NCBI GenBank assembly: GCA_963843795.1
Contig: CAWJLW010000006.1
Location: 3,546,375 to 3,610,374 of the forward strand
Origin: an uncultured bacterium
GTDB taxonomy: Bacteria > Armatimonadota > Abditibacteriia > Abditibacteriales > Abditibacteriaceae
DNA length: 64,000 bases
Reading direction: 5' to 3'
The position numbers and the translations under genes were made by a program. The notes under the pieces are model-generated. The model was not told the DNA's origin and did not search any database. It was given only the letters and a program-made list of their open reading frames with translations. The number at the start of each line of letters is the position of its first letter. Within the stretch, counting starts at the first letter, position 1. Below are positions 1-64,000 of this stretch, piece by piece.

Positions 1-774
1 TGGCTGACCGTCGCGACGGGGCTGGGTTTGTATATGTCAGCGGGCGCTGCCAACGCGATTAACATGGTGTGCGAGCGCGATTTGGATTTGAAGATGGAGC
101 GCACGTCCAAGCGCCCGACCTTGACTTCCGTTGCGCCGCCCAAGGCGTTGTGGTTTGCTTTTGCATTGGCGATTGGCAGCTTTGCCTTGTTATGGAGTGC
201 GGCCAATTTGTTAGCGGCGCAAATGGCCTTGTCCGGCCTTGTGGTTTACGTTATTGTTTATACGCTGCTGCTCAAGCGACGGACGTGGAGCAATATCGTG
301 ATCGGCGGTGCGGCGGGCGCTTTTCCGCCGCTTGTGGGCTACGCCGCAGTAACGGACAGCTTGTCGCCGATGGCGTGGGTCTTGTTCAGCATCGTTTTCG
401 TGTGGACGCCGGTGCATTTTTGGGCGTTGGCTTTGTTGATTAAAGATGATTACGCCAAAGCCGGTGTGCCAATGTTACCTGTAGTGCAGGGCGATCGCAA
501 TACAACGGTGCAAATCGGCGCTTACACAATTGCAACGATCGCGATTTCGCTGTTGCCATTTGGTTTGCATGAGGGCGGTTTGAATGGAAGCGCCTCGAGC
601 GCGGGCTGGATTTATCTGGTTGCGGTAGTGGTGTTGAACGCAATTCTTACGCTACGTTCGATTCAGCTATATCAAAATCCCACTCGACCGCGCGCCAGTT
701 CCCTGTTTCACTATTCGATGTTGTATTTGGCGCTGCTATTTCTGGCGCTGGCCGTAGATCGTTCCGTTATTTAG
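1..774 (+). CDS. ctaB: Protoheme IX farnesyltransferase (heme O synthase), 5'-truncated by window edge
   Basis: Motifs NMVCERDLDLKMERTSKRP, LKRRTWSNIVIGGAAGAFPP, WTPVHFWALA, DYAKAGVPMLP; frame open from base 1. Confidence 0.95.
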   Translation, partial: WLTVATGLGLYMSAGAANAINMVCERDLDLKMERTSKRPTLTSVAPPKALWFAFALAIGSFALLWSAANLLAAQMALSGLVVYVIVYTLLLKRRTWSNIVIGGAAGAFPPLVGYAAVTDSLSPMAWVLFSIVFVWTPVHFWALALLIKDDYAKAGVPMLPVVQGDRNTTVQIGAYTIATIAISLLPFGLHEGGLNGSASSAGWIYLVAVVVLNAILTLRSIQLYQNPTRPRASSLFHYSMLYLALLFLALAVDRSVI

Positions 775-958
775 AATTTTTTGAGTTTGGCGAACTGGCA
801 AGTACTTGCAGGCCATTCCAAAGTGCTGCATATTATTTGGCAGCGATATTTTGAAAACGACGGGAAACGCAGTTTTAAAAAGCAGGTTGCCAGGCCAGTT
901 AAAAAGTAGTTAGAACGCAGGTAAAAAAAGTAGGCAGAAGAGAAGGCAAGAAAGCGCG

Positions 959-1813
959 ATGGCTCAAATTTTCTCACCCAGTTCCAATGTGGTTGCCAAG
1001 CTCAGCATCGTCGGTGCCTTGATGGCAGTGCCGGCGTTGGGTGCTTCCATTTACGGCATCAACATGGTGTATGGCTACAAATACTATGTTCCGGTCGAAC
1101 AACCGGTGCAGTTTTCGCATAAACATCACGTCGGTGATGATGGCATCGACTGCCGCTATTGCCACACTTCAGTCGAAAAATCGTTCAGCGCCGGTATGCC
1201 CTCAACGCATACCTGCATGAGCTGTCACTCGCAAATCTGGTCCGATAGCCCGGAATTGCAAGTGGTGCGCGCTTCGTATGCCAGCGGTCAGCCGCTGCGC
1301 TGGAACCGCGTGCACGACATGCCCGATTTCGTTTATTTCAATCACTCGATTCACATCAAAAAAGGCGTCGGTTGTGAAACCTGTCACGGTCGTGTGGATG
1401 AAAAGCCACTGATGTGGAAATCGCACTCGATGACGATGTCGTGGTGTTTGGATTGCCATCGCCAGCCCGAAAAATATTTGCGTCCACGCGAAGCCGTGTT
1501 TACGATGGGCTACGTGCCCGGAAAAACCACAACCAATGCCGCCGGTTCGATGGCGTTGGAGCCGAGGTCGATCAAAGATACGGTGAGTGGTCGCCAAGCA
1601 GCACTCAAGGGCATCACCTACGAACAATTGCGCGAAGGCGAAGAAAAAGGCGAAGCTGGCGCGAAGGGCGAAGCCGGCGCGAAGGGCGAGGCCGGCGCAC
1701 AAGCCGAAGCGCATGGTGGCATGACGCAGTTGCAAATCGGGCTGGATTTAAAGCGACAATACAAAATCCGCTCAGCGCGCGAACTGACCGATTGCGGCAC
1801 CTGTCACCGTTAA
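959..1813 (+). CDS. actA: Alternative complex III pentaheme cytochrome c subunit
   Basis: N-terminal TM; five CxxCH motifs (CRYCH, CMSCH, CETCH, CLDCH, CGTCH); QPVQFSHKHH and PDFVYFNHSIH. Confidence 0.93.
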   Translation: MAQIFSPSSNVVAKLSIVGALMAVPALGASIYGINMVYGYKYYVPVEQPVQFSHKHHVGDDGIDCRYCHTSVEKSFSAGMPSTHTCMSCHSQIWSDSPELQVVRASYASGQPLRWNRVHDMPDFVYFNHSIHIKKGVGCETCHGRVDEKPLMWKSHSMTMSWCLDCHRQPEKYLRPREAVFTMGYVPGKTTTNAAGSMALEPRSIKDTVSGRQAALKGITYEQLREGEEKGEAGAKGEAGAKGEAGAQAEAHGGMTQLQIGLDLKRQYKIRSARELTDCGTCHR

Positions 1814-1968
1814 AAGGTCAACATCAGAACGCCAGCGCTATTGAAGCGCAAACGTTAAAAGATCACGCAAGCAAAAGATCACGCAAGCACAGGCAAGTAC
1901 TTGCAGCGCACCGGCACGTACTTGCGAGAACAAATACAGTTGGGTTTGTAGGACAGTTAAGGAAAAAG

Positions 1969-4900
1969 ATGTCGAATCCGTTGATTCAAATCCTCGACCG
2001 CACCGGGAAAAACAAGAATGTGCCGCTTGAAAAGGCTTTGGAAGCAGAGGTTTCCGCGCCTCTGGATTTGGCCGCTGTGCGCGCCAAACTGGCGCAGCAA
2101 AATGGCCGCACTTATTGGCGCAGCTTAGAAGAGTTGGCTGGCGACGATGAGTTTAATGGCTTCTTGGAGCGCGAATTCCCGCGTCAGGCACCGCGCGACA
2201 TGGCACCGCTGGCGCGCCGCGACTTTCTCAAGTTGATGGGCGCTTCGCTGGCCCTAGCCGGAGTTTCCGGTTGCGCGTTTCAGCCCGCAGAGCAAATCGT
2301 CGGTTATGTCAAGGCACCCGAAGACATGATTCCCGGCGTGCCACAATTTTACGCGACCGCGATGACGATGGGCGGTTATGCCATCGGCCTTTTGGCCGAA
2401 AGTAACATGGGTCGCCCAACCAAAATCGAAGGCAACCCCAGTCATCCGTCGAGTTTGGGCGCGACTGATATTTTCGCTCAGGCCTCGATTTTGGGTTTAT
2501 ACGATCCGGGTCGTTCCAAAGCCTTGCGCAAACTGCGCGATAACGCGACGTGGGAAGATTTCACCGGCGCTGTACAAGAATTGGCGACTCAGCTTCAAGG
2601 CACTGGAGGTGCCGGTTTTCATCTGTTGACGGAAACCATCACTTCGCCAACACTTGGTAACCAGATCGCGCAATTGAAGGCCGCGTTTCCGCAGATGCAA
2701 TGGCATCAATACGAGCCCAACACGCGCGACGGGGCGCGCGCTGGAACGCAGCAAGCCTTCGGTGTTCCGACGCATCTCGTCTATCATTTCGACCGCGCCG
2801 ACCGCGTTCTTTCTTTGGATTCCAACTTTTTGGGCGATGAGCCGGGTTCGGTCCGTTATGCACGCGATTTCACCGACCGCCGCCGCGCTCGTCAGGGCAC
2901 CAAAAATATCAACCGGATGTATATGGTGGAAAGCACGCCGACTATCACCGGTGCGATGGCCGACCATCGGTTGGCGGTGAGTGGCAGCGCGGTGCAAACC
3001 ATCGCTCAGGCTCTGGCTGCCAAGATTGGTGCGCCCGGCGTGAATGCTCCAGAGGGCTTGAATCAAACGCAGCAGAAATGGGTCGATGCCTGCGCAGCAG
3101 ATTTGAAAACCGCTCAAGGGCGTGCCGTTGTGATCGCGGGTGGTCACCAGAGCGCGGAAGTTCACGTTTTGGCGCACGCTATCAATAGCGCTCTGGGCGC
3201 ATTGAACACCACAGTCACCGGACATGAACCGGTCGAAATCGCGCCGGTCGAAGCCGCTCCGTTTCAACAAGCGCAATCGTTACAATCTCTGGCCCGCGCG
3301 ATTCAAAGCGGTCGTGCCAAAGTGCTTTTGATGTTGGGTGGTAATCCGGCCTTCAGTGCGCCCGCCGATTTGAAATTTGGCGATGTGCTGGAGAAGGCAG
3401 TTCTGCGCAAGGCCAATCCTTTGGTCGCGATTCATCTCAGTACCGACGACAACGAAACTTCGGTGCGTAGCACATGGCACATTCCCGAAACGCACTATCT
3501 GGAAAGCTGGGGCGATGCGCGTGGGCATGACGGCACGGTTTCAATTGTCCAGCCGCTGATTCAGCCCCTGTATCCGCAGGCGCGCAACGCTTATGAAGTG
3601 CTCGGCGCCTTTCAAGTGCCGACAGCGCAGGGGATCGTCGCACAACCCAACGCGCTGCAACCGCAATATAATCCCGATCGCTCGGCGCTGGAGATTGTGC
3701 AGGGCTACTGGCAAAACGCACGCGGCAGTGGCGCAGGCAATACCGCTAACAATGCGGCGACGATGGGCCTTGATGTGACCGCTGGCGATTCGGCTTCGGC
3801 GATCACAGCGTTCCAAAAGCAGTGGCAGACCTGGTTGCACGACGGTGTGGTGCCCAATTCGGCCTCACCGCAACGCACGTTGACTTTCACCGGCAATGTG
3901 GCTGGCTTGGCCGCCCCAAAAACCGGTGGCATGGAAGTGATGTTCCGCCCCGATCCGACAATTTGGGACGGGCGTTTCCTGAACAATGCCTGGCTGCAGG
4001 AATTGCCCAAGCCGCTGATCAAAACCACTTGGGACAATACGGTTTTGCTGCCATTTTCGATGGCGGAAAAATTGGGTGTTACCGACGATGATCTGGTGAA
4101 CGTCAAAGTCGGCGACACTTTCGTGCAGTTGCCAGTGACGATTGCGCCCGGACATCCCGAAAACAGCGTGACTGTGCATTACGGCTATGGCCGCACGCGC
4201 GCCGGTGTGGTCGGAAATGGCACCGGACACGACGTGATGTCGTTGCGCAGCGGGCAAAATATGAACTGGGCGCCGGTCGAAGTTACCAAGGCGGGCGGAC
4301 GTTTCCGCGTGGCGCGCACCGCGCATCACAACATTATCGACAATCGCACCAATAAAATAGACGGTCTGCACGACCGCGAATTGATTCAAAGCGCGACCAT
4401 CGAACAGTTCGCCGCCGATCCGAAAAGCGTGGTTGGCGAAGAAGTCACGACGGCATTGCCGGTTGTGGGCTTGATCCAGCAGGGCAAAATCAATACGGGC
4501 TTGGAACACGAAGCCGGTGGCGATGGAGGCGTCGATGCGGGCGAACACGAGGGCGCAGAGAAAGCTCCCGGATTTCCGTCTTTGTATCCGCAGGGCCGCG
4601 ACTCGGTTTTGAACGATGAAAATATTCCCTATGCGTGGGGAATGTCGATTGACACCAGCACTTGCGTTGGTTGTAACGCGTGCGTGATCGCCTGCCAGTC
4701 GGAAAACAACAGCGCGGTCACCGGCAAAAGCCAGGTGATGATGGGTCGCGAAATGCACTGGTTGCGCATCGACACTTATTATCACGGCGACGTGAGCAAC
4801 CCGGATGTGTATTTTCAGCCGGTGATGTGCATGCACTGCGAAAAAGCGCCGTGCGAGCCAGTGTGTCCGGTTGTGGCAACGCAACACTCACCCGAGGGCA

Positions 4901-5463
4901 TCAACGAAATGGTGTATAACCGTTGTATCGGCACGCGTTACTGCTCGAACAACTGTCCGTATAAAGTGCGCCGTTTCAACTACTTGCAGTATTCCGAGCA
5001 GAATACGCCGCAAATCGAATTGATGGCGAACCCGGATGTCACGGTGCGCGCGCGCGGCGTGATGGAAAAATGCACTTACTGCATCCAGCGCGTGCAGGAA
5101 GCCAAGATTCAGGCTGAAAAAGAAGATCGCACGGTGCGCGATGGCGAAATCGTGACCGCGTGCCAGCAATCGTGCCCGACCAATGCGATTATCTTCGGCG
5201 ACATCCGTAACGAGAAATCGCAGGTGGCGCAGTTGAAAAAACAGCCGCATTCTTACGGCATGTTGACCGAACTGAACACTTATCCGCGCACGACTTATCT
5301 CGCGAAAATTCACAATCCCAATCCGGCTTTAAAAGAAGCCGTCGAGCCGGACAGCGAATACCTGCATCCCGCTGATTTCGCCGGTGAAGGCAGCGAACAC
5401 GCTGGAAGCGAACATGCTGGAAGCGAACATGCTGGAGCGGTTCACGCCGGAGCCGAACATTAA
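1969..5463 (+). CDS. actB: Alternative complex III ActB (molybdopterin-oxidoreductase-like domain + Fe-S domain)
   Basis: YWRSLEEL and Tat motif RRDFLKLMGAS; GRPTKIEGNP; C-terminal Fe-S motifs CVGCNACVIAC, CMHCEKAPCEPVCP, CIGTRYCSNNCP, CTYC; start placed at ATG 1969 behind AAGGAA. Confidence 0.93.
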   Translation: MSNPLIQILDRTGKNKNVPLEKALEAEVSAPLDLAAVRAKLAQQNGRTYWRSLEELAGDDEFNGFLEREFPRQAPRDMAPLARRDFLKLMGASLALAGVSGCAFQPAEQIVGYVKAPEDMIPGVPQFYATAMTMGGYAIGLLAESNMGRPTKIEGNPSHPSSLGATDIFAQASILGLYDPGRSKALRKLRDNATWEDFTGAVQELATQLQGTGGAGFHLLTETITSPTLGNQIAQLKAAFPQMQWHQYEPNTRDGARAGTQQAFGVPTHLVYHFDRADRVLSLDSNFLGDEPGSVRYARDFTDRRRARQGTKNINRMYMVESTPTITGAMADHRLAVSGSAVQTIAQALAAKIGAPGVNAPEGLNQTQQKWVDACAADLKTAQGRAVVIAGGHQSAEVHVLAHAINSALGALNTTVTGHEPVEIAPVEAAPFQQAQSLQSLARAIQSGRAKVLLMLGGNPAFSAPADLKFGDVLEKAVLRKANPLVAIHLSTDDNETSVRSTWHIPETHYLESWGDARGHDGTVSIVQPLIQPLYPQARNAYEVLGAFQVPTAQGIVAQPNALQPQYNPDRSALEIVQGYWQNARGSGAGNTANNAATMGLDVTAGDSASAITAFQKQWQTWLHDGVVPNSASPQRTLTFTGNVAGLAAPKTGGMEVMFRPDPTIWDGRFLNNAWLQELPKPLIKTTWDNTVLLPFSMAEKLGVTDDDLVNVKVGDTFVQLPVTIAPGHPENSVTVHYGYGRTRAGVVGNGTGHDVMSLRSGQNMNWAPVEVTKAGGRFRVARTAHHNIIDNRTNKIDGLHDRELIQSATIEQFAADPKSVVGEEVTTALPVVGLIQQGKINTGLEHEAGGDGGVDAGEHEGAEKAPGFPSLYPQGRDSVLNDENIPYAWGMSIDTSTCVGCNACVIACQSENNSAVTGKSQVMMGREMHWLRIDTYYHGDVSNPDVYFQPVMCMHCEKAPCEPVCPVVATQHSPEGINEMVYNRCIGTRYCSNNCPYKVRRFNYLQYSEQNTPQIELMANPDVTVRARGVMEKCTYCIQRVQEAKIQAEKEDRTVRDGEIVTACQQSCPTNAIIFGDIRNEKSQVAQLKKQPHSYGMLTELNTYPRTTYLAKIHNPNPALKEAVEPDSEYLHPADFAGEGSEHAGSEHAGSEHAGAVHAGAEH

Positions 5464-5632
5464 AATACCGTGCAAGTACTTGCAGCGCAGAATTGATGTT
5501 CAAACATCTGTTGCAAGTACTTGCAAGCCACAATTGGAATGTAAATAAAGCCGCAATATTCGTAGAAAAGTGTTGAAAGGGAAGTTCCCGACCGCGAGCT
5601 GCAAACTCGTGGTGCGATGAGGAAAAGCAAGC

Positions 5633-7223
5633 ATGGCTGTTCACGATATCAAACCAGAACATTCGCCCGCCCACAACGACCATGGCCATAACGGCAATGG
5701 CCGCAACGGCACTTACATTGAAGGCGTCGGCGCGGCGGGTGCACCGGTCTTACCGCCGGATGAAACTCTCGCGATTATCGGCAAGGGCCATAATCTCGAA
5801 TCCGTTACCGCCAAGATCGCCAACGTGGTCTTGAAAGAGCGCGTCAAGCCTGGATACGTGTTGTTTCTGGCTGTCGCCGTTTTCTTTTTGGCCATGATGC
5901 TGGTTTCCATTTTGGGCGTTATCCTGATGGGCGTTGGATTATGGGGTAACAACGTTCCCGTGGCGTGGGCGTGGGACATTATCAACTTCGTGTGGTGGAT
6001 CGGTATCGGTCACGCCGGAACCCTGATTTCCGCGATCTTGCTTTTGCTCCATCAAAATTGGCGAACGTCGTATCAACCGATTCGCCGAAGCGATGACGAT
6101 TTTCGCGGTTATTTGCGCGGCGATGTATCCCGCGATGCACATTGGACGGCATCAGGTCTTTTACTGGCTCATGCCGCTGCCCAACTCAATGGGTATGTAT
6201 CCGCAGTTTCGCTCGCCGCTCGAATGGGACTTTTTCGCGGTTTCGACTTACGCGACGGTTTCGATTTTGTTCTGGTATGTCGGTTTGATTCCCGACCTTG
6301 CCACGATGCGCGACCGCGCGAAAAGTCGTTTCGGAAAAGTGATGTATGGCGCGTTTTGTCTGGGCTGGCGCGGAAGTGCCAAGCACTGGCATCGCTATAT
6401 GGCGCTGTATGTGATTCTGGCGGGTATTTCGACTCCGCTGGTGTTGTCGGTTCACTCGACGATTTCGTTTGACTTCGCGGTCGGCATTATCCCCGGCTGG
6501 CACACCACGATCTTCCCGCCTTACTTCGTGGCCGGCGCGTTGGTCGGCGGTTTCGCGATGGTGTTAATTCTAGCGATTCCACTGCGTGCGCTTTACGGTT
6601 TGAAAGACCTCATCACGATGCGGCATCTGGAAAACTGTGCCAAAGTGATGCTGGCGAGTGCCTTGGTCGTAGCCTATGGCTACGCGCTAGAAATTTTCAT
6701 CGCGTGGTACAGCGCCGACACTTACGAGCTTTACAACACTTTCACAACGCGATTAGGCTTTAGCAACGGCAGGTGGTTTGGGCCGGGCGCGAGTCCGTAT
6801 GCGTGGACTTATTACGCGCTTTGGTTTTGCAACGGTGTCGCTCCGCAATTGCTTTGGATTCGCAAAGTGCGCACGAATGTAATCTGGTTGTTTGTGATTT
6901 CGATCATCTTGTCGATTGGCATGTGGCTCGAGCGTTGGGTCATTATCTCGCTTTCCTTGACGCGCGACTTTCTGCCATCCTCGTGGGGCTTTTATTCTCC
7001 CACGGTTTGGGACATGGCGCTCTATGCGGGAACTTTCGGTTTGTTTTTCACCCTGTTCCTGTTGTTCGTGCGCTTTGTTCCCGTTATTGCAATTGCCGAA
7101 GTGCGCGAAGTGGCGCACCACGAAATGCATCATGGTCACGACGACGATCATCATGGACACAACGGGCACGACGCGGGTGAGCATGCGCCCCGCTTAGGCG
7201 ATGCGCAGGGGGTGACGGCATGA
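5633..7223 (+). CDS. actC: Alternative complex III ActC (NrfD/PsrC family); +1 frameshift near 6071
   Basis: [23 protein letters not shown], then conserved [13 protein letters not shown] is restored by removing one base at ~6071; [29 protein letters not shown]. Confidence 0.92.
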
Positions 7224-7885
7224 GCCAGATTCAATCGAGCGGCGCTCCTGAAGGCGCGCCCAGCGAAACCGGTGCGGCAACCGCCCATTCGGAATTGGCT
7301 TTGACTGAAGATATTTACACGGTCGGACCAGTGTTCGATCCGTTGACCGGCAATCCCACCGATTTGCACGGTATCATGATCGAGTTCGATGAGACGCAGC
7401 CGTTAATCGATGCGGTCAACAAGGCTTATGCCGCGGGTTATCGCAAATTGGATTGTTATTCGCCGATTCCGGTTGAGGGCTTGACTGATGCGATGCGTTT
7501 TAAGGATAAAAAAGTGCCCGGCCTGATGTTCTTGGGCGGCCTGACCGGTTGTAGTCTGGCTTTCTTACTGCAATTGTCGGGTATGGCGTGGTTTTATCCG
7601 GTTAATATCGGCGGCAAGCCCTTGTTCTCGTGGCCACAATATATTGTGCCGTGTTTTGAAATGACGATTTTGTTCACCGCCCTGACCGGCGTGTTTTCAA
7701 TGATCGTCTTGAACGGCTTGCCGACATTGTATCATCCGGTTTTCAACGTGCCCGGCTTTGAGGCCGCCTCGTCGGATCGCTTCTTTTTGTGCTTGGAAAG
7801 CGAAGATGCCAATTTCGACCGCACCGCAACCTTGCAGTTCGCGCGCACTCTGGGTGGTTTGCGCGTGGCGGAGGTGGCGCGTTAA
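7220..7885 (+). CDS. actD: Alternative complex III ActD (DUF3341 family)
   Basis: YSPIPVEGL, YPVNIGGKPLFSWP, FEMTILF; ATGA overlap with actC. Confidence 0.9.
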   Translation: MSQIQSSGAPEGAPSETGAATAHSELALTEDIYTVGPVFDPLTGNPTDLHGIMIEFDETQPLIDAVNKAYAAGYRKLDCYSPIPVEGLTDAMRFKDKKVPGLMFLGGLTGCSLAFLLQLSGMAWFYPVNIGGKPLFSWPQYIVPCFEMTILFTALTGVFSMIVLNGLPTLYHPVFNVPGFEAASSDRFFLCLESEDANFDRTATLQFARTLGGLRVAEVAR

Positions 7886-8815
7886 ATGAAGCGAATTTCT
7901 TTGATGACACCTAACTTTTTAATGCCGCGCTACGGGAAAAATCCGCGCAAAAGTTCGCTGCAAGTACTTGCAGTCGCCTTGTTGGGCGCGACGCTGCTGC
8001 CCGGTTGTGCGCGCGACTACACGTTCTCGCCTGTCGATATGTGGAATCGCTCGCGTTTAAAGCCCTACGAACCGGTCAACTTTTTTGATAATAACCTGTC
8101 GTCGCGTCCTTTACCCGCAGGCACGGTAGCGCGCGGAAACTTGCAAACCGACGACGCGATGTTTCGCGGCGTGCGTAACGAGCGCTTCGTAACCGAAATT
8201 CCGGCTGCGATTCGCGCCAAGTTCTCGCAGAAAGAATTGGAGCAGCGCGGCCAAGAACGTTACAACATTTATTGTACGATGTGTCATGGTGCAGCCGGAC
8301 ACGGAGACGGCATGGTCGTGCAGCGCGGTTTTTCGCCGCCGCCCGATTATCGCATCGCGCGTTTGCGCCAAGCTCCGGTCGGCCATTTCTTCAACGTCAT
8401 TACTCACGGTTATGGCGCGATGTATTCGTATTCGACGCGTGTGCCGGTGCAAGATCGCTGGGCGATTGCCGCTTATATTCGCAGCTTGCAACGAGTGCAG
8501 CCCGAAGTTGTGGAAGATGTTCGCTACAAAAATAATGCGCGCCAGAATGGTATGAATGGTAGTGGTATGAACGGTAGCGGTATGAATGGTAGCGGCATGG
8601 GCGGTAGCGGCATGATGGACGAGCAGGGCGGGACATCGGCAGCGCCGCAAAATACTGGCAGCGAAGTTGGCGCGGGCGAGAGTCTGGGTTCGACCGAAAC
8701 CGGTGGCAGCGCGTCGCAATCGCGGACGGGTCAGCAAGTACCCGGATCAAAAAATCCGATGCAAGCCGTGCCGCCACTTGGAACCGGAGTCACCGAAGGT
8801 TTACGAGGGCGCTAA
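7886..8815 (+). CDS. actE: Alternative complex III ActE monoheme cytochrome c lipoprotein
   Basis: Lipobox LLPGC, PAGTVARG, CTMCH, DRWAIAAYIRSLQ; low-complexity tail with GMNGS repeats. Confidence 0.9.
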   Translation: MKRISLMTPNFLMPRYGKNPRKSSLQVLAVALLGATLLPGCARDYTFSPVDMWNRSRLKPYEPVNFFDNNLSSRPLPAGTVARGNLQTDDAMFRGVRNERFVTEIPAAIRAKFSQKELEQRGQERYNIYCTMCHGAAGHGDGMVVQRGFSPPPDYRIARLRQAPVGHFFNVITHGYGAMYSYSTRVPVQDRWAIAAYIRSLQRVQPEVVEDVRYKNNARQNGMNGSGMNGSGMNGSGMGGSGMMDEQGGTSAAPQNTGSEVGAGESLGSTETGGSASQSRTGQQVPGSKNPMQAVPPLGTGVTEGLRGR

Positions 8816-8952
8816 AGCAGTTGCATTTTTAACACCGCATGGCCAAGACGCGTTGGATGACGCTTCTGGCAAACAATGTCGCAACGAAGTTTCGCAGCCG
8901 CGAGCGGCAAATACTTGCAGCCTGTGAACGCGAAATGCAGGACAGAATTTGT

Positions 8953-10233
8953 ATGAACAGCATTGATTTAATTCGTCCCCAACTCAACCGCATTCAAAGC
9001 TTAGCGATGCCGATCGGTATCGTGGGCCTGATTTTGACCGTCATCGGCTTTTTCATTAGCCCCGCGACGTTCTTTCCGGTTTATCTGGTTGCCTTCATGT
9101 TGTGGTTCGGCGTCACGCTCGGCTCAATCGCGTGGCTTCTGATTCACCATGTAGCGGGCAGCGGCGCGTTCTTCCTGATTCGACGTTTGCTCGAAGCGGG
9201 TGCGCGCAACTTGCCGATGATGGCCATTTTGTTCGTGCCCATCGCCCTCACCACAATCGTGCCGAGCCTGCACTTTTATCCGTGGACCGATGCTGCGCAC
9301 GTCGCGGGCGATCACGTCTTGGAATTCAAAAGCCCTTATCTGAACGTGCCGTTCTGGTTGATGCGTGCCGTGTTTTATTTCGCGGTATGGTTCGTGACAC
9401 TGGTATTGTTGCTGAACTGGGGCAAGAAGCAGGCTGAGGGCGATTTGAGCGCGACGCACAAATTGTCGATGTGGGGCGCTGTGGGCTTGTTGATGTACGT
9501 CTTCACCGTGACTTTCGCGGCGTTCGACTGGGTGATGTCGCTGACTCCGCACTGGTTTTCTTCGCTTTTTGGCGTGATCTTTATCGTCGGGCAAGGTTTG
9601 TCGACTTTGTGCTTGATGCACGTCATGATTACCAAGTTGACTGAGGGAACCGCACTCACTGATTTCGTGCCCCAGCGTTATTTTCGCGACCTGGGCAACA
9701 TGACGCTCGCGTTCACATTGCTGTGGGCGTATACCAATTTTTCGCAGTATGTAATTATCTGGTCGGGCAACATCGGCGAGGAAGCTTCTTGGTATGTTCC
9801 GCGCATTCAAACCAACTGGGTGATTATCGGTGGCTTTTTGATCGCCTGCCATTTCGCCCTGCCGTTTTTGACGCTGCTTTCGTCGAGTGTGAAAGTGCGC
9901 ATTCAAAATCTGGCCAAGCTGGCGTTGTGGATTCTCTTGATGCGCTACATCGACATGAACTTTTATATCACGGCGACTTTTGCGCCCAACTTGTTCGGTA
10001 ACGCGATTCCGGGTTACACGCCAGTGAGTCCGCAATTGGGATCGGCGAACTGGCTGGCTGGCATCGGTTCGATGCTCGGCATGGGCGGTTTGTGGATGTG
10101 GGCCTGGGCGCGCAATTTGAAACAAAGCCCCGATTTATTGGCCGCTGGCGATCCGCGTTTCGTGGGTCAATATGAATTGCCCGAATCGGCGACGGATGAG
10201 CCGTCCAATCAAGGAGTTGTCGCACATGGCTGA
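8953..10233 (+). CDS. actF: Alternative complex III ActF membrane subunit
   Basis: Multi-TM; K-x-x-YLNVPFW, DWVMSLTPHWFSSLFG, DLGN...WAYTNFSQYVIIWSGNIGEE. Confidence 0.88.
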   Translation: MNSIDLIRPQLNRIQSLAMPIGIVGLILTVIGFFISPATFFPVYLVAFMLWFGVTLGSIAWLLIHHVAGSGAFFLIRRLLEAGARNLPMMAILFVPIALTTIVPSLHFYPWTDAAHVAGDHVLEFKSPYLNVPFWLMRAVFYFAVWFVTLVLLLNWGKKQAEGDLSATHKLSMWGAVGLLMYVFTVTFAAFDWVMSLTPHWFSSLFGVIFIVGQGLSTLCLMHVMITKLTEGTALTDFVPQRYFRDLGNMTLAFTLLWAYTNFSQYVIIWSGNIGEEASWYVPRIQTNWVIIGGFLIACHFALPFLTLLSSSVKVRIQNLAKLALWILLMRYIDMNFYITATFAPNLFGNAIPGYTPVSPQLGSANWLAGIGSMLGMGGLWMWAWARNLKQSPDLLAAGDPRFVGQYELPESATDEPSNQGVVAHG

Positions 10234-10825
10234 TATGATTCCTCAAGGCACGCAAGCCGAATCGGTGCCTTTCGGTCACGAGACTGCCGATGCCAATGTT
10301 AAATCGGTGTTTGTTTCGGTAGTTGTGTTGTTATCTTCGGTTGCTGTTGTGATGTTGGCGATGCTGGGAATGTTCAACTATCTCAACCATCGCGAAATGG
10401 CCAAGGATGCCAATGTGCCCGCGACTTTCGCGGTGCGCCAATTGCCGCCCGGCCCGCCGCTTTTGCCGTCGCCGCAAAAGGATATGCTGCCGTGGGCCGC
10501 GTATGCCGAAGAACGCGGAGCGCAGGAAGCGAGTGCGGCCAAGGCTGGGATTATCGATCCCGAAAGCGGTTATTATAAAGCTCCTGATAGCACAGCCAAG
10601 GGCGAAGCTGTGGTGGCAGAAACCCGCGATTATTTTCAAAAGAAATACGAGTGGGATTCTTCGCAAGGTCGTTACACTTACGATACGACGGGCGGAATTG
10701 GCTTGAAATCTTCCAATGAGCGCTTTGGTACTAATGGTTCGGAAGCGCCCGAAGCCATGTCGCCAAGCGAAAATTTGGTGCCCGAAGACCGCCGCGAAAT
10801 TGGAACCGAGCAGATCAAACACTGA
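10226..10825 (+). CDS. Single-TM protein, probable ActG-like small subunit
   Basis: GHETADAN then one TM helix and a Pro-rich segment; sits between actF and sco. Confidence 0.55.
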   Translation: MADMIPQGTQAESVPFGHETADANVKSVFVSVVVLLSSVAVVMLAMLGMFNYLNHREMAKDANVPATFAVRQLPPGPPLLPSPQKDMLPWAAYAEERGAQEASAAKAGIIDPESGYYKAPDSTAKGEAVVAETRDYFQKKYEWDSSQGRYTYDTTGGIGLKSSNERFGTNGSEAPEAMSPSENLVPEDRREIGTEQIKH

Positions 10826-10931
10826 AAATCGAAAGAGTCAACCGAGCCGCTAGTTTTGCAACGTGTTGTTAAAGCGCAGTGCAATAACGAAAAGTTGGAA
10901 ACGGCAGAAGGTTCTGCCGGTCGGAGAAGTC

Positions 10932-11885
10932 ATGAATATCAAAATGCTGGCTCGGAAATTGTCGCTGGCGCTGTTAATTGGCGCTGCAAGTACTTGCGGC
11001 GCGACGAGTGGCATCGCGCAGGCTCAGGGCAGTCAGGCTTTAGCGCCGCAAGTCGATTTGGGTGCCAGTGCTTCGGCGGCCAACTCGCTGCAAACGCCGC
11101 AGGATAAAGTGATTTCGCAAGTCAAGTGGGATCAAAAACTGGGCACGCGAATTTCGCCCGATTTGAAATTTCGTGATGAAACCGGAAACGACGTACAGAT
11201 CGGTCAGTACTTCAAAGACAAGCCGGTCGTAATGATGCTGGTCTTTTACGATTGCACCATGTTGTGCTCGGAAGTGATGAACGGTTCACTGCGCTTGTTT
11301 CAAGACGAGCAAAAAGCCTTGGGCTTTGAAATTGGGCGCGACTTCGATGTGATCACAGTGAGCATCAATCCCGACGAAGGTCCGGAGCTAGCTGCTGTAA
11401 AAAAGAAAGCTTATCTGGCACAGCTGCCGGTTGCCAAGCGTGCCGATGCCGCTCAAGGCTGGCACTTACTAACCGGGCAGACGCCGCAAATTAAAGCGCT
11501 GGCCGATTCGATTGGCTATCGCTATACCTATGATGCGAACACCGACACTTACGCGCATCCGGGTGGGCTGGTCGTTACGACGCCGCAGGGCAAAGTTTCG
11601 AGCTACTTTTATGGCATCGACTTTCCCGAAAAAGACGTGCGCTATGGGCTGATCGAAGCCTCGCACAACAAAATTGGTTCGCCCTTAGAGCGCGTGGCGT
11701 TGTTCACCTGCTTTCACTACAACCCCGAAAAGGGCACGTACGCGGTGGGCGTAATGAAGGTATTACGCTTGGCGGGACTGATGACAGTGTTGGGTATGGC
11801 GTTTGGCATCACTTTGATGAAACGTTTCGAAGGGCGCGCTCGTATGCGTGGCGAAGAAAATCGGTCGAATAGCACGACTGTTTGA
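10932..11885 (+). CDS. SCO1/SenC family copper chaperone
   Basis: Signal peptide, CTMLC (CxxxC), WHLLTG, YAHP, C-terminal TM; precedes coxB. Confidence 0.9.
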   Translation: MNIKMLARKLSLALLIGAASTCGATSGIAQAQGSQALAPQVDLGASASAANSLQTPQDKVISQVKWDQKLGTRISPDLKFRDETGNDVQIGQYFKDKPVVMMLVFYDCTMLCSEVMNGSLRLFQDEQKALGFEIGRDFDVITVSINPDEGPELAAVKKKAYLAQLPVAKRADAAQGWHLLTGQTPQIKALADSIGYRYTYDANTDTYAHPGGLVVTTPQGKVSSYFYGIDFPEKDVRYGLIEASHNKIGSPLERVALFTCFHYNPEKGTYAVGVMKVLRLAGLMTVLGMAFGITLMKRFEGRARMRGEENRSNSTTV

Positions 11886-11987
11886 GTGGATGCAAGTACT
11901 TGCAGCGCGAATGTTTGATTTGTGAAGCGGCGTGTAAGTGCGTGCAGAAAAATTGACGAAGTTTGGAAGTTGAGACGGGAACGAACT

Positions 11988-13382
11988 ATGGGTTCATTGT
12001 GGCCAAGTCTGCCTTTTATATTGCCGCAGGCATCGACCAATGCGCGCGGCGTGGACGATGTTTTCATCGTATTGACGCTGCTCGCGGTTTTCTTTTCAGT
12101 GGGCATCTTCGGCGTCATCGCGTTTTTCGCGGTGCGCTATCGGCGCGGCAATCGCGTCAATCGCGTCTTGCCCGAACATGAGGGCATCGCCTTGGAATTG
12201 ACGTGGACGATTATCCCGCTCATCATTCTTGTAGTGATGTTCGTGTGGTCGACCAGCGTTTACTTTGCTCAACTCCGTGTGCCCAAGGGCGCGATGGAAG
12301 TGATGGTCGTGGGCAAGCAGTGGATGTGGAAGCTCCAGCAGCCCAATGGGCGCTGGGAGATGAACGAACTTCATGTGCCTACAGGAAAGCCCGTCAAGCT
12401 GACCATGATTTCCGAGGATGTAATTCACGATTTCGGCGTTCCCGCTTTTCGTTTGAAAATGGATGTGGTGCCCGGTCGTTACACACAGGCGTGGTTCCAA
12501 TCGGACCGTCCGGGTCGCTATCGGTTGTTTTGTTCGCAGTATTGCGGAACCAAACACTCGATTATGGGCGGCTTTATCACGGTGATGGAACCCGCTGATT
12601 ACCAGCGCTGGCTTTCAACCGGCAATGTGGCGACTTCTTCCTCTGCCGAGGGCGAAGCCTTGTTCCGTCAGCTGGGCTGTACCGGTTGTCACGGTGATAA
12701 CGCCAATGTGCGTGCGCCGAGCTTGGTCGGCTTGTGGAATCAGCCGCGTCCGGTCCAGGTCCGTCAGGCCGATGGCACTTATGTAAACGAGGTTATCAAA
12801 GCCGATTACCGTTATATTCACGACTCGATTGTGCTCCCCGAAAAAGAAGTAGCGGCGGGCTACAAACCGATTATGCCAACCTATCGCGGCCAGATCAGCG
12901 AAGAACAAATCGCGCAGCTGACCGATTACATTCGTTCGCTGGGCACCAGTAATGGCACCAGCAACGGTGCGGCCAAAACCTACATTCCGGAAAACGCGAA
13001 CGGTTTGGATGCTCAAGCAGGCGTGGCGTCTGCCAATCCGAACGAAAACATGGGCCGTATGCCGGATCGGGATCGCGTGTTTCAAGCGGGCAACACCGGA
13101 ACGCGTGCTGCGGATCAGGCGAATTCCAATCTGGGACGAATGCCAGATCGTGACCGCGTGTATGGCGCAAACGATGGCGGACGCCAGTTAGATAGCGGAT
13201 TGCGTTCGGGTTATACGGGTAATCGTCCCGATAGCGTTGGAGCACCGCGCAACATTCCACCGCAGGATGCGCCCAACGTTTATGCGGGCACTCGAGAAAA
13301 TGTCGCCGGTCGCGCCAATCCGCAACCGCAGCGTGGCAGTTCGAGCACGCCTCAGTTGGATCGTTCAACCGCTGGACGCTAG
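11988..13382 (+). CDS. coxB: Cytochrome c oxidase subunit II, caa3 type (fused cytochrome c) with long C-terminal extension
   Basis: LELTWTIIP, QWMW, DVIHDF, CSQYCGTKHSIM CuA ligands, CTGCH heme motif. Confidence 0.95.
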   Translation: MGSLWPSLPFILPQASTNARGVDDVFIVLTLLAVFFSVGIFGVIAFFAVRYRRGNRVNRVLPEHEGIALELTWTIIPLIILVVMFVWSTSVYFAQLRVPKGAMEVMVVGKQWMWKLQQPNGRWEMNELHVPTGKPVKLTMISEDVIHDFGVPAFRLKMDVVPGRYTQAWFQSDRPGRYRLFCSQYCGTKHSIMGGFITVMEPADYQRWLSTGNVATSSSAEGEALFRQLGCTGCHGDNANVRAPSLVGLWNQPRPVQVRQADGTYVNEVIKADYRYIHDSIVLPEKEVAAGYKPIMPTYRGQISEEQIAQLTDYIRSLGTSNGTSNGAAKTYIPENANGLDAQAGVASANPNENMGRMPDRDRVFQAGNTGTRAADQANSNLGRMPDRDRVYGANDGGRQLDSGLRSGYTGNRPDSVGAPRNIPPQDAPNVYAGTRENVAGRANPQPQRGSSSTPQLDRSTAGR

Positions 13383-13530
13383 GCGTTGAATGCCATTAAC
13401 AAGTGAAATTGCAAGTGTATTTGCTAAAAAGCAGATGGCGCGAAAGTGGGCAGGTTGTATCCTGCAAGTACTTGCAGTGCGCTTTAAGAGCGCGAAGTAT
13501 GAGTGAAGGGAAGAGAAAAGGGACGTATTT

Positions 13531-15306
13531 ATGAGCGCAACATCATTCCGAGGCGATCCACGTTCGTTGGAGCCACAAGCGCGCGATACGCTTAACGACC
13601 GCATGCCAGTCGTTGACGAGCCGCTGCGCGAACATTATCTCAATAACGGCATCGGCTGGAAATCGTGGCTGTTGTCGCTGGATCATAAACGTATCGGCAT
13701 CATGTATCTGGTGACGATTACCGTGATGTTTGCATTGGGCGGTCTCGCGGCTTCACTGGTGCGTTTCAACCTGCTGGAGCCGCAGGGGTTGCTCGGCCCC
13801 GAAGCCTATAATCGCTCGTTCACGGCTCACGGCGTTATCATGGTGTTCTTCTTCCTGATTCCGTCGATTCCCGCCGTATTGGGCAACTTTCTTCTGCCCC
13901 TGATGCTGGGCACTAAGGACGTGGCGTTTCCCAAGCTCAACCTAATGAGCTTTTACCTGTATGCTATTGGCGCCGTTATGGTGCTGACGGCTTTGGTTTT
14001 GGGCGGCGTTGATACCGGTTGGACGTTTTACACGCCCTATTCGAGCTTGTATTCCAACGGTGCTATTGCCTGGGTTGTCGTGGGCGTTTTCATCGCTGGA
14101 TTTTCCTCGATTCTTACCGGCCTGAACTTCATTGTCACGATTCACAAAATGCGCGCGCCGGGCATGACGTGGTTTCGTATGCCGCTCTTTATCTGGTCGA
14201 TGTATGCGACCAGTTTGATTCAGGTTCTGGGCACGCCGGTTGTAGCTTTGACATTGTTGCTGGTCACGTTTGAAAAAGTTTTCAAAGTCGGTATTTTCGA
14301 TCCGAAGTTGGGCGGCGATCCGGTTTTGTTCCAGCACTTTTTCTGGTTTTATTCGCATCCCGCCGTCTATATCATGATTTTGCCGAGCATGGCCGTGGTT
14401 TCGGAAATTATCGCCTGCTTCTCGCGCAAGACAATCTTCGGCTACAAATTCATCGCATTTTCCAGCCTTGCCATTGCGGTTCTGGGCTTTCTGGTGTGGG
14501 GACATCACATGTTCGTTTCGGGCCAATCGCCCTATTCCGGCATGGTGTTCTCGGTGATTTCGTTCTTGGTGGCCGTGCCTTCGGCGGTGAAAGTTTTCAA
14601 CTGGACGGCGACGCTTTATAAAGGCTCGATTCGGCTGCAGACGCCGATGTTGTACGCGCTGGGCTTTATCGGCTTGTTCACTATTGGTGGCATGACCGGC
14701 TTGCCACTTGCTAACCTCGCGACCGATACGCATTTGCACGATTCGTATTACGTCATTGCTCACTTCCATTACATCATGGTCGGTGCGGCGATTATGGGTT
14801 ATCTGGGCGGCTTGCATTTTTGGTGGCCCAAAATTACCGGACGTTACTACAACGAAGCGATGGGGCGTTTGGCAGCGATTACGTTGTTCGTCGGTTTCCA
14901 TCTCACGTTTATGCCGCAGTTCTTTCTGGGCATGTGGGGCATGAATCGTCGTTATCATTCCTACGCACCGGAATTTCAAGTGTTGAACGTGTTTTCCACC
15001 TTAGGCGCGACAGTGCAATTGTTGGGCTACGCGATGCCGTTATTCTACTTGCTGTGGAGCTTGAAGTATGGCGAGAAAGCGGGCCCGAACCCATGGGGCG
15101 CGACCGGTTTGGAATGGCAAACGCCTTCGCCTCCGCCGACGTTCAACTTCGACAAAACGCCGATTGTAACGACCGGGCCTTACGTTTATTCGGCAGTTGA
15201 AGCCGAACGTGTTGAGGAACTGGCCAACGAGTTGGCCGAAAAAGCGCGCTTTCAAGTTTTGGAAGCCGAGAACGAACGACCCGTCGAACGCAATGAAATG
15301 CGATAA
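13531..15306 (+). CDS. coxA: Cytochrome c oxidase subunit I, A2 type
   Basis: [20 protein letters not shown] (YS motif of A2 family), VWGHHMF, HFHY, GMNRRY. Confidence 0.97.
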
Positions 15307-15341
15307 AATTGCGCATCGGTAAAGCGCACTCAACAAGCGAT

Positions 15342-16175
15342 ATGGCACAAGCAATTGAAACCATCGGACAAATAGATAGCAGTCACGGTCATGCGCCCGG
15401 CGAATATGGCTCGCACGGACAGGGCCATGAACTCGATCACGAGGGGCACGGTCACGGCCCGATTTATCAACATCATCACTTTGATGATATGGAGCAGCAG
15501 CGCGAAGCCACTGCGCTGGGAATGTGGACATTTTTGGTCACCGAAGTGATGATGTTCGGTGCCTTGATGTTCGCCTATTCCCTCTACCGCTACAAATACG
15601 GCGTCGAATGGCTCGCGGGCAGTCACTCACTGAACTTCTCACTGGGCTTTTTCAATACTCTGGTTCTGCTTTGCTCGAGTTTGACGATGGCGATGGGCGT
15701 GCACGCGGCGCAAATGCACGATCAAAAAAAGCTACGCCGATTTTTGGCCCTGACATGGGTTCTGGGCGCAGCCTTTTTGGTCATCAAGGGTTTCGAGTGG
15801 ACGGCGGATTACCACGAAGGTTTGGTACCCGGCTTGAACTGGGACCCGCGCCCGCATTTGCACGGTGATATCTGGGAGCAGTTCAAGGGCGATAAGCTGA
15901 ACTTGCAGGGCTATCAGATGTATTTCGTCATCTATTTCTGCATGACGGGTCTGCACGCGTTTCACATGATTATCGGCCTGGCGCTAGTCGCTTACTTCTG
16001 GTGGCTGGCCGGTCGCGGAATGTTCACCAATGGCAACGATCAGCCGGTTGAAATTATGGGCTTGTACTGGCACTTTGTGGACATAGTGTGGGTTTTCTTG
16101 TTCCCATTGTTGTATCTGATCGGCGGCGGACACGTCGCTACAGTGATAAATACGTTGACGGGCGGAGGCGGATAA
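15342..16175 (+). CDS. coxC: Cytochrome c oxidase subunit III with His-rich N-terminus
   Basis: GMWTFLVTEVMMF, NTLVLLCSS, TGLHAFHM, GLYWHFVDIVW. Confidence 0.95.
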   Translation: MAQAIETIGQIDSSHGHAPGEYGSHGQGHELDHEGHGHGPIYQHHHFDDMEQQREATALGMWTFLVTEVMMFGALMFAYSLYRYKYGVEWLAGSHSLNFSLGFFNTLVLLCSSLTMAMGVHAAQMHDQKKLRRFLALTWVLGAAFLVIKGFEWTADYHEGLVPGLNWDPRPHLHGDIWEQFKGDKLNLQGYQMYFVIYFCMTGLHAFHMIIGLALVAYFWWLAGRGMFTNGNDQPVEIMGLYWHFVDIVWVFLFPLLYLIGGGHVATVINTLTGGGG

Positions 16176-16176
16176 A

Positions 16177-16596
16177 ATGGCAGAACATCAAGTCAAAAAT
16201 CCTGACGAAGATTTGGTCAGAAGCGAAGGCGTGCCGGGCGGCGCAGTAACCGCCGATTACCAAGCGCATCACGATGAAGGCAGCGGACATCATATCGTAC
16301 CACTCAAAACTTATTACACGATTTTCGGCGCGCTAATGGTGCTTCTGCTGATCACCGTCGTGGCAGCCGACTTGGACATGGCGAAATTTGGCTTGCCGTG
16401 GATGAACATCATCATCGCACTCTCGATTGCTGTAGTGAAAGCTGTGCTGATTGTAATGTATTTCATGCACGTGAAGTTCAGCAGCAATCTGGTGAAGATT
16501 TTCTCGGTCACCGCATATTTCTTTCTCATCATCATGTTCGGCATGACGTATGGTGATTATTTCACCCGCCATTTGCTGCCCGTTGCCGGACAGTAA
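16177..16596 (+). CDS. coxD: Cytochrome c oxidase subunit IV (caa3 type)
   Basis: Three TM helices, IAVVKAVLIVMYFMHVK. Confidence 0.9.
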   Translation: MAEHQVKNPDEDLVRSEGVPGGAVTADYQAHHDEGSGHHIVPLKTYYTIFGALMVLLLITVVAADLDMAKFGLPWMNIIIALSIAVVKAVLIVMYFMHVKFSSNLVKIFSVTAYFFLIIMFGMTYGDYFTRHLLPVAGQ

Positions 16597-16633
16597 AACC
16601 TTCTGCAGATACCTGCAAGCACAATCAGAATCG

Positions 16634-16673
16634 GCCAAACGCCCTGCAAGTACTTGCAGGGCGTTTGGCTTTT
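16634..16673 (+). terminator. Perfect 36-bp palindrome + T tract, probable terminator of the act-cox operon
   Basis: gccaaacgccctgcaagtacttgcagggcgtttggc followed by tttt; lies between convergent genes. Confidence 0.75.
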
Positions 16674-16700
16674 GGCAATCGCGTTGCGGCGCACAATTTC

Positions 16701-16754
16701 GTGGCGAGATTGTTCTCAGTGGCGAGATTGTTTTCAGTGGCGAGAGTGTTTTCA
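16701..16754. repeat. Tandem repeat, 3 x 18 bp (gtggcgagattgttttca)
   Basis: Three adjacent near-identical units. Confidence 0.9.
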
Positions 16755-16765
16755 CACGCCATCCA

Positions 16766-18496
16766 TTAATATTTCCCGACGTTGCGCGTTTTCCAGGCAT
16801 CGGCGTATTCTAAATTGCGAAAGCGCACTAAATAGCGCTTTTCACCGTTACGATTGAGTCGTATGCCGCCGAACATCACGGCGCGGTTACGGTCGCAGCA
16901 CAGCGGTCGCATAATCGCTTCCGAGGCTTGAAACTTCAGTGCGCCATACGCCATCGCGGAAAAATGCACGGCAACGCCAGCGGGACTGATCCACAAATCG
17001 GACAATAACCAGCCAATGCCCGCGATGACTAGGCCGCCTGCCATGCCCAGCGTCGCACCAACCGAAGCCTGCCGGGAAACGCGACCGTGAGTCGCGCAAC
17101 GCCGACAGTATGGCACTGCCCAGCGTGCGTGCGCTGCTTTCAGGGTTACCATCTGGTCGGGCGAACGACCGCAGCACGCGCATTGGGGCGGCCATTGGAC
17201 GTCGGGTGTTTTGGCCGCGATCTGATACCAGCCATCGACAAGCGGAATGCCAGCAAATTTCGGCAGGGTAGGTAAAACCGGCGCGCCGGTCATGCTGGCT
17301 CCGGCGGCGTTATAAGCGCCGGGCGTGGTCGGTGCCAGCGGTGCACTCATCAAAAACGCTTGGTCGTCATCAGGCTGAACGGCTTTCACGGACGCTGCTA
17401 CTCCTTGCAGCGCGTGTCCACTGCGCAAAGCCTCAAGCCACGCTTCGACATGAGGCGCGCGATTTTCGGGCGAAATTTGCGTTGCCCAAATAATCGCTTC
17501 GTCGATTTCTTGACTGAGTTCAGCATTCAAAGCGCGCGGCGAAAGTGGAGCCGGATGCAGCGCGCGGTCGGTTGCTGCGAGCGGAGTTTGCGCGGTTAAT
17601 AAATAAAACGTCGTCGCGCCCAGCGCATATAAATCAGTGCGCGCGCTCAATTGCTCGTGCTGCGCGTATTGCTCCAGGGGCGCGTAACCGGGCGTGCCGC
17701 ATTGCGCGGTTAGGGGCCGCGTGCCCAAACCGCCGGTGCTGTCGATGCGTTGCATTAAATCAAAATCGAAGAGCACGACGCGCGCGTTTTCGTCATTCAA
17801 AAGTGCCTCGCAAGTACTTGCGGGCGCGTTTTCGGACGGGCACAGCATGACGTTTTCGGGCTTGATATCGAGATGCAGAAACTGCAAGCGATGCATCACG
17901 TCCAAAGCCTCGCTCAACGCGCTGACGATGCGGCGCACTACGCTCTCATTCAGCGCGCCCTGCGTTTCGACCAGTTCTTGCAAGGTGCAGCCGTGCAAAC
18001 GCTCCATCACTAGATAATCGGTGCCATGCGAGGAAAAATGGCGCTGCACGCGTGCCAACGCGGAATGACGAAAGGTTTCCAGCACGCGCGCACCTTCGCT
18101 GAATTGCATGCGCGCCCGCGCAAAACCTTCTTCGCTCAGTAAACCACCGACGCGCACCGTGCCATTCGCATCGCGCGTGCAACCGATGGGAAACCATTCC
18201 TTAATCGCCACGCTGCGCCCATTGCTTTGCACCGCGTCGTAAGTGATGCCAAAACCGCCGCGCCCCAGAACGCCAACAATCGTGAAATCATCGTCCAACC
18301 GCGTGCCGATTGGCAAAGCCTCGCCCGCATCTAAAACCGCGACCTCATCAACGCGCGGCGACGAATCAAGCGCGCCGGAATCGGGAGAGCCGGAATCGGG
18401 AGAGCCGGAATCGGGAGAGCCGGAATCGGGAGAGCCGGAATCGGGAGAGCCGGAATCGGGCGCGGGCAAAGCGACGGTGAAATGCGGCTGCGACAT
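16766..18496 (-). CDS. Ser/Thr protein kinase with C-terminal Cys-pair motifs and TM helices
   Basis: LGRGGFGITY, VAIKE, HLDIKPENV, DFD, GTPGYAPLEQ, DLYALG; CACC and CRRC near C-terminus. Confidence 0.92.
   Translation of the reverse strand: MSQPHFTVALPAPDSGSPDSGSPDSGSPDSGSPDSGSPDSGALDSSPRVDEVAVLDAGEALPIGTRLDDDFTIVGVLGRGGFGITYDAVQSNGRSVAIKEWFPIGCTRDANGTVRVGGLLSEEGFARARMQFSEGARVLETFRHSALARVQRHFSSHGTDYLVMERLHGCTLQELVETQGALNESVVRRIVSALSEALDVMHRLQFLHLDIKPENVMLCPSENAPASTCEALLNDENARVVLFDFDLMQRIDSTGGLGTRPLTAQCGTPGYAPLEQYAQHEQLSARTDLYALGATTFYLLTAQTPLAATDRALHPAPLSPRALNAELSQEIDEAIIWATQISPENRAPHVEAWLEALRSGHALQGVAASVKAVQPDDDQAFLMSAPLAPTTPGAYNAAGASMTGAPVLPTLPKFAGIPLVDGWYQIAAKTPDVQWPPQCACCGRSPDQMVTLKAAHARWAVPYCRRCATHGRVSRQASVGATLGMAGGLVIAGIGWLLSDLWISPAGVAVHFSAMAYGALKFQASEAIMRPLCCDRNRAVMFGGIRLNRNGEKRYLVRFRNLEYADAWKTRNVGKY
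18374..18460. repeat. Coding tandem repeat, ~5.8 x 15 bp (PDSGS)
   Basis: gccggaatcgggaga repeated perfectly. Confidence 0.95.
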
Positions 18497-18580
18497 AATT
18501 CACAGTTTACACGTCAATAAAATACCAAAAGCGCGCTGCAAGTACTTGCAGCACGCTTTTTTATTCGGATTTAATTTTTC

Positions 18581-20284
18581 TCAAGACGTTTCGAACTGCG
18601 CGATGAGTTGCGCAATGGCATCATCGACATTAACGGTTTGGCTGCTGCCATCGCTGCGCTGCTTCCATTCGACCTGACCGCTTTCGCGCGTGGTTTTGCC
18701 GATTAAAATGCGCTGCGGAATGCCGAACAAATCGGCGTCGGCGAACTTGGCGCCGGGGCGTTCGTTGCGGTCGTCCCACAAAACATCAATGCCGCGCGCT
18801 TTCAAGGCATCGTAGATTTTTTGCGCGATTTCGCCCATCGCTTCGTCGCGTTCGAGTTGCAGCAAATGCACATCAAACGGCGCGACCGCTGCGGGCCAGA
18901 TGACACCGCGTTCGTCGCGCGAAGTTTCGGCCAGCGTCGCCATCACGCGCGGCACGCCCAAGCCGTAGCAGCCCATTTCCATGATTTGCGTTTTGCCGTT
19001 TTGATCCAGAAATGTCGCACCCATCGCACGCGAATATTTGTTGCCCAGCTTGAAAATGTGGCCCAGTTCGATACAACGCGAAGCCTGCAATTCGCCGCCG
19101 CCGTTCGGGCTTTGTTCGCCCGCTTGCGCTTCGCGCAAATCGACGAAACGAGCACTGGAAATATCGCGCGCGACATCGACGCCGCGCAGGTGAAAGCCGT
19201 CGCGATTGGCGCCGGTCGTCATGCGCGCACGACCACGCAGTTGCTCGTCGGCAAGTACTTGCAGACCGTCTTTGTTCACGCCGACCGCGCCCAAACTGCC
19301 CGCGTGCGCGCCCAGAAGATTGAAAATTTCTTCCTCATTAGCGGCGCGCAATTGTCCGGCTCCAGTGGCAGCCGAAAGTTTGCTTTCGTTCAATTGATGA
19401 TCGCCGCGCAGCAAGGCCAAAACCGGCTTTTCGTCTGCCATGTAGACCAGCGTTTTAATCTGATGTTCGGCTGCCGCGCCGCCTTCGAATTGCGCCAATT
19501 GTTCGATAGTTTTGATACCGGGCGTGGCGAATTCTTCCAGTTCATCGCCAATATCGGTGCGGTTTTCGACTTTGGGCAAAACTGAAGTCGCGAGTTCCAA
19601 GTTGGCGGCGTAACCATCCTCATCGCAGTGCAAAACCGTGTCTTCGCCCGCTTCGCTCAGGGCAACAAATTCCTGCGTGTCGAAGCCGCCGATGCCGCCG
19701 CCTGCAGCTTGGATGATGAGGATTTCGACGCCGCAGCGACGGAAAATATTGGTGTAAGCCGTCACCATTTTGTCGAATGATTTGTCGAGGCCTTCCAAAT
19801 CAACGTCGAAGGAATACGCGTCTTTCATGATGAATTCGCGCCCGCGCAAAAGTCCCGCGCGCGGACGTTCTTCGTCGCGCATTTTGGTTTGAATTTGATA
19901 TAGAGTGACCGGCAATTGCTTGTAGCTGGAAACCCCGCCGCGCACGATATCGGTGCAAACTTCTTCGTGTGTGGGGCCAAGCACGTAATCGGTGTCCTTG
20001 CGGTCTTGCAAACGAAACAAAATGTCCAATTTATCGCGCCCCGATTCGGCCCACAAATCTAAGGGCTGCACAACCGGCATCATCAGTTCCAAAGCGCCCG
20101 CCGCGTCCATTTCTTCGCGCACGATGTTCTCGATGCGACGCAACACGCGCCAACCAAGCGGCAGATAGGAATAAATGCCGGCCGCGAGTTGGCGCACGAA
20201 ACCGCCGCGCAACAGCAGCGCGTGGCCTTCGTTATCGGATTTGACTTGTCGTAATGTGGGCGCGAAAAATTGTGATTGTTTCAT
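18581..20284 (-). CDS. proS: Proline--tRNA ligase with INS editing domain
   Basis: LGPTHEE, RDEERPRAGLLRGREFIMKDAYSF, ELGHIFKLG, MGCYGLG, DDRNERPGAKF. Confidence 0.97.
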   Translation of the reverse strand: MKQSQFFAPTLRQVKSDNEGHALLLRGGFVRQLAAGIYSYLPLGWRVLRRIENIVREEMDAAGALELMMPVVQPLDLWAESGRDKLDILFRLQDRKDTDYVLGPTHEEVCTDIVRGGVSSYKQLPVTLYQIQTKMRDEERPRAGLLRGREFIMKDAYSFDVDLEGLDKSFDKMVTAYTNIFRRCGVEILIIQAAGGGIGGFDTQEFVALSEAGEDTVLHCDEDGYAANLELATSVLPKVENRTDIGDELEEFATPGIKTIEQLAQFEGGAAAEHQIKTLVYMADEKPVLALLRGDHQLNESKLSAATGAGQLRAANEEEIFNLLGAHAGSLGAVGVNKDGLQVLADEQLRGRARMTTGANRDGFHLRGVDVARDISSARFVDLREAQAGEQSPNGGGELQASRCIELGHIFKLGNKYSRAMGATFLDQNGKTQIMEMGCYGLGVPRVMATLAETSRDERGVIWPAAVAPFDVHLLQLERDEAMGEIAQKIYDALKARGIDVLWDDRNERPGAKFADADLFGIPQRILIGKTTRESGQVEWKQRSDGSSQTVNVDDAIAQLIAQFETS

Positions 20285-20329
20285 AAGATTAAAAAGAAAA
20301 ATAGGCGCAACAAGTACTTGTGCTGCCTT

Positions 20330-21510
20330 CTATGATGATGCGTCCGAGGCTTCGGGATAGCTGCCGATGAATTTGATACTGACGGTATGTTCGCGCAGTT
20401 CTAGAAGCGCGGCTTGCAGATTGTTCGTCGTCGCGGTGAGCTTGCAAATCGGCGAAGAAATTATACGTCCACGCTTGTTGGCGGCTGGGGCGGCTTTGAA
20501 TCATCGAAATGTTAATTTCGTGGCGGCGAAACACTTCCAATACGCCGACCAGGGCGCCCGGTTGATGCGGCGTGAGAAACGAAATCGAAGTTTTGTCGCG
20601 GCCACTGGCGCGCGGCGCCTTGTCGCTTTCGCCGACCACGAAAAAGCGCGTTTTGTTGCCCGCGAGATCTTCGATATTCGAGGCCACGATTTGCAAACCA
20701 TAAATATTGGCCGCCAAGAGCCGCGCCAATCGCCGCCGCGCCGTCTTCTTCGCGCGCCATCTGCACACCGCGCGCGGTCGAGGTGACCGGCACGCGCGTC
20801 GCGTTGGGCAAATGCGCATTGAGCCAGTCGCGGCATTGCGCCAGCGCTTGTTCGTGCGAGTAAATCGTCGTGATGTTGTCCAAAGACGTGCCGGAAATCA
20901 GACAATGATGAATCGGCAGTTCGATTTCGGCAACCACCGTCAGGGGCGAATGCGCCAATAAATCTAAAGTCGGCGACACGATGCCGTGAATCGAATTTTC
21001 AATCGCCAGAACGCCATAATCGGCGCCGCCCAGAACCGCTGAATTGAGCGAGGTGTTGTCGTTTTGAGTTTCCGATTCCTGACGGTTGGCACCGCGCGCG
21101 ACCAGACGACACACTTCGTCGGGTGTCGTGCAGGGCAGTGGTGTGAAGGCGGAACCGAAATAGCGCACGGCGGCCTCTTGCGTGTTGGTGCCCGAGGGGC
21201 CGAGAAACGCGACTGTTAAAGGATGCTCGGCGTTGCGACAGGCGGAGATAATCTCTCGAAAAATCGCGGTAATCGCCACATCAGGCAAGGTGCCATGATG
21301 GTCGCGATGACGCGCGCGCAATTTTTCATAAATGGCGCGTTCGCGCGTCGGGTCGTGCAGCGGCACACCGCAGGCTTTCTTTTTTTCGCCCACGCTGAGG
21401 GCGCACTGCACGCGCTGTTCCAGCAGTTGCAAAATTTCACTATCAATGCGGTCAATCTCTGCGCGTTCAACAGTTAAATCGGGTTGAGTATGGGAATCGG
21501 CTTGGCTCAT
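20330..21510 (-). CDS. pheA: Chorismate mutase/prephenate dehydratase (P-protein); two apparent frameshifts (~20720, ~20422)
   Basis: RAEIDRIDSEI (CM), IENSIHG, SHEQALAQC, NKTRF, ACT domain QSRPS, final IGSYP in a third frame ending at TAG 20330. Confidence 0.9.
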
Positions 21511-21697
21511 AGTGTGTGCAGTATTTCACAAAATTAGTGCGTTTGTTACCTCGCTTGATGACATCGCGTTATCTCATCGATACTTTTTGCCACACTGCAA
21601 GTACTTGCCTCTGCACTTGCCTCTGTACTCGCCTCTCTAATTGCCTCCCGATTCTGGCCTTGATAAAACCCGTTTACGAGTCTTCTACGAGTCTTCT

Positions 21698-23041
21698 ATG
21701 CGCTACATGAGTTTGTTTCTTGGCCAGTTTTTTGGCCTGTTTCTCGTCTTCTTTTGCGCTCAGGTGCGCGCTGCTCCCTTTCACGCTCCGTTGTATTGGA
21801 CGCCATACGAATACAACTTCACCACCGATGGTTACATTCCCGAAGACCAATGGGCGGCCAACATTGACTGGGTGGAGAAGAATTTGAAGCCCTACGGTTA
21901 CAAAATGGTTTGCATTGATGGCTGGGGAGATGACGGCACCTTTAATAAGAACGGCTACCGCACCACTCATTCGGACAAGTGGCAGCACAATTACGCGTGG
22001 TGGTCGGCCAACTTGCAGGCGCGCGGCATGAGTTTGGGGATTTACAACAACCCGCTGTGGATTATCAAAAGGGCCGCGGATGCCGGTGTCAAAATTAAAG
22101 GAACAAACCTTCCCTTGTCCAGCATTATGGACGAGGGCGAAAACGCACGCTGGTTCAAGTGGGTGCAGGTCGATCGTCCCGGTGCCGAGCAGTATGTGAA
22201 GGGCTACGTTCAATTTTATGCCGATATGGGCGTCAAGTACTTGCGAGTTGATTTTTTGTCGTGGTTTGAAACCGGCACCGACCGCAATCTGGGCACAGTC
22301 GGCCCGCGCCGAACGCGTCTGCAGTATGAAACCGCACTGCGCTGGATGCGCGAGGCATGCGACCAAAACGGAATCTTGTTGAGTTTAGTGATGCCCAACC
22401 TCAACGAGGAAGCCGCGCTGGAAAAAACCTATGGCCACATGATTCGCATCAATGAAGATGCCGATGTGGGTGGCTGGCAGCGATGGAGCGACAATGGGCG
22501 CGGCGTGCGGCGTGCGGGCTGGTCGCAATACGCTAATGCCTTCGATGGCCTGATTTATTGGTCGTATCTCGCGGGGCGCGGGCAACTGATTCTTGACCCC
22601 GATTTCCTGCGCCTTAATACCTTCGCCAACGATGAGGAGCGTAAAAGCGTTGTTTCGCTGTGTTTGATGGCGGGCGCGCCGGTGGCGGTCGCCGATCAAT
22701 ACAACACCCTCGGCGAGAGCGTGTGGATTTACCAGAACCGGGAACTGCTGGCTTTGAACGCCGATGGGTTCGTGGGCAAGCCGTTCGCCAACGATCCAAT
22801 GCGCCAGGAAAGCCAGATATGGAAGGGGCAGATGTCGAATGGCGATTGGATTGTGGGTTTGTTCAATCGTGAAAACGAGCCACAAATCCGCCACATCGAC
22901 TTCGCCACTTTAGGTCTGGAACGCGCTGCTGTGCGCGATTTGTGGGAGCACAAAGAATTGGGATTGATGAGCGCTTATCGCGCCCAAATTCCCGCGCACG
23001 GTTGCACGATTATTAGAATTTCGCAGAACAAGCCTGCTTAA
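21698..23041 (+). CDS. Secreted glycoside hydrolase, GH27-like (isomalto-dextranase-like)
   Basis: Signal peptide; PLYWTPYE, IDGW, YLRVDFLSW, IRINED, C-terminal VRDLW...IPAHG beta-sandwich. Confidence 0.75.
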   Translation: MRYMSLFLGQFFGLFLVFFCAQVRAAPFHAPLYWTPYEYNFTTDGYIPEDQWAANIDWVEKNLKPYGYKMVCIDGWGDDGTFNKNGYRTTHSDKWQHNYAWWSANLQARGMSLGIYNNPLWIIKRAADAGVKIKGTNLPLSSIMDEGENARWFKWVQVDRPGAEQYVKGYVQFYADMGVKYLRVDFLSWFETGTDRNLGTVGPRRTRLQYETALRWMREACDQNGILLSLVMPNLNEEAALEKTYGHMIRINEDADVGGWQRWSDNGRGVRRAGWSQYANAFDGLIYWSYLAGRGQLILDPDFLRLNTFANDEERKSVVSLCLMAGAPVAVADQYNTLGESVWIYQNRELLALNADGFVGKPFANDPMRQESQIWKGQMSNGDWIVGLFNRENEPQIRHIDFATLGLERAAVRDLWEHKELGLMSAYRAQIPAHGCTIIRISQNKPA

Positions 23042-23231
23042 GTGGCCGATTTTATGGTGTGAATAGCCAGCGACTTCTGCTTTTCAACTGCCAATCGCCT
23101 CGCAAATACTTCGCAAGTACCTGCGAAGTACTTGCGAGGCGATTGGTCTGATAACGCAAGGCAACTTGTCTTAGCCGGTTAAATGCGCGAAGATTAAGAT
23201 TGATTTAACGCGCGCGACAGGAAGAAAAGTT

Positions 23232-24047
23232 ATGTTTTTGCGAGGCAAAGAAGCGGCTCGTCTGGAGCAGATTCCAGACAATTTGATGACCAAATGTCCC
23301 AAATGCGAGACTTCGCTGGTCACGCGCGATTGGGAGCGCGACTTCAAAGTGTGTTCGCGCTGCGGGCATCATTCGCGTTTGAGTGCGCCCGAACGTATCG
23401 CGCTCTTGACCGATATGTATTCGTTTCAAGAATGGGACAGCGATTTGTCGCCCGCCGACCCGCTGCAATTTCCCGATTATCCCGCAAAGCGCGCCAAGGC
23501 TCAGGCCTCGACTGGCCTCAAGGATTCGATGCTTTCGGGTCAGGCCAAGCTCGATGAGCGCGACATCGCGATTGCCGCCAGCGATTTCCGGTTCATGGGC
23601 GGCTCGATGAACAGCGTTTTCGGTGAAAAAGTAACGCGCTTACTGGAACGCGCGCGCGACCAAAAGCGCCCCGCGGTAATCTGCATTTCAACTGGCGGCG
23701 CGCGCATGCAGGAAGGGTTGATGTCGCTGATGCAAATGGCCAAAACTTCCGCTGCTGTAGCGCGCTTAAATGCCGCCAACGTGCCGTATGTGGTGATTTT
23801 GACCGATCCTTCAACGGCGGGCGTGCAGGCGAGCTTTGCTTCTTTGGGCGATGTGACGCTGGCCGAGCCGGGGGCGCTGATTGGTTTCACCGGTGCGCGC
23901 GTGATCGAACAAAATTTGCGCATCAAGCTGCCCAAAGGCTTTCAGTCGGCTGAGTTCCAAAAAGAACACGGCCAAATCGACGACATCGTGCCGCGCGCCA
24001 AACTCAAAGACACGCTGGCGCAACTGTTCAATTTATTGCTGGATTAG
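23232..24047 (+). CDS. accD: Acetyl-CoA carboxylase carboxyltransferase beta
   Basis: Zn finger CPKC/CSRC, FMGGSM, GGARMQEG, LIGFTGARVI. Confidence 0.96.
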   Translation: MFLRGKEAARLEQIPDNLMTKCPKCETSLVTRDWERDFKVCSRCGHHSRLSAPERIALLTDMYSFQEWDSDLSPADPLQFPDYPAKRAKAQASTGLKDSMLSGQAKLDERDIAIAASDFRFMGGSMNSVFGEKVTRLLERARDQKRPAVICISTGGARMQEGLMSLMQMAKTSAAVARLNAANVPYVVILTDPSTAGVQASFASLGDVTLAEPGALIGFTGARVIEQNLRIKLPKGFQSAEFQKEHGQIDDIVPRAKLKDTLAQLFNLLLD

Positions 24048-24168
24048 CCGCGGAAAGGAAGAGAGAAGCGGCCCCATCCCGCTGCAGGTAGCTGTGTAGC
24101 TACAGCTACCTGCAAGTACTTGCGGCCATCTTTTCTCTTGTGCCTCCGCTCTGTCCTTTTTTCAGATT

Positions 24169-25350
24169 ATGTTATCTCGATGGCTTCCCTTTGAAGAACC
24201 TTTGGTGGAGATCGAAGAACAGATCGAGGAACTCAAGCGTCTCGCGGCGCAGGAGCATCTCGACTTGACCGATAAAATCACCCGACTCGAAGAACACAAG
24301 CACTCCGTCATGGAGCAGGTTTACAGCGATCTCACGCCGTGGCAGAAAGTGCAGATGGCTCGTCATCCCAAGCGCCCCTACACGCTCGATTACCTCGGCG
24401 CGTTGTGTTCGCAATGGTTTGAAATGCACGGCGACCGCGCTTTCGCTGACGATGGCGCGATCGTCGCTGGCTTAGGTCGTCTCGCGTCGAAATTTGGTGG
24501 CCAAGCCGTCACGATTGTCGGCAACCAGAAAGGGCGCGACACCAAGGAACGTCAGGAGCGCAATTTCGGCCAGCCCTCGCCCGAAGGTTTTCGCAAGGGC
24601 GAACGCGCGATGCAATTGGGCGCGCGCTTCAATCGCCCGATTATTTCTTTCATCGACACACCGGGCGCGGCCTGCACGCCCGAAGCCGAAGAGCGCGGTA
24701 TCTCGGAAGCTATCGCCCATTCGCAGTGGTTGATGAGCCAGCTGCCAGTCCCGATTATCGTGGTTATCATCGGCGAAGGTTGCAGCGGCGGCGCGATTGC
24801 CACCGCCTTGGGTGACCGTGTTTTGATGTTGGAACATTCGTATTATTCGGTGATTTCGCCCGAAGGCTGTGCTTCGATTTTGTATCGCGACCCATCCGAA
24901 GAAAATCGCATTCGCGCCACTAATGATTTGAAAATCACCGCGCAAGACGCCTTGCGTTTGGGCGTCATCGAAGAAATCATTCCCGAACCGCTGGGCGGCG
25001 CACATCGCAATCTGGGCGCGACCGCGCAGGCCATTGGCGAAGCCATCGCGCGCTATCTGGAAGAACTCAACCAATTATCGGTGGAAGAATTGCTCGAACA
25101 GCGCTACCAGCGTTTTCGCAAACTGGGCGAATTTGAAGGCAACGCGCCGCCAAACAACATTGCGGAAAACGAAGTCGAAGCCGCGCACGCCACCCAGCAC
25201 GGCCAACTGCCAAGCGATGTAAACCTGCACGAATTGTTGGAACAGGACGCGCCTTTGAACGGCGACGCCCATTTGAATGGCGCCGCCAAAAGCGATTTCG
25301 TAGCCGAAGAAGCCGCCGGCGAAAACGAAGAGAATTCGCCGAAGACGTGA
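24169..25350 (+). CDS. accA: Acetyl-CoA carboxylase carboxyltransferase alpha with acidic tail
   Basis: ARHPKRP, HGDR, QKGRDTKE, IDTPGA, YSVISPEGCASIL, EPLGGAH. Confidence 0.95.
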   Translation: MLSRWLPFEEPLVEIEEQIEELKRLAAQEHLDLTDKITRLEEHKHSVMEQVYSDLTPWQKVQMARHPKRPYTLDYLGALCSQWFEMHGDRAFADDGAIVAGLGRLASKFGGQAVTIVGNQKGRDTKERQERNFGQPSPEGFRKGERAMQLGARFNRPIISFIDTPGAACTPEAEERGISEAIAHSQWLMSQLPVPIIVVIIGEGCSGGAIATALGDRVLMLEHSYYSVISPEGCASILYRDPSEENRIRATNDLKITAQDALRLGVIEEIIPEPLGGAHRNLGATAQAIGEAIARYLEELNQLSVEELLEQRYQRFRKLGEFEGNAPPNNIAENEVEAAHATQHGQLPSDVNLHELLEQDAPLNGDAHLNGAAKSDFVAEEAAGENEENSPKT

Positions 25351-25428
25351 AGCAACGCTGCCAGTACTGGCAGCGAGATACTGGCAGCGAGAAATCTCCC
25401 CATACAACCTCCGCAAATTGAAGTTTGC

Positions 25429-25503
25429 GGGCGGCCGTCTCAGGGGTGGTGAGAAGCATTCATAGCCATTGCGTCAAGGCGGGTTCGATTCCCGCGCCGC
25501 TTA
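25429..25503 (+). ncRNA. tRNA-shaped element / degenerate tRNA
   Basis: Manual cloverleaf: acceptor GGGCGGC/GCCGCTT, D stem TCTC/GAGA, anticodon stem GCATT/ATTGC (one T-T), T arm GCGGG-TTCGATT-CCCGC; non-canonical C8 and anticodon loop. Confidence 0.55.
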
Positions 25504-25516
25504 TTCTAAAAACTCC

Positions 25517-25554
25517 AAAAGCGCTCCTGCAAGTACTTGCAGGAGCGCTTTTTT
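25517..25554. terminator. Perfect 36-bp palindrome with A/T tails (bidirectional terminator-like)
   Basis: aaaagcgctcctgcaagtacttgcaggagcgctttt. Confidence 0.75.
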
Positions 25555-25601
25555 ATTGGATTTCGTTTCGGCACGATTATCGCGAAAGCGGGCGTTCTCC
25601 C

Positions 25602-26432
25602 ATGAATACTTCCCGTGTAAAAGAAAAGGCCAAAAAGAATGCGCGGCCTTGGATCGAGAATTTGGCGCGCTGCGGCTACGCCGCCAAAGGTTTGGTTTAC
25701 GGCATCATCGGCATTTTGGCGCTGCAATCGGCGCTGGGCGCGGGCGGGCAAACGACCGATACCAAGGGCGCACTTTTCACGGTCGCACAACAATCGTGGG
25801 GCCGCAGCTTGCTGGGAGTGCTGGGAATTGGCTTATTCGGTTACGCCTTGTGGCGTATCGTGATGGGAATCTGGGATTCCGAGGGCAAGGGCAAGGATCT
25901 CAAGGGCATCGGCTCGCGCATCGGTTACGCTTTGAGTGGCTTCACTTACGGAGGTTTGGCCCTCACTGCGTTTCAGCTCGTCGCGGGCGCGCAAAGTAAG
26001 CAAAGCGGCCACTCGATGCGCTACGATTGGACGGCGCGCGCTCTGGCCCAACCACTGGGCCGCTGGATAATTGTCGCGGTCGGCCTGATCGTCATCGGCA
26101 TCGCGATCAGCGCGTTGCATAAAGCGTATTCGGCCAAATTCCGCGAACATCTCAAAAGCGCTACAATGAGCGCGACCGAAATGACGTGGGTCACGCGCGC
26201 CGGTCGCGCCGGTTACAGCGCGCGCGGCATCGTGTTCCTGCTCATCGGCTGGTTCTTCATCCGCGCCGCCCAACAATCCGACGCCAAAGAAACCGGCGGC
26301 TTAGACCAGGCACTCACCACTTTGGCCCACCAGCCCTACGGCCCCTGGCTGCTCGGAATTGTTGCCCTTGGCCTCATCGCCTACGGATTATACGGCTGGT
26401 GCGAAGCGTTTTATCGCCGCGTCGATGCCTGA
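25602..26432 (+). CDS. DUF1206 family membrane protein
   Basis: ARCGYAAKGLVY, GLDQAL, PYGPWLLG; repeated TM units. Confidence 0.85.
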   Translation: MNTSRVKEKAKKNARPWIENLARCGYAAKGLVYGIIGILALQSALGAGGQTTDTKGALFTVAQQSWGRSLLGVLGIGLFGYALWRIVMGIWDSEGKGKDLKGIGSRIGYALSGFTYGGLALTAFQLVAGAQSKQSGHSMRYDWTARALAQPLGRWIIVAVGLIVIGIAISALHKAYSAKFREHLKSATMSATEMTWVTRAGRAGYSARGIVFLLIGWFFIRAAQQSDAKETGGLDQALTTLAHQPYGPWLLGIVALGLIAYGLYGWCEAFYRRVDA

Positions 26433-26453
26433 AAATATCAGAATTTCAAACGC

Positions 26454-26487
26454 AAAAAGCCGCTGCAAGTACTTGCAGCGGCTTTTT
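26454..26487. terminator. Perfect 34-bp palindrome between convergent DUF1206 gene and tRNA-Leu
   Basis: aaaaagccgctgcaagtacttgcagcggcttttt. Confidence 0.8.
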
Positions 26488-26492
26488 CGGGA

Positions 26493-26576
26493 TGCCTCCG
26501 GTCGGGGTCGAACCGACACTCTGTTACCAGAACTGGATTTTGAGTCCAGCGCGTCTGCCAATTCCGCCACAGAGGC
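26493..26576 (-). tRNA. tRNA-Leu (CAA), CCA not encoded
   Basis: Reverse complement GCCTCTGTGGCGGAATTGGCAGACGCGCTGGACTCAAAATCCAGTTCTGGTAACAGAGTGTCGGTTCGACCCCGACCGGAGGCA; long variable arm. Confidence 0.97.
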
Positions 26577-26595
26577 TTCGTTACAGCGACACATT

Positions 26596-26624
26596 ATTTT
26601 AAACAAGTTTAGCGCACAGGTCAA
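26596..26624 (-). promoter_or_regulatory. Sigma70-type promoter for tRNA-Leu
   Basis: TTGACC-N17-TAAAAT on minus strand ~20 nt upstream of the tRNA. Confidence 0.65.
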
Positions 26625-26652
26625 GTCCTTCGAGAATTTCGTGCAGGCTAAT

Positions 26653-27633
26653 TTACGAAATTTTGCGTTTACGGCGATTTTTCAGCACGTTGAGCGCATT
26701 GCGTTTCATGCCGCGTTTTTTGGGGCGTTTGAGCGGGCTTTTGCTCAGGCGGCGCGAAAATTCGCTTTGGGCAAGCATGAGCCATTCGAGCAAATCGGGA
26801 AATTCATCGCGTTGCCACAATTCGTTTTCGCTCGCGTAAGCCTCGGGGTTGTGCGCGCTTTTGGCGTTCCAGGGGCACACTTGCTGGCACACATCGCAGC
26901 CGAAAACCCAATCGCCCATCAACTTTCGCAGCGGTTCGGGCACGCGTTCGCGGTTTTCGATGGTGTGATACGAAATGCATTTGTTGGCATTCAGCACACC
27001 GGGCGCTTCAAAGGCCTGCGTCGGGCAGGCGTCGAGGCAGCGAGTGCAACTGCCGCAAAATTGCGCGACGTGCGGCGCGTCGATTGGCAATTCGATGTCC
27101 AGAAGAATTTCGCCGATCAGAAAATACGAACCCAATTCGCGCGACATCAAAAGCGTGTTTTTGCCGATCCAGCCCAAACCCGCGCGGCGCGCCAGATCGC
27201 GCTCTAAAAGCGGGCCGGTATCGACGTAAACGCGGCCATTACACGGCGTGAATGCTTGAATTGTGGCCAGCAGTTCGCGCAGGCGCTGGGGCATGAATTC
27301 GTGGTAATCGGTTCCTCGCGCATAACGCGCGACCTGGCCGTATTTTTCCGCGTCCCAGTTTTCGCTGTCGGGCGTGCGGTAATGCATTGCGACGCAAACC
27401 ACGCTCTTGGCTCCGGCAAGTACTTGCGACAAATCGCCACGCTTTTCCACTGCATCGGGCCGCGCCATCCAGCGCATATCGGCGTGATAATCGTGTTCGA
27501 GCCAATCGACATAACGCGCGTGCGAAGCCGGCGCACCCGCATCGGTGACGCCGCACGCCGCGAAACCCAGTTCAGCCGCGCGCGCCTTGATGCGCGCCTT
27601 GAGTTGCTCGCCGTCGAATACGAAATCGGTCAT
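26653..27633 (-). CDS. queG: Epoxyqueuosine reductase
   Basis: ARYARGTDYH, VDTGPLLER, GLGWIGKN, CGSCTRCLDACPT, FGCDVCQQVCPWN; start placed at MTDFVFDG. Confidence 0.95.
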   Translation of the reverse strand: MTDFVFDGEQLKARIKARAAELGFAACGVTDAGAPASHARYVDWLEHDYHADMRWMARPDAVEKRGDLSQVLAGAKSVVCVAMHYRTPDSENWDAEKYGQVARYARGTDYHEFMPQRLRELLATIQAFTPCNGRVYVDTGPLLERDLARRAGLGWIGKNTLLMSRELGSYFLIGEILLDIELPIDAPHVAQFCGSCTRCLDACPTQAFEAPGVLNANKCISYHTIENRERVPEPLRKLMGDWVFGCDVCQQVCPWNAKSAHNPEAYASENELWQRDEFPDLLEWLMLAQSEFSRRLSKSPLKRPKKRGMKRNALNVLKNRRKRKIS

Positions 27634-27784
27634 GATGAGAAGGTAATGAGAAGACAAACGAAAACCGCGCCCGCGAAGTTGCGCGGGCGCGGCGGAAATC
27701 GTGCGATTTGCTGGTGCAAGTACTTGCAGGACGTTTGGAAATTGCAGGGCGGGCACAAGACCCGCTCCTACGATTTCGGCAAAA

Positions 27785-29738
27785 TTACTCACTGGGCGTT
27801 TCGGTGTTTTCGACTTTGGCTGCGGCTTTCTTCGCCGGACTGCGCCTACGACGCTTGGGTTTGGGCGCTTCTTCTGCGACTTGGTTTTCCGCAGCCGCGC
27901 TTTCAACAGTCGGGTTTTCGAGGTTCGCGTTGCCAGAGCCCGCGTTGCCCGAGCCCGCGTTGAGATCGCTGGCATCTTTGGCGGCAGTTTCCCCTGCGTT
28001 CTCGGCTTCCGCGTTTTTGGCGGCTTGGGCTTCGGCTTTTTTCGTCGCGGATGTTTTGCGGCGGCTGCGCGTTTTTTTCTTCGGCGCTTCGTTTTCGCCT
28101 TCAACGCTTTCGGCTGTGGTCGCGCCCTGGTCGGGTGTGCTTTGGTCAACCGTGCTTTGGTCAGTCGTGCTTTGGTCAGGTGCGCTTTGGCTGGTTGTCC
28201 TTTGGCTGGGAGCGGTTGCTATTTCGGCTGCTCCGTTGGTCGTTTCCTCAGCAGTTTTGACTTCGGTGCCTTCCTGTTCCTGCGCAGCGGCTTCGGCGTT
28301 TTCGGCGGCTTTGCGCTTGCGTCCGCCGCGCGTTGAGCGCTTGCGGGCGGGCTTCTTGTCTTCTTCACCGGTCTGGGAAGTTGGTTTCGACGGACGCAGT
28401 TTCGCCACTGATTTCAGTTGCGGTGACAGCCGGTTGGGTCGCGACGGTTTCGGGCGTCGCGCTTGCAGGCGTCGCGCTTGCGGACGTTGCGCTTGCGGAC
28501 GTTGCGCTTGCGGGCGTCGCTGTTGGGATGCTGCTGGTCGCGGTTTCCTCGACGGACGCGACTTCGATTGCGGCATTTTCGTCAGTATTTTGCGTTGGAA
28601 GCGGGCGATTGACTAGGGTGCGACCTTCGCGGGCAGAATAGCGCAAACGACCGCGACGCAAGGGCACGCGGCCCAGCATCGAATTCGGGTCGTTCCACTG
28701 GCTTTTTGCGGCTTCGTTTTCGCCGCTGCCTTCCACTTTCGGCGCGTTGGTCTGGGCTTCAATGGCGGGCGTGGCTTCAGGTGTCGGTTTTTCGTCTTTG
28801 CGATCATCGCTATGCCGTGTGCGCTTGTTGCGATCTTCACCATGACGATTCGCATTGCGGTTATCAGTGCTGCGATTGTCCGAACCACGGTTATCGCGCG
28901 CCGCGATTTCGCGCGTTTCGCGGGCGGACGCTTCGCGAGTCGTTGCTTCGCGAGTCGGTGCTTCGACGTTGCGAATCTCGGTGGCACCATCGCCGCTCAG
29001 CAGCACAATCGATTCGCCGGCCATGCCATGACGCGGATTCAGGGTAACGATTCCGGCGCGCGCGGCGCGATCCAAAAACTGCTTGAACTGATGACAGCCA
29101 AAATTGCGCTCGGAAAATGCCGGGTTCAATTGCACCATCATTTGTTTCACGGTCGAGGAACGCACTTCGATGTCGCGTTCTTGCAACGTGTCGATGGTGC
29201 GGTGCAGCAGTTGATAAGCGCCTTCAATTGTCGTTACATCTTCTTCGGCGCCGACGCTTTCGGCCAGCAAGTTCTCGTAGGCGAGATATTCGTTGCAGTT
29301 GCGGCGCACCAGTTCGCTGGTGAAACGATGGCCTGCGATGACGATGACCATTTTATCGCGACTTTGCAAGCGTTTGATGAGCGGCAGAAAATCGCTGTCG
29401 CCCGAAACGATGCAAAAGGTGTCGATGTGGGTCTGGGTGATGGCGACCTCGAACGCGTCGAGGGCCATGTGCATATCGGCGGAGTTTTTAATGATGGGGC
29501 CAAAAACCGGCGTTTCGATCAAGTCGATGCCGTTTTCCATCAGGCGGCGGCGGTGCCGATTGTGGCGATACCAGTCGCCATAAGCGCGGCCCATCACAAT
29601 GAGACCGCGTTCGCGCAGCGCGTTGACGACGATTTCGACGTCGAAGCCGGGGTCTTCGATACCGAGAATCACGTTGTCGAAATCGATTAAGAGCGCGATT
29701 TTCTGGCGCGTGATGCCGTTAAATGAATTGGAATCCAA
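27785..29738 (-). CDS. NYN (LabA/DUF88) ribonuclease + OST-HTH/LOTUS domain with long disordered tail; frameshift near 28387
   Basis: IDFDN, KNSAD, SGDSDFLPL; PAFSERNFGCHQFKQFL; tail continues in the 27785..28576 frame. Confidence 0.85.
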
Positions 29739-30404
29739 AGTTCTATCCTGTCAATCCGTTAATCCGAAAAGGAAGGCGCCGGGCAGAAAATTCTCTGGCA
29801 TCAATCAGCATGGGAAAGCTCCTCGAATTGAAAATTGCGCTCTACGTCGAAACTTGAAGGTGTAGAAACCTGTCGCTTCAAAGTTTGAGGCTGAAATTTT
29901 CCATTGTGCGCGCACCGCCCTTATTATCGTCCAAACAGGAGAGTCGATCTGAAAAAGACACTATAAAGACAATAAACCTTGCGCGTGCGACACCAGAAAT
30001 TTTGCTCGCGGCCAGAACAGAAAAACTGCCAAAAGCCTCGCTGCAAGCCTTGAAAATGTTGTCACGCCGTGTGAAAGCGGCGGAGCGGTTGTGGTGTCGA
30101 ACGCGCATCGTGGGATGCGCTGCGGAGCCGAATGCCGGGGCGAAAAGTTCTCATTTTTCGTTGCATCGTTCGCCCCTGCCGTAATTTTTGCGTTCGCTGG
30201 CAATTTCACCAGCGGCGTCGTTCCAAAACGTCTTGCCAAGTGTAGCACAAGAAGGCAGCGGTCAAATAAATCACCCGTCTAAATCACCCGTCCCGCACCA
30301 TAGGCCAGCCGTTGAGTGCTGCGCAAAAGCCACGTTGGCGTGTTGTCGCGCTGAAAAATGACAGCATCCGAAGTTTGTTGGTAAAAATAAAGAGCTTGTA
30401 GTGT

Positions 30405-30485
30405 GAGCGATAACGGTATGAACGATAACGGTATGAACGATAACGGTATGAGCGATAACGGTAGGAGCGATAACGGTGTGGGCGA
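30405..30485. repeat. Intergenic tandem repeat, ~5.4 x 15 bp (garcgataacggtat)
   Basis: Adjacent units without spacers, just upstream of the GGDEF gene. Confidence 0.92.
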
Positions 30486-30549
30486 CAAATTGCACACGCT
30501 ATAGCTTTGCGCTATCGGCGCACGTCGGACAGTGCACTAAAACTTAATT

Positions 30550-31422
30550 ATGAGAGATCATCAACAATCGGGCTGGTTGAAATTCTTAGAAGCGCAAAAT
30601 CACACTCGTCTTTTGCTTTTTAGCTACATCTATACACTGTTTGTGGGCTATATCAGCGATATCCTCGGCTACGAAATTTCGCTCACTATTTTCTACCTAC
30701 CACCAATTTATATTGTGTCTTACTTTGTCGGTCGCACGCGCGCCCTGTGGCTGGCTTTGTTTGCAGGCGCGATGTGGATGGCCGCCGACATAGGTTCGGG
30801 GCACGTTTACAGTTCCGCTTATTTGCCTTACTGGAATGCTGGCACGCGGCTGGTGTTATTCGTGGTGGTGGCGCTTTTGTTTGCGGCGTTGCGCGCTTCG
30901 TTCGAGCACGAAAAGCTGCTGGCGCGCCGCGATTTCCTCACCGGCGCGTCCAACGCGCGCGCCTTTTACGAAATGGCCGAGATGGAAATTACGCGCCTGC
31001 GCCGTTATCGTCATCCTTTCACCATCGTGCATTTGGATGTCGATAATTTCAAAACGGTCAACGACACGCGGGGCCATCAGGCCGGTGACGATTTGTTGTG
31101 TTTGATCGTGCAAACCGTGCGCGCGAGCTTGCGCGACATCGATATCGTGGCGCGCCTGGGCGGCGACGAGTTCGCCCTACTGCTGCCCGAAACCGGCGCT
31201 GAGGCCGCACCGATTGTCGTGCAAAAAATTAAAGCGCATCTCATGTCAGAAATGTGCCGAGGCGCGTGGCCAGTGTCTTTCAGCATTGGCGTTCTGGTTT
31301 GCCAGGAAGCTCCCGAATCGATGGATAAGATGCTTAAGTTGGCCGATGATCTTACCTACGAGGCCAAACGCGCTGGTAAAAATACCGTTAAATATGGCGT
31401 TGTGCCAGTTCCTCAGAATTAA
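30550..31422 (+). CDS. Membrane-bound diguanylate cyclase
   Basis: N-terminal TMs; DFLTG, DVDNFKTVND, GHQAGD, RLGGDEF. Confidence 0.93.
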   Translation: MRDHQQSGWLKFLEAQNHTRLLLFSYIYTLFVGYISDILGYEISLTIFYLPPIYIVSYFVGRTRALWLALFAGAMWMAADIGSGHVYSSAYLPYWNAGTRLVLFVVVALLFAALRASFEHEKLLARRDFLTGASNARAFYEMAEMEITRLRRYRHPFTIVHLDVDNFKTVNDTRGHQAGDDLLCLIVQTVRASLRDIDIVARLGGDEFALLLPETGAEAAPIVVQKIKAHLMSEMCRGAWPVSFSIGVLVCQEAPESMDKMLKLADDLTYEAKRAGKNTVKYGVVPVPQN

Positions 31423-31545
31423 GCGGCGCTGCAAGTACTTGCCAAGTGCTTAGCAAGTGCTTGGCAAGTCGTCGCGCAAGTACTTGCAGGGGGCAAACCT
31501 ACTGCGAAATCGGCACTTAGCGAGCGGAACGTTAAAATAAAGCCA

Positions 31546-32628
31546 ATGTTCTGCACTTATCTTTATAAAACCCGCACCAGCCAATTGAGCGTGCTCGACC
31601 CCGAACAAATGCGGGCCGATATGCCGACCGGCGAAGAAGTTGAAGCCAAGCAGGAACGTTTGAGGCGCAAGAAATTTAAGGGCGCGGGCCATCGCGGGCG
31701 TCCACAATGTCGCGTCGGCGAGATGATGTGGGTCGATATTACGGCACCAACCGACGACGATTACGCGCTCTTGCGCGAGCGTTTCGGTTTGCACGCCATG
31801 GTGTTGGAGGACGTGCGCGAACACGAAGGGCGCCCCAAATTGCATTCGTATGGCGATTACTTATACGTGGTATTTTTCGCGTTGAGCTGGAAACAAGTCA
31901 CGGCTGATGAAGAACCCGATCATTTCAAGCTCGAAGTTCACGAAATCGACTGTCTGATCGGTTGCGATTATCTCATCACTATTCACGATACGCCGCTGTT
32001 GCCGCTCGATGATTTGCGCGACCGCTGGATGATGCGCCCCGATATGATGCGTAGCGGAACCGGCTATCTGCTTTATGAAATCATGGACGAAGTGATGGAC
32101 GATTATTTTCCATTATTGAACGCAATGGACGAACACATCGACGATTTCGAGGAACGACTTTTCGATGCCAGCGACGAGAAAGTGTTCAGCGGCAACAACA
32201 CGCTTTCGACCGAAATTTTCGCCCTCAAACGCGACCTCATCCAAATCCGGCGCATCGCTGGCCCCACGCGCGATGTCGTCAACATTCTCTTGCGCCGCGA
32301 CGCCGATACTGGCGGGCGCAACTTCGCTTACTATCAGGATTTATACGACCACGCCGCGCGCATCGTCGATCAAATCGACAGCTTCCGCGAAATGCTGACC
32401 GGTGCTTTGGACGCTTATCTCGCGACCGAAAGCAATCGCATGAACAAGGTGATGAAAACCCTCACCGCGTGCTCGATTATTTTGCTGGTGCCGAACTTAA
32501 TCGCCGCGATTTACGGCATGAATTTCAACGATATGCCGATTGCGCACGGTTTCTGGGGGTCGTTGGGTGTAATGGCGATCACGATTATGGCGCTCGGCGC
32601 GTTCTTCAAGCGCTTGAACTGGCTGTGA
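31546..32628 (+). CDS. corA: CorA family Mg/Co transporter
   Basis: RPKL, MNKVMKTLT, YGMNF signature. Confidence 0.93.
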   Translation: MFCTYLYKTRTSQLSVLDPEQMRADMPTGEEVEAKQERLRRKKFKGAGHRGRPQCRVGEMMWVDITAPTDDDYALLRERFGLHAMVLEDVREHEGRPKLHSYGDYLYVVFFALSWKQVTADEEPDHFKLEVHEIDCLIGCDYLITIHDTPLLPLDDLRDRWMMRPDMMRSGTGYLLYEIMDEVMDDYFPLLNAMDEHIDDFEERLFDASDEKVFSGNNTLSTEIFALKRDLIQIRRIAGPTRDVVNILLRRDADTGGRNFAYYQDLYDHAARIVDQIDSFREMLTGALDAYLATESNRMNKVMKTLTACSIILLVPNLIAAIYGMNFNDMPIAHGFWGSLGVMAITIMALGAFFKRLNWL

Positions 32629-32720
32629 GTGTTGGAAAGTCGCAATGGAAATTTAAAAGGTGGAACGGGCGCTGCAAGTACTTGCAGCACCCGTTACGCC
32701 ACTTCAAATAAACTGCGCGC

Positions 32721-34804
32721 GTGTCCACACGTTCTCCAATTCGCTCTCAACCAACAACCTCCCGCTTCCTTTCCGCCTGCGCTTTCGATTCGCTTTTTGA
32801 ATTGATGGCGTTCGCCGTTTTGCTGCTGATGTGCGCGGTTGCGCCCTGGGAATTGTCCGGTTTTTGGCCCGTCACGCGCGATTATTTTCCGCAATCGATC
32901 GCCTTGTGCGCGGCAGCCTTCGCCGCGCTGATGCTGGCACTTGCGCCTTCCGATTATAAGGCGCAATTTTCGCCGCTGGGGTGGTGCCTCGTCGGTTTCC
33001 TCGTGTGCAATTTGCTGGCACTGGTTACAGCGGTTTATCAGCACGATGCGCGGCTCGAATTGGCACGACTGGCGGGTGTTCTGGCGTGGTTTTTTATCGC
33101 GCGCCGCTTGCTTGCTTTGCCGGAAAATGAGCGCGTTTTCGCGCGCGCGACCTTGGTTGTGATTGGCGCTTGTCATCGGCGCGCTGGCGGTTTGCGGATT
33201 GGCGATTTTAGAATTCGCTCAAACGCGCGCCAATCAGATTTCCACTTTCTACAACGCCAACTTGTTCGCCAATTACGCGGCGCTGGCGCTGCCCTTGTGT
33301 TTGTGCGCCGCGTTTTGTTTGCGGCGCTTGCTATCTCACGGCCTAGCCGTTGGAATCGGCGTTATTGCCACGCTCATTTGCGCGGGTGGCGCTTTGATTT
33401 CGGGCTCCAAGGGCGGTTTTCTGGCCGCCTTTGTCGGCACTTTGATTTTCCTATTGTCGATTTGGCGCGCGCGCGGCGCGCAGATGAAAAGCGGCGCGCG
33501 CCGTCACGCCAAAGTGCTGGGCGCCAGCACAATTTTGTTTTTAATTGTGGGTGGCGCGCTGTTTGTGAAAACCGTCGGGCCGCGTTTGCAGCGCGCGGGC
33601 GGCAGCGAAAACCATTCGACGATGTTTCGCGTTTACGCGTGGAAATCGACCGTCGACATGCTCCAAGCGCGACCACTTCTCGGTCACGGGCCGGGCAGTT
33701 TTCCTTCGGTGTATACGCAATTTGCGCAGGCCGGCTACACGCGCTCGGCGCACCAATCGTGGTTGCAAATCGCAGGAGAAAGCGGGGTGCCGAGTCTGCT
33801 GTTCCTCATCGGCGCGTTCGCTCTGGCATTGAGAAGGGGCGTGCGACAATTGAAAACATCGCGCTGGCCAATTGCGGCGGGCGCGCTGGGCGCGTTGAGC
33901 GCGATGATCGTGCACGGCTTTATCGACGCCGGTTGGGGCATTTTTTCGATTGCGCTGGCCGTCGCCGTGATTCTGGCGCTGTTGGATGAATCGGAAATGC
34001 AGGAAAACCAAAAGGTCGGACGCTTGAACGTGGCTTGGCTGTTGGTAATATTGCCCTTAGCGCTGGGCGCATCGTATGGAATGCAGGCACAGAGCGCGGA
34101 GAATTTGAGTTTTGGGTCCGAGGAATTGTTGCGTCAGGGCAATCGCATTGGGGCGCTCAATGCCGCGCAGGCTGCGACGCAAAGCGCGCCGCTCGATGCG
34201 CGCGCGTGGGCGAATTTGGGGCAAATGCGGATTCAAAACGGTGACCGCGACGGCGCGATTGCGGCCTATCGCCAAGCTCACGATCTGCAGCCGACCAAGG
34301 CCAGCCACGTTCTGCGCTTGGCGCAATTGTTGGATAGCGGCGGCGCGGAAAACATGGCCGAAGATTGGTACAATCGCGCGATTGAACTTGATCCGCGCGA
34401 CATCGGTTTGCGCATTCAACGCGCGCAGTGGCTGGAAAAACAAGGGCGCAACTGAAGAAGCGCTGAAAGACTATCAGCGCGTGGTCGAATCGGCGCATGA
34501 GCCGTATGGGCGTTATCCGGCGATTCCCGAAATCGTCGATCTCAATTATAATCGTGCGCGTTTTAAAGTCATCGAAAATGCCTTGCAAACACAGAAATTG
34601 GACGAAGCGCGCCAGTTGATTGCCGATGGTCGCGGCGATTTAGAGCGCGCGCGTAATTTTCTGCGTGATCAGCCCGATATGGCGCGTGCGGTCGAAGAAA
34701 GTGGACAACCGCTGGCCTCGGAAAGCGACATTAATGAGCAAGAACAACGATTTGATGAGCAAGAACAACGATTTGATGAACTGCAAAAGCGTTTGCAAAA
34801 ATAA
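32721..34804 (+). CDS. O-antigen ligase family protein with TPR repeats; two frameshifts (~33160, ~34450)
   Basis: STFYNANLFA, SGSKGG, RPLLGHGPGSF, AHQSWLQIAGESG, TPR-like helices. Confidence 0.8.
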
Positions 34805-34836
34805 TCTGCAAAAACTCGATTCCGCAAAATTTCATT

Positions 34837-35286
34837 ATGAAAACCATCTGCATTTTTCACGGCCCGAATTTGAACCTGTTGGGCCAACGCGAACCTGGCA
34901 TTTACGGAAATACCACACTCGCCGACATTGAAAACGCGCTGCAAGTACTGGCAGCAGAGCTTGGCGTCGAAATTCAGTGCGCGCAATTCAATGGCGAAGG
35001 CGATTTGATTAGTGCGCTGCACGCGACCTTGGATGAAGAAAACATCGGCGGTGTAGTATTGAACGCCGGCGCGTGGACGCATTACTCGTATGCCCTGCGC
35101 GATGCGATTGCGGCGATTACCGTTCCTGTTGTCGAAGTGCATTTGTCGAATACGGCCAAGCGCGAAAGTTGGCGTCATCACAGCGTGATTAGTGCAGTGT
35201 GCACGGGCACGATTTTAGGTTTCGGGCCGCTTTCGTATCAGTTGGGATTGCGCGCCATCGTGCAAGTACCTGCGGAGGCCCATTGA
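34837..35286 (+). CDS. aroQ: Type II 3-dehydroquinate dehydratase
   Basis: HGPNLNLLGQREPGIYG, NAGAWTHYS, EVHLSN. Confidence 0.96.
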   Translation: MKTICIFHGPNLNLLGQREPGIYGNTTLADIENALQVLAAELGVEIQCAQFNGEGDLISALHATLDEENIGGVVLNAGAWTHYSYALRDAIAAITVPVVEVHLSNTAKRESWRHHSVISAVCTGTILGFGPLSYQLGLRAIVQVPAEAH

Positions 35287-35495
35287 AGGCTGCAGGGGAC
35301 TTGCAGCCATAGGCAGCACCTTGGAGATGCACAAATCGGCACAGTTGTTAAAATAAGCTCGCACTTCGCACAGATTTTCATAAAGGGCCACATTTTCGGG
35401 TGGCGAAAGTTGAAGACGGAAAGTGAAGTCATCGCAATGGCGACACGTTTGAAATGGGAAACGCAGCGGTTGCGATGAACCTTGGAGGCAGTGAA

Positions 35496-36686
35496 ATGGC
35501 AAAAAAACAGTTTTATTTTTCTTCGGAATCGGTGACCGAAGGCCATCCCGACAAAATGGCCGACCAGATTTCTGACGCCGTGCTCGATGCGATCATCAAA
35601 GACGATCCGCGCGCGCGCGTCGCCTGCGAAACCTTTCTCGCGACCGGTCTGGTTCTGGTCGGTGGCGAAATCACCACCGACACTTATGTCGAAATCCCCA
35701 ACGTCGTGCGCGGCGTCATCAAAGACATCGGTTATTCGCGCGCCAAATTCGGCTTCGATTACCTGACCGCGGGCGTCTTGACTTCGATTGGCAAGCAATC
35801 GCCCGACATCGCCCAAGGCGTCAATACCGCTGAGGAAACGCGCGTCGAGGGTTCGCACGACGATTACGATAAAGTCGGCGCGGGCGATCAGGGCATGATG
35901 TTCGGCTACGCCTGCGACGACACGCCGCAATTGATGCCGCTGCCGATTCAGATGGCGCACAAACTGGCCAAGCGTTTGGCCGAAGTGCGCAAAAACGGCA
36001 CGCTGCTATATTTGCGTCCCGATGGCAAAACCCAAGTCACCGTGCGCTACGAAGATGACAAGCCGGTCGCCATCGACAAAGTGTTGATTTCGACCCAACA
36101 TCGCCCCGACGTCAAGCAGGAAGAAATTCGTCGCGACTTGATCGAACACGTCATTCAACCCGCCTTGGGCGATTGGTATCACGACAAAATCGAAATTTTC
36201 GTCAACCCGACCGGTCGTTTCGTGATCGGCGGCCCGCAGGGCGATGCCGGTTTGACCGGACGCAAAATTATCGTCGATACTTATGGCGGCATGGGCCGTC
36301 ACGGCGGCGGCGCGTTTTCGGGCAAAGACCCGACAAAAGTCGACCGCTCGGCAGCGTATATGATGCGCCACGTGGCGAAAAATATCGTCGCCTCGGGCGT
36401 GGCCTCGCGCTGCGAAACTCAGGTCGCTTATGCGATTGGCAAAGCGCATCCCTTGTCGGTTTACGTGAATACCTTTGGCACCGGACAAGTCGAGGACGAA
36501 AAAATCGCGCAAGCGGTGAAAGAAACCTTTGACTTGCGTCCGGGCGCGATTATCAAGCATCTCGATTTGCTGCGTCCGATTTATCGCAAAACCGCCGCTT
36601 ATGGTCACTTTGGTCGCGAAGACGCCGATTTCACTTGGGAGAACACCGGCCACGCCGAAACCCTCAAAGCCAAATTGAGCGTGTAA
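35496..36686 (+). CDS. metK: S-adenosylmethionine synthetase
   Basis: [34 protein letters not shown]. Confidence 0.98.
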
Positions 36687-36999
36687 AATTTCGTAAAAAT
36701 GCTCTGCAATTACTTGCAGAAAGCCAAAAAAGAGATTCTCGTATTTGCGGGAATCTCTTTTTTGTGAAAATCGCACCACACTTTGGTGCGCTAGTGGTCA
36801 GAAATCGGCGCAAACAGCAACCCAAGCGCAAGCGTACGCAGAATTGCCACTGGACATGCCACTGGACTTGCACCCGTGGGCGCGCGCGGTGAAAATAAAC
36901 GCATCCCATTGGAAAACAGCCATAACGAGAAAGTGATTTAGCAAGAATTAAGAGACGAATAAAAAAAATGTTTCAAGCAGATTTGCGAGGAGGCAGATT

Positions 37000-38409
37000 T
37001 TGGCAAACGAATATCCCACAGACAACGCATCCGCGGTGGCGCCGACCGGCGATACCGGCGCGCACGACCGGGCGCGCTTGAATTCCGATTACTGGCTACA
37101 ACATCGCGACAAATTGTTTATCGCCAGTTGTATGGCGCTTATCGTGACGGCGATGTCGTTCGCGATTCGCGGCGACACGATGGGCGATGTCGGCACGCAC
37201 TTTAATTTCACCAAGGAAGACTTAGGAAAAATTGGCGGCATCGCGTTTTTGGGCTTCACGCTGGCGATGGTCGGCGGTGGCCCGTTGTGCGACGTCGTCG
37301 GCATGGGACGTTTGCTGATGCTGGCCGTTTTGGGACACGCTGGCGGCATTATTCTCTCGATTGTGGCGCAGAATTACACGATGTTCTTCGCGGGCACCTT
37401 GTTGATCGGTTTGGGCAATGGTCTGGTCGAAGCGGCCTGTAACCCTTTAATTGCCACGCTTTATCCCGATCAAAAAATAAAACGCTTAAACCTGTTCCAT
37501 ATGTGGTTTCCCGGCGGCATCGTGATCGGTGGCTTGGTGTCGTATGCGATTACGCAAGCCGGAATCAGTCCAAGCATTAGCTGGCAAGTGAAGCTGGGGA
37601 CCATGCTGCTGCCCCTCGCGATTTACGCCTTTTTGTTTGTCGGCAAAAAATTCCCGCAAACCGAGCGCGTGGCCTCCAATGTCTCGACCGGCGAAATGTT
37701 CAAGAAGTGTCTTAGCCCGTTGTTTTTGTTGTTTGTGGTTTGCATGTTGATGACCGCAGCGACCGAACTGGTGACCGGCCAATGGTTGCCCGATATTTTG
37801 ACCGTCACGACCGGCATTTCCGGCATTTTGTTCTTGGTGCTCATCAACGGCTTGATGGCGATTGGTCGCGGTTCGGCGGGCGCTCTGGTGCATCGCTTGT
37901 CTCCGATTGCGATTTTGATCACGTCTTCGGTTTTCTCGGCCCTGGGCTTGTTCCTGCTGACGCGCGCCAATAACGCGGGCAGCGGCTTTATCGGCGCGAT
38001 TATTTTCGCGATCGGTGTGTGTTTCTACTGGCCGACGATGTTGGGCGTGGTGTCCGAACGCTTCCCCAAAACCGGAGCGTTGGGACTAGCGATTATGGGC
38101 GGAGCCGGCAACCTGTCGGTTGCAGCCTTTATGCCCTTTGTGGGCAAGGTGTACGATGAGGGCATCGCCAACGCTGCCGGTGGTGCCGATAAATTGACCG
38201 CCCTGCAAAACGGTGGCGAAGCGACCAAGACCGCTTTGACGCACGCGCAAGCCGCTGGCGGTCAAGCGGCTCTCAGCTCCCTGCTGGCGCTTCCCGTGAT
38301 TCTGGCGATCGTTTTCACCGCGATGTATTTGTATGACAAGGCGCGCGGCGGCTATCAGGAAGAAGTTCTGGTGCAGCACCACAACGTCGCCGAAGAAGTT
38401 TCCGCGTAA
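37000..38409 (+). CDS. MFS transporter (sugar permease-like)
   Basis: About 12 TM; GNGLVEAACNPL, WFPGGIVIG, WPTMLG; TTG start after GAGGAGG. Confidence 0.88.
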   Translation: MANEYPTDNASAVAPTGDTGAHDRARLNSDYWLQHRDKLFIASCMALIVTAMSFAIRGDTMGDVGTHFNFTKEDLGKIGGIAFLGFTLAMVGGGPLCDVVGMGRLLMLAVLGHAGGIILSIVAQNYTMFFAGTLLIGLGNGLVEAACNPLIATLYPDQKIKRLNLFHMWFPGGIVIGGLVSYAITQAGISPSISWQVKLGTMLLPLAIYAFLFVGKKFPQTERVASNVSTGEMFKKCLSPLFLLFVVCMLMTAATELVTGQWLPDILTVTTGISGILFLVLINGLMAIGRGSAGALVHRLSPIAILITSSVFSALGLFLLTRANNAGSGFIGAIIFAIGVCFYWPTMLGVVSERFPKTGALGLAIMGGAGNLSVAAFMPFVGKVYDEGIANAAGGADKLTALQNGGEATKTALTHAQAAGGQAALSSLLALPVILAIVFTAMYLYDKARGGYQEEVLVQHHNVAEEVSA

Positions 38410-38479
38410 ATTCAAGTCCCAAAAAGCGCCCGCCAGCACTTGCTACAAGTGCGGCGGGCCTTTTCCATTTTCTATACCC

Positions 38480-38957
38480 ATGCAAGGCGAAATCGTTCAA
38501 ATCAGCGTGAATCCGCGCGGTGGCGTGCCGAAGCTGCGAGTTGCAAGCGCGCATTTGGGAACCGAAGGCGTTGAGGGCGATAAACAGCGCGACCGCCGTT
38601 TTCATGGCGGCCCCGAACGCGCGGTGTGTTTGTATGCACTCGAAATGATTGAAGCCTTGCAAGGCGAAGGTCATCCGATTGATTGCGGCACGACGGGCGA
38701 AAACCTGACGATTCGCGGCTTGGATTGGAGCCAAATCCAACCCGGAACGCGTTTGCAAATCGGCGAAGATATCGAGTTGGAAATCGCATCTTATACCGCG
38801 CCCTGCAAAAATATCGCGGCCTCGTTTATCGATGGCGAATTCATGCGCATTTCGCAGAAAAAACACGCTGGGCAAAGCCGATTGTATGCGCGCGTCTTGC
38901 GCGAAGGAACCGCGCATGAAGGGCGATACCGTTTGTGTTGTGGACGTTCAAAACTGA
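38480..38957 (+). CDS. MOSC domain protein (YiiM-like); probable extra G near 38921
   Basis: GGVPK, HGGPERAVC, GENL, PC motif, YARVLREG. Confidence 0.85.
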
Positions 38958-38964
38958 AAATTTG

Positions 38965-39006
38965 GACCAAAACCGTGCTGCAAGTACTTGCAGCACGGTT
39001 TTGGTC
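38965..39006. repeat. Perfect 42-bp palindrome centred on the iterated motif
   Basis: gaccaaaaccgtgctgcaagtacttgcagcacggttttggtc. Confidence 0.92.
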
Positions 39007-39392
39007 TTGGCAAGCGTAAGACTATCCTTTATATTGAAGATAATCTAGACAACCCTAAATTCGTTGAGCGTGCGCTGTCGCTGAAAAATTATCGGATTAA
39101 GTTTCTGGCAGCCATGCAAGGCAGTAGCGGTCTGGAGATGGCAGCGCAGAACAAGCCGGACGTGATTCTGCTAGATATTCACCTGCCAGACATCACGGGC
39201 GATGTTGTATTGAGACAATTACAAGCTAACGATGCAACGCGGGCCATTCCAGTTATTGTGTTAAGCGCCGATGCTACCCCTAGCCAAATAGCTCGCTTGC
39301 GCGCAGAGGGAGCAACGGATTATTTGACCAAGCCTTTGAACCTGAAGAAACTGTATCAAACCTTGGAGCAAGTGTTAAAAAGGTATCAATAA
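39007..39392 (+). pseudogene. Orphan response-regulator receiver domain without a convincing start
   Basis: ILYIEDN, PDVILLDIHLPD, LSADA, YLTKP; no ATG or RBS before the domain. Confidence 0.7.
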
Positions 39393-40110
39393 AAGATGCA
39401 CTCAGAAATACTTTAACTTATTTTCCACCAAACTGAGTAAATGCAAATGCAGATCCTGATGGCTTTTAATATTTCTCGGTCTCAACGCAGCAATTTGTGC
39501 CCAACGCAGCAATTCATTTTCACGTATTACTTTCACGCATTACTTTCACGTCGTAGCGTGCCAGTTCTTCATCGTAGAAATGTGCTTGCTGGGAAAATAT
39601 GTGTGCCGTTTTGCCGAGTTTCCTTTCCAATTGATTGGAAATGAGCGTATATGAGTTCAGCGCCCTCATACAAGGTCACTCTTTTGGACTGACTTTGCCA
39701 ATAAAAACGAAGCAAGCCAAAAAGCTCCGTGAGAATCAGCAATCTTTTGTGATTCTATTTTTATATCGATGAGCTGCTGCTCACCTGTTGCTTACCGGGT
39801 CTGGAGTAGGGAAGCGCGTTCGATTGAATTTTCGCAGCATTCTGAGCAAAAGCAAATAGCGATGGTTGGTTTGGTGAAGCATCATGCTGACTTTTTGGGA
39901 TGGACAAAAGATGCGTGTCCAGGAACGCCGTTGAACCGTAGTGACCACCTTTTGAGGAAGATCCGAAGACTTTCGATGCCAGTGGTATCATTGTTTGCGT
40001 CGAGCCCAGGCCAAACTCAAACCCATCAAACTGCTCGGAGTTTGGAAAGCCAAAGGGCACAAGACGATGCTGACGATGCTGTTGTAGAGCAATTTCGATA
40101 CGGAGCAAAT

Positions 40111-40356
40111 ATGACTAAAACGATTCAAATTAGTGAAGAAGAAGCTCGGGCGTTGGTTTCTATTCTGCAAGCGGTCACCGTAGAGCTTGGAAAGGTGCGC
40201 CATGAGTTGCGTGCAACCGGGCATGACAAAATGGTTTTGTGCAGCGATGAGTTCTCAGAACAACTGCATGAGTTAACGACGTTACTCGAAGGTAATTTAT
40301 ACAAAGCGCGACTAGCGCCGATGCTGCCCGAATTCGATGCCAATAATTTAAATTGA
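40111..40356 (+). CDS. Small hypothetical protein
   Basis: ATG after GGAG, 81 aa, helical composition. Confidence 0.4.
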   Translation: MTKTIQISEEEARALVSILQAVTVELGKVRHELRATGHDKMVLCSDEFSEQLHELTTLLEGNLYKARLAPMLPEFDANNLN

Positions 40357-40441
40357 GTCTCGCGCAACATTAATAATAAATAAGCGCCTTACGAGTACTT
40401 GCAGGGCGCTTATCTGCTCCTTCCTCACCAGTTCGGACTTC

Positions 40442-40690
40442 TTATTTCGGTGAACCTCGTCTGAGGTCTCCCTCGTTAGATGACAACAGATCTCCATAAT
40501 GAAGATGCAATTTGTGGTCGGCTTTGTTGGCATCGCGCGCGGCAGTCGGGCACAAATGGTCGATGCGGTCAGTATTGAAAGTCGAAGCGCGGCGCACCAC
40601 GCCATGCACTTCATAATTTTTTTCTAAGAGTAATTCAGCCAGATAGCTGCCGTCCTGACCGGTAATGCCGGTCACCAATGCTTTTTTCAC
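40442..40690 (-). pseudogene. gmd: GDP-mannose 4,6-dehydratase, N-terminal fragment only
   Basis: [21 protein letters not shown]...LHYGDL, then homology stops. Confidence 0.9.
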
Positions 40691-40822
40691 TTCGACTCCA
40701 CAAGATATTGTATTTTGTCGTCTTCTCCGGCCACGCGTCGCAATTCAGCTTCGACCAGAAATTCGACCAGCTCATCGAACTTCATCGTTGGTTCCCAGCC
40801 TAACTTGTGGCGCGCTTTAGAT

Positions 40823-42422
<1,600 letters not shown>

Positions 42423-43197
42423 CTAAATGCGCGCGACTGCTTGAGTAATTTTGCGCGTTACAAATTGCGTCGGGCGCAAGGGCGATTCATGGTTAAATAA
42501 AATGCCACAACTGGCATGATAATCATACGATTCGCGATAATTAACCGTCATCCAGTGGGCGTAAACTTTGGCTGCACCATACGGGCTGCGCGGATAAAAG
42601 GGAGTGGTTTCGAGTTGTGGGACATCACGCGCCTTGCCATACATTTCGCTCGATGAAGCCTGATAAAAGCGCGATTGCGGACAAATTTTATAAGCCGCTT
42701 CCAATAAATGCGCTACTCCTAACCCCGTGACTTCACCCGTCAAAGTCGGCTCTTGAAACGAGCGCGCGACCGAACTTTGCGCGGCTAAATTATAAATTTC
42801 GTCCGGCTCAGTTGCTTTGATGGCGTTTTGCAAAGTGCGCGCGTTCTCGAAATCGATCTCTACTAAACGCACATCGCGTTCAATTCCCAGCGCACAAAGA
42901 GCCGGACTGGTCAATCCAGCCGGTTTCGACCCCACACGCACCGTGCCCGTAACGCAGTGACCTTTCTGCAGTAGCAGACGGGCCAGATAGGCACCGTCCT
43001 GTCCAGTGATTCCTGTGACCAAGGCTTTTTTCACTTCGGCTCCACAATATGATTGTATTTTTTCAGGTTCTGCGGCCGCGCGGGATAATTGCTGAGTGCA
43101 CTTTATCTACAATTGCTCAGAAAATTGAATCGAAACTGCCGCTGCAAGTCCCCGTAGTAGCGCTTTGTAGTAGCGCTTTTGCATATTTCCACAAGAC

Positions 43198-43428
43198 TTA
43201 CTCCGTAGTCTCAACGAACTCAACCAGTTCGCTAATCGAATTGACTTTGAAATAAGCGCATAGCGTGTTTAGCGTAGATAAATAAACTTTGTCGATGTTT
43301 CCGTTGTTGACGCGTTGGACAGTGTTCAATGCGAGACCTGTCTCTTTCGCTATTGTGCGCAGCGATAAATCTCGCCTTTCTTTTAATGCCTTTTTTCGGC
43401 GTAAATCTTCAAACTGGCTTTTAATCAT
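43198..43428 (-). CDS. Xre/Cro-like helix-turn-helix regulator
   Basis: SLRTIAKETGLALNTV, TLNTLCAYF..ISELV. Confidence 0.85.
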   Translation of the reverse strand: MIKSQFEDLRRKKALKERRDLSLRTIAKETGLALNTVQRVNNGNIDKVYLSTLNTLCAYFKVNSISELVEFVETTE

Positions 43429-43508
43429 TTTCTCACCTGTGTCTCTATGATAAGTCAAGCGCAAGTGAAATTCAATATTTATGCATTAAAAAGGTAATTC
43501 AAATGAAC

Positions 43509-43536
43509 TTGACCTGTGATGCAAGAATGATAAAAT
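43509..43536 (+). promoter_or_regulatory. Sigma70-type promoter divergent from the Xre gene
   Basis: TTGACC-N16-TAAAAT with TGn extension; hairpin cacgccggatg/catccggcgtg follows at 43557-43584. Confidence 0.55.
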
Positions 43537-43639
43537 ATAAAGCGTAGAAACGCGAACACGCCGGATGCGGGAACATCCGGCGTGGCTACGGGAAGTAGCA
43601 GCAAACATTCTACAAAAATCAATTTAGCGGGAAGTAGAG

Positions 43640-43949
43640 ATGATTCACTGCGAAGCAGTTATCGTGCCCGATGGGTACGATTCAAACTGTCACAACGGAT
43701 GAAGTCGAATTTGCTAGCGCATTTTATGAAGTCGCTTTGCGAGACGGCTACGAAGTCGATGCGCAAGTACTTGCCGATGGCACCCATCAAATCACATTTG
43801 GCGGCGAAGATAACGATGTGGCCGCACTACTTCAAGCGGCTTACACGCTCGAAAATGAACGTTTTGAGGCTATGTATGCCCGCGAACAAGAGCGGCTGCA
43901 GTACTTGCGGGTGCCGTATGAGCTGTCAAGCGATCCAAGCAGTTTTTAA
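43640..43949 (+). CDS. Small acidic hypothetical protein (start 43640 with one indel, or 43671)
   Basis: ORF 43671..43949; upstream ATG joins it if one G is removed. Confidence 0.45.
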
Positions 43950-44864
43950 GTTTTCGCACAGCAAGGGCAGCGCTCGACTGCTTTTACTCTGCATAGCTCA
44001 CCATGCACAGCCAGATGGCACGAATGCTCGCATGGCAATTCCAACACTCGATGACGAAACCAAAATTGACCGTACACGAGATCCAACGGCTACTTAAAGA
44101 GCTTGACAGAGAATTGGGAGAACTGGCTCGTGAAATTGGTGGTGGTCGCGAAACCAGTAGCTATGCAATTTTACTTACCGATTGGCAAACGAGCCGCCGC
44201 TCAGGAGAGGCCGTTCATAGACGGCGGTGGCATCAATAGCACGGTGCCGCTTGGAGAGGGCCGCTCTAGGGACGGCCCCTGCCGCCGCTCAGGAACAGCC
44301 CGTACATAAACAAACAGCTGTTGAATCATCTGTTGTTTTTAATAAAGAACAAACAACAGCCGAACAAACAACAGCCGAACACACGCAGCTTCTGGCCGCT
44401 TTGGAAGCCGAGGGCGTGATTCGGAGTGTCGCGCTGGATTTGGTCGCCAATCCGCAAACGCTCGCGCGCGTATTCCGCTCCAGCTCGCATATCTGAACGA
44501 CCGCCAACCCAAAGATCGGGCAGCGACACTGGTGTCTTCAATTCGCAAAAATTGGAATGCACCCGCCCCTTACGTCCAGCGCGAGCGTGCACGCGAACTC
44601 GAAGTCGCTGAAAGCGCGCGCCGCGCCCATGCACTGGCTCTTCAAAACCAGCTCCGCGAAAACAAAGCGCGGCTTCTGGCCGATACCGAAGCCGAAAACG
44701 CCGCGCTGGACGCGCGATATTGGGAGATGGGGGAGGCTGAACGCGACTGTCTTGATGCCGAAGTGAGGTTACGACTTGGGCCCATCGCTCAGCGCGCTAG
44801 CAGTTCGGGCGCAATTCAAGCGATGCGCCGTAACCTGATGCGCGAGCACGGAATATGCCAATAA
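43918..44864 (+). pseudogene. Winged-HTH, phage replication-initiator-like protein, multiply frameshifted
   Basis: MSCQAIQAVFKFSHSKGSARLLLLCIAHHA N-terminus; GGGRETSSY wing; pieces in ORFs 44003, 44227 and 44532. Confidence 0.45.
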
Positions 44865-45078
44865 ATTGCCATGACAATACTCAGGTCAAGTTGCAAGGGA
44901 GTTCATCTCGTGAATAAGTTACGCGTGACATGCCATTGACAGCTCGCAGATTTTCGATGTCGAAATGATTGTTAGACAAGGTTCTCACTCAGATCGCTAC
45001 GTGTTACCGCTTTGTTATCATCTCTCGTTCGACAATTTCTCTTCTATTGTGAATCCTTGCCCTGACCTGGGGGCTGAT

Positions 45079-45108
45079 TTGACATTATGTTGTCATCTAT
45101 CTTATAAT
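45079..45108 (+). promoter_or_regulatory. Consensus sigma70 promoter with overlapping inverted repeat
   Basis: TTGACA-N18-TATAAT; TGACA-N6-TGTCA at 45080-45095. Confidence 0.7.
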
Positions 45109-45241
45109 GCCGAACGTTGACGGATGTGAAAGGCACCGTCGACCGGCCGAATCAATCTTTAAAGAATTCGGCTGTGCTTTGGCATTGTCTTGGAAACGGA
45201 TGCTTCAGTCACTGTTCCAGACGTGCAAAGGAGACAGGTTT

Positions 45242-46781
45242 ATGAGACAGTTTGCTGCACCGCGAGGCGCGCAGTCGGAGGGTTCTTCGGGACGTTCTTG
45301 GCTGGGTCAGGCCTTGCATAACAAGATTATCGCTGTGGTTTTAGCGATGATCATCGCCGTGCCGCTTTTGGCCGCACCGGCGGATTACTCGCTGACGGGC
45401 CTTGCTGCCCTGACGCTGGAAGCCTTCGCTCTGGTTTTGATGGCGATGATGCTGTGGCGCTCGAAGTGGGATTTGCGCCCGCAACAATTGCGCACCTTCG
45501 CACAAACCAGCGCCAACGTGCCCCTGCTGCTTTTGGTGGGCTGGGTCGCGCTATCTGCTTTTCTGTCGCCGTATAAAATTTTCAGCATTCAATATTTGCT
45601 GCAAGTCGGCGCGGGCGCGATGCTTTACTTCGCGGTTACTTATCAGTTCCGCCAGTCCAAACATCTGTCGATGTTGGCCGATGTACTTTTGGGCTTGGCA
45701 TTGGTAGTTGCCGTTGGTGGCTTGATCGGATACCAAATGTACGATCAGGAGCGCGCGAGCGCGTTCTATGGCAACGCACAACCTCTGGGTTCCTTAGTCA
45801 TGCTTTTGCTGCCGATTCGTGGCTGCTCTGGCCATTGGCGACAAGAAAGCCAAGCGTCAAGTTATCGCGCAAATCGCTTTGGTCTTGATGGTCGGCTGTT
45901 TGTTGCTCACGCAGGTGCGTAGCGCCTGGATGGGTAGCATCGCCGGATTGGCGATGTTGGCTTTGTTGGCCTCGCGCGTTTCCGAGCGCATGGAAGAAAA
46001 ATCGTTGCGCCGTCAGCAGGCTGCCAACGGTTCGGCTTTGGCCTCGTGGAAAACGCGCAAAGCTCAGTTCGTGTTGCCGGGCATGTTGGCCGTGCTCGCC
46101 GTTGGCTTTGTCCTCGTCATGAACGCGCAAAACGGCAGTGTGGTGCAACGCGCTTCAACGGTTTCGCAGTTGGGCACCGATGTTTCGTGGCAAGCGCGTT
46201 TGGGCGATAGCTGGAAAGGCGCGTTGACGATGATCGAGCAGCGTCCGCTGACCGGTTGGGGCGCGGGTTTGTTTCCGTTCTATCAGCACCAGTTCACCAG
46301 TCAGGGAACGGCGATTGATCCCAGCGGCACGGGTGTTCGCATTTCGTTGGCCGAACAAGCGCACAACTTCTACCTGCAAACCGCTGCCGAATTGGGCTTG
46401 GTCGGTTTGGGCTTGATGTTGGCCGTGTTGGTTTGCTTCTGGGCTGCGGCATGGAAGCGCATTCCGACGATGGAAGCGGGCATTCGCCGCACCCTATTGA
46501 TGGCAGCGACTGCCGCTTCGGTTGGCTTTGCCTTCGACGCCGTGGGCAGCCCGTCATGGCAATATGCGCAGACTTCGATGTTTCTGTGGTTGATGTTGGG
46601 TATTGGCACCAGTTGCTTGCGTCCGCGCTTGCGCCATGAAGCCAGTCGAAGCCGCACAGCTGTTCAAGCCACACGTCGCGCGACTTGGGTCGCTCGTCCT
46701 GCAGCCGTCGGCCTGTTTTTGGTGCTGACGACATTGCTGCCGACAGCTTATAGCTCCGCTCAATCAGCGTCAGCTACGTGA
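45242..46781 (+). CDS. O-antigen ligase/polymerase family protein; frameshift near 45819, 3' end uncertain
   Basis: Multi-TM; TQVRSAW, RPLTGWGAGLF, AHNFYLQTAAELGLVG. Confidence 0.82.
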
Positions 46782-47017
46782 AGCAGCAGCAATAGCCGCA
46801 TCTTCAAAGTTGCTTTCGGTGTCGCTATCGTAGGTGCGCTGGGTTATGGTATTTTGGCCATCATCGATGGCACGAAAGATGACAAAAGAGACAAGGGTGA
46901 AATGACAATTCAGCCTGCACCTTCTCTTTAAGTGGGCAAGATTTAACAGATGGGCTGTCAGGGCGGAAGGAGGATAGATCTCAAAAGATCTATCCTCCTT
47001 TTGGTTTAGAGTTCGAT

Positions 47018-47071
47018 AGGGTATTGAACTTAAAGAGGGTATTGAACTTAAAGAGGGTATTGAACTTAAAG
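47018..47071. repeat. Tandem repeat, 3 x 18 bp (agggtattgaacttaaag)
   Basis: Three perfect adjacent units. Confidence 0.93.
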
Positions 47072-47369
47072 TCCTTTGCAAGGTAATTGTATACAGGGAT
47101 GAGAGCACAAAATGGAAAAGTTGCCAACTGTTTTCATACTTTCTTGGGGTTCAGTCGCTTTTGATTCTGAGACTGATTCCTCAGTACCTATGAGCGTGAC
47201 GCGCAAGACCTTTCGCTTTTGGCAATGAATGCTATACTTTCAAGCCCAAGGAAGATTGCTCCAGCGCTATCCTACGCTATCCTACTTAGTGGATTTTCGC
47301 TTTGTGCCCATCTCTGTGTAGATTGTCCAAGGGGCTTTAATTCAATTGCGATCAGTATTTTAAGTAACA

Positions 47370-48227
47370 ATGGAAGTTTCGTGGCCCGCTGAAAAACCGG
47401 AATTAGTGTTGCGTCCCAGTTCGGGCTGGCAAGCGATTGATTTGAGACAAATCTGGCATTATCGTGATTTGCTCATGACGCTTGCGATGCGCGATGTGAA
47501 ACTGCGCTATCGCCAGACGGCGCTGGGCGCAGTTTGGGTCGTGATTCAGCCGCTATTGGGCGCGGGGGTTTTGTCGTTTGTTTTTAATCGAGTAGCTAAC
47601 GTGCCAACGGGCACAACCCCCCCCTTCCTTTTCGCTTTTGTGGGTATGCTGGGCTTCACTGCATTTAGCAGCACTTTGGGTAAAGCAAGCGCTTCTCTTG
47701 TTGGCAATGCGCAACTAGTTTCCAAGGTGTTTTTCCCACGTTTAGTGCTGCCACTTTCCACCGTGCTTTCTACATTAGTCGATTTCAGTGTCTCCTTGGT
47801 GATGTTGTTTGTGCTGCTGTTGATTTATCACATTTCACCTACCGCACAGCTTTTGTTGATGCCATTATGGCTCGGCTTGATTTTGTTGTTGTCTTTGGGT
47901 TGCGGCTTGATTGCTGCTGCTTTAATGGTTAGCTACCGCGATGTGCAATATGTATTGCCTGTTGTGATAAATTTATTGACTTTCGGCAGCCCTATCGCTT
48001 ATGCAGCTTCGTTTGCTGCTTCAAAGCTACCTGCTCATCTACAACCGTTTTATTTCGTATTGAACCCTTTGGCGAGCCTGTTGGAAGCGTTTCGTTGGTC
48101 TTTGTTGGGTAGCAACGAAGTCCGGTGGGGATACGTAATTTACGCTGCCATTCTTGCGCTCCTACTTTTTGTAGCCGGAGCGTTTGCTTTTAAAAAGATG
48201 GAAAGGAAATTTGCTGATGTCATCTAA
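47370..48227 (+). CDS. wzm: Polysaccharide ABC exporter permease
   Basis: RDVKLRYRQTALG, KVFFPR, YRDV, LNPL, ERKFADVI. Confidence 0.92.
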   Translation: MEVSWPAEKPELVLRPSSGWQAIDLRQIWHYRDLLMTLAMRDVKLRYRQTALGAVWVVIQPLLGAGVLSFVFNRVANVPTGTTPPFLFAFVGMLGFTAFSSTLGKASASLVGNAQLVSKVFFPRLVLPLSTVLSTLVDFSVSLVMLFVLLLIYHISPTAQLLLMPLWLGLILLLSLGCGLIAAALMVSYRDVQYVLPVVINLLTFGSPIAYAASFAASKLPAHLQPFYFVLNPLASLLEAFRWSLLGSNEVRWGYVIYAAILALLLFVAGAFAFKKMERKFADVI

Positions 48228-49463
48228 TGACATTGCTGTGGCGGTGCGTAGCCTTTCCAAATCGTATACGATCTCGCATAACGAGGCCAAGCATAGCATA
48301 CTCTGGGTGAAGCCGTCGCCCATCGCTTGAAGCATCCGTTTCATCGTCTGGAAAAAGAAACTTTTTGGGCCTTGCAAAATGTTGAATTCGACATTAGGAA
48401 AGGGGATGTTGTCGGTATTATCGGCCGCAACGGTGCTGGCAAAAGTACTTTGCTCAAGGTGTTGAGCCAAATCACCGAGCCCACCACGGGCGAAGTGCGC
48501 CTGTATGGCCGCGTGGGAAGCTTGTTAGAAGTGGGCACCGGTTTTCATCCTGAACTGACAGGCCGTGAAAACATTTATTTGAACGGTGCGATTTTAGGAA
48601 TGCGACGCAGTGAAATCGAGCGCCAGTTCGATGCGATTGTCGATTTCGCTGAAGTCGAAAAATTTCTTGATACGCCGGTCAAACGATACAGCAGTGGAAT
48701 GTATGTGCGCTTGGCGTTCGCGGTAGCAGCGCATCTGAATCCCGAGATTCTCATTGTTGATGAAGTACTTGCTGTGGGCGATGCAGCGTTTCAAAAGAAG
48801 TGTTTGGGGAAGATGCAAGACGTGTCCGAGCAGGAGGGCAAGACGGTTCTATTCGTCAGTCATAATATCGAGGTCGTGCGTAAGTTATGCACGAAAGGCA
48901 TTTTATTAGACAAAGGGCGAACAGTAACCGTTGGCCGGTCAAAAGAAGCCATCGACAGCTACATTCAGAGCGGTTTGGGCGCGCAGTCGGTTTATGATAT
49001 CGAACCTCCCAAAGATGCTAATGCGCCTGCCTATGCTTACAAACTTACGGTTGAGGATAGCAACGGTAAGCCAATGGCAGAAATACCCGTAGGACAACCT
49101 TGGCAGGTATGTATTCATTTCCAAGTAGCGCGGAAAACGGATGATTTGGTAGTGGCTTTAGGGATGCTCACTCCGATGGACTCACCTTTACGCACGACGT
49201 GGAGTCCTCCTCAAAATTTGGAACCAGGACACTATCAAGCGATCTTTCGTGACGAAAAAATCCACATCGAGCCGGGCCGTTATCCCTTGAGTGTTGGGAT
49301 TGTCCATTGATGCATCGGTCATTATCAGTATGTTGAGAGATGCGGGAGCCTTACAGATAGCGGAAATATCCGACTTTTCAGACGATGAATAATTTGATCG
49401 GCTGGTCGAATTGTGGCATTATTCTCGAACCCTCTAGAAGTGCATCTCCAAAAAATTGGGTAG
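48217..49463 (+). CDS. wzt: Polysaccharide ABC exporter ATPase with C-terminal domain; indels near 48300 and after 49300
   Basis: GRNGAGKST, YSSGMYVRL, DEVLAVGD, VSHN. Confidence 0.9.
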
Positions 49464-49471
49464 CTAAAAGA

Positions 49472-50129
49472 ATGCTCAATGTGAAATATTGTTTAGGCAT
49501 AGCGCCTTATTTTCCGTGGTCCGTAATGTGCGTAATAAGCGAAAAGCAATGAGCGAATTGCGCGAATGGGTGAATCGAGGTCGCCCTCTACCCCCTCCCC
49601 ATGGCGTCAAGCAGTTGGTAAATCCGGATTATGCCAGACGCTTTGGCGTTCGCAACTTAATCGAAACCGGAACTTATTTAGGCGCGATGATCGATGCCAC
49701 CAAAGAATATTTTGCTCAACTAACCTCGATCGAACTTCATCCACCCTTTTATGAAGGAGCCAAACAAAGATTTGAGCAAGATGTCTCATATTACCTTATA
49801 TCAAGGTGACAGTGGTGTTCTTTTGCCTGAAATTATAAGCGAGGTTTCGGAGCCGGTTCTATTCTGGCTTGATGGACATTACAGCGGCGAAGGGACAGGA
49901 AAAGCGGTGTTGGAAACCCCTATTATAGAAGAGGTAAATGTTATTTTAGCATCACTGTTCTGGTCATGTTATCTTAATTGATGATGCCCGTTTATTTGTA
50001 GGAGAAAGTGGTTACCCCACTTTTGAAAGTCTCTGGTGAAACTGTACAGAAGTGCGGCCGGGATGGGTTGTGAAAGATCGCGATGATATTATCCGCATCC
50101 ATCGACAAACCGACTTGAGCGTATACTAA
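49472..50129 (+). CDS. Methyltransferase-like protein, several frameshifts
   Basis: IETGTYLG, SIEL, GDSG, FWLDGHYSG, IDDAR pieces across frames. Confidence 0.65.
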
Positions 50130-50167
50130 CGTTCATAATTGAAAGAGCATCATTGAAATGTACTGAT

Positions 50168-50928
50168 ATGAAATTTGCAAAGAACTGATCAAAAAATTCC
50201 GCTCATCGCTTCGATGCGTCAGCGTTTATCGATCAGACGCGAGTTTCTTGAATTTCAAAAGCTAATTGCGAAAAACAAAGCATAGTCGGTATCGTTTTCC
50301 TCTTGCATGGTCGAATCGACAGCTTTGTCTCGATGACAAAACCGGCTCGCATAGGTTCGATGCCCATTACATTTATCATCCTGCTTGGGCGGCTCGAATC
50401 TTGGCTAAAAACCAAGCCGCCGTGCCACGTTGATATTTCGTCTAAATTGCGATTTTGCCACTGTGGTGTCGGCGTTTTTGCCGGTCAGATTCTATGATTA
50501 TCGTCCGGCAACTTTGCACCTCGATAATCTCACTTCTCACCAAGCAGATCTAATGTCGTTGCCTTTCGAAAGCGAAAGCGTTGCTTCGATTTCTTGTATG
50601 CACGTTGTAGAGCATATCGGCTTAGGCCGTTATGGCGACCCGCTTGATCCTGACGGGGATTCAAAGCAATGTCCGAGCTAAATCGTGTTGTCGCTCGTGG
50701 AGGCTCATTCCTGTTTGTGGTTCCAGTAGGCAAGCCTAAATGATGTTCAATGCACATCGCATCTATACTTATGAGCAAGTGGTGAAATCTTTTGCAGATT
50801 TTACTTTGAAACAATTTGCATTGGTGCCCGATAATGGCCTAAAAGAAGGTTTGATCGTGGACGCGAGCGAGCAATTAGCCAATCAGCAAACTTACGGTTG
50901 TGGCTGTTTCTGGTTTGAAAAAGCGTAA
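50168..50928 (+). CDS. DUF268-like methyltransferase-fold protein, several frameshifts
   Basis: FDAHY.YHPAWAAR, HVDISS, SCMHVVEHIGLGRYGDPLDPDGD, FNAHRIY, YGCGCFWF. Confidence 0.75.
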
Positions 50929-51150
50929 TAGACTGATGAAAGAAGCCGAAAAAGTGTGGCATTCCAAGCGCAGTCGAGAAATTTTCTGCGTGAGTATCCC
51001 GAGATTGCCTCGCTGCGCTCGTGCCTTATTTCATTTGAAATGACCGGTCGAAACGACACGCCCACAAGATTTAGAAAAAAGTCTGGCCAGACCGTTGGGC
51101 TTTAAGCTGTGTCCTACTGGTAGAACGAATTAACGAACATTCAAATACTG

Positions 51151-51927
51151 ATGCTACGACATATCACCAATAAAATACGCAATCGGGTCAACCGTGAAAT
51201 ATGGAGTCGCACTCATCCGGACGCGCTCGGCACCCGCGTTGGCACTGGCAACGAAAGCACGCGTGTCGCTTGGTTAGAGCAAGCTTTAAAACAAGTGCCG
51301 TCAGGTGCACGCATTTTGGACGCCGGGGCAGGCGAGCAACAATTTAAAAAGTTTTGCTCTCATCTTCATTATGTTTCCCAAGATATCGCTCAATACGATG
51401 GCGAGGGCGATAATAAAGGATTGCAAACCGGCAATTGGGATTTTGGGAAGTTGGATATTGTCAGTGACATTACCCAGATACCAGAACCAGATGCTTCTTT
51501 TGATGCGCTGATGTGTACCGAGGTTTTGGAACATCTTCCCAACCCGGTTTTGGCGATACCAGAGTTTTCTCGTTTGCTCAAATCAGGTGGACAACTCATT
51601 CTCAGTGCGCCGTTTTGTAGCTTAACGCATTTTGCTCCCTACCATTTCTGCACCGGCTTCAATCGTTATTTTTACGAAACCCATCTGAGGGCAAACGGCT
51701 TTACGATTACGGAACTCACGCCAAATGGCAATTATTTTGAGTACCTTGCTCAGGAAGTTCGCCGTCTTCCCACCATGACCGAGAATTATGCGGGCCGAAA
51801 AGCCACCGCGCGCCAACTCTTGGCGATGCGTCGCACTTTGCGATTGCTGCAACAATGCTCTCAGAGTGATAACGGTTCTCAAGAACTGTTGTGCTATGGC
51901 ATTCACGTCCGCGCAGTTAAAAATTAG
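51151..51927 (+). CDS. Class I SAM-dependent methyltransferase
   Basis: LDAGAG, CTEVLEH, LKSGG, HFAPYHF. Confidence 0.9.
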   Translation: MLRHITNKIRNRVNREIWSRTHPDALGTRVGTGNESTRVAWLEQALKQVPSGARILDAGAGEQQFKKFCSHLHYVSQDIAQYDGEGDNKGLQTGNWDFGKLDIVSDITQIPEPDASFDALMCTEVLEHLPNPVLAIPEFSRLLKSGGQLILSAPFCSLTHFAPYHFCTGFNRYFYETHLRANGFTITELTPNGNYFEYLAQEVRRLPTMTENYAGRKATARQLLAMRRTLRLLQQCSQSDNGSQELLCYGIHVRAVKN

Positions 51928-52018
51928 CAAACCCCTTTGCAAGTATTTTCAAAAGTGTTCACCTAGAGGTTCACCTAAAGGTTCACCTAAGGGTTCACCT
52001 GTTGATTGCAGCTCTTTT

Positions 52019-52453
52019 ATGCTTATTTTGTATGTCGCAATGAAGCACAATTACGGTAAGCCAGAACAAGGCTACAGCTTCGAGCACCACAACTTTTTCG
52101 ATTCTCTGCGGCATATGGGGCATGATATCATTTATTTTGACTTCATGACGCTTCTGCAAAAGCATGGCAAAAACGCTATGAATCGTCGCTTGCGTGAAGT
52201 GGTGGATACTCACAGGCCAGATCTACTGTTCACGTTGCTCTTTGAAGACGAACTAGATCAAGATATTTTAAAAGACATTTCGCAAAATACGGACACGGTC
52301 ACGCTCAATTGGTTTTCCGATGACCACTGGCGCTTCGACAATTATTCTCAATATTGGGCTCCCTGCTTCAATTGGGTTGTCACGACGGCTCAGAGTGCGT
52401 TGCCCAAATATAAGGCGATTGGATTTGATAAGGTATTGAAAAGTCAGTGGGCC
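52019..52453 (+). pseudogene. CgeB-like glycosyltransferase, 3'-truncated at the composition break
   Basis: NWFSDDHWRF, ends at KSQWA, where unrelated high-GC sequence starts. Confidence 0.65.
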
Positions 52454-52557
52454 TACCGCCGCGGCGACTACGACATCGCGGTCAACCTCACCGGCGGCCC
52501 TGCCGAGCTCAAAGGCACCGAGGTGCTGCGCACCGAGTCCGCCGTGGTGGTGCGGCG

Positions 52558-53068
52558 ATGAGCGTCGGCGGCTCGAGTGGCTCGCCGCGGACGGACGCGT
52601 CGTACGACTTCAACAAGGCGCGGCGGCGGCAGGCGATCAGCCGGCTGCGGCACCTGATGCGGCGCAGCTCCGGCCAGGTGCTGCGCTACGAGGACGTGCT
52701 GGACGCCGCCGGCTACGTGGACGAGCGCGACCTCGGCCTGCAGGTCATCCAGCTCGACAGCGTCGTCGGCACCGTCGACCGGGCGCGCGACTTCGACCGC
52801 GCCTTCCGGCCGACGTCGGGGCGGAGCCGGGGCGCGCTGGAAGCGGATCGCCTCCGCGTACCGCTCCGGCCAGGAGCTGCCGCCGATCCGCGTCCGCCGG
52901 GTCGGGGACATGCACTTTGTGATCGACGGCCACCATCGCGTCAGCGCCGCTCGCGCGCTCGGCCTCGACACGCTCGACGCGCGCGTCACCGAGGTCCGCA
53001 AGCGCGTCGAGCCGGCCACCAGCGAGTTCGAGATCAACACCCACGAGCGGCTGTTCGCGGAGCGCGTG
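52558..53068 (+). CDS. ParB-like nuclease-fold protein of actinobacterial type; frameshifted and truncated
   Basis: SVVGTVDRARDFDRAFRP, LPPIRV, FVIDGHHRVS; near-exclusive G/C third positions. Confidence 0.75.
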
Positions 53069-53317
53069 CGCAACATCCCGGCGGCGCTCTATAAGGGGCT
53101 CGGGGGATTTGCCACGAACGGTGTCAACCTGAGGAAGCTTGAAAGCTACATGGTCGGCGTCGAATTTAAGGCGACTGAATTCTATGCTGAGGTAGACGGT
53201 CACCCTGAGGAGCCCGACGTAGCGCGTGCGTTGGAGGAGCTTCGGTTCTTCTCGGATCAAACCCGCATCCTCGGGGTCTATCCAGCGCACAGAGGCTGCT
53301 CCGCAGCGGGCGGGTAA
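53063..53317 (+). pseudogene. pheA: C-terminal ACT domain of an alphaproteobacterial-type prephenate dehydratase
   Basis: RVRNIPAALYKGLGGFATNGVN..KLESYM, GHPE, ALEELRFFS, LGVYPA. Confidence 0.85.
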
Positions 53318-53561
53318 CGTCTCTGCCAGCTGTCCCGGGCTCCTGCCAAATTCGAGACGGGCTATAGCGGCCGACCAGTTCGGTCAGAGCAAACGCAGAT
53401 ATGAGAGGCATGAAGCGGCGCGGTACTCCAATCCAGAACCCCAGAAGATAAAGCCTTGAACTAAGCCGATCGGCAGGAGACCGACCATCGCGATACGGCA
53501 GTGGTCCATCGGCGTTGCTGCAACGTCTCGATAACGGGCCGACACGCCTGAATCTCCTCGG

Positions 53562-54339
53562 TTACTTGGCGTAGGTGAACCCGGCTCGCTGCAGTTCGGG
53601 CAAGGTTCCGACCGCGCCCGGCGTCAGTATCGCGCCGGGAATGAGGTGGTTAGTTAGCTCCGCTGCGAGCGCTTCGTGGGACAATTTATCAGGGTTGCTG
53701 TCCGCCTTTATGAGAGCCGCGGCCTGCTCCCAAATTGCGTTGTGGCAGGACAGAAACACGACACCGCGCGCCTGCAATGCGGGAATCGTGTTGTTCTCGG
53801 GAGAGAACACGCCGGCCGGGTCTTGGAAGTTCTTCGGATCGACCTCGGCCGCCTTCTGCGGCACGATGAGCGAGTTCGTCTTGAACTTGCTCGCCAGCGA
53901 GCTTGGCCAACTGGTATTTGTCCCACGTCGTCTGATCGTAGAGCGCGAAGTGCGCGGAGCTATGTGTGGCAGAGACAGCTAAGAAGTCAGGGTGTTTGAA
54001 CGACCAGACCTGATTGTTGAGCGAGTTCCGCATCAGATTCAGCCAGGGTCCGCCGATTTCGGTATTGTCCCAGACCTGCTTCGACTGACCTTTGTAGGCG
54101 AGCACCTCCGAGAGTGCTTCGTGGTCCCAGAGGTCCGAATGATCGAGGATCATCGGCACAGTCTTGAAGTCGCGCCGGCGCGGCGCATTTGCGAGGCGCT
54201 CCGACAGCGCAAGAAGTTCTCGAGCGCCCTTTGGCTCATGCTCGTGCGAGCCCGCCGCTAGGGCGGCGGAACCGAGCGGGCCTGCGCCGGCGATAAGGCC
54301 AATACCCAGCGCGATGATACGGCGGCGTTCAACTTCCAA
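53562..54339 (-). CDS. Tat-exported DsrE-like protein; frameshift near 53890
   Basis: ERRRII signal after AAGGAG; GVVFLSCHNA and PGAVGTLPELQRAGFTY resemble the DsrE/F fold. Confidence 0.65.
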
Positions 54340-54375
54340 GGAATGGCTCCTTATGGCGTGGTCGTAGGAGACTTG

Positions 54376-55338
54376 TCAGCGCGGCACCGTGCCAGCCGGG
54401 GGCGAGTTCTGGCCGAGGACGACGCCCGCGACGGTTTTCCCGTAAAGATCGTCTTCCTCGTCGTGATGCGCCTTGCGGGTCTCCGCAACCGAACCGGCGA
54501 AGCGGGGATCCTGGGGACGTTCGCGGCTGTCGATGTACGCGGCGACCGCCCAAGAATCCTCGTCACTAAGGGTGTTGCCTTGACTCAGCGGCATGTTGGC
54601 CTTGATGAAACCGGCCGCGTTGGTGATGGAGCTCATACCGGCTCCCCAGTTGTACGAGCGAGGCCCCCACAGCGGGGGAAAGACGACGTGCCCGTCGGGT
54701 GTGGCTTGACCTTCGCCGCCCGCAGCATGGCAGAGCGCGCACTTGGCGGCATAGACCTGCTCGCCTCGAGCGATGTCCAGCCTCGCCGGTTTGGCGAGTT
54801 TCGGATACCCGCGGCCTGGCAGGGACACGCCAGTCGGTGCACCCTTAGCGAGAAAAAAGGCGTAGCTCTCCAGCGCAACGAGCACCTTGTCACCGAGCGG
54901 CGGCGCCTTGCCATTCATGCTGTATTGGAAGCAGCCCTGAAGCCGTTCGGCGAACGTGTTCACGTGTCCGTTCTTCGAACGGTAGGTTGGAAAGTTCACG
55001 ACGGCCGCCCAGAGCGGCGCGGCGTTCGGGAGGCGGCCCCGGTCAAGGTGGCAGTTTGAGCAGCGAAGGTCGTTGCCCACGAACTCGCCCGCGTGTGTGG
55101 CAGTGTCGTGGAAGATGCTCGCGCCAAGCTGCACCATCTCGCCGAACTTGCCGCCGGGCAACTCGCCGTTCAGTGGCGGCGAGAAAGTCTTGGGATTGGG
55201 CGAGGTCTGCTTCTGCGTCGAGGTCTCGACGCGCTGGATATCTTCCTGGTGAGGCAAACTGTAGCCGATGAGCCCGGCGAGCGCGAGAAACACGACGCCA
55301 GCTGCCCAAGTTTTCGCATCGAGGACGTTGTCGCTCAT
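54376..55338 (-). CDS. tsdA: Thiosulfate dehydrogenase, diheme cytochrome c
   Basis: CSNCH, RLQGCFQYSMNG (active-site Cys), CALCH, FPPLWGPRSYNWGAGM. Confidence 0.88.
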   Translation of the reverse strand: MSDNVLDAKTWAAGVVFLALAGLIGYSLPHQEDIQRVETSTQKQTSPNPKTFSPPLNGELPGGKFGEMVQLGASIFHDTATHAGEFVGNDLRCSNCHLDRGRLPNAAPLWAAVVNFPTYRSKNGHVNTFAERLQGCFQYSMNGKAPPLGDKVLVALESYAFFLAKGAPTGVSLPGRGYPKLAKPARLDIARGEQVYAAKCALCHAAGGEGQATPDGHVVFPPLWGPRSYNWGAGMSSITNAAGFIKANMPLSQGNTLSDEDSWAVAAYIDSRERPQDPRFAGSVAETRKAHHDEEDDLYGKTVAGVVLGQNSPPAGTVPR

Positions 55339-56027
55339 CGGGCGGGTCCCTTGTTGCCGGCCGGGATGGGAAGGCTCGCGTAATATGCGGAAACGGCTGC
55401 CACGTCCGCATCGGTCATTTTGGCGGCCAGGCCAGCCATCAATCCGAGTGGGTCGTTCGTCCTCGTCTTGCCTTTCCAAGCCGCGAACTGGGCGGCCAGG
55501 TACGCGGCGGGCTGCCCTGCGAGTGCTGGGAAGGCCGTGCCGACACCTTGGCCTGCGGGCCCGTGGCACTGCCCGCAGCCGGGGAGCCCTCGTGCCCAAT
55601 CACCCGTGTCGGCGAGAAGTTTGCCCCGCGCCAGCACCTTCGCGTCCGGAGCCTTTCCGTCCTCGAGCTTAGGTGCGATCGAGTCGGCATAGAACGCGGC
55701 CAGCGCCTTCCGGTCTTCCTCACTCAGTGCCTTCGCGATCGTCTGCATGATCTCGTTCGCGCGGCTGCCGTCGTCAAAACTCTGGAGCTCGTGAAGGATG
55801 TAGTCTGGCGCGAACCCGGACAGCCGGGGATAGCCGGCGGCGAGGTTCCCCTCGCCATGCTCTCCATGGCACGACATACAGGCGGGCGCCCCGTTGCCGT
55901 TCCCGTTATGGACGATGTCCTCCGCGTCTTTGGCAAACGCAAGCGCACCTGGGAGCGCCCAGAGGCAGAGGACAAAGCTCCACAGTCGTGCTGAAGAGCT
56001 TCGCCGCAGACGTCTCCTGCACATCAT
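55335..56027 (-). CDS. tsdB: Diheme cytochrome c4-like protein, TsdB
   Basis: CMSCH and CGQCH, PRLSG / PALAGQ; ATGA-coupled to tsdA. Confidence 0.82.
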   Translation of the reverse strand: MMCRRRLRRSSSARLWSFVLCLWALPGALAFAKDAEDIVHNGNGNGAPACMSCHGEHGEGNLAAGYPRLSGFAPDYILHELQSFDDGSRANEIMQTIAKALSEEDRKALAAFYADSIAPKLEDGKAPDAKVLARGKLLADTGDWARGLPGCGQCHGPAGQGVGTAFPALAGQPAAYLAAQFAAWKGKTRTNDPLGLMAGLAAKMTDADVAAVSAYYASLPIPAGNKGPAR

Positions 56028-56102
56028 GCGCTCTCCCCCAAGAGTTCGCACCTCACCTCATAACGCCGAACCGTGTGACGCACACGGGTTCTCTGAATAA
56101 GA

Positions 56103-56783
56103 TCACAGAACTACAACTTTAGTTTGCGAAGGCACACGTTGATAGAGGTCGATCACGTCCTGGTTCATCATTCGAATGCATCCGGATGAGACGGCGTGTC
56201 CAATCGTTTCCGGCTCCGTCGTACCGTGAATCCGGTACAGGGTGTCCTTGCCGTCCTTGAACAGGTAGAGAGCGCGGGCGCCGAGTGGATTGCCTGTACC
56301 TCCGTCCATGCCGTCGACCCATTTCGCATAGCGCTTCGGCTCACGCCTGATCATATCGGGCGTCGGCGTCCAGTGCGGCCACCTGGCTTTGCGGCCGACC
56401 TGCGCTGTACCGGAAACAGCCAATCCCTCGCGCCCGACCCCAACCCCGTAACGGATCGCCTTGCCGCCCTCGAGAACGAGGTAGAGGAATCGACGACGCG
56501 GATCGACGACAACCGCGCCAGGTTGCTCCCGGGTGGGAAACTCGACTACTTGCTTCACGTAGGCTGGGCGCAGATCCGCGGGATCGACAGCCGGCACCAC
56601 GAACTTGCCATCATCGATCGAGGCGTATCGCGCAGCGATCTCGGGGCTTACCGCTGGCATTTGCGGTGCCGCCGCGCCTCCGGACCCAAGACTGGCCTGG
56701 CTCGACATGCATCCGCCAAGCGCCACAAGGACGCCGATCGCGAGGACGGCCTTGAGCGGCCGCCAGACCACGACGTTCCTCAT
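56103..56783 (-). CDS. L,D-transpeptidase lipoprotein (YkuD/ErfK family)
   Basis: Lipobox LGGC, YGVGVGR, NPLGARALY, HGT...SSGCIRM. Confidence 0.92.
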   Translation of the reverse strand: MRNVVVWRPLKAVLAIGVLVALGGCMSSQASLGSGGAAAPQMPAVSPEIAARYASIDDGKFVVPAVDPADLRPAYVKQVVEFPTREQPGAVVVDPRRRFLYLVLEGGKAIRYGVGVGREGLAVSGTAQVGRKARWPHWTPTPDMIRREPKRYAKWVDGMDGGTGNPLGARALYLFKDGKDTLYRIHGTTEPETIGHAVSSGCIRMMNQDVIDLYQRVPSQTKVVVL

Positions 56784-57413
56784 CGGGTTGCCTGCCGCGA
56801 ACGTGCCTGAGACACCGCCTTGCGGAAGCCGTCCTCGTCGAGGGCTTCCGCTACCTTGAAGGGGCCAACGAGATACACAGGCGTGCCCTGAAGACCCATC
56901 GAGTTCTGCCTGACCAAGATTGCGGCGCAGAAGGGCGGTGATCGGTTCGGCTTGAGCCTGCATGTCTGCTTGTAGTCGGGCCATGTCGATTCCCGCCCCA
57001 GCGACGGCATCCCGCATCTGTTCCTTCGGGATCTTGCGACCGGGAATGCCCATCAAGGCGTCATGGGCCGCTTGGTACTTTCCCTGGTACTTGGCGCCGA
57101 GCGCCATCTGAGCGCCCAGCATCGAGGCGTCGGTGAGAATGGGCCAGTCTTTGTACACGAGCCTAATCCTGCCATCCTGCTTCACGACCTTGTCGAGAGC
57201 TGGCTCCGACTTCTTGCAGAAAGGACAGTTGTAATCGAAGAACGTGACGATCGTGACATCGCCTTTCGGGTTGCCGGCCTCAGGCGCGTCCGGATCGTGC
57301 AAGATCGCGTTTGTGTCGACGCCTTGCGCCCAGGCCGGTGCGGGTGTGAGATACCGGAACAGAGGCCATGCCGCAGCTGCGCCAGCAAGGAGCAAAGTTT
57401 CTCGTCGGTTCAT
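56780..57413 (-). CDS. DsbA-family thioredoxin-fold protein; frameshift near 56905
   Basis: Tat-like MNRRETL, FFDYNCPFC, KDWPIL, GLQGTP in second frame ending TGA 56780. Confidence 0.88.
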
Positions 57414-57437
57414 GTCATCAACTCCGTAAGAGGCATG

Positions 57438-59249
57438 TCACGCCTGGACGCGGTCCAGAACGCGTCGGAACTCGTCGACCGAGATCTCTCCGGTTGAACG
57501 AGCGGCGGCTATTTCTCGCCCATCGCGCGGGTTGAGGAAGACGAGGGTGGGCGGTCCGACCACGCCGAAACGGCGCATCAGGGCGGCGCTGTCCATGCCC
57601 GTCCGAGTGACGTCAGCGCGAATCACGCGAAGCGAACGCAAGCGGTCGCGTACGGCGGGGTTTGCGAAGACGTCGCGCTCCATCGCTTTGCACGAGGTGC
57701 ACCACTCCGCCGAGAATTCGACGAGCACGGGCCTTGTCTCGCCGCGAGCGGTCGCGAGCGCAGCATCGAGTTCGGCGACGCTACGAACCGTCGTCACCGC
57801 CGAGACCGCGGCGGCGACCTGCTGTCGCTTGGCGAAAGCCAGCGGACGCAAGGGATCGTCGGCGCCCGCCGCCATGCCCACGACGAGCGTCCCCCCATAG
57901 ATGACGGCGAGAAGACCAGCCGACTTCCGCAGCCGCGGAACCGTGCCGTCCGATGCCGCGACCGGATCGAAGGCTCCGGCGAACACTCCGGCTCCCACCG
58001 CCAGGGCTGCCCACAGAGCCATCGTGGCTTGGGGCGGGAGGACGCGTCCGAGCAGCGCGACGGCGATCGCAAGAAAGACGAAGCCGAAGGCGCGGTTAGC
58101 GAGGAGGAGCCACGCTCCGGAGCGTGGGAGGATGCGGGCGCCGAATGTACCAACCGCGACGAGAGGAAGCCCCATTCCGAGGCCGAGAGCGAAAAGAGCG
58201 AAGGCGCCCCGGGCGACGTCGCCGGTCTGTCCGACATAGATCAGCGCGGCCGCGAGCGGTGGCGTGACGCAAGGTCCGACGATTAGCGCCGAGGTGAAGC
58301 CGAGCGCGGCGGCGCCTGCGACAGGTCCTGAGCGGCTGCCGAGTCGGCCAGCCATCTTGTCGGTCAAGCCCGCTGGCAGGCGCAATTCGAAGAGGCCGAA
58401 GCTTGCCAAGGCGAGGCCCACGAACACGGCAGCCATCACGGCGAGCGCGGCCGGCGCTTGAAGCAGATTCTGAAGGTTCTGCCCGGACCACGCCGCCGCG
58501 ATGCCGAGCACTCCATAAGCTGCCGCCATGGCCAGGACGTAGACGGACGAGAGGATGAAGCCCCGGAGCGACGTCAGCCCGCCCGCCGACCGAGACAACA
58601 TTCCGACCAGGATCGGTACCATCGGCAGGACGCACGGCGTGAAGGCGAGGAGAAGTCCAAGGCCGAGAAAGGTAATACCGAGCCCCGTCCAACTTCCGCT
58701 CAAGGCCGACGGTGCGGCGAGGGATAGCGTTAAGCTCGTGCCGCCTGGAGGAGCGCCGGCCTGCCACGTGTCAGTCGACGCCGAAGGTGTTGCCGCACTG
58801 TCCGTACCCGGCCTGTCTGCGCCGACCTGAAGGGTCATCGCGTCGACCTTGGCGGTTTCAGGCGGGTAGCAGATGCCGCGGTCTGCACACCCCTGAAACG
58901 TCACCAGCAGGGCGGACTCATCCTGAAAGGCGGATCGATCGAGGGTGGCGATCGTCCGGTGACGGTAGATCTCGGTCGGCCCAAAATTCGGGTCGTCCTT
59001 CATCTCGCCAGCTGGAAGGCGTAGCGGTATCGACTGGCCGTCAGAGCCGCTGATCGTGATCTTGTCCCTGTAGAGATAGCTGCCGCGCTCGATCGACCAG
59101 ATGAGTCTCAGCCCACCGCCCTCCGCCTTCTCGGCCGAGAGCACGAATGCGGGCTCCAGCGTTTGGGCCGACATGGCGCAATCAACCGCGAGCCCCAGAA
59201 ACAGGATCGCGGTCGAGGCCAGAACCGTGAGGTAGCTTAAGATCCGCAT
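57438..59249 (-). CDS. dsbD: Thiol:disulfide interchange protein DsbD
   Basis: QGCADRGICYPP, FTPCVLPM, GPCVTPPL, WCTSCK. Confidence 0.93.
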   Translation of the reverse strand: MRILSYLTVLASTAILFLGLAVDCAMSAQTLEPAFVLSAEKAEGGGLRLIWSIERGSYLYRDKITISGSDGQSIPLRLPAGEMKDDPNFGPTEIYRHRTIATLDRSAFQDESALLVTFQGCADRGICYPPETAKVDAMTLQVGADRPGTDSAATPSASTDTWQAGAPPGGTSLTLSLAAPSALSGSWTGLGITFLGLGLLLAFTPCVLPMVPILVGMLSRSAGGLTSLRGFILSSVYVLAMAAAYGVLGIAAAWSGQNLQNLLQAPAALAVMAAVFVGLALASFGLFELRLPAGLTDKMAGRLGSRSGPVAGAAALGFTSALIVGPCVTPPLAAALIYVGQTGDVARGAFALFALGLGMGLPLVAVGTFGARILPRSGAWLLLANRAFGFVFLAIAVALLGRVLPPQATMALWAALAVGAGVFAGAFDPVAASDGTVPRLRKSAGLLAVIYGGTLVVGMAAGADDPLRPLAFAKRQQVAAAVSAVTTVRSVAELDAALATARGETRPVLVEFSAEWCTSCKAMERDVFANPAVRDRLRSLRVIRADVTRTGMDSAALMRRFGVVGPPTLVFLNPRDGREIAAARSTGEISVDEFRRVLDRVQA

Positions 59250-59289
59250 CGCGACCGTGCCAGTGACGGCCACGAGCATCGCCGCTCAG

Positions 59290-59306
59290 CTTAAGGCAGG
59301 CTTAAG
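59290..59306. promoter_or_regulatory. PmrA/QseB-type direct-repeat box
   Basis: CTTAAG-N5-CTTAAG between divergent dsbD and the response regulator. Confidence 0.65.
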
Positions 59307-59340
59307 GGAGGGAGGCGAGACGCGCGGTTCGGAGGACCTC

Positions 59341-60003
59341 ATGCGCATCCTCGTGGTCGAGGACGACCCGATCTTGTCAGACGGCTTGCGAGCCGGTCTG
59401 TCTCTGACTGGCGCCACCGTCGATGGTGTTGCTACCTGCGAAGACGCGACGACGGCCCTGTTAACGACCACCTACTCCGCGATCGTTCTCGACATCATGC
59501 TGCCGGACGGCAGCGGCATCGACTTCCTGCGGGCTATGAGGCGACAGCGGGACGCTACGCCCGTCCTGCTCCTCACGGCGCGCGACAGCGTGGGCGACAA
59601 GGTCGAGGGCCTTGATGCCGGGGCGGATGATTATCTGGCGAAGCCCTTCGATCTCGACGAACTCGCGGCACGTCTTCGGGCTATCACGCGGCGCGAGAGT
59701 GGGCGCATCGATGCTCGCCTGACGTATGGTGGGATCGTCTTGTCGCCGGCTGATCTCAGCGTCACGGTCGAGGGTCGGGCGGTGAACCTGTCGCGGCGGG
59801 AATTCGCCATTCTGTCGGCGTTAATGGAGCGGCCCGGCCAGATCCGTTCGCGCGGCGAGCTGGAAGATCGGCTTTATGGCTGGCAGGAGGAAGTGGAGAG
59901 CAACGCCGTGGAGGTTCATATCCACCATCTGCGCGGCAAAATCGGGCGGGACGTCATCGAGACGCTTCGCGGTAGCGGTTATAGGATGAGGGCCGTCCGA
60001 TGA
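59341..60003 (+). CDS. OmpR-family response regulator (QseB/PmrA-like)
   Basis: MRILVVEDD, GADDYLAKPF, SNAVEVHIHHLRGK. Confidence 0.93.
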   Translation: MRILVVEDDPILSDGLRAGLSLTGATVDGVATCEDATTALLTTTYSAIVLDIMLPDGSGIDFLRAMRRQRDATPVLLLTARDSVGDKVEGLDAGADDYLAKPFDLDELAARLRAITRRESGRIDARLTYGGIVLSPADLSVTVEGRAVNLSRREFAILSALMERPGQIRSRGELEDRLYGWQEEVESNAVEVHIHHLRGKIGRDVIETLRGSGYRMRAVR

Positions 60004-61313
60004 GATCGCTTCGGGTCGGGCTATTCGTGACGCTGATCGCGGCAACCGGCTTCGTGTGGCTGGCGGCGGTGGCCTGGATCTATGTCGGGAGCCGCCGCGA
60101 GGTCGAGCACGTCCTGGATACGAGGCTCCAAGAGGCGGCCCGAATGGTCGCGTCGCTAGCATCCGGATTCGACGCCTCGAGCGGGCGAGGAGCTTCGACC
60201 ACCATCGCGCCGCTCGGAAGCTATGAGCGGCAGCTCTCGTGTCAGGTCTGGTCGCTGGACGGGCGGTTGATCGCGCTCTCAAGCGGCGCGCCCGATCAGC
60301 AACTCTCTCAAACGCCCTCCGGGTTCTCCGATCGGACCATCGAAGGTGTGTCCTGGCGCGTGTTCACCGTCGAGGACGCGGACCGCAACGTCCGCGTCAT
60401 GGTGGGTGACCGGATCGGTCTTCGCGAACGGTTGGTGACCGATCTCATTAAGGGTCTGATGTGGCCCGCCCTTCTGATCGCACCGCTGCTCGGGGGCGTG
60501 ATCTGGGCAAGCGTCGGGCGCGGCTTGCGGCCGCTCTCACGCATCGCAGGTGATCTCGCCGCTCGGGACGCGGATGATATGCGGCCCGTTGAGAGTGCTC
60601 AGGCACCCGTCGAAGTCAGGCCTTTGGCAGACGCCCTCAATGGGCTGTTCGGGAAAGTGGAGGCGGCACGTCGGCACGAACGCGATGTTACGGCTTTCGC
60701 TGCGCACGAGCTGCGCACACCGTTGGCGGGCTTGAAGACTCAGGCTCAGGTCGCGCTCGCTGCGAAAGACCCGATCGTTGTCCGCAACGCTCTCCATCAG
60801 ATCGTAGCCGCTGTTGACCGGAGCACCCGCCTGGTTCGTCAGTTGCTCACGATTGCGCGGCTCGACGCGGAAATGGCTGATCCGCCCCGGACACGAGTCG
60901 AGGTCGGAGCGCTGTTGGAAGAGATCGTCGCCGGTATCTCAGCCGATGAGAACACCGAGGTTAAAATCGGCCCGAGCGCGCGTGACCTCATCCTGCACAC
61001 CAATCCTGACTGCCTTCAGCTTGCATTACGCAATCTTCACGAAAACGCTGTCCAATATAGCTCCGGTGGCCGCGTTACATGGGCTGCGTGCGGGAATATG
61101 CTGGCGGTAGAGGATGAGGGGCCAGGTATACCTCAGGACGAGCTTGTGAAGCTCGGGACGCGGTTTTTCCGCGGAAGGCGAAGCAGCCAAGCCGGGAGCG
61201 GGCTCGGGTTGTCGATCGTCAAACTCGCTCTGGCCAAGATCGGAGCCGAGCTAACCATCTCCAACCGGCCCGGTCGGAGCGGTATCAGGTCGGAAGTAAC
61301 CTTCCTCGCCTGA
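60000..61313 (+). CDS. Sensor histidine kinase (QseC/PmrB-like)
   Basis: Two TMs, HELRTPL, NLHENA, DEGPGI, GSGLGL. Confidence 0.93.
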   Translation: MRSLRVGLFVTLIAATGFVWLAAVAWIYVGSRREVEHVLDTRLQEAARMVASLASGFDASSGRGASTTIAPLGSYERQLSCQVWSLDGRLIALSSGAPDQQLSQTPSGFSDRTIEGVSWRVFTVEDADRNVRVMVGDRIGLRERLVTDLIKGLMWPALLIAPLLGGVIWASVGRGLRPLSRIAGDLAARDADDMRPVESAQAPVEVRPLADALNGLFGKVEAARRHERDVTAFAAHELRTPLAGLKTQAQVALAAKDPIVVRNALHQIVAAVDRSTRLVRQLLTIARLDAEMADPPRTRVEVGALLEEIVAGISADENTEVKIGPSARDLILHTNPDCLQLALRNLHENAVQYSSGGRVTWAACGNMLAVEDEGPGIPQDELVKLGTRFFRGRRSSQAGSGLGLSIVKLALAKIGAELTISNRPGRSGIRSEVTFLA

Positions 61314-61529
61314 TAAGGCCGAGGCCTTCGCTTGATGCTTTCGCAAACTCGTCCTGGATTCGACTACTCTCACCTCAGAGCCCTGCGGCCACGTCTTCAC
61401 CCACGCCGAGCGCTGTCGCGAACACTTTATCGACGTGGCGGCTTGCAGCGCGCCTGGAAGGCGACCGACGCCGGGCGCCACGATGGGGGCAATTGCCGAA
61501 GCCTTGTCACGCGGGCGAACACCGGCAGA

Positions 61530-61994
61530 CGCGTCTAGGCCGACACGGTCGAGCGAAGGTCCGGCGCTCCGCCGCTCCGAAGAGGACCACGTCGTACGTA
61601 TCGGGCTCGACGCCCTCGACCTCCATGCCGGGCGAACCGACCGGCATGCCGGGAACAGCGAGGCCGACGCCTTTCGGCTTCTCCGCCAGAAGCGCTTGAT
61701 GGCGCAGGCCGGCAGGTGCCCCTCTATGACGTAGCCGCCCACCTGGGCGGTGTGACAGGAGGCCAGCGCCCGTGGAACGCCGAGCTTCGCCTTGAGCGGA
61801 TTGACGGGTCCTTCCGTCACGGTTGCCCGGAAACCCTCCTGCCTCAAGTGAGCGACCCAGGCCTCGCAGCAGCCGCAGCTCGGATCCTTGGTGACAGCGA
61901 CTTCCGGAAGCCCGTCCGCGCGGGCCGGCGCGACAAGAGCGAAGGTCGCGAGCCCGGCGAGGGCCCGTCGACGCGTGAAGGCAAATCTCTGCAT
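61530..61994 (-). CDS. DUF411/CopG-like periplasmic metal-binding protein; frameshifts, 3' end approximate
   Basis: CGCC, SCHT, EGH, and GLAVPGMPVGSPGME in the shifted frame. Confidence 0.85.
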
Positions 61995-62010
61995 TCAGGG
62001 TCTCCTTGGG

Positions 62011-62123
62011 TCAGCGGAAGAACAGGAACTTGATCAGCGCGGCGACGATCAGGACCACCAACACAAGGGCGACCGCGCCAACAGGCCCATGCCCCACATC
62101 ATGCCGCCCATCATGTCATGCAT
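62011..62123 (-). CDS. Small Met-rich membrane peptide (one indel)
   Basis: [15 protein letters not shown] joined to [20 protein letters not shown]. Confidence 0.5.
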
Positions 62124-62199
62124 GGCGTACGGGCCTTTCCCAGCCAGTGGCCGCTCTGTCGCGATCCCCGCGGCGGCGCAGGATGATGTCTGTGACTGA

Positions 62200-62520
62200 T
62201 CAGGCGCCCGACGTCGCGAGCCCGACCTTGAGATGACGCCGGCGAAACGGCTTCCTCGGGCAGTTTCGTTGCGAGACCGCGAGGCAGACCGCGGGCTTTG
62301 ACGAGCCCGTAGAGGGCCGGGATGACGACGAGGGTCAGCGCTGTCGACGACACCATGCCGCCGATCATCGGCACGGCGATACGCTGCATGATCTCGGACC
62401 CGGCCCCTTTGCTCCACAGGATCGGCACGAGGCCGGCCATGATGGCGACGACCGTCATCATCTTCGGCCGCACGCGCTCGACCGCGCCGATCATGGTTGC
62501 GCGGTGCAGATCCGCCCGTG
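62200..62520 (-). pseudogene. cusA: C-terminal fragment of a CusA/SilA heavy-metal RND pump
   Basis: [31 protein letters not shown]; no upstream part; ends approximate. Confidence 0.85.
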
Positions 62521-62539
62521 TGGGCGGATCCGAGCCGAC

Positions 62540-62785
62540 GCGACTTCATCTGCCGTCCTGCCGTTCGTAAGGAACGAGGACGGCGAACTCTGCCCCAACG
62601 GGGCGATCGAGTGCCATTCCCCGACCGAAGCAGCGGCTCGGGGTCGCGCTTGGGTCGCGGGCCGGGCCGGCGCCATCGCATTCTCCCGGGCGGGCAACCC
62701 CGACGTCGGCGATTTTGATCACCGGCCGGCCTGCTTGGACGGGAGAGTGCGACGGCTGCTCAAGAGCGCCTCCTTGGTGCGGTAA
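62540..62785 (+). CDS. Hypothetical protein fragment
   Basis: [11 protein letters not shown]...[16 protein letters not shown] reads like a coding segment; start unclear. Confidence 0.35.
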
Positions 62786-63411
62786 AAGGGCGCTGTCGCC
62801 ACGTACTGGGTGCGCAGCGGATACGTCGGAGCTGCAGCGGAGATTGCAACGAGTCTTCGAGTCGCCTATGGTTGATCGATGATCGGTCTCGTTTTCGTTG
62901 TCGTTCGCCTCCTGTACCTCGGCCGCATCCTGGCCTGGGTCTGGGGGTCAAAGCCGCTCGAACTCGGCGACATCGTCTTTCTCGTCCCAATTTTGGTCGT
63001 GGTGCTCGCTCATTCGCGAGGCGAGGCGTGCGCACGGGCCGAGGCAGTCGGCAGCTGTCGCAGAGGTGGACGCGAGCGACGAACGCGGGCCGGTCCCGCA
63101 GAACGAGAGAGCGACCGAGCGAGGCGAGAAGAGGAGAACTGCGGCGGCAGCAGGAATGGGCGGCGGCTGAGTACCATTGGTGGAAGCGCTAGCGGGCCGA
63201 ATCCGCTCGACCGCTATCCCGAGGCGGAGCGAAGAAGCCGCCGAGCCAAGTGACCTACGAGCTCCAGACCTCGTGTGGCGAAGAGGCAACACGGAACCGC
63301 TCGCGCGGACAGCGCCTCACAATCGACCCTTGCCCGTCGGCAAGAGTCGCCTTTAGTTGACTCTCATCTGAGTCAACCTTGGTTGATTCGTCGGAGGCGG
63401 CGTGAGCGGAC

Positions 63412-64000
63412 ATGAGGACGGTCTGTTATGCGTCCATGGTGGTGGCAGCGGGGCTGATCGGCAGCGCGGAAGCCAGCGAGAAGCTGCCTCATCGCGTCCT
63501 GGCCGCGGCGGTCGACCGGGACGGGACCGTCCGGATCGACGGGCGGACGAGCGAGGCTGCATCGCCCCAGTTCATCGGGGCCGCGATCCCGCGCCGCCGG
63601 CAGCTTCGCGCCTACGCCGGCCGCGGCTGGCACATGCGGCTTCGGCAAGGTTCCCTCCCCGTCGGAGGCTGAGGCGCTCGCCCGCAGGATCGCCACCGAG
63701 GAAGGTTTTGACCCAAGCCTGGTCGTGGCGGTCGCGCGCGCCGAGAGCCGCTTCCGCATGGACCAGGTCTCGCCGAAGGGCGCGGTCGGCCTCATGCAGC
63801 TCATGCCGGCGACCGCCAAGCGCTTCGGCGTCGACGCTTGCGATCCGGCCGACAACGTCCGGGGCGGCGTCCGCTTCCTGCGTGTTCTTCAGGAGCGCTA
63901 CCGCAATCCCATGCACGTCCTCGCCGCCTACAACGCGGGCGAGGATGCGGTCGAGCAGCACCGGGGCGTCCCGCCCTATCCCGAGACGGTCCGCTACGTC
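63412..64000 (+). CDS. Lytic transglycosylase (SLT domain, VirB1-like); frameshifted and running off the window
   Basis: ARAES, SPKGAVGLMQLMP, LAAYNAG, PPYPETVRYV. Confidence 0.88.

Follow-up and report, generated by a model that had tools for sequence, protein, structure and literature searches.

The 64,000-nucleotide stretch of Abditibacteriaceae DNA analysed here (the window) carries genes from ubiA, actA and actB through coxII, coxI, proS, accD, accA and queG to corA and a MOSC gene, and among them 23 exact copies of the 12-bp palindrome GCAAGTACTTGC (the word) at 798-43774, compared with 0.00 expected from 100 dinucleotide shuffles (Table 1). When up to two mismatches were allowed, 39 sites were found against 2.9 expected. 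A preliminary description of the window had counted at least 23 exact copies and listed variants; the count was borne out, and every listed variant was recovered in the two-mismatch search. Its claim that most intergenic spacers are occupied was too high, as about half of the spacers contain the word. Seven of the 23 copies lie within called genes. The word matched no family in an Rfam scan of the window, in which the sole match was a tRNA, and no paper on it was found in the open-access literature, in agreement with the earlier remark that the motif was not recognised as one of the known analogues.

Logan contigs of public DNA runs spanned copy 17810 (X1 and X2) and copy 19251 (X1) with the 12-mer unchanged. 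Since X1 is possibly the source sample, these contigs argue against an assembly artefact rather than for an independent strain. The word-free stretch at the end of the window serves as an internal negative control; public read cover is sparse from 44 to 64 kb, where an island and a chimera both fit. The cognate genes sit outside the window, in which none had been seen. Among a DNA-binding protein, a methyltransferase-linked process and biased uptake, we infer the choice set out below.

Table 1. Positions of the word, its variants and the word-free stretch in the window
Feature	Position	Context
Exact copy	798..809	spacer ubiA-actA; without extended hairpin
Exact copy	1893..1904	spacer actA-actB; 1-mismatch copy at 1914, 21 bp further
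Two exact copies	5472..5524	41 bp apart (~4 helical turns); spacer after actB
Exact copy	7960..7971	within cytochrome c gene; translated QVLA
Exact copy	10986..10997	within SCO-like gene; translated ASTC
Exact copy	11892..11903	spacer before coxII
Exact copy	13464..13475	spacer coxII-coxI
Exact copy	16646..16657	tip of 17-bp hairpin between convergent genes, likely a two-way terminator; -32.9 kcal/mol, z -7.2
Exact copy	17810..17821	within Ser/Thr kinase gene (ASTC); spanned by short-read contigs
Exact copy	18538..18549	tip of terminator-like hairpin after proS
Exact copy	19251..19262	within proS (QVLA); spanned by short-read contigs
Exact copy	21597..21608	divergent spacer
Exact copy	24112..24123	spacer accD-accA
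Exact copy	25529..25540	tip of terminator-like hairpin after accA
Exact copy	26465..26476	tip of hairpin, DUF1206 gene / tRNA-Leu (convergent)
Exact copy	27416..27427	within queG (QVLA)
Exact copy	27716..27727	spacer upstream of called queG start
Two exact copies	31431..31487	45 bp apart; 2-mismatch copy at 31453
Exact copy	32674..32685	inverted-repeat context after corA
Exact copy	38980..38991	3' end of MOSC gene; tip of 22-bp hairpin
Last exact copy	43763..43774	short doubtful ORF
Decayed or variant copies	8907, 20310, 22233, 23113, 23124, 25360, 34941, 35262, 36706, 38432, 40391	within 8907..40402
Word-free stretch	43775..64000	O-antigen/ABC cluster (GC 0.46-0.54), then dsbD/two-component island (GC 0.60-0.67)

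Abundance and placement across the genome

In the 4.3-Mb Abditibacteriaceae genome (G000), the word was the commonest 12-mer (n=2,567), about 350 times the ~7 sites expected genome-wide under a 5th-order Markov model, a comparison of the kind that the preliminary description had proposed. Its density was 25-43 per 50 kb across nearly all of contig C6. The enrichment is not limited to the window locus; as had been suggested, the word is a genome-wide mark specific to the lineage. All 12 positions of the word were constrained, with the commonest variant at position 4 (127 sites). A scan of 15 of the 64 parts of GTDB for the 16-mer revealed 36 stretches with one site each and no other rich genome there, and among viral contigs the 16-mer was found in only 6, with a single copy apiece.

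Our own gene calls, which defined the spacer classes and gene positions, gave 418 convergent, 2,157 tandem and 438 divergent spacers, and the word was present in 66%, 51% and 54% of them, respectively. Intergenic copies made up 70% of the total, and genes held 29% (750 copies, in all three frames). The mean gap between copies was 1,578 bp (~1 per 1.6 kb) with a CV of 0.82 vs 1.19+/-0.02, which showed the copies to be more evenly spaced than chance. Gene interiors contained 0.31-0.39 copies/kb when their flanks were empty and 0.09-0.19 when both flanks were occupied (0/2,000 permutations). The spacing of the word is regulated, and genes compensate for empty spacers.

The peptide QVLA occurred 566 times compared with ~40 expected, and 502 of these occurrences were spelled by the word. 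The residues at coding copies were weakly conserved (identity 37% vs 58%), and no gap lay near 63 of the 84 coding sites that were aligned; the coding copies arose mostly by substitution, which rewrote proteins. Foreign or newly gained islands lacked the word. AT-rich flanks recurred at ~10.5 bp, divergent spacers included, and the distances between neighbouring copies were phased at ~10.5 bp (194 pairs).

Dialects, methyltransferase and partner nuclease in the family

We found that 7 of the 27 family genomes contained their own GTAC-cored word, while 20 had no such word, and the dialects of the word-rich genomes all shared the GTAC core. In 12 further genomes of the 27, GTAC was nearly purged. 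Within a single genus, G000 and G001 used different words at ~2,500 sites, and at the position aligned with the proS copy G001 carried CAAAGTACTTTG, the word of its own dialect. Spacer occupancy shared between dialects showed no correlation (7/5/6/7 in G009 and 9/7/7/9 in G012). The G006 word (n=1,005) was asymmetric and occurred on both strands, with 495 vs 510 copies genome-wide and, among the single copies listed for part of contig C2, 11 vs 10, and was also found as inverted terminator-like pairs, all of which resembles the DUS of Neisseriaceae. The words of G006 and L202 are asymmetric and contain GTAC, so that, of the two core sites named earlier, GTAC appears to be the relevant one and not AGTACT.

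An orphan-type N6/N4 methyltransferase (the methylase) was present in 22 of the 27 genomes, including all seven word-rich ones; in G000 its gene lies at C6:2517365-2518135. At many loci, its convergent neighbour was a restriction-enzyme-like nuclease, which was found in 13 word-less, GTAC-poor genomes, corresponding to 13 of the 15 word-less methylase carriers. No intact nuclease was found in the seven word-rich genomes; a decayed remnant adjoined the G015 methylase, and neither tblastn nor a six-frame HMM revealed a remote homologue in G000. The exclusion between nuclease and word gave a Fisher p of 2e-4, uncorrected for kinship, and the genome pattern of word, methylase and nuclease rests on ~2-3 independent clades. 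This conserved methyltransferase, whose nuclease partner and the word are mutually exclusive, supports the methyltransferase link and biased uptake that had been guessed from the window.

The nuclease resembled type II restriction endonucleases in its PD-(D/E)xK-type motif, its methylase neighbour and its profile match (PADLOC REase_II PDLC03460 in 3 of 4 nuclease proteins, E 1e-11 to 3e-8). Foldseek returned nothing at E<=0.001, with weak rows only for EcoRV, HincII and MvaI, and a PDB sequence search was empty. A signal-peptide-like N-terminus, as judged by a scripted hydrophobicity rule and not SignalP, was present in 10 of 13 family nucleases, and a signal peptide was predicted in 85 of 117 top homologues. 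This restriction-enzyme-like family with predicted signal peptides is a finding in its own right, and nothing on exported restriction enzymes was found in the open-access literature.

The methylase is a member of a restriction-modification lineage. We infer GTAC as its target from purging only, and it likely methylates the word. At 40 metagenome methylase loci of at least 7 kb, GTAC was among the 5 rarest of the 16 palindromic 4-mers in 25 loci and among the 3 commonest in 9. Exceptions to the gene pattern were present: G016 lacked both methylase and nuclease yet was GTAC-purged (ratio 0.04); G027, with no methylase ortholog, had only 25 AGTACT; G004 and G007 had the methylase with neither nuclease nor AGTACT word; and contig L193 carried an intact cytoplasmic nuclease together with a word. 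No C5 methylase was found in G000, and a PabI-type GTAC glycosylase matched 0 of 27 genomes in a search in which the control sequences were silent too. Two candidates were rejected: an HARE-HTH/Mrr nuclease as the general partner, found beside the methylase only in G005, G014 and G025 and at 0 of 80 metagenome loci, and the methylase as the dialect reader, as the G020 methylase is closest to that of G000 (75%), yet G020 has no word.

A candidate tag for DNA uptake

In our estimation, there is about an even chance that GCAAGTACTTGC is a species-specific tag for uptake or recombination that is methylated, was spread by transformation and was co-opted in terminator hairpins. A self-tag that favoured DNA of the same species in uptake or recombination during natural transformation would itself spread. 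The methylase and the PD-(D/E)xK nuclease would once have formed a GTAC restriction-modification pair, as suggested by their convergent arrangement and by the purging of GTAC where the nuclease is kept. Most members would have retained an exported nuclease that cuts unmethylated GTAC of incoming DNA, by which GTAC would be driven out. Where the nuclease was lost and the methylase kept, a reader preferring GTAC with 4-6 bp arms may have been gained, so that word-bearing DNA would have had the advantage in entry or recombination, up to a density of about one site for each fragment transferred. Changes in the reader would have produced the dialects, and the palindromes would finally have been co-opted as intrinsic terminator tips.

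The copy number, gene share and spacing match those reported for the neisserial DUS (1,892 copies, 34.5% in ORFs, PMC2817400; spacing ~1,500 nt, PMC2397512) and were counted for the uptake-tag reading. DUS of Neisseriaceae and USS of Pasteurellaceae are described as thousands of 10-14 bp copies ~1.5 kb apart (PMC2397512, PMC2817400), about a third of them in genes at weakly conserved residues and lacking from foreign DNA, with species dialects round a constant core (PMC3630211), terminator use and AT-rich flanks (papers on the group, including PMC7811141). Similarly, the word, whose 2,567 copies at a mean gap of 1,578 bp compare with the 1,500-2,500 copies ~1-1.5 kb apart taken as typical of DUS and USS, is under-represented in foreign DNA, and the words of the family form species dialects round a constant core. 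Unlike DUS and USS, these candidate uptake words are mostly perfect palindromes with a likely methylase target as the core, and they belong to the phylum Armatimonadota; no ComP-like receptor was singled out here. As in DUS/USS systems, competence genes are present: G000 carries ComEA and DprA, pilin-like genes were found as well, and ComEC is present in 27 of 27 genomes, word-less relatives included. None of 59 prepilin-like ORFs screened stood out as a ComP-like reader. An acceleration of ComEC seen in a quick tree was gone relative to GyrA, and the idea of a gyrase site found no support.

Methyl-dependent DNA uptake has been reported in C. jejuni, where the orphan m6A methylase CtsM marks self DNA, as proposed here from sequence; the tag described there is a bare 6-bp site (RAATTY), whereas here it is a long species-specific word round a 4-bp core (PMC10046745). 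Cyanobacterial HIP1 (GCGATCGC) and alternate HIPs are also highly iterated palindromes, each with a probable orphan-methylase site inside (PMC4390886, PMC5861425); they occur at ~1 per kb, both within genes and in spacers, and some lineages have an alternate word (PMC13756078, 10.1101/2024.09.10.611283). HIP1 methylation is reported to raise transformation (10.1101/2024.09.10.611283). The word is likewise a short palindrome over-represented genome-wide, in and between genes, but it is longer (12-16 bp), contains AT and differs between species of one genus, while HIP1 is phylum-wide; it is neither GCGATCGC nor an alternate HIP, and its host is not a cyanobacterium. Moreover, its mismatches are not biased towards the first or last base, as the 1-nt deviations of HIPs are, and its core has been purged from sister lineages, which retain a partner nuclease. 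Chi and KOPS are non-palindromic with replication strand bias, whereas the word is a palindrome and the asymmetric G006 word is unbiased; matS, parS and SlmA sites number tens of copies in one chromosome region, whereas the word is spread over nearly all of C6.

Several observations were counted against the uptake-tag reading: no reader was singled out, and ComEC is universal and not accelerated vs GyrA; GTAC ranks at methylase loci are mixed, with G016, G027, L193, G004 and G007 as exceptions; independent clades are few, and spacer occupancy is uncorrelated between dialects; and palindromy and helical phasing equally suit a dimeric chromosomal protein.

In purged hosts, a plasmid-type module contained 0 GTAC in 57 kb vs 50 expected. 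In the plasmid-type contigs L209, L233 and L243, the module carried the methylase, and 8.7 kb of it contained 37 AGTACT whose arms belonged to several dialects; these three contigs are homologous and therefore not independent cases, and a single host outside the sample, if its word were loose, could account for the mixed arms. Viral contigs contained no homologue of the plasmid-type module and two distant methylases. A possible but tentative extension is that one GTAC restriction-modification pair gave rise to two opposite DNA-entry gates. At the first, an exported restriction enzyme would destroy unmethylated incoming DNA and would have purged GTAC from host genomes; at the second, after nuclease loss, DNA would be admitted by a methyl-dependent password that has a dialect in each species, which plasmids would counterfeit with a methylase and several hosts' words.

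Alternative readings and significance

It is rather unlikely that the word is bound by a dimeric protein of nucleoid organisation or topology, needed every 1-2 kb and bending or wrapping ~80 bp, with methylation only modulating it. A like role has been proposed for HIP1 (PMC5861425), and the perfect palindrome with all positions constrained, the AT-rich flanks and phased neighbour distances, the even spacing with compensation by genes, and the coding copies with little or no arm covariation would all suit such a protein. However, a ~2,500-site dialect switch within one genus is hard without drive, 20 of 27 relatives live without such a word, GyrA is single-copy and unremarkable, and neither the exclusion with a predicted exported nuclease nor the multi-dialect plasmids would be predicted.

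A methyl-directed repair or recombination signal, of the HIP-type strand discrimination of Elhai or Chi-like, multiplied by biased repair to ~1/kb, is improbable. Under the Elhai model, copies should saturate near 1 per kb and an orphan methylase should be present (PMC4390886), even spacing is compatible with it, and MutL was found in 5 of 5 genomes tested; however, the ratchet as described fixes one flanking base and not species-differing 4-6 bp arms, the mismatches are not end-concentrated, the asymmetric G006 word has no strand bias, and a search of G000, G009 and G012 revealed no Vsr. We consider very unlikely a self-mark for an intracellular defence attacking DNA without regularly spaced methylated sites: the lineage of the methylase, the plasmids bearing methylase and dense sites, and the lack of the word in newly gained islands are in its favour, but the assembly retains islands of 25-33 kb that are poor in the word, the viral copies are few, and no effector was identified. 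That the copies represent a mobile repeat of the REP/MITE kind, or simply terminator hairpins, is hardly credible, for although they resemble REP/BIME elements in being palindromic, largely intergenic and terminator-like (stems are extended by at least 6 pairs in 66% of convergent-spacer copies), this reading is largely refuted by the 750 coding copies, made by substitution mostly without indels and with extended stems in only 2%, while the flanks are diverse (2,060 distinct 24-mers among 2,563), neither a conserved unit of 20-40 bp inserted in spacers nor a RAYT array alongside was found, and the one weak Y1 transposase fragment adjoins no word array.

To our knowledge, sequence-specific uptake is established in two bacterial families only, and we know of no mechanism for HIP1 in three decades; if the two-gate view is true, the present system would be the third independent uptake-sequence system. 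The described species A. utsteinense encodes both methylase and nuclease, which makes methylome and cleavage tests feasible. In practical terms, the words provide barcodes by which species can be binned, and they are probably important when this Abditibacteriaceae lineage is to be transformed. One family shows three states of a single 4-bp site, namely purged, relaxed and hyper-iterated with dialects, and as these states track named genes, the origin of highly iterated palindromes becomes testable.

Abundance and placement of the word

The preliminary description proposed a palindrome in many copies that formed a genome-wide, lineage-specific signal, and the counts bore this out. In the window, the 12-bp palindrome GCAAGTACTTGC (the word), which has a GTAC core, occurred in 23 exact copies between 798 and 43774 and in none of 100 shuffles; 39 sites lay within two mismatches, compared with 2.9 expected. 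The source genome G000 (4.30 Mb, 11 contigs, 92% complete) contained 2,567 copies, whereas a fifth-order Markov model of the masked genome predicted approximately 7, and the 14-mer TGCAAGTACTTGCA and 16-mer CTGCAAGTACTTGCAG were found 1,290 and 879 times, respectively. Each of 60 relatives had 0–3 copies. The host falls within the Abditibacteriaceae, its genes having homologues labelled A. utsteinense and Abditibacteriaceae bacterium. The enrichment was not confined to one locus, as 25–43 copies per 50 kb were present across nearly the whole 3.6-Mb contig C6, and density, mapped against GC skew, followed no trend. Short-read contigs that spanned two copies unchanged argue against an assembly artefact. 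The word fell to 0–1 copies in islands of 25–33 kb, including the GC-rich tail at 52–64 kb of the window, which is either an island or a chimeric contig end.

Based on our own gene calls (3,408 genes), 1,801 of the 2,563 non-overlapping copies were intergenic, 750 were coding and 12 lay at gene edges. Each spacer held approximately 0.6 copies, nearly independently of its length above 40 bp, and the gaps between copies were more even than in a class-matched null (CV of 0.82 versus 1.19 ± 0.02). Density inside genes was 0.31–0.39 per kb when the flanks lacked copies versus 0.09–0.19 per kb when both had one (0 of 2,000 permutations), and three control words revealed no comparable drop. All 12 positions were constrained, and single-mismatch variants were scarce and chiefly transitions.

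The word has also rewritten proteins. QVLA appeared 566 times in G000 proteins versus approximately 40 expected, with 502 encoded by CAAGTACTT, and ASTC appeared 131 times versus 4 expected. In 84 alignments of coding sites with orthologues, a gap lay nearby in 21 and in none of the other 63 (background gap rate of approximately 10%), identity around the sites was 37% versus 58%, and the GTAC core was common to 4 of the 33 alignments involving AGTACT-rich relatives and to none of the 51 involving other relatives. The word is real, and it is selected or driven.

Dialects, methylase and nuclease among the relatives

AGTACT was hyper-abundant (2,813–4,733 copies) in the relatives G001, G009, G012, G015 and G019, and nearly gone (1–33 copies) from 13 of the 26 family genomes. 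The rich genomes carried their own dialects, derived from sampled regions: CAAAGTACTTTG in G001 (1,231 copies genome-wide versus 11 in G000), WTCGAGTACTCGAW in G009, G015 and G019, and (C)GAGTACTC(G) in G012. The G006 word GTACRGTCGAATT was asymmetric; its 1,005 copies stood alone on one strand or the other, or formed inverted pairs resembling terminators. Metagenome contigs yielded AAAAGTACTTTT (seven loci), GGAGTACTCC and TGAGTACTCA, along with AAAAGTACGCC, which is asymmetric. Because the five g6 genomes that bear words separated from G000 in a GyrA sequence comparison, the words probably occur in two clades. In GTAC-purged G024, contig L290 (G024:C98) held 9 of the 18 AGTACT copies and probably reflects mis-binning or transfer from a relative that bears a word. 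Another repeated word, CAGCCACG / ACACCAGCCACGTCC, in the word-less G007 (L089–L091) and G016 (L106–L107), is probably REP-like. In the family samples, CTAG was strongly depleted (0.03–0.18) in methylase-bearing word-less genomes and in G002 and G016, with a milder depletion of about 0.4 in G010, G021 and G023.

A search for a co-occurring methyltransferase revealed a single N6/N4 methylase (DPPY, beta-class) and no C5 methylase in G000. Orthologues with 56–75% identity were present in 22 of the 27 genomes of the family (interrupted or partial in two), in housekeeping contexts that differed between genomes; 34 genomes from elsewhere in the phylum yielded none. A convergent neighbour, seen in 14 of 80 metagenome loci as well as in G017 and G020, encoded a PD-(D/E)xK-type protein that matched a type II restriction enzyme profile (PADLOC); its predicted model was confident (pLDDT 91) and gave no significant Foldseek match. 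This nuclease occurred in 13 of 27 family genomes, all with the methylase and without the word, and their GTACGC/CGCATG ratio was 0.005–0.04 in 11 of them, with values of 0.14 and 0.24 in the remaining two. No intact nuclease was found in the seven word-rich genomes (0.21–0.45), of which G001, G015 and G019 are only 63–89% complete, or in the five methylase-less genomes (0.04–0.64); a decayed fragment adjoined the methylase in G015. The pattern shrinks to few events once kinship is counted. Contig L193 combined an intact nuclease with a word, G004 and G007 lacked both nuclease and AGTACT word, G016 was GTAC-purged with both enzymes absent, and of 40 larger metagenome loci with the methylase, 9 were not poor in GTAC. 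Because of these exceptions, we infer, and do not assert, that GTAC is the methylase target.

By our own rule, 10 of 13 family nucleases had a basic-hydrophobic leader, as did 85 of the 117 top homologues. Proteins that resemble type II restriction enzymes and begin with a Sec-type signal-peptide-like leader form a large unannotated family in Abditibacteria and Verrucomicrobia, with look-alike clusters in giant viruses, and they are possibly periplasmic restriction enzymes. No description of signal-peptide-bearing restriction enzymes, or of the word, was found in the open-access literature searched.

A plasmid-type YdjM-RemA-AAA-OEP module was located on ParA/ParB/DUF3854 contigs, and the contigs of this kind from G022 and G020, both purged hosts, had no GTAC in 57 kb, where 50 were expected. 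In three homologous metagenome contigs (L209, L233 and L243), the methylase lay within the module, beside an AAA ATPase, OEP, a YdjM fusion and a RemA-like gene. Here AGTACT occurred 37 times in 8.7 kb versus 0.3 expected, with arms matching the words of G000, G001, G012 and A4; the G006 and L202 words were also present, as was one exact GCAAGTACTTGC on L233. Mimicry of several hosts and one loose dialect are equally plausible explanations.

Positions of the features discussed
Feature	Position	Remarks
N6/N4 methylase	C6:2517365-2518135	G000
Partner nuclease gene	L336:1246-2115	G017
Partner nuclease gene	L337:1396-2139	G003
Partner nuclease gene	L339:114-899	G005
Type II restriction-enzyme-like proteins of the leader-bearing family		P0207-P0311
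HARE-HTH + Mrr nuclease gene	L054:576-1373	immediately upstream of methylase, GTAC-purged genome
HARE-HTH + Mrr nuclease gene	L056:2276-3070	as above, second genome
HARE-HTH + Mrr nuclease gene	L058:1029-1901	as above, third genome
Minor-pilin cluster	C6:390.9-396.2 kb	G000, which also has ~50 DUF1559-like prepilin genes
Alternative complex III + aa3-type oxidase cluster	window 959-16596	syntenic in G007, G009, G012, G014
DDE transposase	window 41018-42136	edge of O-antigen cluster, close to where word stops
C6 tail	window 52000-64000	GC 0.60-0.67; dsbD, L,D-transpeptidase, two-component pair; 0 word copies; weak matches to alphaproteobacterial plasmids

Candidate roles of the word

The word behaves like DUS and HIP, yet it belongs to neither named family. 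It resembles the uptake sequences DUS/USS in how many copies there are and how they are spaced, in the fraction inside genes, and in having dialects and serving in terminators (PMC3630211, PMC2397512, PMC2817400, PMC7811141), and it acts like HIP while lying outside that family (PMC4390886, PMC5861425, PMC13756078, 10.1101/2024.09.10.611283). There is about an even chance that the word is a DUS/USS-like signal in DNA entry, spread via transformation.

A site for a nucleoid protein is a less favoured, rather unlikely role, which helical phasing would suit: neighbouring copies showed a 10.5-bp period (194 pairs), with A+T maxima at +8/9, +19 and +30 bp in divergent, non-hairpin spacers. We doubt that the word is a repair or recombination signal. 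An intracellular self/non-self defence mark is improbable. A REP or terminator is very improbable as the primary role. In convergent spacers, 66% of copies had stems extended by at least 6 pairs and A/T tails, giving strong hairpins whose loop contained GUAC, versus stem extension in only 2% of coding copies. In coding copies the two arms lacked covariation in two frames, and positions 1–3 showed a slight excess in the third frame. The shared signal is therefore probably recognised as double-stranded DNA, and the terminator role is probably co-opted.

No reader protein recognising the word was found; the DUF1559-like prepilin genes and the minor-pilin cluster of G000 are possible sources of a receptor. 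One 4-bp site purged versus enriched in sister lineages, together with an apparently exported (predicted) nuclease, points to selection that would act on DNA during envelope crossing. Transformation-borne drive would, we suggest, let approximately 2,500 sites switch dialect inside one genus.
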